The notes beneath the pieces were generated by a model. The model had not been told where the DNA came from. It did no database searches and was given only the letters and a program-made list of their open reading frames with translations. 64,000 nt of DNA from positions 107,322,001 through 107,386,000 of the forward strand of contig NC_135890.1 in NCBI RefSeq assembly GCF_964194155.1. Reading direction: 5' to 3'. Position numbers and translations under genes: made by a program. Origin of the DNA: Cetorhinus maximus. Lineage: Eukaryota. Of this stretch, positions 1 to 64,000 are shown piece after piece (positions within the stretch are counted from its first letter, which is position 1; each line of letters begins with the position of its first letter).

Positions 1-176
1 CTATCCAATTATTCATATTCCCTTGAATGTTTCTCCTTTTCAAGTATATATCCTGTTTTCTTTTGAAGATTACTGTTGAATCTGTTTCCACAATATCGCA
101 GTAGATGAACTATCTAATGCTGCACAATAAAGATCTTTGATAATAGTGAGCTGATCAATCAGGGCCATAACTCATT

Positions 177-1406
177 GGGTGGAATCCTCCAGTCCTGTTG
201 GCAGTGGGCATCATGGTGGGCGTGAGCAGACAATGTGGCAAGAAGGCCAAAAATTGGTTTTACATCATCATGAAACCATCCACTCCACCCCCAATGGCGG
301 GGCCGCGTTTCCCGCCGCCACACATCTGGAACCTAATTTCAATACTTTAGCATCTCATTATAAGCCCTGTTTACTGGAATCATTCCCCCCACACTGGATC
401 ATCCAGGCACCATCACACTGATATGTTTCACAACTCTACATAAGTAATGTGCATCTGGCGAGCTGCACTGCGCTCGGGACTTTGAGGTTTTTTGCCTAAC
501 TTGCTTAGGGCAACACTTGTGGTCATCAGTGCCAGGCTTTTCAGGCTACACTACATCACTTTTAGGGGGTGCTCATGGGCAGGTTTATAGCTACCAGATC
601 TGCCGTAAGGCGGAGGTGGCTTTTCAATGGCTGCAGGGCTAGGGCTTGCTTGGGGGAGGGGGAGAACTCAGACAAGGAAAGAGGCTGCTGGGCGAAGGCT
701 GTACTGGGGAAGGAGGGAATCCCAGGATACGTGTGGGGCTACACGTTGATCAAGATGGTTAGGGCTGAGGAGGCAGTCTCCAGAGGAGATGAGGCCAGAT
801 GGAAATGTGAAGGTCTGTGTGAGAGCGTGAGTGGTGATGTCCCTTGAGCTCGCAGTGAGTGAGATGCCGGCGAGTGTGTGACTGCCTTGTGAGTGTGAGA
901 GTTTAGAGCGATAAGATGGTTGCCTTACCCTGGTGGCACAGATCAGATCATTCATCCTCTTTCTGCACTGGATGGCCAACCTCATCTGAGCAGCACTGCC
1001 AATGCCTCCCAAGCCGGAGTGGTGAGATTGGTGGACCTACTGTGGCCAGAGCGGGAGAGTGGAGGACATCATGGTGGGTCTAAAAAATGCATTCCAATCA
1101 CTGAACTCTTCATGGGTTTCAGGGCCATGTCTTCACTGGAGCAGTCCTGGGCTGCAAGCATTGAGGATTGTGTGTGTGGTTGCAGTTTAGATAATGCACC
1201 AAGAGTGAGGAAATGGTGAGGTAAGGGCGGGGCTGGCGATTCAGAGGCCACACACCAGCGAGACAGCGCGTTTCCTGTAGCTGCTTATTTTAAAGAGGCG
1301 GAAAGCGGACAATACGGTACGAAAACCCGCCATTGCGGCCAGCAGGTCAAATGTCGTTTTTCACGCCCACCACCGCACTTAGTGCAAATCTGGGGTGATT
1401 CTGCCT
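177..1406 (-). mobile_element. PIF/Harbinger-type DNA transposon derivative (copies at 28203..29439 and 51041..52297)
   Basis: Imperfect TIRs gggtggaatc / gattctgcct, 3-bp ATT duplication on both sides, and a minus-strand remnant AIQCRKRMNDL resembling the Myb/SANT-like DNA-binding ORF of Harbingers. Confidence 0.65.
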
Positions 1407-2259
1407 ATTCATTAATAAGATTTGCCTGTGGGTTTTCACTAATATTTAGTGAATAACTAACCTTTAATTTCATATCTATAAAGGCTCTCCTGACTTTCTC
1501 TTCCTTGCCTTGTTGAATTTAATGTAAAGGGTTTCACCTACCAGCCAATCATTCTCTTACCTTTAATTTTCAAACAAAAAGCAAAATACTGCAGATGCTG
1601 GAAATGTGTAAATGTGTGGAAAACGTTGGAAACACTCAACGGGTCAGACAGCATCGGTGGACGCAAGTGTCCACTTTGGTTTCTGACCTTCTTGTGAAAG
1701 TTGACAATTGAAAGCTATGGCCAAGAGCAGCCTTTAACAAGGACAGGACATAGAGAGGGCAAAGAAAAGAAACACAATGATAAAAAAAACAGGAAATAGT
1801 TAAATGGCAGAACTGAGAAAAGGATGAGACTTCAGGAGATGTAACGAGACATATGAAAGACAGATGTGGAAAACAATTTTTTGTTATTCATTCACGGGAC
1901 GTGGGCTTCGCTGGCTAGGCCAGCATTTTTACTGGCCATCCCTAATTGCCCTAGAGTAGATTATGATGAAAGGTCATTGTGTTGAAACGTTAACTCTGTT
2001 TTTCTCTCTCCACAGATGTTGCCTGACCTGCTGAGTATTGCCAGCATTTTCTGTTTTTATTTCACATTTCCAGTATCTGCAGTAGTTGCTCTTGTGGAGA
2101 GGTGTGGAAAGTGTGTGAACAGTTGTCAAAAATGTGAGGATAAGGCAGGTAGAAAGGGAAGCACAAAAAATTCACAAAGTACAGATGCAAGCAATTGGAT
2201 TACACACATCGTACTGATCTAGTGACACCTGTTTCTGAACTTTTGGGCAATCAATACAA

Positions 2260-2490
2260 GGGCAATGTGAGGGAGAGCTTTTTTACACAGCAAGATGGTG
2301 ATGCACTGGAACTCACTGCCTACCAGGATGGTGAAAGCAGGGGTGATCAGTGATTGTAAAAGGAAATTGGATCAGCAGTTGAGGGATATAAACTTGCAGG
2401 GCTACAGGGATAGAATGGGGACTGACTGGGTTACTCTACAAAGAACCAGCATAGACTTGATGGGATCAATAGCCTCTTCTCTGTGTCCTA
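2260..2490 (+). mobile_element. CR1-type LINE 3' end fragment (copies at ~30295..30525 and ~53150..53380)
   Basis: Translates as F.T..VMHWNSLP..MVKA.....KRKLD, matching the C-terminus of CR1 ORF2 as seen in the younger element at 19239..19559. Confidence 0.7.
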
Positions 2491-4139
2491 ATGATCCCAA
2501 ATCTATATTTAATATTGCTTCCCAGTTACAAGGGTGGAATTTGTACCTGGTTATGATTTGGTTGGTATGCATATATTTCTTGAATTAATTTTTCGTCACT
2601 AACTTCATTGTCTATATGTTTTCTTGTGGGGATTAATCCTTTCCATTGAAATTTCAATAAAATTTGCAAATCTGCCTTCACAATGCCTTCTCAAGGCATT
2701 CTCACTAAAACCATGTTTTGGGTTGGCTCTCATAACACTGAGCTGTGCATCCACCACATTCAAATAATACAATCAAACTGTCACTTACTGGAATCCCCAT
2801 GGTGTGATAATTAGGAATTTGAATCTCAATTGACCTGATCCCCAAAGACTTCTTGGATTGGCCCTTTGGCAAGCTGATCAAAACAATGGGCTCTCAAATA
2901 GGATATCAAAGTAGTACCTCCTACAGTGTTCACTCCCTCAATACTAGACCCTAGTCTAGAATAGTGCTTCCCAAACTATCTTCCAATTTGATTCTATTTG
3001 AACACATGAAATTTAACACGATCCCAGGTACAACAAAAACAAAACAGCAATAAAGCTGCGTAGCAACATTCAGTACCTAATTAGTAAAGTTTGCATATTA
3101 TATAGATCATATAATACGTCGTATAAAAATGAAAATCTGTGCTTGTAAAGTACTTTGTAAAAATGTTATTGTTTTATGTACTCACTGGTCCATTACTTCA
3201 TCTGTGCTGCTCCAGCTCATGGGCCTTGGCTAGGAAGCTGCAGAAGTACAGGTTAAGGGTCTTGAGGTGGCTGATGTTGATGAGGTGGTTACACAGCGCC
3301 AGGGTGATGGAGTTGCACTCAGCCAGGCAACAGCTCAGGTCACCAGGTTCATGGTTGGCGATGGATTTGAGACTCAGTAAATCGGCCATGGGCAGTAGCT
3401 ACTCCCTTATAGGGGAGACTGAGTGACGAACAGGGCAAGGGCAGTGCCGGATGCTGCCTGCGTCTCAGTGCAGTTGCTGGGCACAGTCTCAGAGGAGGGG
3501 GGAGATCGATCTGGGCTTCACACTGGTGGTGTTTTGAGCAAAGCACATCACCCTCAGCTTCAGGCCCGCCACCCCCCACCACCCCTCACCTCAACACCAT
3601 CAAATTTATTCACGTAAGATCATAAGAAATAGGAACAGAAGTAGGCCCCACCATTCAATAAGTTAATGGCTGATCTAATTGTGCTTTTAAGTCCACTTTC
3701 CAACCTGCCTTCTATAGCCTTGACTCTCTTGTCAATCGAAAAATTGTCTTGATGTGATTATCAGGTTAGGATTTGTGTTAACATTGGAGTTTAGCTGGAA
3801 CAATGGGGTTTCCTTTCAGCCAGGTAGTCATCGATCTGGGATGACCCAGGGCGAATCCTGTCACTTTGTATTGTGAGACATTGAGTTAAACTGATTAACA
3901 ATCAATCTGGTAAAATGGCTAACATCTGGAGGTTTGGTGACAATCTCACTTCAATATACATATACGTCCCTCACAACCCCACTCACTAGTTTGTGAACTG
4001 CTGGTCTAAAATATGTGCTGAAGTTGGATTTATTGCACAGCTTCTGACACGATGCATCTATGGCACATCTACTACTGAAATACAGCCTGAATAAATTACA
4101 TTAGCCTGGGCAATTCTATTATCATTCATTTTTCAATTC

Positions 4140-4740
4140 ATTTATGGGATGTGGGCCTCGCTGGCTAGATCATCACCTATTGCCCATCGCTAATTGCCCT
4201 TGAGAAGTGGTGATGAGCTGCTTTCTTGAATCACTGCAGCCCATGTGGTATAGGTACACCCACAGTGCTGTTAAGGAGGGTGGTAATGGTGTAGTGTGGG
4301 ATATGCTGGGCCATACAATTCTGGTGCTGCTGGTGGCCCACAGAGCCTCCTGTCCAGTCTTGACCTGTTTGAAATCTAGACCATTTAGCAAAGCGGTAGA
4401 GCCACACAACACAATGGGGTGTATCCTCTTTGTGATGATGGGACTTTGTCTCTGCATGGACTGTGCTGTGGTCACTCCTACCACTACCGTCATGGACAGA
4501 TGCATTGGCAGCATGTTGGTGAAGATGAGGTCAAGTACATTTTTCCCCCTCTTCTTGGCTCCCACACCAACTGCCCGCTGCCCAGTCTAGCAGCTATGTT
4601 CTTTAGGACTCAGCCAGCTTGGTTTGTGCTGCTGCTTCCAAGCATTGAAGCCCCCCACCAGGATTTCCCTCAGATCTTCCTCCAAATGGTGTTCAACATT
4701 CAGCAGGAGTTCTCCTTGCCCCTGTCATGCCATGAGACGT
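4140..4740 (-). mobile_element. Degenerate non-LTR retrotransposon fragments (copies at ~32220..32820 and ~55475..56070)
   Basis: Broken ORF2-like remnants (e.g. HRVVWLYRYAKWDRFR in copy C) and repeat-tail-like sequence shared with 1890..1955. Confidence 0.5.
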
Positions 4741-6129
4741 CATGGGGGTGCTGGAGTCAAGGTTGACGACTCAACCATATACCACTGTGCCAGCAGGCCT
4801 GATGGATCTGTCCTGTCGGTGGGATTCGAGGTTCTCTGGAGCATTAGCCTGGGTCGTTGGATTACTAGTATAGTGAAAATATCACTATGCCGCCGCCTCC
4901 CCTGTACAAAGCTTCATTCTTTCAGGCCTGTTGCAATACAACCAATTTTAATAACTTCGCTTTGTTGACACAAGATTCCTTTTTTATTTATTTACCAGTT
5001 TCCATATTACACATGTTCTCATCTCTAGACTGAATTTCTTTAATGTCCTTCCTGGTGTTTTCCTAAACTTCATCCTCCATCCACATAAAGTGCAGATAAT
5101 TATTTTCAGTCATAAATTATAATCATTCTTTTATCTGCCGAATGCATAATCTATGACTCTGAGACTATCATGCACTCATTCTGATTCAGCCCCTATGATG
5201 AAAGGCATTGACTTTATTTTATACCCCCTGTGACACCTCAACTGTAAGGAAACAGGGAAGGGATTACAGTGATGTGGCTGGTATAGCACGATGGCATCTC
5301 CACATTGGTAACAGTGATGTAAATTATATAATTCTAGTTTTTGTACAGGTTGAGGAGAAGTTACAAAAACTGAATTTGGCCACACAATGTCCTGTGTCCT
5401 GAGCAGTGATCCATAGACAAGTGCTTGATGGCCAGCACAGATACGATGGGCCGAAGCGTCTGTTTCTGTGCTGTATAACCACATGACGCTATGACTCTAA
5501 TACTATATTTCCTGGGCAGGTGCCTGAGTTGAGTGTTTGGAGTTGGTTTATGTGAGATTTGGGGAGAGTGAGGGAAGGTGAAGGTGAGGTTGATCAGCCC
5601 TGATTTGAATGGCAGAGCTGGTTCAAAGGACTAATCCTCTACTCCTTCTGATGTTCTTGTTTGATTTGGCAGTGCACCAATATTGTGAAAAGCTCGTCAA
5701 ATGAAAGATTGCTTCTATTCTGAACTGATAGTGAGGGTGATGACAGATTGAATTACAAAGCTAGAGCTAACGCAAAGGGGCTGAGGAATCAGTTCTCCTC
5801 TTAAAAATTAAATTAGACATTTTGGCCGAGATAATCATCTTATCCTGATGTAACATGTAACTGAGCTAGAGAAGATCTCCACCAAAAGTGCGCCCTCAAA
5901 ATGGCTGCTGTATTCCCCTTCCCATGACCTTGCCCTGACCTTGTTCCACATTCTGGAAGCAAATTAACTCTTGCAATTAAATGAAACAAGGGAATGGGGT
6001 TCCCCATATTTTCCTTTCTTTGTGCCCGGTTACCATCCCTGAAAATCAGCACCAGTTTACACGTGGCAATTCTTAACCAATCAGAGATTGGGACGATGAA
6101 GAGGAGAAAGGTGCAGGAGGCCAATCAGG

Positions 6130-7545
6130 ATGAAGATGCCGAGAAGTAAGGTGGGTCCAAACACCTCATGACCATCAAACAGGCGCGAGCACTGATCCTT
6201 GCAGCACCCGGCTAGTTACATCCTGCCAACCAGAAAATGACCCGTTTATTGCTACTCCTTGTTTTCTGACCATTAACCGATTCTCTGTTCATGTAATATA
6301 TTACCCCCAATCCCATGAGCCCCAATCTTTTGAAATAAACTCTTGGGTGGCATCTTATCGAATGCCTTTGGAAAATCCAATTAAAATAAATCCACTGGTT
6401 CCCCCTCATCTACCCTGCTATTCAGAACCTCAACAAACTTTAACAGATGTATCGAACACAATTTCCCTTTCATAGTTCCATGCTGACTTTGACCAATCAA
6501 ATTATGATTTTCTAAGTGCCCCATTATCATTTTGCTGATATTAATTGCCGCACGTTCCTTACTGTTGTCGTCAGACGTCTACTCCTCCCTGTTTCTATCT
6601 CCTTTCGTTTCTTCAATAGTTGGGTTATGTTTGATCGTTCCAATCCATGAGGACTGTTTGAGTATCTATGGAATCCTGCAAGACCCAGTGCCCCCACTAT
6701 GTCTGTAGCCAGCTCTTCAAAACCCGAGGAAGTCGACCATGGGTCCAGGGAATCTGTTGCCTTTTATTACCATGAATTTCTCCACTACGTTGTTCAGAAT
6801 ATTATTAGAGTAATCCTGGGGACTATAATCTTCATACAGATTGGATAAAATAAATCAGCTGTAGTAATGTGGGGGATAAGGTTACAGAATGCAGTCAAAA
6901 ATGTCTTAAAGATCAGTGTCAGCAACCAATCACAAGAAGGGGTCCTTAATTCTGGCACTAGATAGGGAACACAATCTTGGGACTCCTGGGTGTGGCTCCA
7001 GAGAACAGTATCCATCCCTCTGATTATACTGTCCTCTGCCATTACCACATTCCTCCCCCACAGCCAACACTTAATGTAAATGGCCTCATGTAACATGGTG
7101 CTGTGGTCTGTTTTCTCAACACCAGATTTTTTTGTCATTCAGACAGGCTGCAGTGAGCCCATACCTGTTAGATAAGGACAATGACTGAGGTCCCCTGCAC
7201 TGCACGATTGTGCTATGCTGTCTATGTTCCTATTTTCTTATCCACCTTGTGTCTCCTTACTGACCTGACCCACAGTCACACCCTCCTGTCCCTGACCACT
7301 AATTAGACACTATGCGGCACTACCTAACTTAAGGAGTGTGACTGCCTCTTGGCTGAAGTGTCCAGCTAACAGTCTTCCTCCCTAATGCCCCACAATGCCT
7401 GCATCTCGGACTCCAGCTCAACAAATCCACAGTTGTACTTCCTTGGGATTCAGACACTTACTGTGGATGTGGTTGTCAGCAATTGCAATGCTGACCACAA
7501 ACTCCTACATGCTGCTGTTGTGGTAAAGCACCTGCACTGTCATCG
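6130..7545 (-). mobile_element. Degenerate CR1 LINE with RT and ORF1 esterase remnants (copies at ~34215..35610 and ~57490..58885)
   Basis: Frameshifted remnants HLENHNLIGQNQHGTMKGKLC...VDEGEPVDL (RT N-terminal region) and VVMAEDSIIRGMD (SGNH esterase-like GDSIVR motif). Confidence 0.7.
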
Positions 7546-7837
7546 CTTGCAGTCATTGGCACCACTCCAAAAAAAAACACAACTGCTCTGATCCGAGAGC
7601 CTCTTGTTGAATCTTGTGGCTGCATTGAGTTTCTGGAATGTCTCAGTCACCAGGGTGTCCCTGACATTATGCCACACCTCCGGCATTGCATTGCAACGTG
7701 AGTGTGGTTTCTCATGATTCACCTTTAGCACTGCATGGGAAAACACCGTCTCCAATGGCTGCATGAGATGTATGCTCACGAAACATTGATCTGTTAAAGC
7801 CTGTACCCTGATATCTTTGCGTTTGGTTCCTTCACCA

Positions 7838-7885
7838 AGGAAGAGGTTTCTGTCCCCTCCAGGAAGAGGTTTCTGTCCCCTCCAG
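7838..7885. repeat. 23-bp tandem duplication (also ~35898..35945)
   Basis: aggaagaggtttctgtcccctcc occurs twice in succession. Confidence 0.9.
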
Positions 7886-8732
7886 GGAGAGACAACTGTT
7901 TCTGCTCTGTCTGCTCCCTGGTGCTCCGAGAATCACTGACTGATTACCTTCCACCTCAGTAATTCCCTTGTCTCAAGTAAGTGCATCGGGACAGGTGTTT
8001 GAATAAGCAAGTTGTCTCTTGGAATTTTCTAGTATTCAAAATAGGTGGTTGAAATAAAGATAATTAGAAAAGCTTTTTTTTCATAATTACTAAATGTAAC
8101 CAGCATGAACTTAATTTTTATATAACTTGCTGCCTTAATTAATATTCTTAGTTGATAGCTCAGTAAAGAATCAATGCAGACATGATGAGCCAATAGTTCT
8201 GTGTTGTAAACCTGTATCATTCTCACAAAAACCTGAGTATTTGATATTTTTACCCAAAGCTGTGATGCTGTGAGAACCATTGAGATTGTCCAGTCTGAGC
8301 ATGTGCAGACTGAATGTTTTGGTACAATTTGTTCATCGGCTCGCCGGCTGCCTCCGTTCCTGATCCCATCAGGGCCTAAAAATCCTGCCCAGATTCTCTA
8401 ACATATCATGCGAAAGGCCACAGAAGATCAACTGGTTCAATATAATTAATATAATTAAACTGTGAAAAATATGGGCCGGTGATCTGGGCTGGTGTGATTC
8501 TTCTATATTGTCCATAGGTGTCTCATTCATAGCTGATTCTCCCATCAACATTTGGATGGGTAAATCACCATAAACTGCGTTTAAATATGGATTAATGATG
8601 TAATGCAGGGAAAGCCACAGACAATTCAGACAGATAGAAACACATATTTCAATTTTTATTAAAATGGACAACTTTACTTTCAAATCACATTGGGTATTTT
8701 GGCAAATGTGAATCAAAGTATCACAAGTCAAT

Positions 8733-8891
8733 AAAAGCAAAAAGCTGCGGATGCGGATGCGGTAAAAATAGTAATAATTTTTACTTAGTTCTGTTGAAGG
8801 ATCATTCGGACTCGAAACGTTAACTGTGTTCCTCTCTGCAGATGCTGCCGGACCTGCTGAGTTTTTCCAGGTATTTTTGTTTCTGTTTTAA
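8733..8891 (+). mobile_element. Short Penelope-end-like insertion with 11-bp TSD and hammerhead-like core
   Basis: TSD cacaagtcaat at 8722-8732 and 8892-8902. The site is empty in unit C (~59168). Contains tagtt-ctgttga-aggatcattcggactc-gaaacgtt-aactg. Confidence 0.75.
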
Positions 8892-9310
8892 CACAAGTCA
8901 ATGATCAGAATGGAACACGTTGCATCAGCAGTCCCCCCTGCCCCTCCCCGATTCCTTCTATGCTGTTGATTAAGTTGCTGACTCTTGTAAAAATTGTGTC
9001 CAATGTCTTGTACCAGCATCTTTCCTCGGGTGAAAATGCAGGAAGGTGACCTGCACCCAGGCCTCAGTTGGTATCATTCCCTAGTCAGACATTATCTGTT
9101 GAATAAACTTCCTGTTGTTATGAGAACTGGGGCAGACAGGAATAAGATTCAAAAGTATCATGGACAAGTCAGTGACTGTGCAACCTGGGTCTCTTACTAA
9201 CTGCAGCTGAGAAACCAGGAGTATATGAAAAAATTGATCAATTGAGGCACTATAAATAATTTACTTCTGTAATAGCTAGAGTTCATCTTATTAACCGCTG
9301 CAAGTGCAGG

Positions 9311-9778
9311 TTAACCACCTCGTAGACGTAGCGTGAGGAAGATGGTGCTCTCAGGCTTAATATTGTAGTCGGCGAGTGTCAGACCATCCTCCAGCTGTTT
9401 CCCCTCGTACACCAGACGCTGCTGACTGGCTGGGACACCCTCCTGCCGTTGTACTCGTACTCTAAAATCCCGAACGGACTCAGAGGGAAGAACGTCATAT
9501 GTAGATGTTTTCCCCTTGTCGTTCCTGAGGAAAATCTGCATCCGCTCCTCGTTCTTGACAATCAGCATGACAGCATCGCTGGGAGAGACATTGTAGTCAC
9601 ACAGCCTCTTGTTGTCCTTCAGCTCCACAGTGCTCCTATTTTGCACCACCAGGCGCTGTTGGAAATAGGGCACATTGGCTTTTTTGTATATCATCATCTT
9701 GAGAGCCGAGATTTGGATGGAAGGGTCAACATCAAGCTCAATATCTTCACCGGTCAAAAACCTCACCTGGAGTCTCAT
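9311..9778 (-). CDS. ISG15: ISG15-like di-ubiquitin protein, 155 aa, intact (copy A)
   Basis: Two ubiquitin-like domains ([17 protein letters not shown]... and [11 protein letters not shown]...[20 protein letters not shown]) ending exactly LRLRGG-stop. Acceptor tctcttaacag lies 12 nt upstream of the ATG (exon starts at 9790), implying a 5'-UTR intron as in fish ISG15. Confidence 0.9.
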
Positions 9779-10208
9779 CTTGTCAAATTGCTGTTAAGAG
9801 ATGAACAGGATGTCAGGGATGAGGACACTTTATCTCATGTGTCAATTTAAAGAATTAATGAGAGAATTTAACATTCACGACACATTGTCACAGGCACTGG
9901 CTGAAAGCGCAGAAGCTGAGAAGTAACTGTTGTGTAAATCTCATCTACAATAATCCCAAAATCTGGCTTCCACATGATACCCGAATTGCCTAGAAACCAA
10001 TCTTCACAAACTCCTTCCTTCCATCCAGTTAAAAGCAGCAGATTCACAATCTGTTCTCCTGTCTGCATTTGGTTGTGTTTTTGCTGCTCTATGCTGATAT
10101 TGTTAAAATATTGAGAAACTTGAGGACCTGTGTACCACACTGCAATACTGGCAACGGCCTGAAGTAGCCCTCAGTGAGCTGTGTAACGTGGCACAGTCTG
10201 AGTTTGGC

Positions 10209-10280
10209 TGTCAGCTGTGGCTCAGTTCATAGCACCCTCGCCTTTGAATCAGAGGGTTGTGGGTTCATGTCCCACTCCCG
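10209..10280 (+). mobile_element. tRNA-derived SINE head fragment in the putative ISG15 intron
   Basis: A-box-like tggctcagtt and B-box-like ggttcatgtcc. Segment 10209..10346 is absent from unit C. Confidence 0.55.
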
Positions 10281-10823
10281 GAAACCAAAAACTGTGATTG
10301 TACTCGAACGAGTTGCAATCTGTGACTGTTGATAACTCGAAAGAGTTTCATGGGGAGATAAGAATATGGGCTTGGAAATTCTGTGGGTTTCTCTTGATCT
10401 TGCACCATAGCTTCAGCAATTCATCAATGGAGTCTAAGAGAATGGGTGTAAATGAAGGAAAATGACTGTAAGTTTCAGCACCATATTAGAGGAACCATTT
10501 GTATAACTCTCTAAACTAGAAGACAGGGCATCCCCAGTCCAGTGGTCAAAAAAAAGTACCCTATTGTTGAGTAGAATTTTCTCTTTTGATGCAAGTGGTC
10601 TATGAATGAAATCTGTACAGTTATGACAGACCAATCAGCAGAGAGTTATTCTGTACAGAAATGCTTCCTCTCAGATTCAGACTCACATAATGCATTCTAT
10701 TGAAAAACAAAAACTACTTTGCTGATATTAGATAATGAATGTTTAACGCATCACTTTAAATTTCCATATTTAAAATAGTAGACAAAGGAGTGGCACGTAA
10801 ACATGTTAAGTTGTTAAGGATAC

Positions 10824-11030
10824 CTGACAATCTTTCCCGGAAGCACAAGTCCAGGTGAATCAGAAGAAATTTGAGCTGCACAATGGGGAGAGATTCATTT
10901 CCCTGCACAGTTTGTTTTCTCTGTGTTTCTCCACACCGGCTCTCAATTCTAGTATAAGGGAATAAAATTCTGTCTGTATCTTGCTCCATCTCTTCTGTGT
11001 TTCCCACCGTTAAACAAGTGAGTGAGTGTC
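10824..11030 (-). other. ISG15: Putative non-coding first exon of ISG15 (5' end uncertain)
   Basis: Donor cag|gtatcc at 10824/10823 is retained in unit C although the adjacent intron sequence differs by an indel. An AT-rich TATA-like tract (11049-11060) and an ISRE-like site lie upstream. Confidence 0.35.
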
Positions 11031-11129
11031 TGGCTCCCTCCTCAGTCATTTTATTTTTATTGCTGGTTTCTGAACGTCACAGCCTTTTTGCCCTCTAATT
11101 GCTTCGAACAAACAAGTGAGACCAGAGCT

Positions 11130-11142
11130 GGTTTCATTTCCC
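11130..11142 (-). promoter_or_regulatory. ISRE-like element upstream of ISG15 (copy at 61410..61422)
   Basis: Minus strand gggaaatgaaacc. A second GAAA-repeat, ggaaagggaaag, lies at 11466-11477 and an NF-kB-like gggaaattacc at 11163-11173. Confidence 0.55.
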
Positions 11143-12025
11143 AAAGCCACCCCTCAGAGTCTGGGAAATTACCTGACAGGAGCAGCAGGAATGCACCTTG
11201 CTACAGGTAACAGGTACTGAATTCCGAGTTATCTCAGTTTCAGATTCCTGTCTGGTACCACAGTCATAAACAACAAGAACAGAATCAGCTGAGCAGTGTG
11301 TCAGAGGCCTCACTGCCTGTTTGAAGCTGTGGGCAGAGCTTGAATAATACAATGTATAAAGGTACAGGGCATCAGACCAGTCAGTTTAATTATCTAATGA
11401 AAAGAAATTGGCCTCTAATTCCAGGGGTCCTGCACCATGAGTACAAGTCAGGTAGAGCAAAACCCCTTTCCCTTTCCAAACACAAGGCCAAGGGTTTAAT
11501 GTCACTTCCATGTCATGGTGGATACTCAAAAAGTGCAAGAGTGCTTTAGTGGACAGATCCATCCTAATCTTTGCTTTGTTTATAACATCTGAAATCTCTC
11601 TGTGGCTATTCTCACACGATCCTTTTTGCTGCTACTGTGGACTCGAGCTTCTATGCCTCCCATGTTCCTTTGGAGCCCCAGGTAAGAAGTACAAGGTTTG
11701 TGACATGTAAACCATCTCCACCAATCAATACATTTTGATTGTCTTTTTCAAAAAGTAAACTTTAATATTTTGTTAAACCCCATGTGTGCACACCCCGGTT
11801 GAATTAGAATTCATCCTCAGACCCTTCCTCTAGCATTGACATGGTGCATCCTGTGTCACTTCAGCCGCGGTAGAGACAGGATGTTCAGATCAGTGTTGGA
11901 AATTTTTGGCCAGCTTTGCATTCGCACTGATCCTCCAGCTGAACACCACTCCACTACTCGTGTTCTGATGTGAGTTCCAACCTGTATCTTACCCTCTCCT
12001 CCTCCAACAATGGAAACAGCAGCAT

Positions 12026-12080
12026 AGCCATATCACAGCCATATCAGAGCCATATCACAGCCATATCACAGCCATATCAC
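12026..12080. repeat. 11-bp minisatellite (agccatatcac)x5; x2 at 37024..37045; x6 at 62306..62371
   Basis: Read directly from the sequence. Confidence 0.9.
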
Positions 12081-12129
12081 ATTACTGGCACTAAAGCCCT
12101 GAGGAAAATTGGAGCTGTAGTTTAAGTCT

Positions 12130-12790
12130 CAAGTTGTTAAAACCAAAGGGCTACATTGTGCCTGAATGAAATGTTGATCCTCAAGCTTATGTTGGGCTTT
12201 GGAATGCTTTAGAAGGCCAAAGACAGAGTGGTCAGAGTGTGTGTGGAAATGGAATAGAATGGCAAGTGACAGGGAGTTTGGTGTTACACTTGTCAGCAGA
12301 ATAGAGGCATTCAGCAAAGCGATTGGCCAATCTGCTGCTGGTTTCCCTAATGCAGAGGAGGCTGCACCATAAGCAGCCATTGCTGTGTATTAGGTTGGAG
12401 GAAGTACATGTGAATTGCTGTCTCACACAGAAACAGTGTTTAGGGATTGAACTGTGGTGATAGAGGAAGTGAAAGGCCATTTGTTACATCTTTTGAACTT
12501 GAATGGGAAGATTCCAGGGGAAGGCAAATACATGATAGGAGTGATGGAAGAGTGAAGCAGAATGTAATAGAGGGAACAGTCCCTTTGTGGCATGGGGAGG
12601 GGAGGGGTTGGGAAGTTGTGTTTGTGCTGGGTTCGCTTAGAGGGGTCAGAAATGACAGAAGATGATCTATCAACTGAGGTCAGGCAAGGCTCAGCTTTAG
12701 TGCCCACTGATCATCAGCGTCTAACCTCAGAAGTGAGGACCTGAAGGATTGGCGGCATCCCAGACTGACAGAGGAATAGGGCACCAAATA
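12130..12790 (-). mobile_element. Penelope-like retroelement remnant, GIY-YIG region (copies at ~37095..37760 and ~62420..63080)
   Basis: Degenerate RRCNKWPFTSS...QQFTCTSSNLI...LLCIRETSSRLANRFAE, resembling the Cys-rich linker and LYIGET.R.L..RF.EH motif. Confidence 0.7.
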
Positions 12791-13222
12791 AAAGAATAAA
12801 GGGAAGACAGATGGAAATGTAGATCCAGATATTTCAATACTGTGGCTGCTGTTAATTCTGAAGGCAGGCATGTCATCAACACAGTGGGAGGGATTCCAAC
12901 TTTATAGTTAGATTCTTTTCCAACAAATGTCCACTGGGTTTATAGAGGAACTTCACAAATGTGTTTTCTTGGCAGCTTCCCCCACAGCATCACACTATCA
13001 AATCAGCACAGATCACAAATTTAAGTTGTGGGTAGGAAGGAAGTGGCAATTATATTTTCCATGACATTCCTACATTATACAACAGTGACTGTAGTTAAAA
13101 GTACTTCTATGGCTGTAAATGCTGGTGCATTGCCTGTGGTTGTGACAGCTGCTTTATAAATACAAGTCTGTTCTTTTAGCTCATGATCAATATGGATGTT
13201 TACAGACAGCTGAGGTACTGGA

Positions 13223-13280
13223 GAAATGAAACCGAAACCAAACAGTCAAAACAAGTCGTGATTCTGAGGAAATCGAAAAG
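13223..13280 (+). promoter_or_regulatory. ISRE cluster of the OASL copy A promoter
   Basis: gaaatgaaaccgaaacc (13223-13239, canonical GAAACCGAAAC core) and ggaaatcgaaaag (13268-13280), 220-270 bp upstream of the ATG. Confidence 0.8.
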
Positions 13281-13495
13281 GATTTGGTGTTTAATTGGGA
13301 TCATATACAAATAATTGAGCAAGGAAAAACTTTGAACCGGGTGGAGATATAGAACTGTGACGTGTATAATGTGTATTTGTTGAAAGGTTTTACTTTATAA
13401 GCCTGACTATATTGTTTGAATACTTGAAGCAACGGTTAGAGCTGTGGTTATAAGGAGCTGTAGTTATACCAACATCACTTTGTGTGAAAGCTGGA

Positions 13496-13669
13496 ATGAT
13501 GGAATTATACAGAACTGATCACAGGAGGTTGGACGATTTCATTAAAACTAACCTGGAGCCGAATGAATTTAATATCAATGTGAGGAAGGCTGTGCACAAA
13601 ATCTGTGACTTTTTAAGGAATCGATGTTTTCTCAAACAACCTGAGATCAAAGTAATCAGAGCCGTTAAA
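13496..13669 (+). CDS. OASL: OASL copy A exon 1 (58 aa)
   Basis: MMELYRT...LDDFIKTNLEP...FLRNRCF...AVK, then donor gtaagt. Equivalent to OAS exon A. Confidence 0.9.
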
Positions 13670-16600
13670 GTAAGTTATTTTATTTTTAAAGCAGCACATG
13701 GAATTAATAATGTTTACAATACTATTTACGATAACAGGAACTTTACCTTGCTTAAGTACGGAGATGTTTTCTGACGTGATTGTGAAGTTTCCTGTTTTCT
13801 GTGTTGTACTCCCTTCTCTCTAGAATATGTAAACTCGCTGTAGGACACAGTTTCAAGGGTGGCAGTTGCCTCCAGTATCTCAAATAAATTAATGGGATTA
13901 GGTGGGATCATCATCATTTCATGGGACGATCTCAAAATGATGTCGATTTGCCCTTTCAACGGCACAAATTTCCCGGAAAACCTGGATTAAAAGGGGATTA
14001 TTTGCCTAAAGGGACAGAATGTTTTTGACCTGCTTGTTTTAAAAGCTCAGCAGCTTTAGATGTTTATCTGTTAAAGGGAACATTTACTTCAAATCTGTTT
14101 CTCTTAAAAAACTACATTTGGATGAACTTTTATCAAATTATTAATTTTATCATGCTTTAAATATGCTCCTCAAAATCAATAACAGTCCCAATTCCTAAAG
14201 TCACAACACACTTGTAAAGCAATTTTAATTTTAAGGCAATAAAGAACTGGTGTGTTACCTAAAATACACATTTCATGTTATTTAGCAATAAATGAAACCC
14301 AAAAATTGGGGAAGAGAGGGAATTTCTCTTCTCCTCCCCACCACGCCCACTAATTCTGAGCACCCCCTCTATTCATCTGATCTTCAGTCAGCTGCAATAA
14401 CATCAATTTTCTCTTTAGGGGAGGGAAGCAGGAGTCGGGACTGTTACTTTATCCTGGGGCCAGAGGGATACCAGTCACTCTTTGGGATTTTGCCCAGAGT
14501 GCCCTTTTAATTGATATGGAGACAGGTCCCTCCTCCAGTTAAGAGCAGTGGGTGGGCTCTCGAAGCTGGAGGGGCAATCTGGGGCCTTTTAGCTTGAGAG
14601 GACCACCTGGCTATAGCAGAAGGTAAGTAGCTAAGAGGGTGCTTCAACATGGAGGTGCTCTTTCAGTAACCAATTGAAAAGTTTAGTCAAGAAGTATAGA
14701 AATGAGCCAGGCTGCCACTGTGGGGCTTTTGATGGAACGAGGGGGCGATTCGCTCTTTGGCTGCAATCGCACCAGGACACGGGTCGGGGGGAGGAGGGGG
14801 CCTGCCTGCTTAGGGCACTGCCCCCTCTCCCAGCCATTGGATGCCTGCCTCCAGGCAGTTGAACTGCCCTAGTCACATCAGGAAAGTGGAGACTGACTGG
14901 AATCTGAGTCAGCCTCTAATACCCACTGTTAACAAAGATCTTAATGAGTTGACCTAATTGACTTCTGGGTTGGGCATTTTAGCCGGGCTCCCAAACCCGC
15001 CTCCCCCAAAATGGCCAATATGGGAATGGTGTCTGGAAACCGGCTGCCGACCATTTTGAATTCAGCTCTGTCCCTGACTTCAGCAGGGCCTGAAAATTCA
15101 GTGCAGTGAGTCTGTCACATTTACTCTTGTACAAGGGATGGCAGAGAGAGCAGGTCACAGCTAAGTGGTAGTTAGTGGCTTCACTCTTGTTTAAGCTTTT
15201 TAAAAAGAAAACTGTCAAGAGATTTAGTTTGCAACTTATGATTTTATTGTCATACTTAAACAGAAAGTTGTTTGGCAGATTGTGACTTGGTAGCAACTCT
15301 GCCACTGGCTAAGAATAAAAATGCAAAGAATTACATTAATCCCCACAAAAAGATCACCAAATGGGGCAATACCACTCTGTTGATAACAGAGTTAAAATTG
15401 AGCACAAAGGCTAGACAAGAAGGGAACAATCAGCCCAGGTTTCCCAATCCTGTTCAGTGAGGAAAAGATTAGGCTGTGATGCCCCACATGGTTGAATAGC
15501 CTGTTGTCACCTGTGGTCCAAGATAACATATGAATAATGGCTAATGAGGGGAATTGCTGAAGTGGGCTTCTGGACCTCTGTCTCATTAAAGTGTCAGCAC
15601 CTTCACAAAAAGACGGCAAGAGGAGAAAAATCAGAAGGAAAATGGCAGTGAAAATTAAGCCTAAATCAAGAACACAGATAGTCTGCATGGCTTCAATAAC
15701 TCTTCCACATTTCAGTAATGGTAAGTTCACCAGTCATTGAAATAATCATAAATAATTGTCTATTTTCCCTCCTCCTCAGGGAGGGTCGTCAGGCAAAGGA
15801 ACAGCTTTAAGAAACGGTTCAGATGCGGATCTGGTTGTCTTCCTCAGTTGTTTCCAGAGTTTCCAGGAGCAGAGGAACACCAGGCATGAAATCCTTGAAG
15901 GAATCCAGCAAATGCTGGAAAAGTGTGCTTTGAGCATTGCCTATGAGATCAGTGATATCAGTATCAATGTTAAACCGAGCAGCAACAGCCCACCAAAATC
16001 GATGAGCTTTTCAATAAAATCAAAGAAGAAAGATTCAGACAGCGTGGATTTTGATATTTTGCCAACATTCGATGCATTAGGTAAGAATTGATGCGGTTAT
16101 TAAATCATTAAAGCTCAAGTTTAATTTTAGTTCTTCCAATAGCCTCTGCTGCCCATCAAGAAAAACAGTGGGTGTTATCAGCTTTGCTTTATCACATGTC
16201 CTGTTCCTAGTTAAGATGATGCCATAGTTGAGCTCTATATTTGGTTATTAGAGTTGTTGCTGAGGGAGAATATGTTGCTTTTTAAGTGGGACATTAGCCT
16301 AGGTTTAGGATTGACATTATTAACTGGCGTTAACAGTTTGGTATTATGATGCTGATGGAAAGTCTAGGATACAAACACTTTAACGTAAAGAAACAAAATC
16401 TAACCAGTAATGTTGATGTCTGAATTTATTTCATTTCCCCTCCTTTTCTAAAGCAAATAATTCAGTTCTTTAGTCACCAGAAGTACCTGGTACTTCTGTC
16501 AGCTGATCATTTTTCATACAAAAACAGGAGTGTCAGCAGCAACACAAAAATAAAATACTGTGGATGCTGAAAATCTGAAATAAAAGCAGAAAGTGCTGAA

Positions 16601-19600
16601 AATATTCATCGTGCCTAGCAGCGCCTGTGGAGAGAAACAGAGGCCTGGATTTCACCATGATGGAGGGCCTTTCCGCCATGGTGAAAATAGTGGACAAGCC
16701 CGGAAATAGGAAGTCCCACCCCCAAACACCACACTTTCCATTTTCGTGAGGTGGGAATGAAGTTGGGCTGGGGTTTGTGCATAGGTGGATTATGGACGCA
16801 GCTGGTGGTATAAATCACCAGCTGCCTCCACTGAAGTGGGATTTTGGTCAGCCGGGTGTGTGAAACCCAAAGTGTGTAGATTGGACCAGATGAGAGTAGG
16901 GCCCAGGTTTTTGCCCAGGGGTTGGGAGATTTCCTGGCTTGGCGAACCCAATCTTTAAAAGTGTCCGCCCGACAATCAGATTTTTGGTCAACAAATGGAG
17001 GTGAAGCTTAAATAGGAGTGACCCCAGAACAAGTGCAGTGGCTAGCGGGTGTAGAGGTGGGATGGGCGCAAGGCCTGAAAAACAAAACACATCCCTCCTA
17101 CCTCACCCCTTGCCCCCTCACCCTCCCTCACACACCATGTGCCTCGTCCATGCGAACGCATGCTCCTGTACACACACCCAATGCCTCTCCATACCCCCAT
17201 GCCAACTTAGTGTCAGCTCACTCCAACTCCTGCCCCCAACCCACCACCCTTTTCCTCTAACCCCCTTCAAGCCAACTCACTAAGAATCCATGGACAGTTC
17301 CTTGACAGCTTTGACAGCTGAACAGTTATTTGACAGACAGACAGTTCTTCAATAGTTCCTTGACAGCTGTACAGCTCTTTAACATTTATTTGCTAGCCGG
17401 ACAGTTCTTTAACAGCTGGACAGTCCTTTAACATTTATTTGACAGCCGGACAATTCTTTAAGAGTTTCTTGACAGCTGGACAGTTAAACATTTCTTTGAC
17501 ATCTGGACAGTTCCAAGGAGATTCTGTGTAAAAAGTGCGTAATCATGTTTATTTTAACGATGCTAAAGGCTACCTTACCTCTCCCAAAGGTGTCTCAAGA
17601 CTCTACACAAAGGGGTACCCTGACTATCCAAAGAATCCACCAAGTTCAGACCGCCTCTTACCTGGTCTGCTCTGCGCAGTTCGAGATTCCAGCAGCCAGA
17701 GTTCAAAAATCCCATTTCAGTGGAGGAACTGGTGATTTAAATGGCCAGCTGCTTCCACAAATCGCGCATGTGCAAAGCCTGGTCCCACTCCAGTCTCGCC
17801 CTCACGAAGATGGGAATTACTGGGTTCGGGGGCGGGACTTAGAAATCTCTGCCATTTTTGAGACTTTTGCCACGCCGGAGAAGCTCTCCAACCCGGGTGT
17901 GAAAATCCAGGCCAGAGTTAACATTTCAGGTCAACCTTTCATCAGAAATCTTCTTTCGGATCAGGCAAAAGTTAGAAGTGAAATAAGTTTAAAGCAAATC
18001 AAAGGGAGGAGGGTGGGAAAAAGAATAAAGGGGACAGTGTTTGAAAGGTAGGGGAGATTAGATGACAAATGTGTTGATAGTGAAAGGCCAAAAGGGAGTG
18101 GTATTTTGGACAAGTTATAAAAAAGATGTTTCTGCAGGAGGTGTCAATGGCAGTGTCATGAACAGCTGCCATCTGCAGACAAAAAAATGGAGAAAAACAG
18201 GAGAGAAAAAATAAAATCAGCAAAGAAAAAGGAAACAAATGGAGGCTGAGGTCACGATTTGAAGTTGTTAAACTCAATGTTGAATCCAGGAGAGTGTAGA
18301 GTGTCTGATTAAAAGATGAAATGCTGTTCCTCAAGCACACGCTGAGCCTCCAGTGTAGGAGGTCAGCGATAGAGGTCAGAGTGGGAGCATGGTCCAGAAT
18401 TACAATGACAGGTTTGGGGAAGTTTGGGGTTATCTTGCAGACTGAACAGAGATGTTCTGCAAAGTAGTCACCAAATCTGCATTTGGCTTCTCCAGTGTAA
18501 AGGAGGCAGGGACGACAGGAAACTAAATTGAGTAAATTAATGTTTCACCTGGAAGGAATCTTTGAGGCTTTGGACAGTTAGAAGGGAAGAGGTAAAAGGC
18601 CAGGCATTGTATCTGCTGTGATTGCATGGAAAGGTGCTGTGGGAAAGAGAGGGAGGTGCTAGCAGGGTGATTGAGGAGTGGACCAGGGTGTTGCGAAGGA
18701 ATTGGTCCTTCTCAAAAAGAAGGGAAGATGTTTTTAGGTGGCGGCATCATGCTGGAGGTGGTGAGAAAGGTGGAGGATGATCCATTGAAGAAAAAGGCTG
18801 GTGGGGTAGTAGGTGAGGACCAGTGGAACCCTATTGTGGTCCTGGAGAGAAAAGGAAGGGTTGAGAGGAATGTGTAAAATGGAACGGATATGGCACAACG
18901 GACTTAAAATGTAAGAGTGTTAAAGGATTACTTGGCCTGGAGAGTGGGGGCACCATACCCTGCTTACTTGTGATGACCACAAACACTTTCTGTTGCTCAT
19001 TAAGCATTTCATTTCTTACAGAGGGAACAGACAATGCCAATGAAGCCCACCTCAAGCTAATCAATTTAGTAAACGAAAATGGAGCTCTAGGTGGGGAATT
19101 TTCTTCCTGTTTTACTGAGCTTCAGAGAAACTTTGTGAAGCAGTGTAAACCAAAACTTAAAGACTTGATTCGCCTGCTGAAGTATTGGTACAATCAGGTA
19201 AGTGACTGGGGAACATGATAATTGTTAATACTTGGAGGTTATGGGAGGATTGTAACACTGAAAGACAGCTTCCCTCTGTGTCTCAAAGAACAAAGAACAA
19301 AGAAAAGTACAGCACAGTTACAGGCCCTTCGGCCCTCCAGGCCTGCGTCGATCATATTGCCCGTCAACTGAAACATTTTGCACTTCCGGGGTCCGTATCC
19401 CTCTATTCCCATCCTATTCATGTATTTGTCAAGCTGCCTCTTAAACACCACTATCGTACCTGCTTCCACCACCTCCTCTGGCAGCGAATTCCAGACACTC
19501 ACTACCCTATGTGTAAAAAACTTGCCCCGCACATCTCCTCTATAGTTTTCTCCTCTCACCTTAAATCAATGTCCCCTAGCAATTGACTCTTCCACCCTGG

Positions 19601-22600
19601 GAAAAAGCTTCTGACTATCTACTCTGTCCATGCCACTCATAATTTTGTAAACTTCTATCAAGTCGCCTCTCAATCTCTGTCGCTCTAGTGAGAACAATCC
19701 GAGTTTCTCCAACCTCTCCTCATAGTTAATAACCTCCAGACCAGGCAGCATCCTGGTAAACCTCCTCTGCACCCTCTCCAACCCCTCCATATCCTTCTGG
19801 TAATGTGGCGACCGGAATTGCACGCAATATTCCAAACGTGGCCTAACCAAGGATCTATACAGCTGCAGCATGACTTCCCAGCTTTTATACTCAACACCCC
19901 TGTTAATGAAGGCAAACATGCCATATGCCTTCCTGACTACCTTATCCACCTACGTTGCCACTTTCAGTGATCTGTGGACCTGTACACCCAGATCCCTCTG
20001 GCCGTCGATGCACTTAAGGGTTCTGCCATTTACTGTATAATTCCTGCCTGTATTAGGCCTTCCAAAATGCATTACCTCGCATTTGTCCGGATTAAACTCC
20101 ATCTGCAATTTCTCCGCCCAAGTCTCCAACCGATCTATATCCGGTTGTATCCTTTGACAATCCTCTTCACTATCTGCAACTCCTCCAACCTTAGTGTCGT
20201 CTGCAAACTTACTAATTAGCCCAGTTACATTTCCTCCAAAGCATTTATGTATACTACAAACAGCAAAGGTCCCAGCACTGATCCCTGCGGAACTCCACTA
20301 GTCACAGCTCTCCATTCAGAAAAGCACCCTTCCACTGCTACCCTCTGTCTTCTATGACCAAACCAATTCTGTATCCATCTTGCCAGCTCACCTCTGATCC
20401 CATGTGACTTTACCTTGTGTACCAGTCTGCCATGAGGGACCTTGTCAAAGGCCTTACTGAAATCCATGTATATAACATCCACTGCTCTTCCATCGTCAAT
20501 CATCTTTGTCACTTCCTCGAAAAACTCGATCAAGTTAGTGAGACACGACTTCCCCTTCACAGAACCATGCTGCCTCTCACCAATACGCCCATTTGCTTTC
20601 AAATGGTAGTAAATCCTGACACGAATAATCTTCTCCAATAATTTCCCTATCACTGACGTAAGGCTCACCGGCCTGTAATTTCCTGGATTATCCCTGCTAC
20701 CCTTCGTAAACAATTGAACAACATTGACCATTCTCCAGTCCTCTGGGACCTTACCCGTAGCCAGTGAGGATACAAAGATTTCTGTCAAGGCCCCAGCAAT
20801 CTCCTCCCTTGCCTCCCTCAGTACTCTGGGGTAGATCCCAACTGGCCCTGGGGACTTATCCACCTTAATATTCTTCAAGACGCCTAACACCTCCTCTTTT
20901 TTGATCTCAACATGATCCAGGCTATCTACACACTCTTCCCTAGACAAATCGACCGCTAAGTCCTTCTCTTTGGCGAATACTGATGAGAAGTACTCATTTA
21001 GTATCTCTCCCATTTCTTCTGGCTCCACACACAGATTGCCACCTCTGTCCCTGAGTGGGTCTACCCTTTCCCTGGCTACCCACTTGCTTTTTACATATGT
21101 ATAAAAGGCGTTGGGATTTTCCTTAATCCTGGTTGCCAGTGACTTTTCATGACCCCTTTTAGCCCTCCTGACTCCTTGCTTAAGTTTCTTCCTACTTTCT
21201 TTATATTCTCCACGGGCTTCATCTGTTCCTAGCCTTCTAGCCCTTACGAATGCTTCCCTTTTCTTTTTGACTAATCTCACAATATCCTTCGTTATCCAAT
21301 GTTCCTGAAACTTGTCATACTTATCCTTCATCCAAGCATCACCACATCCACCCACTCCATTGACAAATCCTACGGATGAATCTAGGGATCCCCCATATTA
21401 AAAACCAGCAACGAGTTGTCTGGGATGTTTGCATGGAGGGGGATTGAGAGAACCTTTGGAGAAATGTCCATTTGTGCTGTTTCTCCAGCACCTACACCAG
21501 TCTCTGCTGAATTTACAACAGGAGGTTAGCAGATCCCAGAGAAAGTCAGGCTCAGTATTTGGAATAACTCAAGATTCTTGCTTCCCCTCTGCTGGAATTT
21601 GACTTTAGTTGAAGCTGTTGGAATGAATTTGGACGAAGGGGAGAGCTCCTGTCAGCCTTCTGGTTTAGGCTGAACAAATATTAAAACCACTTCTTGATTC
21701 ACAGAAGAATTAAAGAGCAAATCCCCTGAACCCATATTCTGTGGAGGGGCTGTATTCAAGGGAAGTACAGATCAGAGATAGAGCTTCAACCCTTCAATTT
21801 GCACTTACTTCCAATAAGGCTCTACATTTAGAGTGAGGATCAGGGATTTTACCCTTAAATCTTTTACATTCCCTCAATTTTGTGCCTTAAAGTGACCGTC
21901 TCAAGTTATATAAACCTGCAAATGGCAAGTTTGACCAGCCCCCTATACAAAGCCAAAGGCTGTATTCAATTCTCCAGTGCCTGGGGCTCCAGAATGCAGG
22001 ACAAAAGACAAACAAATGCAAGTTAATTAATCGCTGAAGGAACAATTGAAAAACGATGAGGTGGAAATTGGTTCTCATGGTGCCAATTTTCCAAGTGGAA
22101 AATTGAGGCAAAAAATGACCAACTTCAACCAAAGGCGCCTGAAATATGACCGGTGCAATAAGGGTCTTGGACAATTTCCAGGTGTCCGGGCAACTGTCCG
22201 GAACAGGCATTATGCTCCTTGAATATGTTAATGCGGGATCTAATGCCTGTTTAACGAGGTTTACTGCAACTGGTCAGCGCTGAGTAGTCCCCTCAGATTT
22301 TTGCTTCCACGTGCAGCTTCTACATTAATACATTTTTATACTTCATGTAGTGGCAGGGTCTCCTCCCAGTGGTGCTCCCAACTTCACTGCTGCTAGCAGC
22401 CCACCATCACTCACCTCCCCACCCTCTCCCTATCTGATGGTCATTGCTGGAGAGGCAGCTGGCTGATCTTGGTCCTCATGGAACCTGTGAGCTGTTGTTT
22501 CATACTCGATTTGAGTCCGCATCTTCCCAGCAAATTTCTGATAATGTCCCGAGGTCTAATTTCAGTTGAGTCCCTGGCTTCTGGTGCACACTCCCAGCAT

Positions 22601-25600
22601 GCTGCCTACTTCAGGCAAGAAAATGGACCAAAATAAATTTCTACCCCAGTCACTTTCAGGTGAGATATTCAATGAAAGCCCTGCCTGCCTTCTCAGGTGA
22701 GCCTAAAAGATCCTATTGCACTCTCCAGGGAAGAGTAGGGTGTTTTGCTGGATATCTGGATAAAATTTAACCTCAACCAACATAATGAAAGACAGGCAAT
22801 CTAGCCATTTATCTCATTGTTGTTTGTGGGATCTTGCTGTGTGCAAATTGGTTGCTGCATTGCAACTTCAAAATACCTCATCTTGGGAAGTGCTTTGGGA
22901 AATTTTGAGGTTGTGAGAGGTGTTACGTACCTAATGCCAAGTACTTGCTTTCTTTTGAACTCTGACTCTCCAACGCACTATTCTGTAGGATCATGTCCAC
23001 AATTTGCCCATGGACAGTTTGTGTGCTCAGCCTTATCTTTGTGGAGAGATACTGAACGGAGATTTGGCATTTCATCCAAGAGAAGGAGAAAAAGTTGGAA
23101 TGAGGCCACTTTGGGCAGATCTTGTGGACTTCTTAGTGGATGCTGAGGTGGCAGCACTAGACTAGGTCTAGCTTCAACCAGTCCTATCAAGAAAGTTGCT
23201 TGGTTTCCGAAGAATGATGGAAGTAAAATATATGGAAGCAAAAATATAGGATGGAAGGAGGAGTGAGTACTTTTAATATCTTGTATATTTACATTTATCA
23301 ACCATTTGCTCTAGCATGTCAAGCCACGGGAATCCGAACTGAGACATGGCGATCGTCTTCCTGATAAGTATACAGTAGAGCTGCTGGCTATCTATGCCTG
23401 GGAGCAAGGCAATGGGCAGGAGAGATTCAGCACAGCTGAAGGATTCCGGACAGTCCTTGAACTGATCTGCAGATATCAGGATCTGTGCATCTACTGGACT
23501 CAGAACTACAACGTCGAGAATAGAGTCATTGCAGACTTTCTAATAAAGAAACTCAGTGGCAAGAGGTAATCTTCAATTACATTTAAAACTAAAGCAATTA
23601 GAGCTGATTCACTTCTTTGAACATTTCCCAATTAAGGGGGCTGATTCAGGGCGTTTTTAGGGTCTGGTTCAGTTGGTCTTTAATATCCATCCCTAACTTT
23701 GGCGTCATGGGGTGTCGAATAAGTGACATGTTGGCTGCATCATTTGAATGTGATGAATGTGCAGCTGAATGTTTAGAGTGAGAGTGAATCCAACACATTG
23801 TTCTTTGTGAAAATGTGCCCAAGAGGCAACAGTTTTCATAACGTTACACGCGCCCGCACCTGAACTTCCCCCACACTGGGTGGGGTTGGGGGGGCGGGGG
23901 TGGAATTCTTCCCCAGGTATCTTAAGATATTTACAATCTTTAAACTGCTATAAAAATACAAATTAATACAATTAACATCATAATGTAATTACAGAGGAGG
24001 AAGGGTATATTATTGATCTTAGGTCACCGATACGGAATTGAACCAGTGATATGGTTCCAGAGAAAGGGATCAGAGCCTCTTCCTGGCCCAAACAAGGCCA
24101 CTGAAGAAGCTGAGGCTGAGGTTAAGGACTCCCTATGCTGGGATTTCATGTATCCTTGAGTTTAAGGGGAGCCAGCATGAGTTTTCACATCAATATACAG
24201 AGCGAGAAGAAGTGGGCTGGTTTCCTTTTGAATGGAAGAAGATATGAGGCACAGTTTATCATCCTTTGGGAGTAGACCACTTGGTGATATTCTGGACAAC
24301 AATCACCAGCCCTGATTGACCAACATCACCTTGTTTTGCGCTGTCTGGATCAGGTGCCTGATTGGGACACTAGTGGCAGGATTTTGCCCTCATCAGGTGG
24401 GCTCAGCAGGGGCGAGCGGAAGCAGTTGGGAAGCCGACCACTGTCCGCGATTGGGGCCGGACCGTAATTTTAATCTGGCGGGCCAATTAAGGGGAGGAGG
24501 GCGAGAGTGCAAGTTCGAGCAAGTGTGTGTAGGAAAAGCTCCCTGAGGCACAGAGCTGCCTCAGGGGGATGAAGTTATGAAAAATTACAAATAAAGCATT
24601 TTACGATGTTAAGAAACATGTCCTCTCATGTGGCTCTGTCACATCAGTAAGGACATGTTAGAAATTAGTGTGATCATTTTTTTATAATGACGGATCGAAA
24701 CCTCCTCCCTTTCGTGGATGAGGTTTCGCAAAAAATGCAAAGGCCGCTTTGGGCGTAAAGGCTGAGCTGAGAGATGGGACAGAAATTTCCCCCCGTTGGA
24801 GTTGTGGGGGGGTTGTGTAGGGGCGGGTGGGGGCACAAAACCAATTGGTTTATGTGAGTGGCCCAATTAAGGCCCGCCCAGCGTGACGTGCGCCAGGAAG
24901 CACTGAGCGCTCCCTGTGCGGGCGTTGGGGGGGCGATTCCCTGAGTCAGGGCTGCACGCAAAAGAGCACAGAAATCTCCCAGTGGCATGGAGCTGCCTCA
25001 GGGAGATTAAGTTCGAATTGAAAGTTTTTATTTGAGATAGAGAAAAATTTTTCAGACATGTCCACTCATGTGACAGTGTTACATGAGCTTGGACATATTT
25101 ATTAAGTGTTTGAAAATGTTTTATTGAATTAATAAATCCTTCATGAAACCTCATCCTGCCCGTGGATGAGGGTTCATGATAAATGCGAAGGCCGCATTCT
25201 TAACAACTTTAATTACTTTCTTAATGGCCTTAATAGGCCTTTGAGAGTTTGGTGGGCGTGCAGCTGATGCGGCTGTGCGTCCGCCGAACTGAAGATCTAA
25301 ATGATGCGCGGTGACATCGGGACGCCCGCCCGACGTCACCACACATCATTTTACGCGTCAGGCAAGCGGGCATCGCCCCCACTCACCGACCCGAAAATTC
25401 TTCCCATAGTGATGGCTTCCTGCTAAGTACAGAGTTGAGCTGCTGGCTATCTATGCCTGCGAGTAAGGCAATAGGCAGGAGAGAGTCAGCACAGCTGAAG
25501 GGCCCCAGCCAGTCCTTGAACTGATCTGCAGATATCAGCATCTGTGTACCTCCTGGACCAAGTAGGTGACCACCTGAACGCCAAACGTAAGGTTGGACAG

Positions 25601-27489
25601 GCAGCAAAAGATTTAAATCAATTAGATTGTTAATGGCCTTAATAGGCCTGTTAATTGTCGGTGGGCGCACAGCCAATTCCTGCACGTGCCCACCGCAAAT
25701 ATCATGCATCATTTTATGCTCGTTCAGGTCGGGTGACAAACGAGAATTCCTGCCCTAACTTTCTGTGGAGAGTTTAACTTATAAATAAACACAAATATAG
25801 CAATTCCTTCAAATACACAAGTTGGCTGACAGTGAAACTACCGACAGAACAGCGCCAATCATCCAGCAATTTATGCTGATTCCAAACTCATGGGGTTTCT
25901 CTTTCCCAGCGTGAATTGCTGGGTGATTTCCACAATAATAACAATGAGCGCCATTAAACTTGTCATTATTTTGCCAGCAAACCCCGGCCTATGGTTAATA
26001 ATTGTTTTTGGAACGGTTTTCTTTTTCAGGCCAATAATTCTTGACCCAGCTGACCCAACTGGAAATGTGGCTTTTTCTACTGGATGGTATGTCATGGTGG
26101 ATGAGGCTAATAAATGTCTGAGCATGCCATGTGTCTCTCACGTTCGAGCATGGGACGTCCAGGTAAAACGGTTTTAATAAATCATAAAGTTTTGATACAA
26201 AACAGTGTAAAATGTAGAAATTTTGTAGATTGTGTTGTTCAATCTAGGTGTTCCATCTGTCCAGAATACATAGAACCATAGGACTTAGGAGCAGGATTTG
26301 AAATTAGCTCTCAGACGCAAAGGATCATGTTCTCATTGGGGAGAATTTTCGACGAAGTCACCACCAGTCATTTTACGTGTTGGCGAGCGGGGCCCGCCCC
26401 CTCACGCTGACCCGAAGATTCAGGCCATTAATTACCTCAATCCTCCTTTGGAAACTTCATTCTTTAAAGCAAGCTGGAAATGATAGACCAGTTGCCGGGA
26501 TTTAAAGATATATATAGAGAGTCACATTAATCAGAAGCTCCCCAGGTTCAATTCTCAGTCCATACAGAGCTAGAGGATATCAACGAGGTGAAGGTGGGAG
26601 TGCTACAATTCACCTCAACACCGCTGTGGTCAAGTTGAGGAAAGAATCAGCTGGGATTCCCGCTGACCACATATTATATGTGGACAGAAATTTTTTCTCG
26701 GTTGGTGGGCGCGTGCCTGACCCGCTCAAGCATGAAATGACGCATGAGACCTTTGGCCAAATGTGCCGGGGTCAACGCGCAGTTGCGCAATATTTCGGCC
26801 AACGGGTGTGCACTGGAGCCAAAGTTCGCCCGCCGGCAATTAAGACCATTAAGTAATTAATTAACATAAATTTTTCACCGCCTGCCCAACCTAATGGCTG
26901 GCGGGCAGGCAAAAAGGCCAAGCGGCCTTTGCATTTTTTTTGGAAACCTTATCCACAGGCGGACGAGTTTTCCAAGAGCAAATAAAAATAAAATAAAATC
27001 TTTAATTTTTAATTAACAACATGTCCCTGCTTATGTGGTAGAATCACACGAGGGGACATGTTTCAGTACATTTTTAATTTTTATAATTATTTTCTTTCAT
27101 ATCTCTTACAGCTGCCTCAGGGATATTATGCAGCATTCACTCCCGCGCATTCGTGAAGTTCACACCCTTCCTGATCACTCTCCTTCCCCCCCCCCCTCAC
27201 ACAGGCAGCGTTCTTTGATGCAAGGCTCCATCTGGTCATCACAACGTCAATGCAGATATTCATCAGGACTGTAAATGGGCGTGACCTGACACTTGATGTA
27301 TCCCCAACTGACAAGGTTTTGAGCCTGAGAAATAAGATTGAATCTCTGGAGCGCCTTTCATCGAACCAATACTACCTGACCTATGGATCGATACCATTAG
27401 AAGACGGCCGCACACTGGAATCCTACGGCATTAAGCAACATTCCACCATCACCATCAACTTGCGTCTCCGTGGAGGCAAGGAGACTTGA
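13496..27489 (+). CDS. OASL: OASL copy A: OAS domain intact, UBL1 deleted, UBL2 retained (439 aa if the cryptic acceptor at 27204 is used; otherwise truncated or a pseudogene)
   Basis: Exons 13496-13669, 15780-16080, 19022-19197, 23315-23565 and 26030-26162 are all GT-AG with phases 0,1,0,2,0 joining in frame. Remnant last exon 27205?-27489. Motifs GGSSGKGT, SDADLVVF, FDILP, CFTELQRNF, YTVELL.IYAWE, RPIILDPADPT. Confidence 0.85.
15780..16080 (+). CDS. OASL: OASL copy A exon 2 (P-loop and catalytic Asp triad)
   Basis: cctcag|GGSSGKGT..SDADL..DFDILPTFDAL|gtaag. Confidence 0.93.
16642..17913. mobile_element. Non-autonomous TIR element (Harbinger-like) nested in a Penelope end (copy at 41598..42879)
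   Basis: TIRs ggcctggatttcac / gtgaaaatccaggcc with 3-bp TSD aga. Contains an internal degenerate ttgacagctggacagttc minisatellite at ~17290..17515. Confidence 0.75.
17914..18880 (-). mobile_element. Penelope-like retroelement 3' remnant with hammerhead-like motif (copy at ~42880..43840)
   Basis: NRVPLVLTYYPTSL...FPCNHSRYNAWPFTSSLLTVQ...SFQVK remnant. Minus-strand ctgatga-aaggttgacct-gaaatgtt at 17915-17950. Confidence 0.7.
19022..19197 (+). CDS. OASL: OASL copy A exon 3
   Basis: ttacag|...GEFSSCFTELQRNFVK...LKDLIRLLKYWYNQ|gtaagt. Confidence 0.92.
19285..21343 (-). mobile_element. Young 5'-truncated CR1 LINE insertion, present only in unit A
   Basis: RT motifs YMDFSKAFDKVPH and GVPQGSVLGPLLF; FADDTK follows a frameshift near 20230. 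8-bp (aaagaac)n-type tail at 19285-19304. Empty site at ~44240 in unit B. Confidence 0.93.
23315..23565 (+). CDS. OASL: OASL copy A exon 4 (not in the ORF track)
   Basis: ctctag|HVKPRESELRHGDRLPDKYTVELLAIYAWEQG...FRTVLELI...CIYWTQNY...KKLSGK|gtaat. Confidence 0.92.
24762..25560 (+). pseudogene. Degenerate duplicate of OASL exon 4 inside intron 4, split by a MITE (copy A)
   Basis: 24762-24776 plus 25409-25560 align to exon 4 (cttcctgctaagtacagagttgagctgctggctatctatgcc...). No flanking splice sites; contains an internal stop. Confidence 0.85.
24777..25405. mobile_element. MITE insertion, present only in unit A
   Basis: TIRs ggacagaaattt / aaaattcttccc with TSD atg/ata. Empty site at 47527-47530. 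Confidence 0.8.
26030..26162 (+). CDS. OASL: OASL copy A exon 5
   Basis: tttcag|RPIILDPADPTGNVA...AWDVQ|gtaaaa. Confidence 0.92.
27205..27489 (+). CDS. OASL: OASL copy A remnant last exon: end of UBL1 plus complete UBL2
   Basis: AAFFDARLHLVITTS-MQIFIRTVNG...LRLRGGKET*. The 5' boundary relies on a cryptic acceptor. Confidence 0.65.
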   Translation, partial: AAFFDARLHLVITTSMQIFIRTVNGRDLTLDVSPTDKVLSLRNKIESLERLSSNQYYLTYGSIPLEDGRTLESYGIKQHSTITINLRLRGGKET

Positions 27490-27786
27490 AAATTAATCAT
27501 GAAACTAATGACTATAAAGTGAATTTCACTATTACATAATATCAACTGAATTGAATTAGAATTAGATTTAACCATAGATAAAAAATGCATATTAACTCTT
27601 CCTGCGTCAGAGAATATGTACAAATTAAATAGAATTTGTATGCAAATGAGATAAAGCTTAAGGAAGATTTAGAGTGGATGTGATCTGCTGAATTCTGAAA
27701 CATGTTTAAATTATTTATTGAAGAAATGGCAATTAACTGGAAAACAATCATTTACATTTATTTTACATTACGTATTGGCAGCAGTT

Positions 27787-27796
27787 AATAAATAAA
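27787..27796 (+). terminator. Overlapping AATAAA polyadenylation signals of OASL A (copy B at 50625..50634)
   Basis: aataaataaa ~300 nt after the stop codon. The 3' UTR is AT-rich with several ATTTA motifs. Confidence 0.7.
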
Positions 27797-30700
27797 GCTT
27801 CTTTAAATTATTATCGATTATTTGACTGATTCTGTTCACATAGATCATGGATTCATTTACTTTAATTAGCTGTTATGAATATTTTAAGTTTGCTTACATA
27901 CTAAGGTACAGTGAATAGATTTGTGAAGTAAATTGGATGTATTACAATAACCTTAATATCACAGAGTTGTACAGCTCAGAAGGAAGCCATTAGGCCCATC
28001 ATGTCTGTGTCGGTTCTTTCAAAGAGCTATCCAATTATTCATATTCCCTTGGAAATTTCTCCTTTTCAAGTATATATCCTGTTTTCTTTTGAAGATCACT
28101 GTTGAATCTGTTTCCACAATATCGCAGTAGATGAACTATCTAATGCTGCACAATAAAGATCTTTGATAATAGTGAGCTGATCAATCAGGGCCATAACTCA
28201 TTGGGTGGAATCCTCCGGTCCTGTTGGCAGTGGGCATCATGGTGGGCGTGAGCAGACAATGTGGCGAGAAGGCCAAAAATTGGTTTTACGTCATCATGAA
28301 ACCAGTTTGCAACCATCCGCCCCACCCCCAATGGCGGGTCCGCGTTTCCCGTCGCCACACATTGGGAACCTAATTTCAATACTTTAGCATCTCATTATAA
28401 GCTTTGTTTACTGGAATCATCCAGGCGTCATCACACTGACATGTTTCACAACTCTACATAAGTAATGTGCATCTGGCGAGCTGCACTGCGCTCGGGACTT
28501 TGAGGTTTTTTGCCTACCTTGCTTAGGGCAACACTTGTGGTCATCAGTGCCAGGCTTTGCAGGCTGCACCACATCTCTTTTAGGGGGTGCTCACGGGCAG
28601 GTTTATAGCTACCAGATCTGCTGTAAGGCGGAGGTGGCTTTTCAATGGCTGCAGGGCTAGGGCTTGCTTGGGGGAGGGGGAGAACTCAGACAAGGAAAGA
28701 GGCTGATGGGCGAAGGCTGTACTGGGGAAGGAGGGTATCCAGGGATACGTGTGGGGCTACACGTTGATCAAGATGGTTAGGGCTGAGGAGGCAGTCTCCA
28801 GAGGAGATGAGGCCAGATGGAAATGTGAGGGTCTGTGTGAGAGAGTGAGTGGTGATGTCCCTTGAGCTCGCAGTGAGTGAGATGCTGGTGAGTGTGTGAC
28901 TGCCTTGTGAGTGTGAGAGTTTAGAGCGATAAGATGGTTGCCTTACCCTGGTGGCACAGATCAGATCATTCATCCTCTTTCTGCACTGGATGGCCAACCT
29001 CACCTGAGCAGCATTGGCACTGACCACCATTGCCAATGCCTCCCAAGCCGGAGTGGTGAGGTTGGTGGACCTCCTGTGACCAGAGCGGGAGAGTGGAGGA
29101 CATCACGTGGGTCTACAAAATGCATTCGATTCACTGAACTCTTCATGGGTTTCAGGGCCATGTCTTCACTGGAGCAGTCCTGGGCTGCAAGCATTGAGGA
29201 TTGTGTGTGCGCCTGCAGTTTAGATATGGCACCAAGAGTGAGGAAATGGAGAGGTAATGGTGTGGCAGGCGATTCATAGGCCACACACCAGCGAGACAGC
29301 GCGTTTCCTGTGGCTGCTTATTTTAAAGAGGCGGGAAGTGGAAGATATGGCACGAAAACCCTCCATTACGGCCAGCAGGCAAAATATCAGTTTTCACACC
29401 CACCACTGCACTTAGTGCAAATCTGGGATGATTCTGCCTATTCATTAATAAGATTTGCCTCTGGGTTTCCAGATCATATTTAGTGAGTAACTAACCTTTT
29501 ACTTCATGCCTATAAAGGCTCTCCTGACTTTCTCTTCCTTACCTTGTTGGATTTAACGTAAAGGGTTTCACCTACCGGCCAATCATTCTCTTACCTTTAA
29601 TTTTCAAACAAAAAGCAAAATACTGCAGATGCTGGAAATGTGAAAACGTGTAGAAAATGCTGGAAACACTCAACGGGTCAGAGAGCATCGGTGGACGCAA
29701 GTGTCCACTTTGGTTTCTGACCTTCTTGTGAAAGTTGAAAATTGAAAGCTAGGCCAAGAGCAGCCTTTAACAAGGACAGGACATAGAGAGGGGGAAGAAT
29801 AGAAATACAATGATAAAAAAAAACAGGAAATAGTTAAATGGCAGAATTGATAAAAGGATGAGACTTCAGGAGATGTAACGAGACATATGAAAGACAGATG
29901 TGGAAAACAATTTTTTGTTATTCATTCACAGGACGTGGGCTTCGCTGGCTAGGCCAGCATTTTTACTGGCCATCCCTAATTGCCCTAGAGTAGATTATGA
30001 TGAAAGGTCATTGTGTTGAAACGTTAACTCTGCTTTTCTCTCTCCACAGATGCTGCCTGACCTGCTGAGTATTGCCAGCATTTTCTGGTTTTATTTCACA
30101 TTTCCAGTATCTGCAGTAGTTGCTCTTGTGGAGAGGTGTGGAAAGTGTGTGAACAGTTTTCAAAAATGTGAGGATGAGGCAGGTAGAAAGGGAAGCACAA
30201 AAAATTCACAAAGTACAGATGCAAGCAATTGGATTACACACATCGTACTGATCTAGTGTCACCTGTTTCTGAACTTTTGGGCAATCGATACAAGGGCAAC
30301 GTGAGGGAGAGCTTTTTTACACAGCAAGATGGTGATGCACTGGAACTCACTGCCTACCAGGATGGTGAAAGCAGGGGTGATCAGTGATTGTAAAAGGAAA
30401 TTGGATCAGCAGTTGAGGGATATAAACTTGCAGGGCTACAGGGATAGAATGGGGACTGACTGGGTTACTCTACAAAGAACCAGCATAGACTGGATGGGCT
30501 CAATAGCCTCTTCTCTGTGTCCTAATGATCCCAAATCTATATTTAATATTGCTTCCCAGTTACAAGGGTGGAATTTGTACCTGGTTATGATTTGGTTGGT
30601 ATGCATATATTTCTTGTATTAATTATTCATCACTAACTTCATTGTCTATATGTCTTCTTGTGGGGATTAATCCTTTCCATTGAAATTTCAATAAAATTTG

Positions 30701-33700
30701 CAAATCTGCCTTCCCAATGCCTTCTCAAGGCATTCTCACTAAAACCATGTTTTGGGTTGGCTCTCATAACACTGAGCTGTGCATCCACCACATTCAAATA
30801 ATACAATCAAACTGTCACTTACTGGAATCCCCATGGTGTGAAAATTAGGAATTTGAAGCTCAATTGACCGGATCCCCAAAGACTTCTTGGATTGGCCCTT
30901 TGGCAAGCTGATCAAAACAATGGGCTCTCAAATAGGATATCAAAGTAGTACCTCCTACAGTGTTCACTCCCTCAATACTAGACCCTAGTCTAGAATAGTG
31001 CTTCCCAAACTATCTTCCAATTTGATTCTACTTGAACACATGAAATTTAACACGATCCCAGGTACAACAAAAACAAAACAGCAATAAAGCTGCGTAGCAA
31101 CATTCAGTACCTAATTAGTAAAGTTTGCATATTATATAGATCATATAATACGTCGTATAAAAATGAAAATCTGTGCTTGTAAAGTACTTTGTAAAAATGT
31201 TATTGTTTTATGTACTCACCGGTCCATTACTTCATCTGTGCTGCTCCAGCTCATGGGCCTTGGCTAGGAAGCAGCAGAAGTACAGGTTAAGGGTCTTGAG
31301 GTGGCTGATGTTGATGAGGTGGTTACACAGCGCCAGGGTGATGGATTTGCACTCAGCCAGGCAACAGCTCAGGCCACCAGGTTCATGGTTGGCGATGGAT
31401 TTGAGACTCAGTGAATCGGCCATAGGCAGTAGTCACTGGCTTATAGGGGAGACTGAGTGACGAATATGGCAAGGGCAGTGCCTGATGCTGCCTGCGTCTC
31501 AGTGCAGTTGCTGGGTACAGTCTCAGAGGAGGGGGGAGATCGATCTGGGCTTCACACTGGTGGTGTTTTGAGCAAAGCACATCACCCACAGCTTCAGGCC
31601 CGCCACCCCCCACCACCCCCCACCACCCCTCACCACCAACCAACCCCCACCCACCCCCACCCACCCTCACCTCAACACCATCAAATTTAATCACGTAAGA
31701 TCATAAGAAATAGGAACAGAAGTAGGCCCAACCATTCAATAAGTTAATGGCTGATTGAACTGCGCTTTTAAGTCCACTTTCCTACCTGCCTTCTATAGCC
31801 CTTGACTCCCTTGTCAATCGAAAAATTGTCTTGATGTGATTATCAGGTTAGGATTTGTGTTAACATTGCAGTTTAGCTGGAATAATGGGGTTTCCTTTCA
31901 GCCAGGTAGTCATCTATCTGGGATGACCCAGGGCAAATCCTGTCACTTTGTATTGTGAGACATTGAGTTAAACTGATTAACAATCAATCTGGTAAAATGG
32001 CTAGCATCTGGAGGTTTGGTGATAATCTCACTTCAATATACATATACATCCCTCACAACCCCACTCACTAGTTTGTGAACTGCTGGTCTAAAATATGTGC
32101 TGAAGTTGGATTTATTGCACAGTTTTCTGACACGATGCATCTATGGCACATCTACTACTGAAATACAGCCTGAATAAATTATATTAGCCTGAGCAATTCT
32201 ATTATCATTCATTTTTCAATTCATTTATGGGATGTGGGCCTCGCTGGCTAGACCATCACCTATTGCCCATCCCTAATTGCCCTTGAGAAGTGGTGATGAG
32301 CTGCTTTCTTGAATCACTGCAGCCCATGTGGTATAGGTACACCCACAGTGCTGTTAAGGAGGGTGGTAATGGTAGAGTGTGGGATATGCTGGGCCGTACA
32401 ATTCTGGTGCTGCTGGTGGCCCACAGAGCCTGCTGTCCAGTCTTGACCTGTTTGAAATCTAGACCATTTAGCAAAGCGGTAGAGCCACACAACACAATGG
32501 GGTGTATCCTCTTTGTGATGATGGGACTTTGTCTCTGCATGGACTGTGCTGTGGTCACTCCTACCACTACCATCATGGACAGATGCATTGGCAGCATGCT
32601 GGTGAAGATGAGGTCAAGTACATTTTTCCCCCTCTTCTTGGCTCCCACACCAACTGCCCGCTGCCCAGTCTAGCAGCTATGTTCTTTAGGACTCAGCCAG
32701 CTTGGTTTGTGCTGCTGCTTCCAAGCATTGAAGCCCCTCACCAGGATTCCCCTCAGACCTTTCTCCAAATGGTGTTCAACATTCAGCAGGAGTTCTCCTT
32801 GCCCCTGTCATGCCATGAGACTTCATGGGGGTGCTGGAGTCAAGGTTGACGACTCAACCATATACCACTGTGCCAGCAGGCCTGACGGATCTGTCCTGTC
32901 GGTGGGATTTGAGGTTCCCTGGAGCATTAGCCTGGGTCGTTGGATTACTAGTATAGTGAAAATATCACTATGCCGCCGCCTCCCCTGTACAAAGCTTCAT
33001 TCTTTCCGGCCTGTTGCAATACAACCAATTTTAATAACTTCGCTTTGTTGACACAAGATTCCTTTTTTATGTATTTACCAGTTTCCATATTACACATGTT
33101 CTCATCTCTATACTGAATTTCTTTAATGTCCTTCCTGGTGTTTTCCTAAACTTCAACCTCCATCCACATAAAGTGCAGATAATTGTTTTCAGTCAGAAAT
33201 TATAATCATTCTTTTATCTGCCGAATGCATAATCTATGACTCTGTGACTATCATGCACTCATTCTGATTCAGCCCCTATGATGAAAGGCATTGACTTTAT
33301 TTTATACCCCCTGTGACACCTCAACTGTAAGGAAACAGGGAAGGGATTACAGTGATGTGGCTGGTATAGCACGATGGCATCTCCACATTGGTAACAGTGA
33401 TGTAAATTATATAATTCTAGTTTTTGTACAGGTTGAGGAGAAGTTACAAAAACTGAATTTGGCCACACAATGTCCTGTGTCCTGAGCAGTGATCCATAGA
33501 CAAGTGCTTGATGGCCAGCACAGATACGATGGGCCGAAGCGTCTGTTTCTGTGCTGTATAACCACATGACGCTATGACTCTAATACTATATTTCCTGGGC
33601 AGGTGCCTGAGTTGAGTGTTTGGAGTTTGTTTATGTGAGATTTGGGGAGAGTGAGGGAAGGTGAAGGTGAGGTTGATCAGCCCTGATTTGAATGGCAGAG

Positions 33701-36700
33701 CTGGTTCAAAGGACTAAACCTCTACTCCTTCTGATGTTCTTGTTTGATTTGGCAGTGCAGCAATATTGTCAAAAGCTCGCCAAATGAAAGATTGCTTCTA
33801 TTCTGAACTGATAGTGAGGGTGATGACAGATTGAAATACAAATCTAGAGCTAACGCAAAGGGGCAGAGGAATCAGTTCTCCTCTTAAAAATTAATTTAGA
33901 CATTTTGGCCGAGATAATCATCTTATCCTGATGTAACATGTAACTGAGCTAGAGAAGCTCTCCACCAAAAGTGCGCCCTCAAAATGGCTGCTGTATTCCC
34001 CTTCCACATTCTGGAAGCAAATTAACTCTTGCAATTAAATGAAACAAGGGAGTGGGGTTCCCCATATTTTCCTTTCTTTGTGCCCGGTTACCATCCCTGA
34101 AAATCAGCACCAATTTACCAGTGGCAATTCTTAACCAATCAGAGATTGGGAAGATGAAGAGGAGAAAGGTGCAGGAGGCCAATCAGGATGAAGATGCCGA
34201 GAAGTAAGGTGGGTCCAAACACCTCATGACCATCAAACAGGTGCGAGCACTGATCCTTGCAGCACCCAGCTAGTTACATCCTGCCAACCAGAAAATGGCC
34301 CGTTTATTGCTACTCTCTGTTTTCTGACCATTAACCAATTCTCAGTTCATGTAAAATATTAGCCCCAATCTCATGAGCCCCAATCTTTTGAAATAAACTC
34401 TTGGGTGGCATCTTATCGAATGCCTTTGGAAAATCCAATTAAAATAAATCCACTGGTTCCCCCTCATCTACCCTGCTACTCAGAACCTCAACAAACTTTA
34501 ACAAATATATAGAACACAATTTCCCTTTCATAGTTCCATGCTGATTTTGACCAATCAAATTATGATTTTCTAAGTGCCCCATTATCATTTTGCTGATAAT
34601 AAATTGCCGCACGTTCCTTACTGTTGTCGTCAGACGTCTACTCCTCCCTGTTTCTATCTCCTTTCGTTTCTTCAATAGTTGGGTTATGTTTGATCGTTCC
34701 AATCCATGAGGACTGTTTGAGTATCTATGGAATCGTGCAAGACCCAATGCGCCCACTATCTCTGTAGCCAGATCTATTAAACCCTAGGAAGACGGCGATG
34801 GGTCCAGGGAATCTGTTACCTTTTAGTCCCATGAATTTCTCTAGCACTTTTTTCAGGATACTATTAGAGTAATGCTGCGGACTTTAATCTTCATAGCGAC
34901 TGGATAAAATAAATCTGCTGTAGTAATGTGGGGGATAAGGTTATAGAATGCAGTCAAAAATGTTTTCTAGATCAGTGTCAGCAACCAGCCACAAGGAGAG
35001 GCCCCTAATTGTGGCACTAGATAGGGAACACAATCTTAGGGACTCCTGGCTGTGGCTCCAGAGAACAGTATGCATCTCTCTGATTTTACTGTCCTCTGCC
35101 ATTACCACATTCCTCCCCCACAGCCAACACTCAATGTAAATGGCCTCATGTATCATGGTGATGTGGTCTGTTTTCTCAACACCAGATGTTTTTGTCATTC
35201 AGACAGGCTGCAGTGAGCCCATGCCTGTTAGATAAGGACAATGGCTGAGGTCCCCTGCACTGCACGATTGTGCTATGCTGTCTATGTTCCTATTTTCTTA
35301 TCCACCTTGTGTCTCATTACCGACCTGACCCACAGTCACACCCTCCTGTCCCTGACCACTAATTAGACACTATGGGGCACTACCTAATGTAAGGAGTGTG
35401 ACTGCCTCTTGGATGAAGTGTCCAGCTAACAGTCTTGCTCCCTAATGCCCCACAATGCCTGCATCTCGGACTCCAGCTCAACAAATCCAAGGTTGTACTT
35501 CCTTGGGATTCAGACACTTACTGTGGATGTGGTTGTCAGCAATTGCAATGCTGTCCACAAACTCCCACATGCTGCTGTTGTGGGAAAGCACCTGCACTGT
35601 CATCGCTTGCAGTCATTGGCACCACTCCAAAAAAAAACACAACTGCTCTGATCTGAGAGCCTCTTGTTGAATCTTGTGGCTGCATTGAGTTTCTGGAATG
35701 TCTCAGTCACTAGGGTGTCCCTGACATTATGCCACACCTCCAGCATTGCATTGCAATGTGGGTGTGGTCTCTCATGATTCACCTTTAGCACTGCATGGGA
35801 AAACACCGTCTCCAATGGCTGCATGAGATGTATGCTCACGAAACATTGATCTGTTAAAGCCTGTACCCTGATATCTTTGCGTTTGGTTCCTTCACCAAGG
35901 AAGAGGTTTCTGTCCCCTCCAGGAAGAGGTTTCTGTCCCCTCCAGGGAGAGACAACTGTTTCTGCTCTGTCTGCTCCCTGGTGCTCCGAGAATCACTGAC
36001 TGATTACCTTCCACCTCAGTAATTCCCTTGTCTCAAGTAAGTGCATCGGGACAGGTGTTTGAATAAGCAAGTTGTCTCTTGGAATTTTCTAGTATTCAAA
36101 ATAGGTGGTTGAAATAAAGATAATTAGAAAAGCTTTTTTTTCATAATTACTAAATGTAACCAGCATGAACTTAATTTTTATAAAAATTGCTGCCTTAATT
36201 AATATTCTTAGTTGATAGCTCAGTAAAGAATCAATGCAGATATGATTAGCCAATAGTTCTGTGTTGTAAACCTTTATCGTTCTCACGAAAATCTGAGTAT
36301 TTGATATTTTTACCCAAAGCTGTGATGCTGTGAGAACCATTGAGATTGTCCAGTCTGAGCATGTGCAGACTGAATGTTTTGGTACAATTTGTTCATCGGC
36401 TCACCGGCTGCCTCTGTTCCTGATCCCATCAGGGCCTAAAAATCATGCCAGGATTCTCTAACATATCATGCGAAAGGCCACAGAAGATCAACCAGTTCAA
36501 TATAATTAATATAATTAAACAGTGGAAAATATGGGCTGGTGATCTGGGCTGGTGTGATTCTTCAATATTGTCCATAGGTGTCTCATTCATAGCTGATTCT
36601 CCCATCAACACTTGGATGGGTAAATCAACATAAACTGCGTTTAAATATGGATTAACGATGTGATGCAGGGAAAGCCACAGACAATTCAGACAGATAGAAA

Positions 36701-38187
36701 CACACATTTCAATTTTTATTAAAATGGACAACTTTACTTTCAAATCACATTGGGTATTTTGACAAACACAATGTGCAGACCTGATATCCTCTGCTCTTAC
36801 ACAACACTAAGCAACCAGACCCTTCCTCTAGCATCGACATGGTGCATCCTGTGTCACTTCAGCCGAGGTAGAGACAGGCTGTTCAGATCAGTGTTGGAAA
36901 TTTTTGGCCAGCTTTGCATTCACACTGATCCTCCAGCTGAACACCACTCCACTACTCGTGTTCTGATGGGAGTTCCAACCTGTATCTTACCCTCTCCTCC
37001 TCCAACAATGGAAACAGCAGCATAGCCATATCACAGCCATATCACATTACTGGCACTAAAGCTCTGAGGAAAATTGGAGCTGTAGTTAAAGTCTCAAGTT
37101 GTTAAAACCAAAGGGCTACATTGTGCCTGAATGAAATGTTGTTCCTCAAGCTTATGTTGGGCTTTGGAATGCTTTAGAAGGCCAAAGACAGAGTGGTCAG
37201 AGTGTGTGTGGAAATGGAATAGAATGGCAAGTGACAGGGAGTTTGGTGTTACACTTGTCAGCAGAATAGAGGCATTCAGCAAAGCGATTGGCCAATCTGC
37301 TGCTGGTTTCCCTAATACAGAGGAGGCTGCACCATAAGCAGCCATCGCTGTGTATTAGGTTGGAGGAAGTACATGTGAATTGCTGTCTCACACAGAAACA
37401 GCGTTTAGGGATTGAACTGTGGTGATGGAGGAAGTGAAAGGCCATTTGTTACATCTTTTGAACTCGAATGGGAAGATGCCAGGGGAAGGCAAATACATGA
37501 TAGGAGTGATGGAAGAGTGAAGCAGAATGTAATAGAGGGAACAGTCCCTTTGTGGCATGGGGAGGGGAGGGGTTGGGAAGTTGTGTTTGGTGCTGGGTTC
37601 GCTTAGAGGGGTCAGAAATGACAGAAGGTGATCTATCAACTGAGGTCAGGCAAGGCTCAGCTTTAGTGCCCACTGATCATAAGCGTCTAACCTCAGAAGT
37701 GAGGACCTGAAGGATTGGTGGCATCCCAGTCTGACAGAGGAATAGGGCACAAAATAAAAGAATAAAGGGAAGACAGATGGAAATGTGGATCCAGATAATT
37801 CAATACTGTGGCTGCTGTTATCTTCTGAAGGCAGGCATGTCATCAACACAGTGGGAGGGATTCCAACTTTATAGTTAGATTCTTTTCCAACAAATGTCCA
37901 CTGGGTTTATAGAGGAACTTTACAAATGTGTTTTCTTGGCAGCTTCCCCCACAGCATCACACTATCAAATCAGCACAGATCACAAATTTAAGTTGTGGGT
38001 AGGAAGGAAGTGGCAATTATATTTTCCATGACATTCCTACATTACAACAGTGACTGTAGTTAAAAGTACTTCTATGGCTGTAAATGCTGGTGCATTGCCT
38101 GTGGTCGTGAAAGGTGCTTTATAAATACAAGTCTGTTCTTTTAGCTCATGATCACTATGGGCGTTTACAGACAGCTGTGGAACTGGA

Positions 38188-38244
38188 GAAATGAAACCGA
38201 AACCAAACAGTCAAAACAAGTCGTGTTTCTGAGGAAATCGAAAG
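38188..38244 (+). promoter_or_regulatory. ISRE cluster of the OASL copy B promoter
   Basis: gaaatgaaaccgaaacc (38188-38204) and ggaaatcgaaag (38233-38244). Confidence 0.8.
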
Positions 38245-38459
38245 AGATTTGGTGTTTACTTAGGATCATATACAAATACTGAGCAAGGAAAAACTTTGAA
38301 CCGGGTGGAGATACAGAACTGTGACGTGTATAATGTGTATTTGTTGAAAGGTTTTACAGTATAAATCTGACTATATTGTTTGAATACTTGAAGGACCAGT
38401 TAGAGCTGTGGTTATAAGGAGCTGTAGTTATACCAACATCACTTGGTGTGAAAGCTGGA

Positions 38460-38633
38460 ATGATGGAATTATACAGCACTGATCACAAGAGGTTGGACGA
38501 ATTCATTAAAACTAACCTGGAGCCGAATGAATTTAATATCAATGTGAGGAATGCTGTGCACAGAATCTGTGACTTTTTAAGGAATCGATGTTTTCTCAAA
38601 CAACCTGAGATCAAAGTAATCAGAGCCGTTAAA
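38460..38633 (+). CDS. OASL: OASL copy B exon 1
   Basis: MMELYST...AVK|gtaagt. Confidence 0.9.
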
Positions 38634-41600
38634 GTAAGTTATTTTATTTTTAAAGCAGCACATGGAATTAATAATGTTTACAATACTATTTACGATAACA
38701 GGAACTTTACCTTGCTTAAGTACGGAGATGTTTTCTGACGTGATTGTGAAGTTTCCTGTTTTCTGTGTTGTACTCCCTTCTCTCTAGAATATGTAAACTC
38801 GCTGTAGGACACAGTTTCAAGGGTGGCAGTTGCCTCCAGTATCTCAACTAAATTAATGGGATTAGGTGGGATCATCATCATTTCATGGGACGATCTCAAA
38901 ATGATGTCGATTTGCCCTTACAACGGCACAAATTTCCCGGAAAACCTGGATTAAATGGGGATTATTTGCCTAAAGGGACAGAATGTTTTTGACCTGCTTG
39001 TTTTAAAAGCTCAGCAGCTTTAGATGTTTATCTGTTAAAGGGAACATTTACTTCAAATCTGTTTCTCTTAAAAAACTACATTTGGATGAACTTTTATCAA
39101 ATTATTAATTTTATCATGCTTTAAATATGCTCCTCAAAATCAATAACAGTCCCAATTCCTAAAGTCACAACACACTTGTAAAGCAATTTTAATTTTAAGG
39201 CAATAATGAACTGGTGTGTTACCTAAAATACACATTTCATGTTATTTAGCAATAAATGATACCCATAATTTGGGGAAAGAGGGAATTTCTCTTCACCCCC
39301 ACCACCCCCACCAATTCTGAGCACCCCCTCTATTCATCTGATCTTCAGTCAGCTGCAATAACATCAATTTTCTCTTTAGGGGAGGGAAGCAGGAGTCGGG
39401 ACTGTTACTTTATCCTGGGGCCAGAAGGATACCAGTCACTCTTTGGGATTTTGCCCAGAGTGCTCTTTTAATTGATATGGAGACAGGTCCCTCCTCCAGT
39501 TAAGAGTAGTGGGTGGGCTCTCGAAGCTGGAGGGGCAATCTGGGGCCTTTTAGCTTGAGAGGACCACCTGGCTATAGCAGAAGGTAAGTAACTGAGAGGG
39601 TGCTTCAACATGGAGGTGCTCTTTCAGTAACCAATTGAAAAATTTAGTCAAGAAGTATAGAAATGAGCCAGGCCGCCACTGTGGGTCTTTTGATGGAACG
39701 AGGGGGCGATTCGCTGTTTGGCTGCAATCGCACCAGGCACACGGTTCGGGGGGAGGAGGGGGCCTGCCTGCTTAGGGCACTGCCCCCTCTCCCAGCCATT
39801 GGATGCCTGCCTCCAGGCAGTTGAACTGCCCTAGTCACATCAGGAAAGTGGAGACTGACTGGAATCTGAGTCAGCCTCTAATACCCACTGTTAACAAAGA
39901 TCTTAATGAGTTGACCTAATTGACTTCTGGGTTGGGCATTTCAGCCGGGCTCCCAAACCCGCCTCCCCCAAAATGGCCAATATGGGAATGGTGTCTGGAA
40001 ACCGGCTGCCGACCATTTTGAATTCAGCTCTGTCCCTGACTTCAGCAGGGCCTGAAAATTCAGTGCAGTGAGTCTGTCACATTTACTCTTGTACAAGGGA
40101 TGGCGGAGAGAGCAGGTCACAGCTAAGTGGTAGTTAGTGGCTTCACTCTTGTTTAAGCTTTTTAAAAAGAAAACTGTCAAGAGATTTAGTTCGCAACGTA
40201 TGATTTTATTGTCATACTTAAACAGAAAGTTGTTTGGCAGATTGTGACTTGGTAGCAACTCTGCCACTGGCTAAGAATAAAAATGCAAAGAATTAATCCC
40301 CACAAAAAGATCACCAAATAGGGCAATACCACTCTGTTGATAACATAGTTAAAATTGAGCACAAAGGCTAGACAAGAAGGGAACAATCAGCCCAGGTTTC
40401 CCAATCCTGTTCAGTGAGGACAAGATTAGGCTGTGATGCCCCACATGGTTGAATAGCCTGTTGTCTCCTGTGGTCCAAGATAACATATGAATAATGGCTA
40501 ATGAGGGGAATTGCTGAAGTGGGCTTCTAGACCTCTGTCTCATTAAGTGTCAGCACCTTCACAAAAAGAGGGCAAGAGGAGAAAAATCAAAAGGAAAAGG
40601 GCAGTGAAAATTAAGCCTAAATCAAGAACACAGATAGTCTGCATGGCTTCAATAACTCTTCCACATTTCAGTAATGGTAAGTTCACCAGTCATTGAAATA
40701 ATCATAAATAATTGTCTATTTTCCCTCCTCCTCAGGGAGGGTCGTCAGGCAAAGGAACAGCTTTAAGAAACGGTTCAGATGCGGATCTGGTTGTCTTCCT
40801 CAGTTGTTTCCAGAGTTTCCAGGACCAGAGGAACACCAGGCATGAAATCCTTGAAGGAATCCAGCAAATGCTGGAAAAGTGTGCTTTGAGCATTGCCTAT
40901 GAGATCAGTGATATCAGTATCAATTTTATACCGAACAGCAACAGCCCACCAAAATCGATGAGCTTTTCAATAAAATCAAAGAAGAAAGATTCAGACAGCG
41001 TGGATTTTGATATTTTGCCAACATTCGATGCACTAGGTAAGAATTGATGCGGTTATTAAATCATTAAAGCTCAAGTTTAATTTTAGTTCTTCCAATAGCC
41101 TCTGTTGTCCATCAAGAAAAACAGTGGGTGTTATCAGCTTTGCTTTATCACATGTCCTGTTCCTAGTTAAGATGATGCCATAGTTGAGCTCTATATTTGG
41201 TTATTAGAGTTGTTGCTGAGGGAGAATATGTTGCTTTTTAAGTGGGACATTAGCCTAGGTTTAGGATTGACATTATTAACTGGCGTTAACAGTTTGGTAT
41301 TATGATGCTGATGGAAAGTCTAGGATACAAACACTTTAACGTAAAGAAACAAAATCTAACCAGTAATGTTGATGTCTGAATTTATTTCATTTCCCCTCCT
41401 TTTCTAAAGCAAATGATTCAGTTCCTTAGTCACCAGAAGTGCCTGGTACTTCTGTCAGCTGATCATTTTTCATACAAAAACAGGAGTGTCAGCAGCAACA
41501 CAAAAATAAAATACTGTGGATGCTGAAAATCTGAAATAAAAGCAGAAAGTGCTGAAAATATTCATCGTGCCTAGCAGCGCCTGTGGAGAGAAACAGAGGC

Positions 41601-44600
41601 CTGGATTTCACCATGATGGAGGGCCTTTCCTCCATGGTGAAAATGGTGGACAAGCCCGGAAATAGGTAGTCCCACCCCCAAACACCACACTTTCCATTTT
41701 CATGAGGTGGGAATGAAGTTGGGCTGGGGTTTGTGCATAGGTGGATTATGGACGCAGCTGGTGGTATAAATCACCAGCTGCCTCCACTGAAGTGGGATTT
41801 TGGTCAGCCGGGTGTGTGAAACCCAAATTGTGTAGATTGGACCAGATGAGAGTAGGGCCCAGGTATTTGCCCTGGGGTTGTGAGATTTTCTGGCTCGGCG
41901 AACGCAATCTTTAAAAGTGTCTGCCCTCCAGTCAGATTTTTGGTCAACAAATGGAGGTGAAGCTTAAATAGGAGTTGGGTCGGGTGATCCCAGAACAAGT
42001 GCAGTGGCTAGCGGGTGTAGAGGCGGGATGGGCGCAAGGCCTGAAAAACAAAACACATCCCTGCTACCTCACCCCTTGCCCCCTCACCCTCCTGCACACA
42101 CCCTGTGCCTCGTCCATGCGAACCCATGCTCCTGTACACACACCCCATGCCTCTTCATACCCCCATGCCAACTTAGTGTCAACTCACTCCAACTCCTGCC
42201 CCAACCCACCACCCTTTTCCTCTAACCCTCTTCATGCCAACTCACCAAGAATCCATGGACAGTTCCTTGACAGCTTTGATAGCTGAACAGTTATTTGAAA
42301 GCCAGACAGTTCTTCAATAGTTCCTTGACAGCTGTACAGCTCTTTAACATCTATTTGCTAGCCGGACAGTTCTTTAACAGTTGGACAGTCCTTTAACATT
42401 TATTTGACAGCCGGACAGTTCTTTAAGAGTTTCTTGACAGCTGGACAGTTAAACCTTTCTTTGACATCTGGACAGTTCCAAGGAGATTCTGTGTAAAAAG
42501 TGCATAATCATGTTTAATTTTAATGATCCTAAAGGCTGCCTTACCTCTCCCAAAGGTGTCTCAAGACTCTACACAAAGGGGTACCCTGACTATCCAAAGA
42601 ATCCACCAAGTTCAGACCGCCTCTTACCTGGTCTGCTCTGCGCAGTTCGAGATTCCAGCAGCCAGAGTTCAAAAATCCCATTTCAGTGGAGGAACTGGTG
42701 ATTTAAATGGCCAGCTGCTTCCACAAATCGCGCATGTGCAAAGCCTGGTCCCACTCCAGTCTCGCCCTCACGAAGATGGGAATTACTGGGTTCGGGGGCG
42801 GGACTTAGAAATCTCTGCCATTTTTGAGACTTTTGCCACGCCGGAGAAGCTCTCCGACCCGGGTGTGAAAATCGAGGCCAGAGTTAACATTTCAGGTCAA
42901 CCTTTCATCAGAAATCTTCTTTCGGATCAGGCAAAAGTTAGAAGTGAAATAAGTTTAAAGCAAATCAAAGGGAGGAGGTTGGGAAAAAGAATAAAGGGGA
43001 CAGTGTTTGAAAGGTAGGGGAGATTAGATGACAAATGTGTTGATAGTGAAAGGCCAAAAGGGAGTGGTATTTTGGACAAGTTATAAAAAAGATGTTTCTG
43101 CAGGAGGTGTCAATGGCAGTGTCATGAACAGCTGCCATCTGTAGGCAAAAAAATGGAGAAAAACAGGAGAGAAAAAATAAAATCAGCAAAGAAAAAGGAA
43201 ACAAATGGAGGCTGAGGTCACGATTTGAAGTTGTTAAACTCAATGTTGAATCCAGGAGAGTGTAGAGTGTCTGATTAAAAGATGAAATGCTGTTCCTCAA
43301 GCACACGCTGAGCCTCCAGTGTAGGAGGTCAGCGATAGAGGTCAGAGTGGGAGCATGGTACAGAATTAAAATGACAGGTTTGGGGAAGTTTGGGGTTATC
43401 TTGCAGACTGAACGGAGATGTTCTGCAAAGTAGTCACCAAATCTGCATTTGGCTTCTCCAGTGTAAAGGAGGCAGGGACGGCAGGAATCTAAATTGAGTA
43501 AATTAATGTTTCACCTGGAAGGAATCTTTGAGGCTTTGGACAGTTAGAAGGGAAGAGGTAAAAGGCCAGGCATTGTATCTGCTGTGATTGCATGGAAAGG
43601 TGCTGTGGGAAAGAGAGGGAGGTGCTGGCAGGGTGATTGAGGAGTGGACCAGGGTGTTGCAAAGGAATTGGTCCTTTTCAAAAAGAAGGGAAGATGTTTT
43701 TAGGTGGCGGCGGTGGTGAGAATAGTGGAGGATGATCCATTGAAGAAAAAGGCTGGTGGGGTAGTAGGTGAGGACCAGTGGAACCCTATTGTGGTCCTGG
43801 AGGGAAAAGGAAGGGTTGAGAGAAATATGTAAAATGGAACAGATATGGCACAACGGACTTAAAATGTAAGAGTGTTAAAGGATTACTTGGCCTAGAGAGT
43901 GGGGGCACCATACCCTGCTTACTTGTGATGACCACAAACACTTTCTGTTGCTCATTAAGCATTTCATTTCTTACAGAGGGAACAGACAATGCCTATGAAG
44001 CCCACCTCAAGCTAATCAATTTAGTAAACGAAAATGGAGCTCTAGGTGGGGAATTTTCTCCCTGTTTTACTGAGCTTCAGAGAAACTTTGTGAAGCAGTG
44101 TAAACCAAAACTTAAAGACTTGATTCGCCTGCTGAAGCATTGGTACAAGCAGGTAAGTGACTGGGGAATGTGCTAATTGTTAATGCTTGGAGGTTATGGG
44201 AGGATTGTAACACTAAATGACAGCTTCCCTCTGTGTCCCAACGTGCACCCGCTCCATTGACAAATACTACAGGTGAATCCAGGGATTCCCCATATTAAAA
44301 ACTAGCAAAGAGTTGTCTGGGATGTTTGCATGGAGGGGGATTGAGAGAACCTTTGGAGAAATGTCCATTTGTGCTGTTTCTCCAGCACCTACACCAGTCT
44401 CTGCTGAATTTACAACAGGAGGTTAGCAGATCCCAGAGGAAGTCAGGCTCAGTATTTGGAATAACTCAAGATTCTTTCTTCCCCTCTGCTGGAATTTGAC
44501 TTTGGTTGAAGCTGTTGGAATGAATTTGGACGAAGGGGAGAGCTCCTGTCCACCTTCTGGTTTAGGCTGAACAAATATTAAAACCACTTCTTGATTCTCA

Positions 44601-47600
44601 AAAGAATTAAAGAGCAAGTCCCCTGAACCCATATTCTGTGGAGGGACTGTATTCAAGGGAAGTACAGATCAGAGATAGAGCCTCAACCCTTCAATTTCCA
44701 CCTACTTCCAATAAGGCTCTACATTTAGAGTGAGGATCAGGGATTTTATCCTTAAATCTTTTACAGTCCCTCAATATTGTGCCTTAAAGTGAACGTCTCA
44801 AGTTATATAAACCTGCAAATGGCAAGTTTGACCAGCCCCCTATACAAAGCCAAAGGCTGTATTCAATTCTCCAGTGCCTGGGGCTCCAGAATGCAGGACA
44901 AAAGACAACCAAATGCAAGTTAATTAATCGCTGAAGGAACAATTGAAAAATGATGAGGTGGAAATTGGTTCTCATGGTGCCAATTTTCCAAGTGGGAAAT
45001 TGAGGCAAAAAATGACCAATTTCAACCAAAGGCGCCTGAAATATGACCGGTGCAATAAGGGTCTTGGACAATTTCCAGGTGTCCGGGCAACTGTCCGGAA
45101 CAGGCATTATGCTCCTTGAATATGTTAATGCAGGATCTAATGCCTGTTTAACGAGGTTTACTGCAACTGGTCAGCGCTGAGTGGTCACCTCAGATTTTTG
45201 CTTCCACGTGCAACTTCTACATTAATACATTTTTATACTTCATGTAGGGGCAGGGTCTCCTCCCAGTGGTGCTCCCAACTTCACTGCTGCTACCAGCCCA
45301 CCATCACCCACCTCCCCACCCTCTCCCTATCTGATGGTCATTGCTGGAGAGGCAGCTGGCTGATCTTGGTCCTCATGGAACCTGTGAGCTGTTGTTTCAT
45401 ACCCGATTTGAGTCCGCATCTTCCCAGCAAATTTCTGATAATGTCCCGAGGTCTAATTTCAGTTGAGTCCCTGGCTTCTGGTGCACACTCCCAGCATGCT
45501 GCCTACTTCAGGCAAGAAAATGGACCAAAATAAATTTCTACCCCAGTCACTTTCAGGTGAGATATTCAATGAAAGCCTTGCCTGCCCTCTCAGGTGAGCC
45601 TAAACGATCCTATCACACTCTCCGGGGAAGAGTAGGGTGTTCTGCTGGATATCTGGATAAAATTTAACCTCAACCAACATAATGAAAAACAGACAATCTC
45701 GCCATTTATCTCATTGTTGTTTGTGGGATCTTGCTGTGTGCAAATTGGTTGCTGCATTGCAACTTCAAAATACCTCATCTTGGGAAGTGCTTTGGGAAAT
45801 TTTGAGGTTGTGAGAGGTGTTACGTACCTAATGCCAAGTACTTGCTTTCTTTTGAACCCTGACTCTCCAACGCACTATTCTGTAGGATCATGTCCACAAT
45901 TTGCCCATGGACAGTTTGTGTGCTCAGCCTTATCTTTGTGGAGAGATACTGAACGGAGATTTGGCATTTCACCCAATAGAAGGAGAAAAAGTTGGAATGA
46001 GGCCACTTTGGGCAGATCTTGTGGATTTCTTAGTGCATGCTGGGGTGGCAGCACTAGACTAGGTCTAGCTTCAGCCAGTCTTATCAAGAAAGTTGCTTGT
46101 CCTCCGAAGGATGATGGAAGTAAAATGTATGGAAGCAAAAATATAGGATGGAAGGAGGAGTGAGTACTTTTAATATCTTGTATATTTACACTTATCAATC
46201 ATTTGCTCTAGCATGTCAAGCCACGGAAATCCGATCTGAGACATGGCGATCGTCTTCCTGCTAAGTATACAGTGGAGCTGCTGGCTATCTATGCCTGGGA
46301 GCAAGGCAATGGGCAGGAGAGATTCAGCACAGCTGAAGGGTTCCGGACAGTCCTTGAACTGATCTGCAGATATCAGGATCTGTGCATCTACTGGACTCAG
46401 AACTACAACGTCGAGAATAGAGTCATTGCAGACTTTCTAATAAAGGAACTCAGTGGCAAGAGGTAATCTTCAAATACATTTAAAACTAAACCAATTAGAG
46501 CTGTTTCATTTCTTTGAACAGCTCCCAAGTAAGGGGGCGTTTTTAGGGTCTGGTTCAGCTGGTCTTTAATATCCATCCCTAACTTTGGCGTCATGGAGTG
46601 TCGAATAAGTGACATATTGGCTGCATCATTTGAACCTGATGAATGTGCAGCTGAATGTTTGGAGTGAGAGTCAATCCAACACATTGTTCTTTGTGAAAAT
46701 GTGCCCAAGAGGCAACAGTTTTCATAACGCTACATTCTCATGTGAGATTGTACTAAACTACCGTTAAAAAGTCTGCTCTTGCTCCTTCCTCAACTAATGT
46801 TTAAGGTCAAAAAGATTAACTCTCATTTACAAACCTCATCATCATTTCATCTCTTTGCCCTATCCTGCCTCAGCCACATCCTCCAGCCTTTTTTCCAACT
46901 CATGCCCTCAACCTCCTGTGTATTGCCATCTCTCTTATTTGGCACCATTAGCAAAGTTATAAGTCATCTTAGTGCCACATTACGGAACTCTTCATAAAAT
47001 TCTTTGCCTCACTTTGTCTTTTCCCATTTTCAATAATCGCCTGAAAACCTTCGGTCAGATCCTCAGATTCTACTACCGGTCAGGATCTGTTTCTTTCCGC
47101 TGTATCTTAAGATATTTACAATATTTAAATCTAAAAGAAGCCGACCACTGCTCACGATTGGGGCCGGACCGTGATTTCATGCTGGTGGGCCAATTAAGGC
47201 CCGCCCAGCGTGAAACGCGCACTGCAGCACGGCCTGTATTGGGGGGGAAGGAGGGCAAGAGTGCAAGTTCGCGCAAGCGCGAGTAGGAAAAGCTCCCTGA
47301 GGCACAGAGCTGCCTCAGCGGAATGAAGTTATGAAAATTTAAAAAGAAAGCATTTTAAGATGTTAAAAAACATGTCCCCTCATGTGACTCTGTCACATCA
47401 GTAAGGACATGTTAGAAATTAGTATGAACATTTTTTTAAATGACGGATTGAAATCTCATCCCGTCTGTGGATGAGGTTTCGCAAAAAATGCAAAGGCCGC
47501 TTTGACCGCAAAGGCTGAGCTGAGAGATGGTGATCGTCTTCCTGCTAAGTACAGAGTGGAGCTGCTGGCTATCTATGCCTGGGGGCAAGGCAATGGGCAG

Positions 47601-50326
47601 GAGAGAGTCAGCACAGCTGAAGGGCTCCAGACAGTCCTTGAACTGATCTGCACATATCAACATCTGTGTATCCACTGGACCAAGTAGGTGACGAGCTGAA
47701 CGCCAACCGTAAGGTTGGACAGGCAGCAAAAAATTTAAATCAATTAGGTTGTTAATGGCCTTAATAGGCCTGTTAGTTGTCGGTGGGCGCGCTGCCAATT
47801 CCTGCGCGTGCCCATCAACCCAAATATCACACGTCATGTACGCCCGCCCAACGAGCGAGGAATCCTGCCCTAACTTTCTGTGGAGAGTTTAACTTGTAAA
47901 TAAACACAAATATAGCAATTCCTTGAAATACACAAGACGGTTGACAGTGAAACTACCGACAGAACAGCGCCAATCATCCAGCAATTTATGCTGATTCCAA
48001 ACCCATGGGGTTTCTCTTTCCGACCTTGAATTGTTGGATGATTTCCACAATAATAACAATGAGCGCCATTAAACTTGTCAATATTTTGCCAGCAAACCCC
48101 GGCCTATGGTTAATAATTGTTTTTGGAACTTTTTTATTTTTCAGGCCAATAATTCTTGACCCAGCTGACCCAACTGGAAATGTGGCTTTGTCTACTGGAT
48201 GGTATGTCATGGTGGCTGAGGCTATGAAATGTCTGAGCATGCCATGTGTCTCTCAAGTTCGAGCATGGGACGTCCAGGTAAAACGGTTTTAATAAATCAT
48301 AAAGTTTTGAAACAAAACAGTATAAAATGTAGTAATTTTGTAGATTGTGTTGTTCAATCTAGGTGTTCCATCTGTATAGAATACATAGGACCATAGGACT
48401 GAGGAGCAGGATTTGAAATTAGCTCTCAGACGCAAAGGATCATGTTCTCATTGGGGAGAATTTTCGACGAAGTCACCACCTGTCATTTTACGCGTTGGCG
48501 AGCGGGGCCCGCCCCCTCACGCTGACCCGAAGATTCAGGCCATTAATTACCTCAATCCTCCTTTGGAAACTTCATTCTTTAAAGCAAGCTGGAAATGATA
48601 GACCAGTTGCCGGGATTTAAAGATATATATAGAGAGTCACATTAATCAGAAGCTCCCCAGGTTCAATTCTCAGTCCATACAGAGTTAGAGGATATCAACG
48701 AGGTGAAGGTGGGAGTGCTACAATTCACCTCAACACCCCTGTGCTCAAGTTGCAGAAAGAATCAGCTGGGATTCCCGCTGACCACATGTTATATGTGGAC
48801 AGAAATTTTTTCTCGGTTGGTGGGCGCCTGCCTGACCCGCTCAAGCATGAAATGACGCATGAGACCTTTGGCCAAACGTGCCGGGGTCAACGTGCAGTTG
48901 CGCAATAGTTCGGCCAACGGGTGTGCACTGGAGCCAAAGTGCGCCCGCCGGCAATTAAGACCATTAAGTAATTAATTAACATAAATTTTTCACTGCCTGC
49001 CCAACCTAATGGCTGGCGGGCAGGCGAAAAGGCCAAGCGGCCTTTGCATTTTTTTTGGAAACCTTATCCACAGGCGGACGAGTTTTCCAAGAGCAAATAA
49101 AAATAAAATAAAATCTTTAATTTTTAATTAACAACATGTCCCTGCTTATGTGGTAGAATCACACGAGGGGACATGTTTCAGTACATTTTTAATTTTTATA
49201 ATTATTTTCTTTCATATCTCTTACAGCTGCCTCAGGGATATTATGCAGCATTCACTCGCGCGTATTCGTGAAGTTCACACCCTTCCTGATCACTCCCCCC
49301 CCCCACCCTCCTCACACAGGCACCGCTCAGCGCTGCCACTCACATGTCACGCTGGGCGGGCCTTCATTGGCCGCCAGCGTGAAATCTCGGTGCAGTGCCG
49401 ATCGCGAGCGGCTTCCCAACCAGCCCTGCCGAGCCCGCAGGCCAAGGGCAAAATTCTGCCCCATGTGTGTGGGTATCAGATAAATTTAAGATCCAACTTG
49501 GTTGGACAGTTGAGTGAAAATCACTGTCTAAGCTCACACAAGAACAATGGCCACTTGTGTGAGATACGGAGTGTAGTTATCACCTCATAACAATCAATCA
49601 GGAGAGAAAGGATGAAAATTAAGGAGATAAACGCAAAAAACTGCAGATACTGGAAATCCAAAACAAAAACAAAAATACCTGGAAAAACTCAGCAGGTCTG
49701 GCCGCATCTGCGGAGAGGAGCACAGTTAACGCTTCGAGTCCGAATGACCCTTCAACAGAACTAAGTAAAAATTAAGGAGATGTAATTATCAGAGCACTTA
49801 GAAACTAGGACACAACTCATTGCTACATTCTTATCTTTTTTTTTTGTCTTAGCCAATAAAAGAGTTTGAAATCACTGTGTTTACACTGGATGGGAGCTCA
49901 TTAAGCCTGAATGTCAATATTGACAACACAATCTCAATGATCAAGAAACAAATCCAGCAAAAATGGGACATTCCAGTTTACCAGCAACGCCTGAGCTTTA
50001 ATGAAGCCATTCTGGATGACAACAAATCCTTGTTGCATTCCGGAATATTCTTTGATGCAAGGCTCCATCTGGTCATCACAACGTCAATGCAGATATTCGT
50101 CAGGACTGTAAATGGGCGTGACCTGACACTTGACGTATCCCCAACTGACAAGGTTTTGAGCCTGAGAAATAAGATTGAATCTCTGGAGCAGCTTTCATCG
50201 AGCCAATACTACCTGACCTATGGATCGATACCATTAGAAGACGGCCGCACACTGGAATCCTACGGCATTAAGCAACATTCCACCATCACCATCAACTTGC
50301 GTCTCCGTGGAGGCAAGGAGACTTGA
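38460..50326 (+). CDS. OASL: OASL copy B, complete: OAS domain plus two UBL domains, 502 aa
   Basis: Exons 38460-38633, 40736-41036, 43977-44152, 46212-46462, 48145-48277 and 49853-50326 total 1509 nt, all GT-AG, with no stop or frameshift. Ends LRLRGGKET. Confidence 0.93.
40736..41036 (+). CDS. OASL: OASL copy B exon 2
   Basis: GGSSGKGT..SDADL..FDILP with GT-AG boundaries. Confidence 0.93.
43977..44152 (+). CDS. OASL: OASL copy B exon 3
   Basis: GEFSPCFTELQRNFVK...LIRLLKHWYKQ|gtaagt. Confidence 0.92.
46212..46462 (+). CDS. OASL: OASL copy B exon 4
   Basis: HVKPRKSDLRHGDRLPAKYTVELLAIYAWE...KELSGK|gtaat. Confidence 0.92.
47515..47682 (+). pseudogene. Degenerate duplicate of OASL exon 4 inside intron 4 (copy B)
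   Basis: Translates ELRDGDRLPAKYRVELLAIYAWGQGNGQERVSTAEGLQTVLELICTYQHLCIHWT. Flanked on both sides by MITE sequence. Confidence 0.88.
48145..48277 (+). CDS. OASL: OASL copy B exon 5
   Basis: RPIILDPADPTGNVALSTGW...AWDVQ|gtaaaa. Confidence 0.92.
48797..49461. mobile_element. MITE in OASL intron 5 (truncated copy at 26682..27210 in unit A)
   Basis: TIRs ggacagaaatttt / aaaattctgccc. Internal motifs are shared with the intron-4 MITEs. Confidence 0.7.
49629..49767 (-). mobile_element. Short Penelope-end-like insertion with 14-bp TSD, same family as 8733..8891
   Basis: TSD aaaattaaggagat at 49615-49628 and 49768-49781. Minus strand reads acttagttctgttgaagggtcattcggactcgaagcgttaactg. Confidence 0.75.
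49853..50326 (+). CDS. OASL: OASL copy B exon 6: tandem UBL1-UBL2
   Basis: Poly-T tract gtcttag|PIKEFEITVFTLDG...IPVYQQRLSF...MQIFVRT...LRLRGGKET*. Confidence 0.93.
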   Translation, partial: PIKEFEITVFTLDGSSLSLNVNIDNTISMIKKQIQQKWDIPVYQQRLSFNEAILDDNKSLLHSGIFFDARLHLVITTSMQIFVRTVNGRDLTLDVSPTDKVLSLRNKIESLEQLSSSQYYLTYGSIPLEDGRTLESYGIKQHSTITINLRLRGGKET

Positions 50327-53300
50327 AAATTAATCATGAAACTAATGACTATAAAGTGAATTTCACTATTACATAATATCAACTGAATTGAATTAGAATT
50401 AGATTTAACCATACATACAAACTGCATATTAATTCTTCCTGTGTCAGAGAATACGTACAAATTAAATAGAATTTGTATGCAAATGAGATCAAACTTAAGG
50501 AAGATTTAGAGTGGATGTGATCCTCTGAATTCTGAAACATGTTTAAATATAGCCATTGAAGAAATGGCAATTAACTGGAAAACAATCATTTACATTTATT
50601 TTACATTACGTATTGGCAGCTGTTAATAAATAAAGCTTCTTTAAATTATTATCGATTATTTGACTGATTCTATTCACATAGATCATGGATTCATTTGCTT
50701 TAATTAGCTGTTATGTATATTTTAAGTTTGCTTACATACTAAGGTATGGTGAATAGATTTGTGAAGTAAATTGGATGTATTACAATAACCTTAGTATCAC
50801 AGAGTTGTACAGCTCAGAAGGAGACCATTAGGCCCATCATGTCTGTGTCGGTTCTTTCAAAGAGCTATCCAATTATTCATATTCCCTTGGAAATTTCTCC
50901 TTTTCAAGTATATATCCTGTTTTCTTTTGAAGATTACTGTTGAATCTGTTTCCACAATATCGCAGTAGATTAACTATCTAATGCTGCACAATAAAGATCT
51001 TTGATAATAGTGAGCTGATCAATCAGGGCCATAACTCATTGGGTGGAATCCTCCGGTCCTGTTGGCAGTGGGCATCATTGTGGGCGTGAGCAGACAATAT
51101 GGCGAGAAGGCCAAAAATTGGTTTTACGTCATCATGAAACCAGTTTGCAACCATCCGCCCCACCCCCAATGGCGGGGTCGCGTTTCCCGCCGCCAAACAT
51201 CGGGAACCTAATTTCAATACTTTAGCATCTCATTATAAGCTCTGTTTACTGGAATCATTCCCCCCACACTGGATCATCCAGGCACCATCACACTGACATG
51301 TTTCACAACTCTACATAAGTAATGTGCATCTGGCGAGCTGCACTGCGCTCGGGACATTGAGGTTATTTGCCTACCTTGCTTAGGGCAACACTTGTGGTCA
51401 TCAGTGCCAGGCTTTGCAGGCTGCACCACATCTCTTTTAGGGGGTGCTCACGGGGAGGTTTATAGCTACCGGATCTGCTGTAAGGCGGAGGTGGCTTTTC
51501 AATGGCTGCAGGGCATGGGCTTGCTTGGGCGAGGGGGAGAACTCAGACAAGGAAAGAGGCTGCTGGGCGAAGGCTGTACTGGGGAAGGAGGGTATCCCAG
51601 GATACGTGTGGGGCTACACGATGATCAAGATGGTTAGGGCTGAGGAGGCAGTCTCCAGAGGAGATGAGGCCAGATGGAAGTGTGAGGGTCTGTGTGAGAG
51701 AGTGAGTGGTGACGTCCCTTGAGCTCGCAGTGAGTGAGATGCTGGTGAGTGTGTGACTGTCTTGTGAGTGTGAGAGTTTAGAGCGATAAGATGGTTGCCT
51801 TACCCTGGTGGCACAGATCAGATCATTCATCCTCTTTCTGCACTGGATGGCCAACCTCACCTGAGCTGCATTGGCACTGAACACCACTGCCAATGCCTCC
51901 CAAGCCGGAGTGGTGAGGTTGGTGGACCTCCTGTGACCAGAGCGGGAGAGTGGAGGACATCACGGTGGGTCTACAAAATGCATTCCATTCACTGAACTCT
52001 TCATGGGTTTCAGGGCCATGTCTTCACTGGAGCAGTCCTGGGCTGCAAGCATTGAGGACTGTGTGTGCGGTTGCAGTTTAGATATGGCACCAAGAGTGAG
52101 GAAATGGAGAGGTAATGGTGTGGCAGGCGATTCATAGGCCACACACCAGCGAGACAGCGCGTTTCCTGTGGCTGCTTATTTTAAAAGGGCGGGAAGTGGA
52201 AGATATGGCACGAAAGCCCGCCATTGCGGCCAGCAGGTAAAATGTCAGTTTTCACACCCACCACTGCACTTAGTACAAATCTGGGATGATTCTGCCTATT
52301 CATTATTAAGATTTGCCTCTGGGTTTCCAGATCATATTTAGTGAATAACTAACCTTTTACTTCATGCCTATAAAGGCTTTCCTGACTTTCTCTTCCTTAC
52401 CTTGTTGGATTTAACGTAAAGGGTTTCACCTACCGGCCAATCATTCTCTTACCTTTAATTTTCAAACAAAAAGCAAAATACTGCAGATGCTGGAAATGTG
52501 AAAACGTGTAGAAAATGCTGGAAACACTCAACGGGTCAGAGAGCATCGGTGGACGCAAGTGTCCACTTTGGTTTCTGACCTTCTTGTGAAAGTTGAAAAT
52601 TGAAAGCTAGGCCAAGAGCAGCCTTTAACAAGGACAGGACATAGAGAGGGGGAAGAAAAGAAATACAATGATAAAAAAAAACAGGAAATAGTTAAATGGC
52701 AGAACTGAGAAAAGGATGAGACTACAGGAGATGTAACGAGACATATGAAAGACAGATGTGGAAAACAATCTTTTGTTATTCATTCACAGGACGTGGGCTT
52801 CGCTGGCTAGGCCAGCATTTTTACTGGCCATCCCTAATTGCCCTAGAGTAGATTATGATGAAAGGTCATTGTGTTGAAACGTTAACTCTGTTTTTCTCTC
52901 TCCACAGATGTTGCCTGACCTGCTGAGTATTGCCAGCATTTTCTGGTTTTATTTCACATTTCCAGTATCTGCAGTAGTTGCTCTTGTGGAGAGGTGTGGA
53001 AAGTGTGTGAACAGTTTTCAAAAATGTGAGGCTGAGGCAGGTAGAAGGGGAAGCACAAAAAATTCACAAAGTACAGATGCAAGCAATTGGATTACACACA
53101 TCGTACTGATCTAGTGTCACCTGTTTCTGAACTTTTGGGCAATCGATACAAGGGCAACGTGAGGGAGAGCTTTTTTACACAGCAAGATGGTGATGCACTG
53201 GAACTCACTGCCTACCAGGATGGTGAAAGCAGGGGTGATCAGTGATTGTAAAAGGAAATTGGATCAGCAGTTGAGGGATATAAACTTGCAGGGCTACAGG

Positions 53301-56300
53301 GATAGAATGAGGACTGACTGGGTTACTCTACAATGAACCAGCATAGACTTGATGGGCTGAATGGCCTCCTCTGCGTCTTAATGATCCTAAATCTATTTTT
53401 AATATTGCTTCCCAGTTACAAGAGTGGAATTTGTATCTGGCTGTGATTAGGTTGGTATGTATATATTTCTTGTATTAATTCTTTTGTCACTAACTTCATT
53501 GTCTATATGTTTTCTTGTAGGGATTAAACCTTTCCATTGAAATTTCAATAAAATCTGCAATTCTGCCTTCACAAGGTTTGCATTTTCACTCTAAAACCAT
53601 GTTTTGGGTTGGCTCTCACTCACTGAGATGCACATCCACCACATTCAAATGATACAATCACTGTGTTACGTTCTAGAATCGCCATGGTGCAAAAGTTAGG
53701 ATTTTGAAGCTCAATTGACCTGGTCCTCAAAGACTTCTTGGATTGGCCTTTTGGCAAGCTGATCAAAACAATGGGCTCTCAAATAGGATATCAAAGTAGT
53801 ACCTCCTACAGTGTTCACTCCCTCAATACTAGACCCTAGTCTAGAATAGTGCTTCCCAAACTATTTTCCAATTTGAGCCTATTTGAACACGTGAAATTTA
53901 ACACGATCCCAGATACAACAAAAACAAAACAGCAATGAAGCTGCGTAGTAACATTCAGTACCTAATTAGTAAAGTTGGCATATTATATAGATCATATAAT
54001 ACATCTCATAAAAATGAAAACCTGTGCTTGTAAAGTACTTTGTAAAAATGTTATTGTTTTATGTACTCACCTTACTTTGTTACTTCAGCTGTACTGCTCC
54101 AGCTCATGGGCCTTGGCTAGGAAGCAGCAGAAGTACAGGTTAAGGGTCTTGAGGTGGCTGATGTTGAAGTCCAGGTTGTTACACAGCACCATGGTGATAG
54201 AGTTGCACTCAGCCAGGCCACCAGGCTCATGGTTGGCGATGGATTTGAGACACAGCGAATCGGCCATGGGCAGTAGTCACTGGCTTAAAGGGGAGACTGA
54301 GTGACGAACAGGGCAAGGGCAGTGCCGGATGTTGTCTGCGTCTCAGTGCAGTTGCTGGGCACAGTCTCAGAGGCGGGGGGAGATCGATCTGGGCTTCACA
54401 CTGGTGGCGTCTTCAGCAAAGCACATCACCCTCAGCTTCAGGGTTTTATCTTTTATCGTTTTGAAATTGTGCTCTCACTTTGGATTCTTGGTAGTACATG
54501 GCAAATTGGACACCTACTGTGTGAATGGCAATGCATTCACTCACGTTACAGAAAGTTTCATCATCTGACTGTTGTGTCCAGCATTGAGCCACTGCCTTCA
54601 AGAGACGATGAGAGAACTTGAAGAGAAGAAGGAAGAAGAAACAAACATAAGCTCCACAGAGACTGTCAACGGTCTACAATTCATGATGAAAAGCAATGAC
54701 CCTGAAATTCTGCAGGGGTTTTTCCAGTCTCCGGTGGGAGATCTGTAGACTACTCAGTGAAATGGTATAAACAGCCACTTTCAGCCTTTTCGCTGTGGGT
54801 GCCACTGGTCTTTTGCTGGAGTTAGAACATCAGGTGATGAAAACTACCACGCCCGCCATCCCCCCACAACCACCCCCCCACCCACCACCCCCCACCCCTC
54901 AACACCATCAAATTTAATCACATAAGTTCATAAGAAATTGGAGCAGAAGTCAGAAGTAGGCCATACGGCCCTTCAAGCCAGCCCCACCATTCAATAAGTT
55001 AATGGCTGATCTAATTGTGCTTTTAAGTCCACTTTCCTACCTGCCTTCCATAACCCTTGACTCCCTTGTCAATCAAAAAATTGCCTTGATGTGATTATCA
55101 GGTTAGGATTTGTGTTAACATTGGAGTTTAGTTGGAACGATGGGGTTTCCTTTCAGCCAGTTAGTCATCGATCTGGGATGACCCAGGGCAAATCCTGTCA
55201 CTTTGTATTGTGAGACATTGAGTTGAACTGATTAACAATCAATCTGGTAAAATGGCTAGCATCTGGAGGGATGGTGACAATCTCACTTCAATATACATAT
55301 ACATCCCTCACAACCCCACTCACTAGTTTGTGAACTGCTGGTCTAAAATATGTGCTGAAGTTGGATTTCTTGCACAGCTTTCTGACACGATGCATCTATG
55401 GCACATCTACTACTGAAATATAGCCTGAATAAATTATATTAGCCTGAGCAATTCTATTATCATTCATTTTTCAATTCATTTATGGGATGTGCTTTTTGCT
55501 GGCTAGACCATCGCTTATTGCCCATCCCTAATTGTCCTTGAGAAGATGGTGGTGAGCTGCCTTCTTGAACCACTGCAGTCCATGTGGTATAGGTACATCC
55601 ACAGTGCTGTTAGGGAGGGTGGAAATGGTGGAGTGTAGGATATGCTGGGCCGTACAATTCTGCTGCTGCTGGTGCTCCACAGAGCCTCCTGTCCAGTCTT
55701 GATCTGCTCTAAATCTATCCCATTTAGCATAGCGGTAGAGCCACACAACACGATGGGGTGTATCCTCTTTGTGATGATGGGACATTGTCTCTGCATGGAC
55801 TGTGCTGTGGTCACTCCTAATGCTACTGTCATGGGCAGTTGCATCGGCGGCATGTTAGTGAAGATGAGGTCAAGTACACTTTTCCCCCTTTTCTTGGTTC
55901 CCTCACCACCCAGTCTAGCAGCTATGTCCTTTAGTACTCAGCCAGCTTGGTCTGTGCTGCTGCTTCCGAACAGTGAAGCTCCCCACCAGGATTTCCCTCA
56001 GAGCTTCCTCCAAATGGTGTTCAACATTCAGCAGGAGTTCTCCTTGCCCCTGTCATGCCATGAGACTTCATGGGGGTGCTGGAGTCAATGTTGACGACTC
56101 AACCATATACCACTGTGCCAGCAGGCCTGATGGATCTGTCCTGTCGGTGGGATTCGAGGTTCCCTGGAGCATTAGCCTGGGTTGTTGGATTACTAGTATA
56201 GTGAAAATATCACTATGCCGCCGCCTCCCCTGTACAAAGCTTCATTCTTTCAGGCCTGTTGCAATACAACCAATTTTAATAACTTCGCTTTGTTAACGCA

Positions 56301-59300
56301 AGATTCCTTTTTTATTAATTTTCTAGTTTCCATATTACATAGGTTCTTATCTCTAGACTGAATTTCTTTAATGTCCTTCCTGGTGTTTTCCTAAGCTTCA
56401 TCCTCCATCCACATAAAGTGCAGATAATTGTTTTCAGTCAGAAATTATAATCACTCTTTTATCTGCCGAATGCATAATCTATGACTCTGTGACTATCATG
56501 CACTCATTCTGATTCAGCCCCTATGATGAAAGGCACTAACTTTATTTTATGCCCCCTGTGACACCTCAACTGTAAGGAAACAGGGAAGGGATTACAGTGA
56601 TGTGGCTGGTATAGCACAATGGCATCTCCACATTGGTAACAGTGATGTAAATTATATAATTCTAGTTTTTGTACAGATTGAGGAGAAGTTACAAAAACTG
56701 AATTTGGCCACGCAATGTCCTGTGTCCTGAGCAGTGATACGTAGATAAGTGCTTGATGGTCAGCACAGATACGATGGGCTGAAGAGCCTGTTTCTGTGCT
56801 GTGTAACTCCATGACTCTGTGACTCTAATACAATATTTCCTGGGCGGGTGCCTGAGTTGAGTGTTTGGCGCTGGTTTATGTGAGATATGGAGAGAGTGAG
56901 GGAAGGTGATGGTGAGGTTGATCAGCCCTGATTTGAATGGCAGAGCTGGTTCAAAGAGCTAAATCTCTACTACTTCTGATGTTCTTGTTTGACTTGACAG
57001 TGCACCAATATTGTAAAAAGCTCGTCAAATGAAAGGTTAATTTTAATCTGAACTGATAGTGAGAGTGATTGCAGATTGAATTACAAATCTAGAGCTAACC
57101 CAAAGGGGCAGAGGAATCAGTTCTCCTCTTAAAAATTAAATTAGACATTTTGGCTGAGATATTCATCTTAGTCTGATGTAGCATGTAACTGAGCTGGAGA
57201 GGCTCTCCATCAAAAGTGCACCCTCAAAACGGCTGCTGTAATACCCACCCCATGGCCTTGCCCTGACCTTGTTCCACATTCTCGAAGCAAATTAACTTTT
57301 GCAATTAAATGAAACAAGGGAGTGGGGTCCCCATAGTTTCCTTTCTTTGTGCCCGGTTACCATCCCTGAAAATCAGCACCAGTTTACCAGTGACAGTTCT
57401 TAACCGATCAGAGATTGGGAAGGTGAAGAGGAGAAAGGTGCAGGAGGCCAATCAGGATGAAGATGCCGAGAAGTAAGGTGGGTCCAAACACCTCATGACC
57501 ATCAAACAGGCGCGAGCACTGATCCTTGCAGCACCCGGCTAGTTACATCCTGCCAACCAGAAAATGGCCCGTTTATTGCTACTCTCTGTTTTCTGACCAT
57601 TAATCGATTCTCTGTTCATGTAATATATTAGCCCCAATCCCACGAGCCCCAATCTTTTGAAATAAACTCTTGGGTGGCACCTTATCGAATGCCTTTGGAA
57701 AATCCAATTAAACTGAATCCACTGGTTCCCCCTCATCTACCCTGCTATTCAGAACCTCAACAAACCTTAACAAATGTATAGAACACAACTTCCCTTTCAT
57801 AGATCCATGTTGACTCTGACCAGTCAAATTATGATTTTCTAAGTGCCCTATTATCAAGTTCCTGATAAATTGTAGCATGTTCCTTACTGCTGATGTCAGA
57901 CTAACTGGCCTGTACTCCTCCCTGTTTCTATCTCCTTTCGTTTCTTGAATAGTGGGGTTATGTTTGATTCTTCAGCTCCATGAGGACTGTTTGAATATCT
58001 ATGGAATTCTGCAAGACCACTGCCAGTGCCCCCACTATCTCTGTCGCCAGCTCTTTAAAACCCTAGGAATTCGACAATGGGCCCAGGGAATCTGTTGCCT
58101 TTTATTCCCATGAATTTCTCCAGTACGTTGTTCAGAATATTATTAGAGTAATGCTGGGGACATTAATCTTCATAGCGACTGGATAAAATAAATCTGCTGT
58201 AGTAATGTGGGGGATAAGGTTATAGAATGCAGTTAAAAATGTTTTCTAGATCCGTGTCAGCAACCAGCCAAAAGGAGAGGTCCCTAATTTTGGCACTAGA
58301 TAGGGAACACAATCTTGGGGACTCCTGAGTGTGGTTCCAGAGAACAGTATCCATCCCTCTGATTTTACTGTCCTCTGCCATTACCACATTCCTTCCCCAC
58401 AGCCAACACTCAATGTAAATGGCCTCATGTATCATGGTGCTATGGTCTGTTTTCTCATCCACCAGATTTTTTTATCATTCAGACAGGCAGCAGGTAGCCC
58501 ATGCCTGTTAGATAAGGACAATGGCTGAGGTCCCCTGCACTGCATGATTGTGCTATGCTGTCTATGTTCCTATTTTCTTATCCGCCTTGTGTCTCCTTAC
58601 CGACCTGACCCGCAGCCACAACCTCCTGTCCCTGACCACTAATTAGACACTATGCGACACTACCTAACCTAAGGAGTGTGACTGCCCTTGGATAAAGTGT
58701 CCAGCTAACAGTCTTCCTCCCTAATGCCCCACAATGCCTGCATCTCGGACTCCAGTTCCACAACTCCAAAATTGAACTTCCTTGAGATTCACACACTTAC
58801 TGTGGATGTGGTTGTCAGCAATTGCAATGCTGTCCACAAACTCCCACATGCTGCTGTTGTGGTAAAGTACCTGCACTGCCATCACTATCTAACCCTGTTG
58901 TATGTATTTAATTAATTAACATTTATGCATTTAATCAACTTAGCTTTTTTTTTAACCTTTACAATACAGTTTTAAGTGATTGGTATATTGATATTTATCT
59001 GTAAATTACCCATTTCCTCCCCGTGCTGTGACGTCACTTTGTGAAAGCAACAAAGCCCTGAGTTTACCAGCTCTTCTGGCCATTTATGAAGCAGTCATAG
59101 AATCTTTAAGAGTAACAGAACATACTTTTGACCAATGATCGGCCAGGATTGATGTGAATCAAAGTATCACGAGTCAATGATCAGAATGGAACACGTTGCA
59201 TCAGCAGTCCCCCCCGATTCCTTCTATGTTGTTAATTAAGTTGCTGACCCTTGTAAAATTTATGTCCAATGTCTTGTACCAGCATCTTTCCTCGGGTGAG

Positions 59301-59462
59301 AATGCAGGAAGGTGACCTGCACCCAGGCCTCAGTTGGTATCATTCCCTAGTCAGACATTATCTGTTGAACAAAGTTCCTGTTGTTATGGGAACTGGGGCA
59401 GACAGGAATAAGATCCAAAAGTATCATGGACAAGTCAGTGACTGTGCAACCTGGGACTCTTA

Positions 59463-60044
59463 CTAACTGCAGCTGAGAAAACAGGAGTATATGAAAAAAT
59501 TGATCAATTGAGGCACTATAAATAATTTACTTCTGTAATAGCTAGAGTTCATCGTATAAACCGCTGCAAGTGCAGGTAAACCACCTCGTAGACGTAGCAT
59601 GAGGAAGATGGTGCTCTCAGACTGAATATTGTAGTCGGCGAGTGACCGACCATCCTCCAGCTGTTTCCCCTCGCAAACCAGACGCTGCTGACTGGCTGGG
59701 ACACCCTCCTGCCGTTGTACTCGTGCTCTAAAATCCTCAACGGACTCAGAGGGACGGACGTCATATGTAGATCTTTTCCCCTTGTCGTTCCTGGGGAAAA
59801 TCTGCATCCGCTCCTCGTTCTTGACAAACAGCATGACAGCATCGCTGGGAGAGACATTGTAGTCACACAGCCTCTTGTTGTCCTTCAGCTCCACAGTGCT
59901 CCCATTTTGCACCACCAGGCGCTGTTGGAAATAGGGCACATTGGCTTTTTTGTATATCATCATCTTGAGAGCTGAGATTTGGATGGAAGGGTCAACATCA
60001 AGTTCAATATCTTCACCGGTCAAAAACCTCACCTGGAGTCTCAT
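59463..60044 (-). CDS. ISG15: ISG15-like copy C with stop-loss and 38-aa C-terminal extension (possibly an incipient pseudogene)
   Basis: Near-identical to 9311..9778. The codon after LRLRGG is TTA (59577-59579) instead of TAA. Carries L84P and Y124C relative to copy A. Confidence 0.85.
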
Positions 60045-63000
60045 CTTGTCAAATTGCTGTTAAGAGATGAACAGGATGTCAGTGATGGGGAAACTTTAAA
60101 TCACGAGTCAATTTAAAGAATTCATGAGAGAATTTAACAGGCACGACACATTATCACAGTCACTGGCTGAAATCTCATCTACAATAATCCCAAAATCTGG
60201 CTTCCTACATGATACCTGAATCGCCTAGAAACCAATCTTCACAAACTCCTTCCTTCCAGCCAGTTAAAAGCAGCAGATTCACAATCTGTTCTCCTGTCTG
60301 CATTTGGTTGTGTTTTTGTTGCTCTATGCTGATATTGTTAAAATATCCAGAATCCTGAGGGCCTGTGTACCACACTGCAATACTGGCAACGGCCTGAAGT
60401 AGCCCTCAGTGAGCTGTGTAATGTGGCACAGTCTGAGTTTGGCTTCATGGGGAGATAAGAACATGGGCTTGGCAGTTCTGAGTTTCTCTTGATCTTGCAC
60501 CATAGCTTCAGCAATTCATCAGTGGAGTCTAAGAGAATGGGTGTAAATGAAGGAAAATGGCTGTAAGTTTCAGCATCATATTAGAGGAACCATTTGTATA
60601 ACTCTCTAAACCAGAAGACAGGGCACCCCTAGTCCAGTGGTCAAAAAAAAAGTACCCTATTGTTGAGTAGAATTTTCTCTTTTGATGCCAGTGGTCTATG
60701 AATGAAATATGTACAGTTATGACAGACCAATCAGCAGAGAGTTATTCTGTACAGAAATGCTTCCTTTCAGATTCAGACTTACATAATTCATTCTATTGAA
60801 AAACAAGAAACTACTTTGCTGATATTAGATAATGAATGTTTAACGCATTACTTTAAATTTCCATCTTTAAAATAGCAGACAAAGGGGTGGCACATAAACA
60901 TGTTAAGTTGTTATCGCCTTGTATTGTCTTCAATAACTCACAGGCTATGCTTTTTAAATTATCCTGACCCAGTTCAGAGAATATTAAGAACTTATTTTTA
61001 ATTGTGAGTTTCATTGAGATTCAAAATGACTTATTTTAAAACCCAGAATTAGAATATTGAAATTCCTAAATAAAAGACAGGATACCTGACAATCTTTGCC
61101 GGAAGCACAAGTCCAGGCGAATCTGAAGAAATTTGAGCTGCACAATGGGGACAGATTCACTTCCCTGCACTGTTTGTTTTCTCTGTGTTTCTCCACACCG
61201 GCTCTCCAATCTAGTATAAGGGAATGAAATCCTGTCTGTATCTTGCTCTGTCTCTTCTGTGTTTCCCACCGTTAATCAAGTGAGTGAGTGTCTGGCTCCC
61301 TCCTCAGTCCTTTTATTATTATTGCTGGTTTCTGAACATTATAGCCTTGTTGCCCTCTATTTGCTTACACACTGCCGCACTGTCAGAACAAACAAGTGAG
61401 ACCAGAGCTGGTTTCATTTCCCAAAGCCTCCCCTCAGAGTCTGGGAAATTACCTGACAGGAGCAGCAGGAATGAACCTTGCTACAGGTAACAGGTACTGA
61501 ATTCCGAGTTATCTCAGTTTCCGATTCCTCTCTGGTGCCACAGTCATAAACAACAAGAACAGAATCAGCTGAACGGTGAGTCAGAGGCCTCACTGCCTGT
61601 TTGAAGCTGTGGGCAGGGCTTGAACAATACAATGTATAAAGATACAGGGCATCAGACCAGTCAGTTTAATTATCTAATGAAAAGAAATTGGCCTCAAATT
61701 GCAGGGGTCCTGCTCCACGAGTACAAGTCAGGTAGAGCAAAACCCCTTTCCCTTTCCAAACACAAGGCCAAGGGGTTAATGTCACTTCCATGTCGGCGGT
61801 CGATACTCAGAAAGTGTAAGAGTGCTTTAGTGGACAGATCCATCCTAACCTTTGCTTTGTTTATAATATCTGAAATCCCTCTGTGACTATTCTCACATGA
61901 TCCTTTTTGCTGCTACTGTGGACTCGAGCTTCTCTGCCTCCCATGTTCCTTTGCTGCCCCAGGTAAGAAGTACAAGGTTTGTGACATGCAAACCATCTCC
62001 ACCAATCAATACATTTTGATTGCCTTTTTCTAAAAGAAAACTTAATATTTTGTCAAATCCCACATGTGCACACCCCGGTTGAATTACATTTCATCCTCAG
62101 ACCCTTCCTCTAGCATCGACATGGTGCATCCTGTGTGACTTCAGCCGAGGTAGAGACAGTCTGTTCAGATCGGTGTTGGAAATTTTTGGTCAGCTTTGCA
62201 TTAACACTGATCCTCCAGCTGAACACCACTCCACTACTCGTGTTCTTATGGGGGTTCCAACCTGTATCTTACCCTCTCCTCCTCCAACAATGGAAACAGC
62301 AGCATAGCCATATCACAGCCATATCACAGCCATTACACAGCCATTACACAGCCATATCACAGCCATATCACATTACTGGCGCTAAGGCCCTGAGGAAAAT
62401 TGGAGCTGTAGTTAAAGTCTCAAGTTGTTAAAACCAAAGGGCTACATTGTGCCTGAATGAAATGTTGTTCCTCAACCTTATGTTGGGCATTGGAATGCTT
62501 TAGACGGCCAAAGACAGAGTGGTCAGAGTGTGTGTGGAAATGGAATAGAATGGCAAGTGACAGGGAGTTTGGTGTTACATTTGTCAGTAGAATAGAGGCG
62601 TTCAGCAAAGCGATTGGCCAATCTGCTGCTGGTTTCCCTAATGCAGAGGAGGCTGCACCATAAGCAGACATCGCTGTGTATTAGGTTGGAGGAAGTACAT
62701 GTGAATTGCTGTCTCACACAGAAAAAGTGTTTAGGGATTGAACTGTGGTGATTGAGGAAGTGAAAGGCTATTTGTTACATCTTTTGAACTTGCATGGGAA
62801 GATGCCAGGGGAAGGCAAATACATGATAGGAGTGATGGAAGAGTGAAGCAGAATGTAATAGAGGGAACAGTCCCATTGTGGCACGGGGAGGGGAGGGGTT
62901 GGGAAGTTGTGTTTGGTGCTGGGTTCGCTTGGAGTGGTCAGAAATGACAGAAGGTGATCAATTGACTGAGGTCAGGCAAGGCTCAGCTTTGGTGCCCACT

Positions 63001-63234
63001 GATCATCAGCGTCAAACCTAAGTTCATGATGACCTGGAGGACTGGTGGCATCCCAGACTGACAGAGGAATAGGGCACAAAATAAAAAAATAAAGGGAAGA
63101 CAGATGGAAATGTAGATCCAGATAATTCAATACTGTGGTTGCTGTTATCTTCTGAAGGCAGGCATGTCATCAACACAGTGGGAGGTATATAAGGAGCTGT
63201 GGTTACACCAACATCACTTTGTGTGAAAGCTGGA

Positions 63235-63408
63235 ATGATGGAATTATACAGCACTGAGCACAGAAGGTTGGACGATTTCATTAAAAATAACCTGGAGCCG
63301 AATGAATTTAATATCAATGTGAGGAAGGCTGTGCACAGAATCTGTGACTTTTTAAGGAATCGATGTTTTCGCGAACAACCTGAGATCAAAGTAATCAGAG
63401 CCGTTAAA
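63235..63408 (+). CDS. OASL: OASL copy C exon 1 (gene continues beyond the window)
   Basis: MMELYSTEHRRLDDFIKNNLEP...AVK|gtaagt. Confidence 0.88.
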
Positions 63409-64000
63409 GTAAGTTATTTTATTTTTAAAGCAGCACATGGAATTAATAATGTTTACAATACTATTTACAATATCAGAAACTTTACCTTGCTTAAGTACAG
63501 AGATGTTTTCTGACGTGATTGTGAAGTTTCCTGTTTTCTGTGTTGTACTCCCTTCTCTCTAGAATATGTAAACTTGCTGTAGGACACAGTTTCAAGGGTG
63601 GCAGTTGCCTCCAGTGTCTCAACTAAATTAATGGGATTAGGTGGGATCATCATCATTTCATGGGACGATCTCAAAATGATGTCGATTTGCCCTTACAACG
63701 GCACAAATTTCGCGGAAAACCTGGATCAAAAGGGGATTTTTTTTGCCTAAAGGGACAGAATGTTTTTGACCTGCTTGTTTTAAAAGCTCAGCAGCTTTAG
63801 CTGTTTTTCTGTTAAAGGGAACATTTACTTCAAATCTGTTTCTCTTAAAAAATTACATTTGGATGAACTTTTATCAAAGGTGCAGCATGCTTAAAATATG
63901 CTCCTCAAAATCAATAACAGTCCCAATTCCTAAAGTCACAACACACTTGTAAAGCAATTCTAATTTTAAGACAATAAAGAACTGGTGTGTTACCTGAAAT

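What the first reader, a model, noticed from the sequence alone, without database searches (positions are those of the whole stretch)
9311..64000. Head-to-head ISG15-OASL antiviral module, amplified in tandem and remodelled differently in every copy
Seen: an ISG15-like gene (minus) and an OASL gene (plus) point away from each other, ~3.7 kb ATG to ATG, each with ISRE-like sites. The pair is the repeating unit of the array. The window opens in sequence matching the OASL 3' flank, so a fourth unit upstream is likely. Copy A has intact ISG15 and a 1-UBL OASL; B has no ISG15 and a 2-UBL OASL; C has a tailed ISG15 and an ISRE-less OASL. Known: human ISG15 and OASL are on different chromosomes, birds lack ISG15, and teleosts lack OAS genes. 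Inference: a linked, co-induced cassette of two LRLRGG-bearing interferon effectors under birth-and-death evolution, possibly an ancestral jawed-vertebrate arrangement. I do not know of a description of it, but cannot search the literature.
Basis: partly seen in the sequence, partly recalled or inferred. Interest (0 to 1): 0.88.

Follow-up and report, generated by a model that had tools for sequence, protein, structure and literature searches.

The report
Shark ISG15–OAS antiviral gene cluster
In this shark genome, 19 copies of the antiviral tag gene ISG15 sit directly beside 8 copies of the RNA-sensing enzyme gene OAS, two genes that lie on different chromosomes in humans; the linkage is likely ancient in jawed vertebrates and could explain how OAS enzymes got their ubiquitin-like tails.

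Summary
The genes and coordinates are real, but the window shows only part of a 350-kb locus: POLE–P2RX2–[16 ISG15 genes in a 21-kb tandem repeat, no OAS]–[8 OAS-UBL genes with 3 more ISG15 copies]. The head-to-head pair is the junction of two arrays, copied when the OAS array grew. It is not kept as a unit: 1 of 4 pairs has an intact ISG15, both C-type OAS genes are frameshifted, and each gene has its own ISRE-like site. The linkage itself looks old. ISG15-like and OAS proteins share a chromosome-scale contig in 12 of 12 other sharks and rays, with near-consecutive RefSeq numbers in 5 of 10. A coelacanth OAS model and a squamate-type OAS model both end in an ISG15-type domain, in same-strand order, so orientation is not conserved. 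A second shark OAS lineage ends in UBL plus a CaaX motif, and one copy swapped that exon for the di-UBL exon. Ten paper searches found no description of the linkage. Cross-species adjacency rests on proxies; co-induction is untested.

The parts
1..8706 (.). Spacer of the repeat unit: 3' flank of the OAS gene just upstream of the window (a chimera whose di-UBL exon ends at G000:C12:107,321,465)
   Evidence: 95% to 28027-36766 and 92-93% to 50865-58886; upstream gene
9311..9778 (-). ISG15 copy A (type I), intact 155-aa di-UBL ending LRLRGG; whole CDS in exon 2
10824..11034 (-). Non-coding exon 1 of ISG15 (intron 9791-10823); 5' end approximate
   Evidence: joint 9790-10824 with CT..AC ends in RNA-like contigs of two related organisms, runs X18 and X20
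11131..11141 (-). IRF/ISRE-like site with one-base spacer, about 100 bp upstream of ISG15 exon 1; present in 11 of 11 type I copies
13223..13282 (+). OAS copy A promoter: triple-GAAA ISRE (13223-13238) and a second ISRE core near 13272
13496..26162 (+). OAS-UBL copy A, exons 1-5 (13496-13669, 15780-16080, 19022-19197, 23315-23565, 26030-26162); open frame, P-loop and three catalytic Asp intact
   Evidence: joint 13669-15780 GT..AG in run X18
19287..21348 (-). LINE-type retrotransposon insertion in intron 3, absent from copy B
   Evidence: gap; RVT_1 in ORF 20225-21397
27205..27489 (+). Remnant last exon of copy A (end of UBL1 plus UBL2, LRLRGGKET); usable only through a predicted cryptic in-frame acceptor
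   Evidence: 720-bp deletion relative to B 49328-50048; model; splicing untested
36766..36816 (.). Deletion junction in copy B that removed ISG15 and its promoter
38188..38203 (+). OAS copy B ISRE, retained
38460..50326 (+). OAS-UBL copy B, six exons (38460-38633, 40736-41036, 43977-44152, 46212-46462, 48145-48277, 49853-50326), 502 aa, two UBLs, LRLRGGKET
   Evidence: public 502-aa model P0140 is 100% identical in every exon
59463..60044 (-). ISG15 copy C, stop codon lost (TAA to TTA), LRLRGG followed by a 38-aa tail
61411..61421 (-). IRF/ISRE-like site of ISG15 copy C
63188..63408 (+). OAS copy C: 554-bp promoter deletion at 63188 and exon 1 (63235-63408); the gene continues past the window, lacks exon 3 and is a likely pseudogene

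Best explanation
The window is part of a shark gene cluster in which an ISG15 array (minus strand) abuts an OAS-UBL array (plus strand); the head-to-head pair is the junction between them and was likely copied as a passenger when the OAS array expanded, while the ISG15-OAS linkage itself is likely inherited from early jawed vertebrates. Shown in sequence: the layout, the deletions, a 66-kb block duplication, and a 3-bp-microhomology junction that put the di-UBL exon behind a second OAS type whose own last exon is UBL plus CaaX. Inferred function: interferon would induce each gene through its own ISRE; ISG15 would be conjugated through LRLRGG; the OAS enzymes, with intact catalytic residues, would make 2-5A on double-stranded RNA for RNase L; the last exon would act as an address tag (di-UBL for conjugation after trimming KET, CaaX for membrane anchoring). 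Inferred history: tandem duplication and unequal crossover amplify both arrays, and linkage lets last exons move between neighbours.
For: Layout: 19 ISG15-like and 8 OAS genes at G000:C12:107.07-107.42 Mb, no N in 664 kb. Passenger reading: intact ISG15 in 15 of 16 array copies but 1 of 4 paired copies (ATA start, two read-through tails); B-type units drop ISG15 and keep the OAS ISRE, C-type units do the reverse; transcribed ends lie at least 1.9 kb apart. ISG15 identity: the top 16 VIA-align rows are all ISG15 (Z 17.2-19.5); Foldseek TM 0.66-0.82 to ISG15 against 0.44-0.54 to di-ubiquitin and 0.52 to chicken OASL; human ISG15 103.7 bits against chicken OASL tail 88.1. Enzyme activity with RNase L was shown for chimaera and coelacanth OAS in yeast (PMC10400998, passages).
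Against: No second genome was read directly: contig length and accession order are proxies, and 5 of 10 species had distant numbers (70 to about 43,500). No contig from related organisms spans the pair. The coelacanth and squamate cases are single gene models that may join two neighbouring genes; only 2 lineages (3 models) of 58 UBL-bearing OAS proteins show a clear ISG15-type tail. The AU test against monophyly of OAS tails is borderline (p 0.030 and 0.055). No chimaera, teleost or amphibian ISG15 was retrieved. The N-terminal domain alone does not separate ISG15 (38.6 bits) from ubiquitin (37-40) or chicken OASL (39.5). The ESM Atlas margin over a ubiquitin D cluster is small (0.95 against 0.93). 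RNase L and UBA7 were not identified in G000.
Confidence: 0.7

Rival explanations
1. The head-to-head pair is a selected, co-regulated cassette with shared interferon-responsive enhancers, and it is the functional unit being amplified.
For: Four head-to-head pairs exist; both genes carry ISRE-like sites within a 2-kb interval in copy A; both are spliced in RNA-like contigs of run X18.
Against: Only 1 of 4 pairs keeps an intact ISG15, and its OAS has lost its normal last-exon acceptor; 16 ISG15 copies repeat without OAS; deletions separate the promoters; the non-shark examples are same-strand.
Confidence: 0.12
2. The linkage is a cartilaginous-fish novelty from a translocation, and the ISG15-like OAS tails of coelacanth and the squamate reflect slow evolution of a shared ancestral di-UBL or independent exon capture from an unlinked gene.
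For: The shark locus has neither the human ISG15 neighbour (AGRN on C15) nor the human OASL neighbours (HNF1 and SPPL3-type genes at C12:80 Mb, 27 Mb away); the coelacanth tail scores 85.2 bits with chicken OASL and no ISG15 passed the 1e-21 cut-off; PMC10400998 (section 5) reads squamate OAS UBLs as recent independent gains.
Against: The squamate tail is a clear amniote ISG15 behind a low-quality linker, which is how a model joining two neighbours looks; two separate lineages show the same order.
Confidence: 0.15
3. Much of the copy number is an assembly artefact from haplotypes placed in tandem.
For: The 66-kb block is 98.96% identical and neighbouring 21-kb units are 97-98% identical; no long reads or depth were examined.
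Against: No gaps; copies carry distinct indels and a clean microhomology junction; multi-copy ISG15 and OAS models occur in other sharks and rays. It would change counts, not the linkage.
Confidence: 0.08

Closest known systems
Mammalian and teleost ISG15
   Same: Two beta-grasp domains, C-terminal LRLRGG, ISG15-like domain arrangement in the predicted model, CDS in exon 2, ISRE-type promoter sites.
   Different: 19 copies of two types; no pro-peptide in 16 copies; lies between P2RX2 and OAS, not near AGRN; public annotation calls them polyubiquitin-like.
OASa.U proteins of jawed vertebrates, including chimaera and coelacanth OAS (PMC10400998)
   Same: NTase-OAS1_C-UBL architecture, birth-and-death evolution, gene conversion and fusion (section 5 and passages).
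   Different: That paper has 0 mentions of ISG15, synteny, CaaX or prenylation in its main text (supplements not seen). Here: linkage to ISG15, two ancient cartilaginous-fish lineages with different last exons, and last-exon swaps.
Avian OASL with an ISG15-like, conjugatable tandem UBL (PMC8764230)
   Same: Catalytically intact OAS with di-UBL, LRLRGG and a short tail needing trimming (abstract passage, introduction and passages).
   Different: Birds lack free ISG15; the shark has both, side by side. The paper has 0 mentions of shark, synteny or chromosome.
Human OAS1 p46, prenylated isoform (recalled, no call)
   Same: OAS with a C-terminal CaaX motif, predicted membrane anchor.
   Different: The shark D-type gene has one divergent UBL before the CaaX and is a separate paralogue; homology of the tails was not tested.

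Membership tests
ISG15 | Two tandem ubiquitin-like domains, about 155 aa | tested here: met
   Pfam ubiquitin x2; model pLDDT 86.5
ISG15 | C-terminal LRLRGG | tested here: met
   19 of 19 copies encode it; terminal in 17, internal in 2
ISG15 | ISG15-type arrangement of the two domains | tested here: met
   Predicted model only: top 16 VIA rows ISG15; TM 0.66-0.82 against 0.44-0.54 for di-ubiquitin
ISG15 | Two-exon gene with the coding sequence in exon 2 | tested here: met
   Intron 9791-10823 spliced in RNA-like contigs of two related organisms
ISG15 | ISRE in the promoter | tested here: inconclusive
   Canonical cores in 8 of 8 type II copies; a one-base-spacer site in 11 of 11 type I copies; motif match only
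ISG15 | Induction by interferon and conjugation to proteins | not testable with these tools
   Needs stimulation and ISGylation assays
ISG15 | Dedicated E1 (UBA7) in the genome | tested here: inconclusive
   Three E1 loci; one second, diverged UBA1-like locus on C6 (76 bits UBA1, 41.5 UBA7)
ISG15 | Phylogenetic grouping with amniote ISG15 | tested here: inconclusive
   Groups with a squamate ISG15-type tail at only 87/80; no mammalian or teleost sequence was available for the tree
Polyubiquitin | Near-identical ubiquitin repeats | tested here: not met
   C-domain about 55% to ubiquitin, N-domain 37 bits; whole protein 43-46% to polyubiquitins
FAT10 / ubiquitin D | Closer to FAT10 than to ISG15 | tested here: inconclusive
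   ESM 0.93 for a ubiquitin D cluster against 0.95 for ISG15; that FAT10 does not end in LRLRGG is recalled
OASL / OASa.U | NTase plus OAS1_C plus C-terminal UBL | tested here: met
OASL / OASa.U | Catalytic Asp triad and P-loop (active type, as in birds) | tested here: met
   Motifs intact in all 5 own-species models examined; activity not assayed
OASL / OASa.U | One-to-one orthology with mammalian OASL | tested here: inconclusive
   Two cartilaginous-fish clades, deep branches weak; the name OASL holds by architecture only
Bidirectional (head-to-head) gene pair | Transcription starts within about 1 kb, shared promoter (definition recalled) | tested here: inconclusive
   Transcribed ends at least 1.9 kb apart, but contigs cannot show starts; deletions separate the two promoters

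The most novel reading that the evidence does not exclude
ISG15 and the OAS di-UBL exon arose from one another at a single ancestral jawed-vertebrate locus on the chromosome that became human 12q24. There, OAS enzymes repeatedly exchange their last exon among three address tags (OAS di-UBL, ISG15 itself, UBL-CaaX). Mammalian ISG15 later moved away, the coelacanth OAS is a true OAS-ISG15 fusion, and membrane-anchored OAS is as old as jawed vertebrates.
Probability: 0.35. Interest if true: 0.82.

Novelty: new variant of a known kind. Interest (0 to 1): 0.64.

Why it matters
ISG15 and OASL are studied as unlinked genes, and the source of OASL's ISG15-like tail is open: PMC10400998 dates the UBL gain without naming a donor, and PMC8764230 notes the structural likeness in birds. 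An ancestral linkage supplies a donor and a mechanism, and it is testable by reading a few public genomes. It also suggests that some reported squamate OAS UBL gains are neighbouring ISG15 genes, that shark ISG15 arrays are hidden under the label polyubiquitin-like, and that CaaX-ended OAS reaches back to chimaeras. The genes and their functions are of known kinds; the novelty is evolutionary.

Tried and rejected
Paper searches (10 of 10): ISG15+OASL+synteny+shark, 0 papers; ISG15+OASL+cartilaginous fish, 1 unrelated (24); searches listed none describing the linkage or a shark CaaX OAS. Most subscription papers are not in the library. The zebrafish ISG15 paper and the bird defence-gene review were not held, so teleost and bird synteny is unchecked. 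Supplements were not read and may bear on PMC10400998's squamate clade. Earlier scan findings: nothing relevant. No RNA holder on record was listed for this stretch; runs X18 and X20 are RNA by guess only. No contig spans ISG15 to OAS in runs X5, X11, X18 or X20. A region search with the ISG15 N-domain returned only 12 shark proteins. FAT10 was not among the listed fold matches, which does not exclude it. I first guessed that the neighbouring P2X gene was P2RX7 or P2RX4, as beside human OASL; the exon matches P2RX2 best (51.5 against 40 bits) and POLE lies next, so the guess was dropped. An AUTS2-family gene lies 11 Mb away. The E1_UFD search rang nowhere. The 2-5A ribonuclease family gave two loci, not named. 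Of 881 unique downstream ORFs, 119 were scanned, plus 2 others; 8 of 121 had a family; the SKICH exon had no PDB match. Ten partial or redundant OAS units were dropped before the tree, which is the quick tree. dN/dS among ISG15 copies was 0.20-0.40 in four of six comparisons, 0.69 and 1.09 in the others; too few changes to conclude. No complex prediction was run, as no binding is claimed.
Full report
Observation. The window is three diverged copies of a 23-28-kb unit at 91-97% identity. Copy A has a 155-aa di-UBL ORF ending LRLRGG at 9311-9778 (-) and an OAS gene starting at 13496 (+), 3,718 bp apart. Copy B lost 3.1 kb holding the di-UBL gene and has a complete six-exon OAS with two UBLs. Copy C has a read-through di-UBL gene and a 554-bp deletion of the OAS promoter elements.

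Setting. The window is G000:C12:107,322,001-107,386,000 of a 3.99-Gb genome. The closest proteins are from sharks and rays; public models on a contig of the same length are labelled Cetorhinus maximus. I held 664 kb around the window, without any N. The order is POLE (106.88-106.90 Mb), P2RX2 (106.98-107.02 Mb), 16 ISG15-like genes on the minus strand in a 21.4-kb repeat carrying two alternating types and no OAS, then 8 OAS genes on the plus strand with 3 more ISG15 copies among them. Of 36 matches, the 19 at 79% identity or more all lie here; 28 of 29 OAS1_C matches lie here. AGRN is on C15; HNF1 and SPPL3-type genes are at C12:80 Mb. The human positions of these neighbours are recalled.

The pair is a junction. 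The last ISG15 of the array faces the first OAS gene at 9.8 kb; the same sequence without a 6-kb insert is copy A's interval. Four such pairs exist. Their ISG15 genes are: start codon ATA, read-through, intact (copy A), read-through. In the OAS-free array 15 of 16 are intact. Of the 8 OAS genes, 5 have complete frames with a normal last exon, copy A has lost its last-exon acceptor, and both C-type genes lack exon 3 and stop at codon 166. A 66-kb block is duplicated at 98.96%. B-type units keep the OAS ISRE without ISG15; C-type units keep the ISG15 site without the OAS ISRE. RNA-like contigs of two related organisms splice 9790-10824 (both runs) and 13669-15780 (one run) and leave at least 1.9 kb between transcribed ends. 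I read this as two separately promoted genes whose junction was carried along by duplication.

Is it ISG15? The AlphaFold model (pLDDT 86.5, pTM 0.57) matches ISG15 over both domains: the top 16 VIA-align rows are ISG15; Foldseek TM is 0.66-0.82 for ISG15, 0.44-0.54 for di-ubiquitin, 0.52 for chicken OASL, although di-ubiquitin ranks first by E-value. By sequence, human ISG15 scores 103.7 bits and the chicken OASL tail 88.1; the shark OAS tail scores 68.8 and 73.7. ESM Atlas lists a chordate polyubiquitin-like cluster (0.96), ISG15 (0.95) and ubiquitin D (0.93). The N-domain alone does not discriminate. ISG15 is the best reading; strict orthology was not shown by a full tree.

Other sharks and rays. 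ISG15-like and OAS proteins carry the same chromosome-scale contig length in 12 of 12 other species where both were listed with one; Rhincodon (unplaced contigs) and species with only one of the two were left out. For 10 species I had accession numbers for both. Five are within 13 numbers: Stegostoma 1, Hemitrygon 1, Heptranchias 2, Mobula birostris 2, Hypanus 13. The own-species control is 7 apart. Five are distant: Heterodontus 70, Hemiscyllium about 590, Chiloscyllium punctatum about 1,050, Mustelus about 1,240, Scyliorhinus canicula about 43,500. That RefSeq numbers follow position within batches is my recalled knowledge; Hemitrygon has OAS models both 1 and about 1,200 numbers away, so distance is not evidence against adjacency. 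Orientation is not shown.

Beyond cartilaginous fish. Among 180 OAS-containing proteins held, 58 had a UBL and 6 were flagged as ISG15-best, 3 of them clearly. P0307, identical to the coelacanth record P0181 over its first 337 residues, ends in a di-UBL 53-55% identical to shark ISG15, 34% to the shark OAS tail and 41% to di-ubiquitin. It groups with shark ISG15 at 99/97 and 97/93; holding all OAS tails together is rejected at p 0.030 under LG+G4 and not quite (0.055) under a mixture model. Against PDB, however, its best non-ubiquitin match at the cut-off used is chicken OASL. P0336 has an OAS core inside a gecko-containing clade (99/99), a low-quality linker, and a tail matching human ISG15 (92.9 bits) far better than chicken OASL (61.4). 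Whether true fusions or models joining neighbours, both imply an ISG15-type exon directly downstream of OAS on the same strand. The linkage therefore looks older than the shark-bony vertebrate split; the head-to-head orientation does not.

Two OAS types and last-exon swaps. The terminal OAS gene (107,406-107,421 kb), about 50% identical to A and B, ends in one divergent UBL and a CaaX motif and has an ISRE 2.6 kb upstream. In a quick tree of 101 OAS units, cartilaginous fish form a di-UBL clade (SH-aLRT 100) and a CaaX clade (99), each including the chimaera. A Cys at position -4 occurs in 26 of 139 OAS proteins, from chimaera, sharks, rays, caecilian, turtles and geckos. The gene just upstream of the window joins exons 1-5 of the CaaX type to the di-UBL exon at a 3-bp microhomology; public models of Stegostoma and Amblyraja show the same combination, unverified in DNA.

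Mechanism. Shown: layout, lesions, junctions, intact catalytic motifs, splicing in relatives. From the literature: chimaera and coelacanth OAS act with RNase L in yeast, the UBL form is ancestral, and the family evolves by birth and death (PMC10400998; section 5 and passages); chicken OASL conjugates through LRLRGG after trimming, and birds lack ISG15 (PMC8764230; introduction and passages); the OAS-RNase L module is lost in the fish branch while isg15 is an ancestral ISG (10.1101/693333; passages). PMC6307210 and PMC6002735 (passages) add nothing on linkage. Inferred: interferon induction, conjugation, 2-5A synthesis, prenylation, and the order of duplications.

Verdict. Known genes in an arrangement that ten searches of the held library did not find described. 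The cassette reading is weakened; the ancestral-linkage reading is strengthened but rests on proxies. New variant of a known kind, interest 0.64.

Noticed in passing
L032:4393-4650 (G000:C12:107,420,393-107,420,650): Last exon of the terminal OAS gene: one divergent UBL ending in a CaaX motif; CaaX-type ends recur in 26 of 139 OAS proteins from chimaera to reptiles. Likely a prenylated OAS lineage as old as jawed vertebrates.
   Followed up: partly
L001:7660-7700 (G000:C12:107,319,680): 3-bp microhomology junction joining exons 1-5 of the CaaX-type OAS to the di-UBL exon; open 502-aa frame.
   Followed up: yes
L010-L025 (G000:C12:107,074-107,232 kb): ISG15-only array of two alternating types, 86% identical in the N-domain and 94% in the C-domain at DNA level, suggesting conversion or constraint on the conjugating half. 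A white shark model joins the two types in the same order (P0291).
   Followed up: partly
window 25416-25562 and 47511-47684: Partial duplicate of OAS exon 4 inside intron 4; broken in A and C, open for 58 codons in B-type genes.
   Followed up: no
proteins P0221, P0282, P0288: Stingray OAS models with a single UBL (441 aa), parallel to the predicted 439-aa product of copy A.
   Followed up: no
proteins P0002, P0244, P0272: Three-UBL ISG15-like models (231-237 aa) in a ray and two sharks; may be real tri-UBL proteins or joined models.
   Followed up: no
public models P0121-P0126, P0261, P0269, P0271: Many 'OAS2/OAS3-like' shark models of 900-2,400 aa join neighbouring genes; in G000 the joined units are separate genes with stop codons.
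   Followed up: partly
L036:4422-4739: ANAPC16-like open frame covering 60 of 80 profile positions, possibly a retrocopy.
   Followed up: no
L051:244-561: SKICH-domain exon on the minus strand, probably the next gene downstream; INPP5J is a guess.
   Followed up: partly
L028:9473-9991: 173-aa open frame between P2RX2 and the ISG15 array with no Pfam family.
   Followed up: partly
G000:C2:65,179,423-65,179,632: Single weak OAS1_C match outside the cluster, possibly an OASb-type gene.
   Followed up: no
L063, L066, L067 (G000:C6:12.15-12.19 Mb): Second, diverged UBA1-like E1 gene; candidate shark UBA7.
   Followed up: partly

Follow-up and report, generated by a model that had tools for sequence, protein, structure and literature searches.

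In an array of OAS genes we identify a copy, copy A, that lacks 722 bp including the normal acceptor of its last exon and most of the first of its two ubiquitin-like domains (UBLs), and RNA contigs from this locus join exon 5 to position 27205, directly after a CAG supplied by a MITE-like element. Copy A probably represents a working one-UBL synthetase of 439 aa that ends in LRLRGG and is made by splicing exon 5 to the MITE CAG left in place by the deletion. We regard it as a real variant of OASa.U/OASL, which may or may not be adaptive.

The OAS array and the structure of copy A

The DNA analyzed comprises the 64-kb window (C12:107322001-107386000) plus 150 kb of flanking sequence, 214 kb in all; positions given without C12 are those of the window. 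Eight OAS genes, all on the + strand, lie in the window and its flanks. Using labels of our own, G1, G2, G3, A, B and G7 are type-1 copies, and G4 and G8 are type-2. Some of the OAS copies have ISG15-like genes between them, on the − strand, that encode two UBLs and LRLRGG (window ~9314-9800 and ~59580-60060, with three more upstream); some of these stop at LRLRGG and others read on. A ~66-kb duplicate relates the stretch from the end of G1 to intron 5 of G4 to the stretch from the end of A to intron 5 of G8 (99% overall). Within it, the B region (38200-61200) has 0-4 mismatches per kb over ~23 kb when compared with its upstream twin, G2, and the remainder of the duplicate differs more. The near-identity of B and G2 could reflect a very recent duplication, conversion, or a single haplotype that was assembled twice.

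Other rearrangements are present in the array. In every type-1 copy, intron 4 contains an incomplete and decayed second version of exon 4 (25416-25558 in A; 47517-47680 in B). Intron 3 of copy A, and of copy A only, contains an insertion of ~2 kb (19287-21343). It shows very high repeat depth, bears a frame of 390 aa on the minus strand (20225-21397) and is probably a retroelement fragment. G4, which lies upstream of the window (C12 ~107310288-107321497), is a chimera in which type-2 exons 1-5 are joined in intron 5, near 107319680 (L020), to a type-1 intron and a tandem-UBL LRLRGG exon, with a 3-bp AAG microhomology at the joint. G8, the twin of G4, ends in one UBL and a CaaX-like tail, and this type of last exon (L024, C12:107420393-107420650) is present once in the 214 kb. 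The tail swap in G4 runs in the opposite direction to the change in copy A.

Upstream of copy A are two ISRE-like GAAANNGAAA motifs (13228..13278, + strand, starting at 13228 and 13269), which we take to be ISREs; both are the same in B, G1 and G2 and are absent from G3 and G7. The coding part of exon 1 (13496..13669) is followed by exon 2 (15780..16080), which contains the GGSSGKGT loop, starting at residue 59, and the DAD and DFD aspartates (D73, D75 and D150), by exon 3 (19022..19197), which contains CFTELQ and is missing from G3 and G7, by exon 4 (23315..23565), which encodes the OAS1_C domain, and by exon 5 (26030..26162), which has a phase-0 donor; all are on the + strand. Exon 2 matches PF01909 (E 6.5e-6) and exon 4 matches PF10421 (E 7.9e-29), both above the cut-off. 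Reading frames are open throughout exons 1-5, which use GT donors and AG acceptors, and none of the six exons contains a stop, a frameshift or a broken splice site, in keeping with a preliminary description of this DNA that considered the other exons and the ISREs of copy A to be intact.

The catalytic motifs of copy A are intact, its aspartates being matched to human D75-D77-D148 by motif rather than by direct alignment, and the predicted product is likely to be still catalytic. K216N, K223E and A234D, the last two of them in exon 4, fall at conserved columns at which none of 19 relatives has these residues. The best matches of copy A are OAS proteins of cartilaginous fish and tetrapods. By its predicted domains (NTase, OAS1_C and an in-frame C-terminal UBL) it is an OASa.U-type variant; it does not correspond to a canonical OASL, as one UBL is predicted and not two in tandem.

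Self-alignment pairs A 25406-27213 with B 47527-49328 and A 27211-31598 with B 50048-54442, breaking exactly at 27210/27211, where the preliminary description had placed the loss of B positions 49326..50047 (+ strand, 722 bp). The missing segment contains the 3′ end of the MITE, intron sequence, the normal acceptor AG (49851-49852) and 65 UBL1 codons (195 nt of exon 6, relative to B), so the earlier claim that copy A had lost its normal acceptor and most of UBL1 also holds. The new exon 6 of copy A (27205..27489, + strand) consists of two MITE codons, a 13-residue UBL1 remnant, UBL2 from 27250, and LRLRGG-KET followed by a stop. When spliced from the phase-0 donor of exon 5, its 94-aa frame runs in phase through UBL2, as had been proposed, and gives a predicted protein of 439 aa, equal to the 502 aa of the B protein minus 65 plus 2. 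Copy A exon 6 has one PF00240 stretch and B exon 6 (49853..50326, + strand) has two. A single-sequence fold of copy A exon 6 was uninformative (mean pLDDT 58.6, pTM 0.47).

The junction (27210..27211, + strand) is identical in two further copies beyond the window, G3 and G7, and is thus common to three of the seven copies bearing this UBL2 exon. Comparison of A with B revealed no evident microhomology at this junction. A 27205-27210 equals B 49320-49325 except for one substitution, GCAGCG of copy A being the MITE family state and the variant of B derived. We considered a recent origin of the 3′ half of copy A from G1, with the crossover at the junction, and dropped it because the 99% identity to G1 begins only at ~30300.

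A MITE-derived acceptor and its use in RNA

The MITE-like element in intron 5 of copy A is truncated (26681..27210, + strand); its full-length counterpart in B spans ~48796-49460 (~665 bp). The repeat is dispersed, with 33 of 40 scored matches (from 3941 candidates) lying outside the locus at 72-80% identity. Inverted ends match in the full-length copies L033 and L034, and the left end is degenerate in A and B. A putative target-site duplication of 3 bp can be picked out visually at L033, L034, L038 and B, provided that the element end is allowed to shift by 1 bp. On the basis of its G-rich ends and 3-bp flanks, the repeat may resemble a PIF/Harbinger-type MITE.

The new 3′ splice site (27171..27204, + strand) has the elements that the preliminary description had listed: a branch-like CTGAT (with A 27174 as the putative branch point), a pyrimidine tract, and CAG (27202-27204). 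The tract upstream of 27205 is rich in C and 94% pyrimidine, and there is a 44-nt zone free of AG. CACAG is a feature of the repeat family, its C-A-x-A-G columns being invariant in all nine rows compared, and the C-rich stretch is likewise family-wide. CTGAT is found in A and B and in none of the seven repeat copies outside the locus. Since the branch-like motif, the tract and the CAG are all present already in the intact copy B, the site is older than the deletion, and B carries it in latent form. What the repeat gives to copy A exon 6 is limited to the acceptor and six coding bases.

We compared the acceptors of copy A by tract composition and AG spacing only. A competing AG at 27110..27111 (+ strand) is out of frame, so that splicing to 27112 would add 14 aa before a stop; this AG is GG in G1, G3, G4 and G7. 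Splicing to 27209 would add 21 aa. The tract of the 27112 site contains ten Ts, versus two in that of 27205. Both of the competing AGs are absent from G3 and G7.

For RNA, we examined assembled contigs from 6 of 19 candidate sequencing runs. Run X15 was treated as RNA of the same species because it contains the exon 4-5 joint spliced at GT..AG and agrees with B/G2 at the variable positions compared. Seventeen X15 contigs aligned within 27095-27500, two of them only partly. In the first of these two, 197 UBL1 letters precede 27211. In the second, the 25 letters before 27202 match the last bases of exon 5 as they read in both A and G7. As both exon 5 and the intron end in CAG, a loose end at 27202 is the mark of a 26162-27205 junction; use of 27209 would shift the loose end to 27206. 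Two unspliced contigs also cross 27155-27231: one, at depth 6, is identical to A over 77 nt (56 letters to the left of the junction and 21 to the right), and the other, of 75 nt, differs at one position and by a gap of 2 nt, as does G7.

To interpret these lengths, we generated 31-mer unitigs in silico for seven splice sets. Lengths of 77, 75, 25 and 197 nt appeared together in just one of them, in which both A and G7 are spliced at 27205, and A-type transcripts therefore use the 27205 junction; use of 27112 alone failed to reproduce the contig ends. Neither of the two partial X15 contigs has a loose end for 27112 or 27209, and X15 has no cover over 27095-27150, so 27112 may still be used at times. 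The predicted 26162->27205 junction is seen in X15 contigs and assigned by the simulation to A-type and G7-type RNA, and we are highly confident that splicing to 27205 occurs. This support comes from one run, in short, low-depth contigs that are not phased to the upstream exons of A. At exon-2 sites X15 has B/G2 letters only, and the exact A letter set does not appear at 27262 or at 27353-27354, owing to either an allele difference or contig collapse. Deconvolution of X15 depth near the junction is underdetermined (four bins, five unknowns), giving ~9-11 for the A-only path versus 6 for unspliced RNA. Because intronic X15 cover is also present for B-type transcripts, the unspliced contigs may be pre-mRNA.

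DNA run X18, taken whole, has no contig across the A junction. In the four best runs, 0.54-0.60 of the words of A are present, about the share (0.60) that the other copies would supply by themselves. At 15869, a letter common to A, G1, G3 and G7 is also unseen in the contigs. As contigs thus drop variants, neither X18 nor the word shares should be read as a sign that A is missing or polymorphic. Run X19 covers repeats only. In a related organism, run X1 joins exon 5 to the normal UBL1 exon and has no cover at the junction, and run X2 has a UBL1-bearing loose end at 27211; we do not take either run to mean that the deletion is absent.

Two NCBI models, P0001 and P0007, are fusions of neighboring genes (G3+G4+A and G7+G8, respectively) that read through stops and skip exons. 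Both use the 27205-equivalent acceptor in G3/G7, and P0001 ends copy A inside intron 5. Other shark and ray records of 880-1970 aa, named 'OAS2/OAS3-like', may be the same annotation artifact.

Sister copies and alternative explanations

How might copy A have come about? An old MITE in intron 5 would have carried a latent C-rich tract and CAG, unable to compete with the T-rich normal acceptor. With the deletion, this acceptor would have been lost and the MITE AG, by chance, left in phase with UBL2, after which the deleted unit would have been copied within the tandem array. The G3/G7 branch would then have decayed, with A keeping all six exons. Interferon-induced dsRNA sensing and synthesis of 2-5A for RNase L would likely be kept in A, and the functions of the tandem UBLs, such as di-ubiquitin mimicry and an ISG15-like surface, would be lost. 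As the LRLRGG end is retained, conjugation may still be possible.

The sister copies G3 (L002) and G7 (L003) lack the equivalents of A 12895-13448 (the ISRE region), 17265-22957 (exon 3) and 26201-26787, leaving A as the only one of the three deletion-bearing copies with all parts. When UBL2 is compared with the intact copies, pN is 0.010-0.019 for A versus 0.063-0.078 for G3/G7. UBL2 of G3/G7 has 13-16 non-synonymous versus 2-4 synonymous differences, above the level of the flanks, and that of G7 ends in LRLRVG. Copy A is a mosaic, with G3/G7 as its nearest relatives across 22958-26200 and G1 or B in the remainder. The clean state of its UBL2 may therefore be due to recent gene conversion and not to selection. 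Over exons 1-5, A and B differ by 22 non-synonymous and 3 synonymous changes, with no purifying signal. Because the counts for the intact pair G1 and G2 are similar (16 and 3), those for A and B do not separate decay from diversification.

These comparisons bear on an explanation that we consider distinctly less probable, namely that copy A is an early pseudogene in a birth-and-death array, with an incidental cryptic splice and a product that is unstable or weakly active. In that case the spliceosome would simply take the best remaining AG, and the fit of the frame would be a 1-in-3 chance. G3 and G7 splice at the same junction though they have lost exon 3 and the promoter; G7-type RNA is present and spliced in X15 despite these losses, and splicing alone is thus no sign of function. 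The unusual substitutions in A, the lack of a purifying signal in its OAS domain, the many deletions, insertions and conversions across the array, and a 13-residue hydrophobic UBL1 remnant that would be left without partner strands are also consistent with decay. However, the six exons of A are undamaged and its promoter motifs are kept, its UBL2 has not drifted as in G3/G7, and UBL2-only units recur, in several copies, in two stingray species. If A is merely decaying, it would be a tidy but ordinary case of cryptic splice activation.

There is a slim chance that copy A mainly produces an OAS without a UBL, either by retaining intron 5 (VKRF-stop, 349 aa) or by using the AG at 27110-27111 (14 extra residues), the one-UBL form being minor. 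The unspliced A contig, the richer supply of T before 27112 (10 versus 2) and the end of P0001 within the intron would fit such an outcome, but the 27205 junction is seen, 27112 alone does not account for the contig ends, and B-type transcripts have intronic cover too. The near identity of B and G2 over ~23 kb, if due to a false haplotype duplication, might suggest that this repetitive locus was misassembled, with copy A or its deletion as an artifact. Such an error is hardly credible given a junction found in three diverged copies and in independent contigs, one of which equals A over 77 nt.

A one-UBL synthetase made by splicing to the MITE CAG therefore remains our preferred reading. The preliminary proposal that the gene was edited by deletion plus transposable element (TE) exonization, rather than lost, stands for the transcript. 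The exonization amounts to an acceptor with two codons, unspliced RNA of A is present as well, and two of the three deletion copies look like pseudogenes.

Altered UBL tails in relatives and known systems

A local UBL profile was applied to 40 hand-picked matches, 38 of them from cartilaginous fish and the others from a caecilian and a coelacanth. Among these records, type-1 units normally have two UBLs, the UBL2-only exceptions being G3, G7 and units of stingrays; a few other records are cut off after UBL1 or have no UBL. Hypanus sabinus has five UBL2-only units in four records (P0110, P0122, P0123 and two in P0121), two of which are identical at 439 of 441 positions and perhaps represent one gene, and Hemitrygon akajei has three in P0124. 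Both species also have two-UBL copies. The stingray units lack 67 residues inside the last exon, and their UBL2 lies at a spacing from the OAS domain similar to that in A (offset 54 versus 58). Since the stingray breakpoints differ from that of the shark, the loss of UBL1 looks independent; to judge from automated models, it apparently affected several copies. Type-2 units have one divergent UBL and a CaaX-like tail in 11 cartilaginous-fish records, and the caecilian units (P0024) have one UBL. As an architecture, an OAS with a single UBL therefore has precedents.

One speculative possibility, which we think unlikely to hold as a whole, is that the OAS arrays of cartilaginous fish are tail-shuffling devices under selection. 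Sharks, through a MITE-rescued deletion, and stingrays, through an amplified exon-internal deletion, would independently have replaced an ISG15-like tandem tail by one LRLRGG domain capable of conjugation, and the array would also have grafted a tandem tail onto a CaaX-type paralog (G4). If so, UBL number would act as a switch, itself evolving, by which the 2-5A/RNase L arm and conjugation are retained and the two-domain surface used by RIG-I and viral deconjugating proteases is shed. The roles of each OASL UBL are known mostly through engineered truncations of bird and mammal proteins, and the apparent second loss in stingrays makes the dispensability of UBL1 and the retention of UBL2-LRLRGG directly testable. 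Copy A also illustrates clearly how a splice site lying dormant in a transposon can rescue a reading frame after a deletion, an event that public automated models overlook in this copy.

Engineered one-UBL forms of duck, ostrich, human-3D and mouse OASL make 2-5A and are antiviral, and do not amplify RIG-I signaling (PMC6019448). Chicken OASL uses LRLRGG for conjugation, and some viral OTU proteases cut its tandem domain (PMC8764230). Activity is reduced in chicken OASL-B, in which UBL1 is partly deleted (PMC7157566). Mouse OASL2 has been called a single-UBL protein (PMC9859756), which conflicts with PMC6019448. In yeast, an OASa from a chimaera is able to couple to RNase L (PMC10400998), and gene conversion between paralogs has been reported for the OASa.U/OASL family (PMC10400998; PMC6307210). 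Our search of the open literature found no report of this locus, nor of OAS with one UBL from sharks or rays; such architectures may be shown in subscription journals or in the supplementary domain diagrams and species tables of PMC10400998. Each ingredient is known, from cryptic acceptor activation and TE-derived splice sites to OAS birth and death and one-UBL OAS. What is new, as far as the open literature searched goes, is the RNA support for TE rescue, the stingray models with apparently independent UBL1 loss in several copies and thus possible convergence, and the combination at this locus.

Copy A shares with OASa.U/OASL the NTP_transf_2, OAS1_C and ubiquitin domains, six exons and an ISRE-like promoter (PMC10400998; PMC6307210). 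It differs in having the second UBL alone rather than the tandem pair, through a recent deletion and a TE-borne acceptor. Avian OASL, which is catalytic and conjugates to itself, resembles copy A in its aspartate triad and in the short extension after LRLRGG; in birds both UBLs are present and ISG15 is missing, whereas the shark array has ISG15-like genes among its OAS copies (PMC6019448; PMC8764230). Chicken OASL-B, as described in PMC7157566, is similar in its natural in-frame damage to UBL1 with UBL2 kept, but its UBL1 deletion is of 32 aa, whereas copy A loses 65 codons together with the acceptor and uses a new one.

The stingray UBL2-only models share with copy A the end architecture, the presence of two-UBL paralogs and the UBL2 spacing. 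In these automated models, however, the loss lies within exon 6, and what remains includes the normal start of the exon and the first strand of UBL1. G8 and caecilian P0024 likewise have one UBL behind the OAS domain; the UBL of G8 is unlike that of A in being divergent, with a CaaX-like rather than an LRLRGG end, and in its separate, older origin. The type-2 CaaX-like end resembles that of prenylated human OAS1 p46 (PMC13372824). Finally, as in the cases of TE exonization in immune genes (PMC10515820; PMC13709765; PMC7617988), a TE splice site alters the end of the protein. Unlike in those cases, the TE site in copy A yields no truncating alternative exon; it replaces a deleted acceptor and restores the domain downstream.

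What the first reader, a model, noticed from the sequence alone, without database searches (positions are those of the whole stretch)
49853..50326. Catalytically intact OASL ending in a masked conjugation motif (LRLRGG-KET)
Seen: the P-loop GGSSGKGT and all three catalytic Asp (SDADL; FDILP) are retained. UBL2 ends with the ubiquitin/ISG15 motif LRLRGG plus three residues, in both copies A and B. Known: human OASL is catalytically inactive and lacks the terminal GG; avian OASLs are active with GG-type termini; ubiquitin-family precursors mature by cleavage after GG; bacterial CBASS CD-NTases (same nucleotidyltransferase superfamily) are conjugated through their C-terminus by Cap2. Inference: a DUB or USP18-like protease could remove KET so that an active 2-5A synthetase is attached to targets by E1/E2/E3, or the tail could act as a decoy or tripwire for viral deISGylases, in an animal that also retains ISG15 next door.
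Basis: partly seen in the sequence, partly recalled or inferred. Interest (0 to 1): 0.8.

Follow-up and report, generated by a model that had tools for sequence, protein, structure and literature searches.

The report
Shark antiviral enzyme with hidden tag
This shark antiviral OASL gene ends in the ubiquitin attachment motif LRLRGG capped by three extra residues; as already reported for bird OASL, the cap is likely trimmed so the enzyme can be linked to other proteins, and the motif's conservation across sharks, rays and chimaeras suggests this is an old jawed-vertebrate feature rather than a bird novelty.

Summary
Copy A keeps the tail but has lost the last exon's acceptor and UBL1. The proposed mechanism is already in print: avian OASLs are also made with residues after LRLRGG, are cleaved there and form conjugates (PMC8764230), so the masking is not a shark peculiarity. 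What the data add: R72/R74/G75/G76 are invariant in 16 of 16 cartilaginous-fish species while the tail varies (3-21 aa), the signature of a processed pro-form, in animals that also keep ISG15-like genes (19 ORFs here, interleaved with the OAS genes). Shark OASL UBL2 carries Y42/T44/P49/N70, matching the ISG15 patch that excludes UBA1 and is read by deISGylases, whereas the neighbouring ISG15-like protein is ubiquitin-like there. Against simple UBA7 charging, both UBA1-like E1 genes found have UBA1-type contact residues. The cluster also holds a CaaX-ended OAS paralog and a chimera with swapped last exon. Verdict: new member of a known kind; cleavage likely, conjugation plausible, charging enzyme open.

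The parts
38188..38203 (+). Tandem ISRE-like element (two overlapping GAAAN1-2GAAAC cores) about 270 bp upstream of the start codon of copy B; same element before copy A at 13223-13238, absent before broken copy C
   Evidence: 4 of the 14 strict cores in the 64 kb window lie in these two spots; no shuffle control run
38460..38633 (+). OASL copy B exon 1 (aa 1-58)
   Evidence: intron 1 joined in contigs of 3 of 4 runs laid
40736..41036 (+). Exon 2: P-loop GGSSGKGT, Asp73 (40778), Asp75 (40784), Asp150 (41009)
43977..44152 (+). Exon 3: CFTELQR and KLKDLIRLLKHWYK stretch matching active OAS1
46212..46462 (+). Exon 4, OAS1_C domain
48145..48277 (+). Exon 5, LDPADPTGN motif; ends in phase 0
49853..50086 (+). 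Last exon, UBL1; ends without GG
50087..50314 (+). Last exon, UBL2 (M424-G499) with Y465/T467/P472/N493 = ubiquitin positions 42/44/49/70 and LRLRGG at 50297-50314
50315..50326 (+). KET cap and TGA stop; residues 499-502 have pLDDT under 50 in the model
13496..27489 (+). OASL copy A: catalytic exons intact, about 2.1 kb retroelement-like insertion in intron 3, last exon lacking acceptor and UBL1, cryptic in-frame acceptor before 27205, ends LRLRGG-KET
9311..9778 (-). ISG15-like di-UBL gene, 155 aa, ends LRLRGG-stop, divergent from copy A
59463..60044 (-). Second ISG15-like ORF; stop after GG changed to TTA, frame runs on 38 codons
63235..63408 (+). Exon 1 of copy C; beyond the window it lacks exon 3 and UBL1 and ends LRLRVG-KET

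Best explanation
Copy B encodes an OASL with intact catalytic motifs and two ubiquitin-like domains ending LRLRGG-KET; it is likely an interferon-induced, active 2-5A synthetase made as a pro-protein whose cap would be cut after Gly499 by a host UBL protease, after which the enzyme is predicted to be attached to lysines of itself and other proteins, as reported for chicken OASL. Shown: gene model, motifs, invariance of the motif and freedom of the tail, splicing in related animals. From literature: activity of a chimaera OASa with RNase L in yeast; cleavage and conjugation of avian OASL. Inferred: cleavage and conjugation of the shark protein; that the ISG15-type patch on UBL2 (Y42/T44/P49/N70) steers it to a USP18-like protease and away from ordinary ubiquitin machinery. 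The charging E1 is not identified.
For: L71, R72, R74, G75, G76 invariant in 16 of 16 cartilaginous-fish species examined (one unit per species; L73 15 of 16), while position 77 has 7 different residues and none is proline; mean modal frequency 0.99 for positions 71-76 against 0.77 for 12-70 in 15 species. UBL1 ends without GG in 15 of 15. All 10 named species with an unfused model have a tail, 3-21 aa. The only GG change among 7 last exons in this genome is in a copy that also lacks exon 3, UBL1 and the ISRE. Catalytic region aligns with human and pig OAS1; the model's best fold matches are dsRNA-bound OAS1, TM 0.87-0.90 by target. C. milii OASa plus RNase L arrests yeast growth (PMC10400998). 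Avian pro-OASL is cleaved and chicken OASL conjugates (PMC8764230). ISG15 Trp123 is a deISGylase recognition site (PMC10693564); Y occupies the equivalent position in 16 of 16.
Against: No experiment on any shark OASL tail was found. T44 and N70 match the ISG15 patch that selects against UBA1, yet both UBA1-like genes found in this genome keep UBA1-type F/F/G/S at the contact positions where UBA7 has Y885/Y892/I894/Y896, so no matched E1 pocket was found; position 68 (ISG15 F149) is variable and P49 is kept in only 9 of 16. The chicken conjugation data come from overexpression, are mostly self-conjugates, and I saw no GG-mutant control in the text read. RNase L was not found in this genome with PF06479 (two IRE1-like hits only), which is inconclusive. 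The 16 species are related, so they are not 16 independent tests; five of them plus Narcine come from fused gene models in which the tail end is uncertain.
Confidence: 0.6

Rival explanations
1. The tail is recognised and possibly cut, but shark OASL is not conjugated: the polar patch keeps it off both E1s, and LRLRGG is kept as a docking or cleavage site for UBL proteases (regulation, turnover, or a decoy for viral deISGylases).
For: T44 14 of 16, N70 15 of 16, Y42 16 of 16 is the pattern reported to block UBA1; no E1 with UBA7-type contacts was found; a tail is always present in shark OASL whereas 11 of 13 shark ISG15-like proteins end bare at GG.
Against: Chicken OASL conjugates; lungfish, tortoise and axolotl units end bare at GG, which fits conjugation readiness; the E1 search used a stricter first look and one exon, so a diverged UBA7 may be missed.
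Confidence: 0.27
2. LRLRGG is a structural or RNA-binding relic of the captured ubiquitin-like exon and is never processed; KET is just the end of the protein.
For: L71 ends the last strand of the fold and basic residues could aid RNA binding; avian UBL deletion is reported to reduce RNA binding (PMC8764230 discussion). Three mammalian OASLs retrieved lack the motif (P0198, P0211, P0283), so OASL can work without it.
Against: G75-G76 lie in the low-confidence unstructured tail yet are invariant, with a sharp loss of conservation at position 77; UBL1 has the same fold without GG.
Confidence: 0.1
3. Copy B is partly an assembly duplicate, so copy counts are inflated; the gene itself is real.
For: 27 kb around B are 99.7-99.9% identical to a block 95.8 kb upstream.
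Against: The two blocks differ in their CaaX-type genes (97.8% identity, different last exon); orthologues exist in every cartilaginous fish retrieved, so the tail does not depend on this assembly.
Confidence: 0.25

Closest known systems
Avian OASL pro-form / OASLylation (chicken, PDB 7SBI; PMC8764230)
   Same: Active-type OAS domain, tandem UBL, LRLRGG followed by a short tail; di-UBLs fall on the same side of the tree.
   Different: Sharks keep ISG15-like genes beside it; UBL2 has Y42/P49/N70 where zebra finch has R42/E49/L70; several paralogs instead of one gene.
OASa.U class of jawed vertebrates (PMC10400998)
   Same: NTase-OAS1_C-UBL architecture, described as ancestral and present in cartilaginous fish; C. 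milii member functional with RNase L.
   Different: The passages read do not discuss the LRLRGG tail, conjugation, the CaaX paralog or ISG15 linkage.
pro-ISG15
   Same: Tandem UBL, LRLRGG plus removable tail; UBL2 matches ISG15 T125, N151, often P130 and R92, with Tyr for W123.
   Different: Fused to a 345-aa enzyme; F149 and N89 equivalents not kept; in the tree the shark OASL di-UBL is separate from the shark ISG15-like clade (98/96).
Human OASL
   Same: Same domain order; OAS region matches PDB 4XQ7 at 227 bits.
   Different: Human OASL is inactive and lacks LRLRGG (PMC8764230); the shark protein scores higher against active OAS1 (285 bits).
Bacterial CBASS CD-NTase conjugation by Cap2
   Same: A nucleotidyltransferase joined to targets through its C-terminus (recalled, no call).
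   Different: No UBL module and a different E1-E2; analogy, not homology of the conjugation step; not tested.

Membership tests
OASL (OASa.U) | NTase + OAS1_C + C-terminal UBL in one reading frame | tested here: met
OASL (OASa.U) | Spliced transcript joining enzyme exons to the UBL exon | tested here: inconclusive
   Joint 48275-49851 seen in contigs of 2 of 4 runs from a related organism, kind 'RNA?' guessed; no RNA holder listed for this species
Active 2-5A synthetases | P-loop and three catalytic Asp | tested here: met
Active 2-5A synthetases | dsRNA-dependent 2-5A synthesis | not testable with these tools
   Indirect only: C. milii OASa in yeast
Active 2-5A synthetases | RNase L partner in the genome | tested here: inconclusive
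   PF06479 gave two IRE1-like exons among 13 candidates
Avian-type conjugatable pro-OASL | LRLRGG at the end of UBL2 followed by a short non-proline tail | tested here: met
Avian-type conjugatable pro-OASL | Motif conserved in orthologues, tail not | tested here: met
   GG 16 of 16; position 77 seven residues
Avian-type conjugatable pro-OASL | Cleavage after GG and isopeptide conjugates | not testable with these tools
   Shown for chicken only
ISG15-pathway (UBA7) substrates | Polar patch N89/T125/F149/N151 and W123/P130 on the C-terminal UBL | tested here: inconclusive
   T 14, N 15, P 9, aromatic 16 of 16; F149 equivalent 1 of 16
ISG15-pathway (UBA7) substrates | Cognate E1 with UBA7-type contacts Y885/Y892/I894/Y896 | tested here: not met
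   Both UBA1-like exons found have F/F/G/S; search not exhaustive
ISG15 (for the neighbouring gene) | Free-standing divergent di-UBL ending LRLRGG, closest non-polyubiquitin match ISG15 | tested here: met
   Full-length match to human ISG15 103.7 bits against 88.1 for chicken OASL UBL; orthology to mammalian ISG15 not tested by tree, none was available as a stored sequence

The most novel reading that the evidence does not exclude
The ancestral jawed-vertebrate OAS locus was a linked kit of one enzyme with swappable last exons: a GG-type tandem UBL for covalent attachment, a CaaX-type UBL for membrane anchoring, and free ISG15 genes beside them. In sharks it is OASL, not the neighbouring ISG15-like protein, that carries the surface now typical of mammalian ISG15, so shark OASL would be a second, separately recognised interferon-induced modifier with its own protease and E1 specificity; avian OASLylation would be a retained ancestral pathway rather than a substitute for lost ISG15.
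Probability: 0.3. Interest if true: 0.72.

Novelty: new member of a known kind. Interest (0 to 1): 0.4.

Why it matters
Conjugation of OASL has been reported in one paper, for chicken, and framed against the loss of ISG15 in birds. The same pro-form in sharks, rays, chimaera, coelacanth, lungfish and caecilian models, in genomes that keep ISG15-like genes, would make it ancestral to jawed vertebrates and lost in mammals. The shark pair (OASL UBL2 with an ISG15-type patch, ISG15-like UBL2 with a ubiquitin-type patch, and a second UBA1-like E1 with unspecialised contacts) is a natural test set for how UBA7/USP18 specificity arose. The core claim of the finding, however, is a known mechanism in a new lineage.

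Tried and rejected
Literature searches for a description of the shark tail, of ISG15-OASL linkage or of a fish CaaX OAS: OASL+LRLRGG (10 papers), OASL+shark+ubiquitin-like (4), ISG15+OASL+synteny+cartilaginous (0), OASL+conjugat+deOASLylase (1), CaaX terms (17 hold, 12 listed), synteny terms (5), ancestral terms (3); listings only except the six papers opened; the library lacks most subscription journals, so absence from print is not established. No RNA holder listed for this species; not used as evidence. A transcript-level check of the letters at the stop codon in relatives could not be made; the differences shown were cut (642 not shown). E1_UFD family search rang nowhere, including controls: uninformative. 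RNase L search inconclusive; USP18 was not searched in this genome (PMC5381560 passages place its origin at the jawed-vertebrate duplication). Synteny with P2RX7/HNF1A as in human was not confirmed: the flanking P2X exon scores best to P2X2/P2X3 and the HNF1 match on this contig is 27 Mb away. The idea that shark OASL UBL and ISG15 descend from one captured exon was tested by tree and not resolved: di-ubiquitin falls between the two clades (Rhinatrema, Gopherus, Candoia and several near-redundant rows dropped). Complex prediction not run (enzyme-substrate pair, only E1 fragments in hand). Earlier scan notes: none. C-terminal diglycine as a degron after cleavage was considered from memory and not tested.

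Full report
Observation. The cited stretch 49853-50326 is the last exon of a six-exon gene. Joining exons 38460-38633, 40736-41036, 43977-44152, 46212-46462, 48145-48277 and 49853-50326 gives one frame of 502 residues with GT-AG introns, identical to a protein that NCBI names for Cetorhinus maximus, XP_078410449.1. Pfam finds NTP_transf_2, OAS1_C and two ubiquitin domains. The P-loop, SDADL (Asp73, Asp75) and FDILP (Asp150) align with human and pig OAS1, as do CFTELQR, KHWY and LDPADPTGN. An AlphaFold model on a 33-sequence alignment (mean pLDDT 88.4, residues 499-502 under 50) matches dsRNA-bound OAS1 best. LRLRGG is at ubiquitin positions 71-76, then KET and TGA. In four runs from three other coded organisms (kind 'RNA?' guessed), contigs join introns 1, 3, 4 and 5 at the predicted sites, intron 2 with four letters unplaced, and run through the stop into the 3' flank; intron 5 was joined in 2 of 4 runs. 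No RNA holder was listed for this species. A tandem ISRE-like element lies about 270 bp upstream of A and B (no shuffle control).

Correction on copy A. It ends LRLRGG-KET but lacks about 725 bp that hold the acceptor and UBL1. A cryptic in-frame AG would give a 439-aa protein with UBL2 only; NCBI's fused models use the same junction in sister copies, which is prediction, not proof.

Surroundings. The window is G000:C12:107322001-107386000. The cluster runs from a P2X gene through 19 ISG15-like ORFs to 8 OAS units: three complete GG-KET genes, copy A, two broken copies without exon 3, UBL1 and ISRE (one with GG changed to VG), one gene with a single UBL ending SWCILM, and one chimera of the latter's enzyme exons with the GG-KET exon. 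B lies in a block 99.7-99.9% identical to one 95.8 kb upstream, so counts may include an assembly duplicate.

Conservation of the tail. With one unit per species, L71, R72, R74, G75 and G76 are invariant in 16 of 16 cartilaginous fishes (sharks, rays, chimaera), L73 in 15; position 77 shows seven residues, none proline. All 10 named species with an unfused model have a tail: KET, KEI, KAS (twice), RGT, and 12-21 residue tails in Heptranchias, three batoids and Callorhinchus. Six species come from fused models, where the tail end is unsure. UBL1 lacks GG in 15 of 15. One Rhinoraja paralog has LQLRGG, and some units in fused Rhinoraja models end LRLVS; these rows were not in the one-per-species count. 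Outside cartilaginous fish the motif occurs in coelacanth (SIPY tail), lungfish (one unit bare), caecilian, tortoise (bare), axolotl (LMRLRGG bare in one model, LREG in another), zebra finch (VGPQLP) and a snake model, and is missing in the three mammalian OASLs retrieved. An invariant GG in a disordered tail with free residues behind it is what processed UBL precursors look like (established knowledge).

What is already known. Shepard et al. 2022 (PMC8764230; I read parts 1-6 of 7, the whole main text, not the supplements, which hold the conjugate list and may bear on controls) state that avian OASLs are translated with several residues after LRLRGG, that 7 of 14 nairoviral OTUs and half of six PLpros cut the chicken pro-form, and that tagged chicken OASL conjugates in DF-1 cells, mainly to itself. 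So masking, cleavage and conjugation are all described. PMC10400998 (passages and section 7) calls NTase-OAS1_C-UBL the ancestral jawed-vertebrate form and shows C. milii OASa working with RNase L in yeast. PMC6307210 (passages) adds nothing on the tail. The searches turned up no paper on the shark tail or on ISG15-OAS linkage, within an open-access library.

What is different in sharks. PMC10693564 and PMC10409785 (passages) map ISG15 N89, W123, T125, P130, F149, N151 onto ubiquitin L8, R42, I44, Q49, H68, V70, report that the Thr125 patch selects against UBA1, and call W123 a deISGylase recognition site. Shark OASL UBL2 has Y at 42 (16 of 16), T at 44 (14), P at 49 (9), N at 70 (15) and R at 11 (13; ISG15 R92), but a variable 68. 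The adjacent ISG15-like proteins have R42 and Q49 in 13 of 13, a hydrophobic 44 in 12 of 13 and F68 in 9; finch, tortoise, lungfish and coelacanth OAS-UBLs have R42. The two shark di-UBL types form separate clades, OASL with finch and lungfish, ISG15-like with the coelacanth model, so the patch looks independently gained or differently retained; no mammalian or teleost ISG15 was in the tree. Against a neat UBA7 story: the genome search found three E1 genes; the two UBA1-like ones both keep F926/F933/G935/S937-type residues in the exon that contacts this patch, and a search with that exon found no fourth gene. The search is a floor, not proof of absence.

Mechanism. Most likely (0.6): interferon induces an active synthetase; a host USP cuts after Gly499; the exposed GG is charged and the enzyme is linked to itself and other proteins, which could cluster it near viral RNA or mark it for turnover. 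Gene, motifs and conservation are shown; induction, activity, cleavage and conjugation in sharks are inferred. The main rival (0.27) is recognition or cleavage without conjugation, since the polar patch has no matching E1 pocket in what I found. A pure relic (0.1) fits poorly with GG invariance.

Verdict. A real, conserved feature and a new member of the avian-type pro-OASL kind. The remaining value lies in the deep conservation alongside ISG15-like genes, the ISG15-type surface on OASL, and the cluster of GG-type, CaaX-type and chimeric genes. Interest 0.4. Contig-level gene neighbourhoods in other species and a read-level check at the stop codon remain open.

Noticed in passing
G000:C12:107406099-107420647 (L013, L014): Second OAS class in the cluster: one UBL ending SWCILM, a CaaX-type prenylation motif by form. 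Similar ends in models from other sharks (CILM, CSLM), chimaera (CSLM), coelacanth (CYIM, CCII), caecilians (CSIL, CTLL), an amphisbaenian (CVCL), and UBL-less gecko and opossum OAS (CTIL). Suggests the OAS1 p46-type membrane anchor is old; not found described for fish in the listing.
   Followed up: partly
G000:C12:107310288-107321462 (L019, L018): Chimeric gene: exons 1-5 are 97.8% like the CaaX-type gene, then switch within intron 5 to 97% identity with copy B and end in the tandem UBL LRLRGG-KET exon; both sides phase 0. A natural last-exon swap.
   Followed up: partly
G000:C12:107074034-107382044: 19 ISG15-like di-UBL ORFs on the minus strand, 17 with a stop right after GG and 2 read-through, partly interleaved with 8 OAS units. 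OASL and ISG15-like proteins share the same record length in 8 of 8 shark/ray assemblies where both had chromosome-scale lengths; the agrin NtA match is on another contig, C15.
   Followed up: partly
P0173/P0308 (coelacanth) and P0202 (snake Candoia): These OAS models end in a di-UBL that groups with the shark ISG15-like clade (99/97; coelacanth 96/95), not with OASL UBLs: either real exon exchange or gene models fused with a neighbouring ISG15.
   Followed up: partly
G000:C6:12124182-12282309: Second UBA1-like E1 gene, more diverged than the one on C4153 and scoring higher to UBA7 in one of two exons compared (58.7 vs 43.8 bits; 38.6 vs 41.0 in the other), with UBA1-type UBL-contact residues.
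   Followed up: partly
window 20225-21397 (-): Reverse-transcriptase-like ORF of 390 codons inside the about 2.1 kb insertion in intron 3 of copy A, absent from copy B; looks like a LINE remnant (label from recall).
   Followed up: no
window 47511-47684 and 25416-25562 (+): Degenerate second copy of exon 4 in intron 4 of each GG-type gene, about 76-79% identical at protein level, some with stops.
   Followed up: no
G000:C2:65179423-65179632: Lone OAS1_C match outside the cluster; possibly the OASb class.
   Followed up: no
G000:C12:106978971-107022000 (-): P2X receptor gene 52 kb before the first ISG15-like ORF; exon tested is closest to P2X2/P2X3.
   Followed up: partly
P0130 (unnamed record): OASL ending LRLRGG-KCDVV, a tail with a cysteine four residues from the end, so GG cap and a CaaX-like form coincide.
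   Followed up: no
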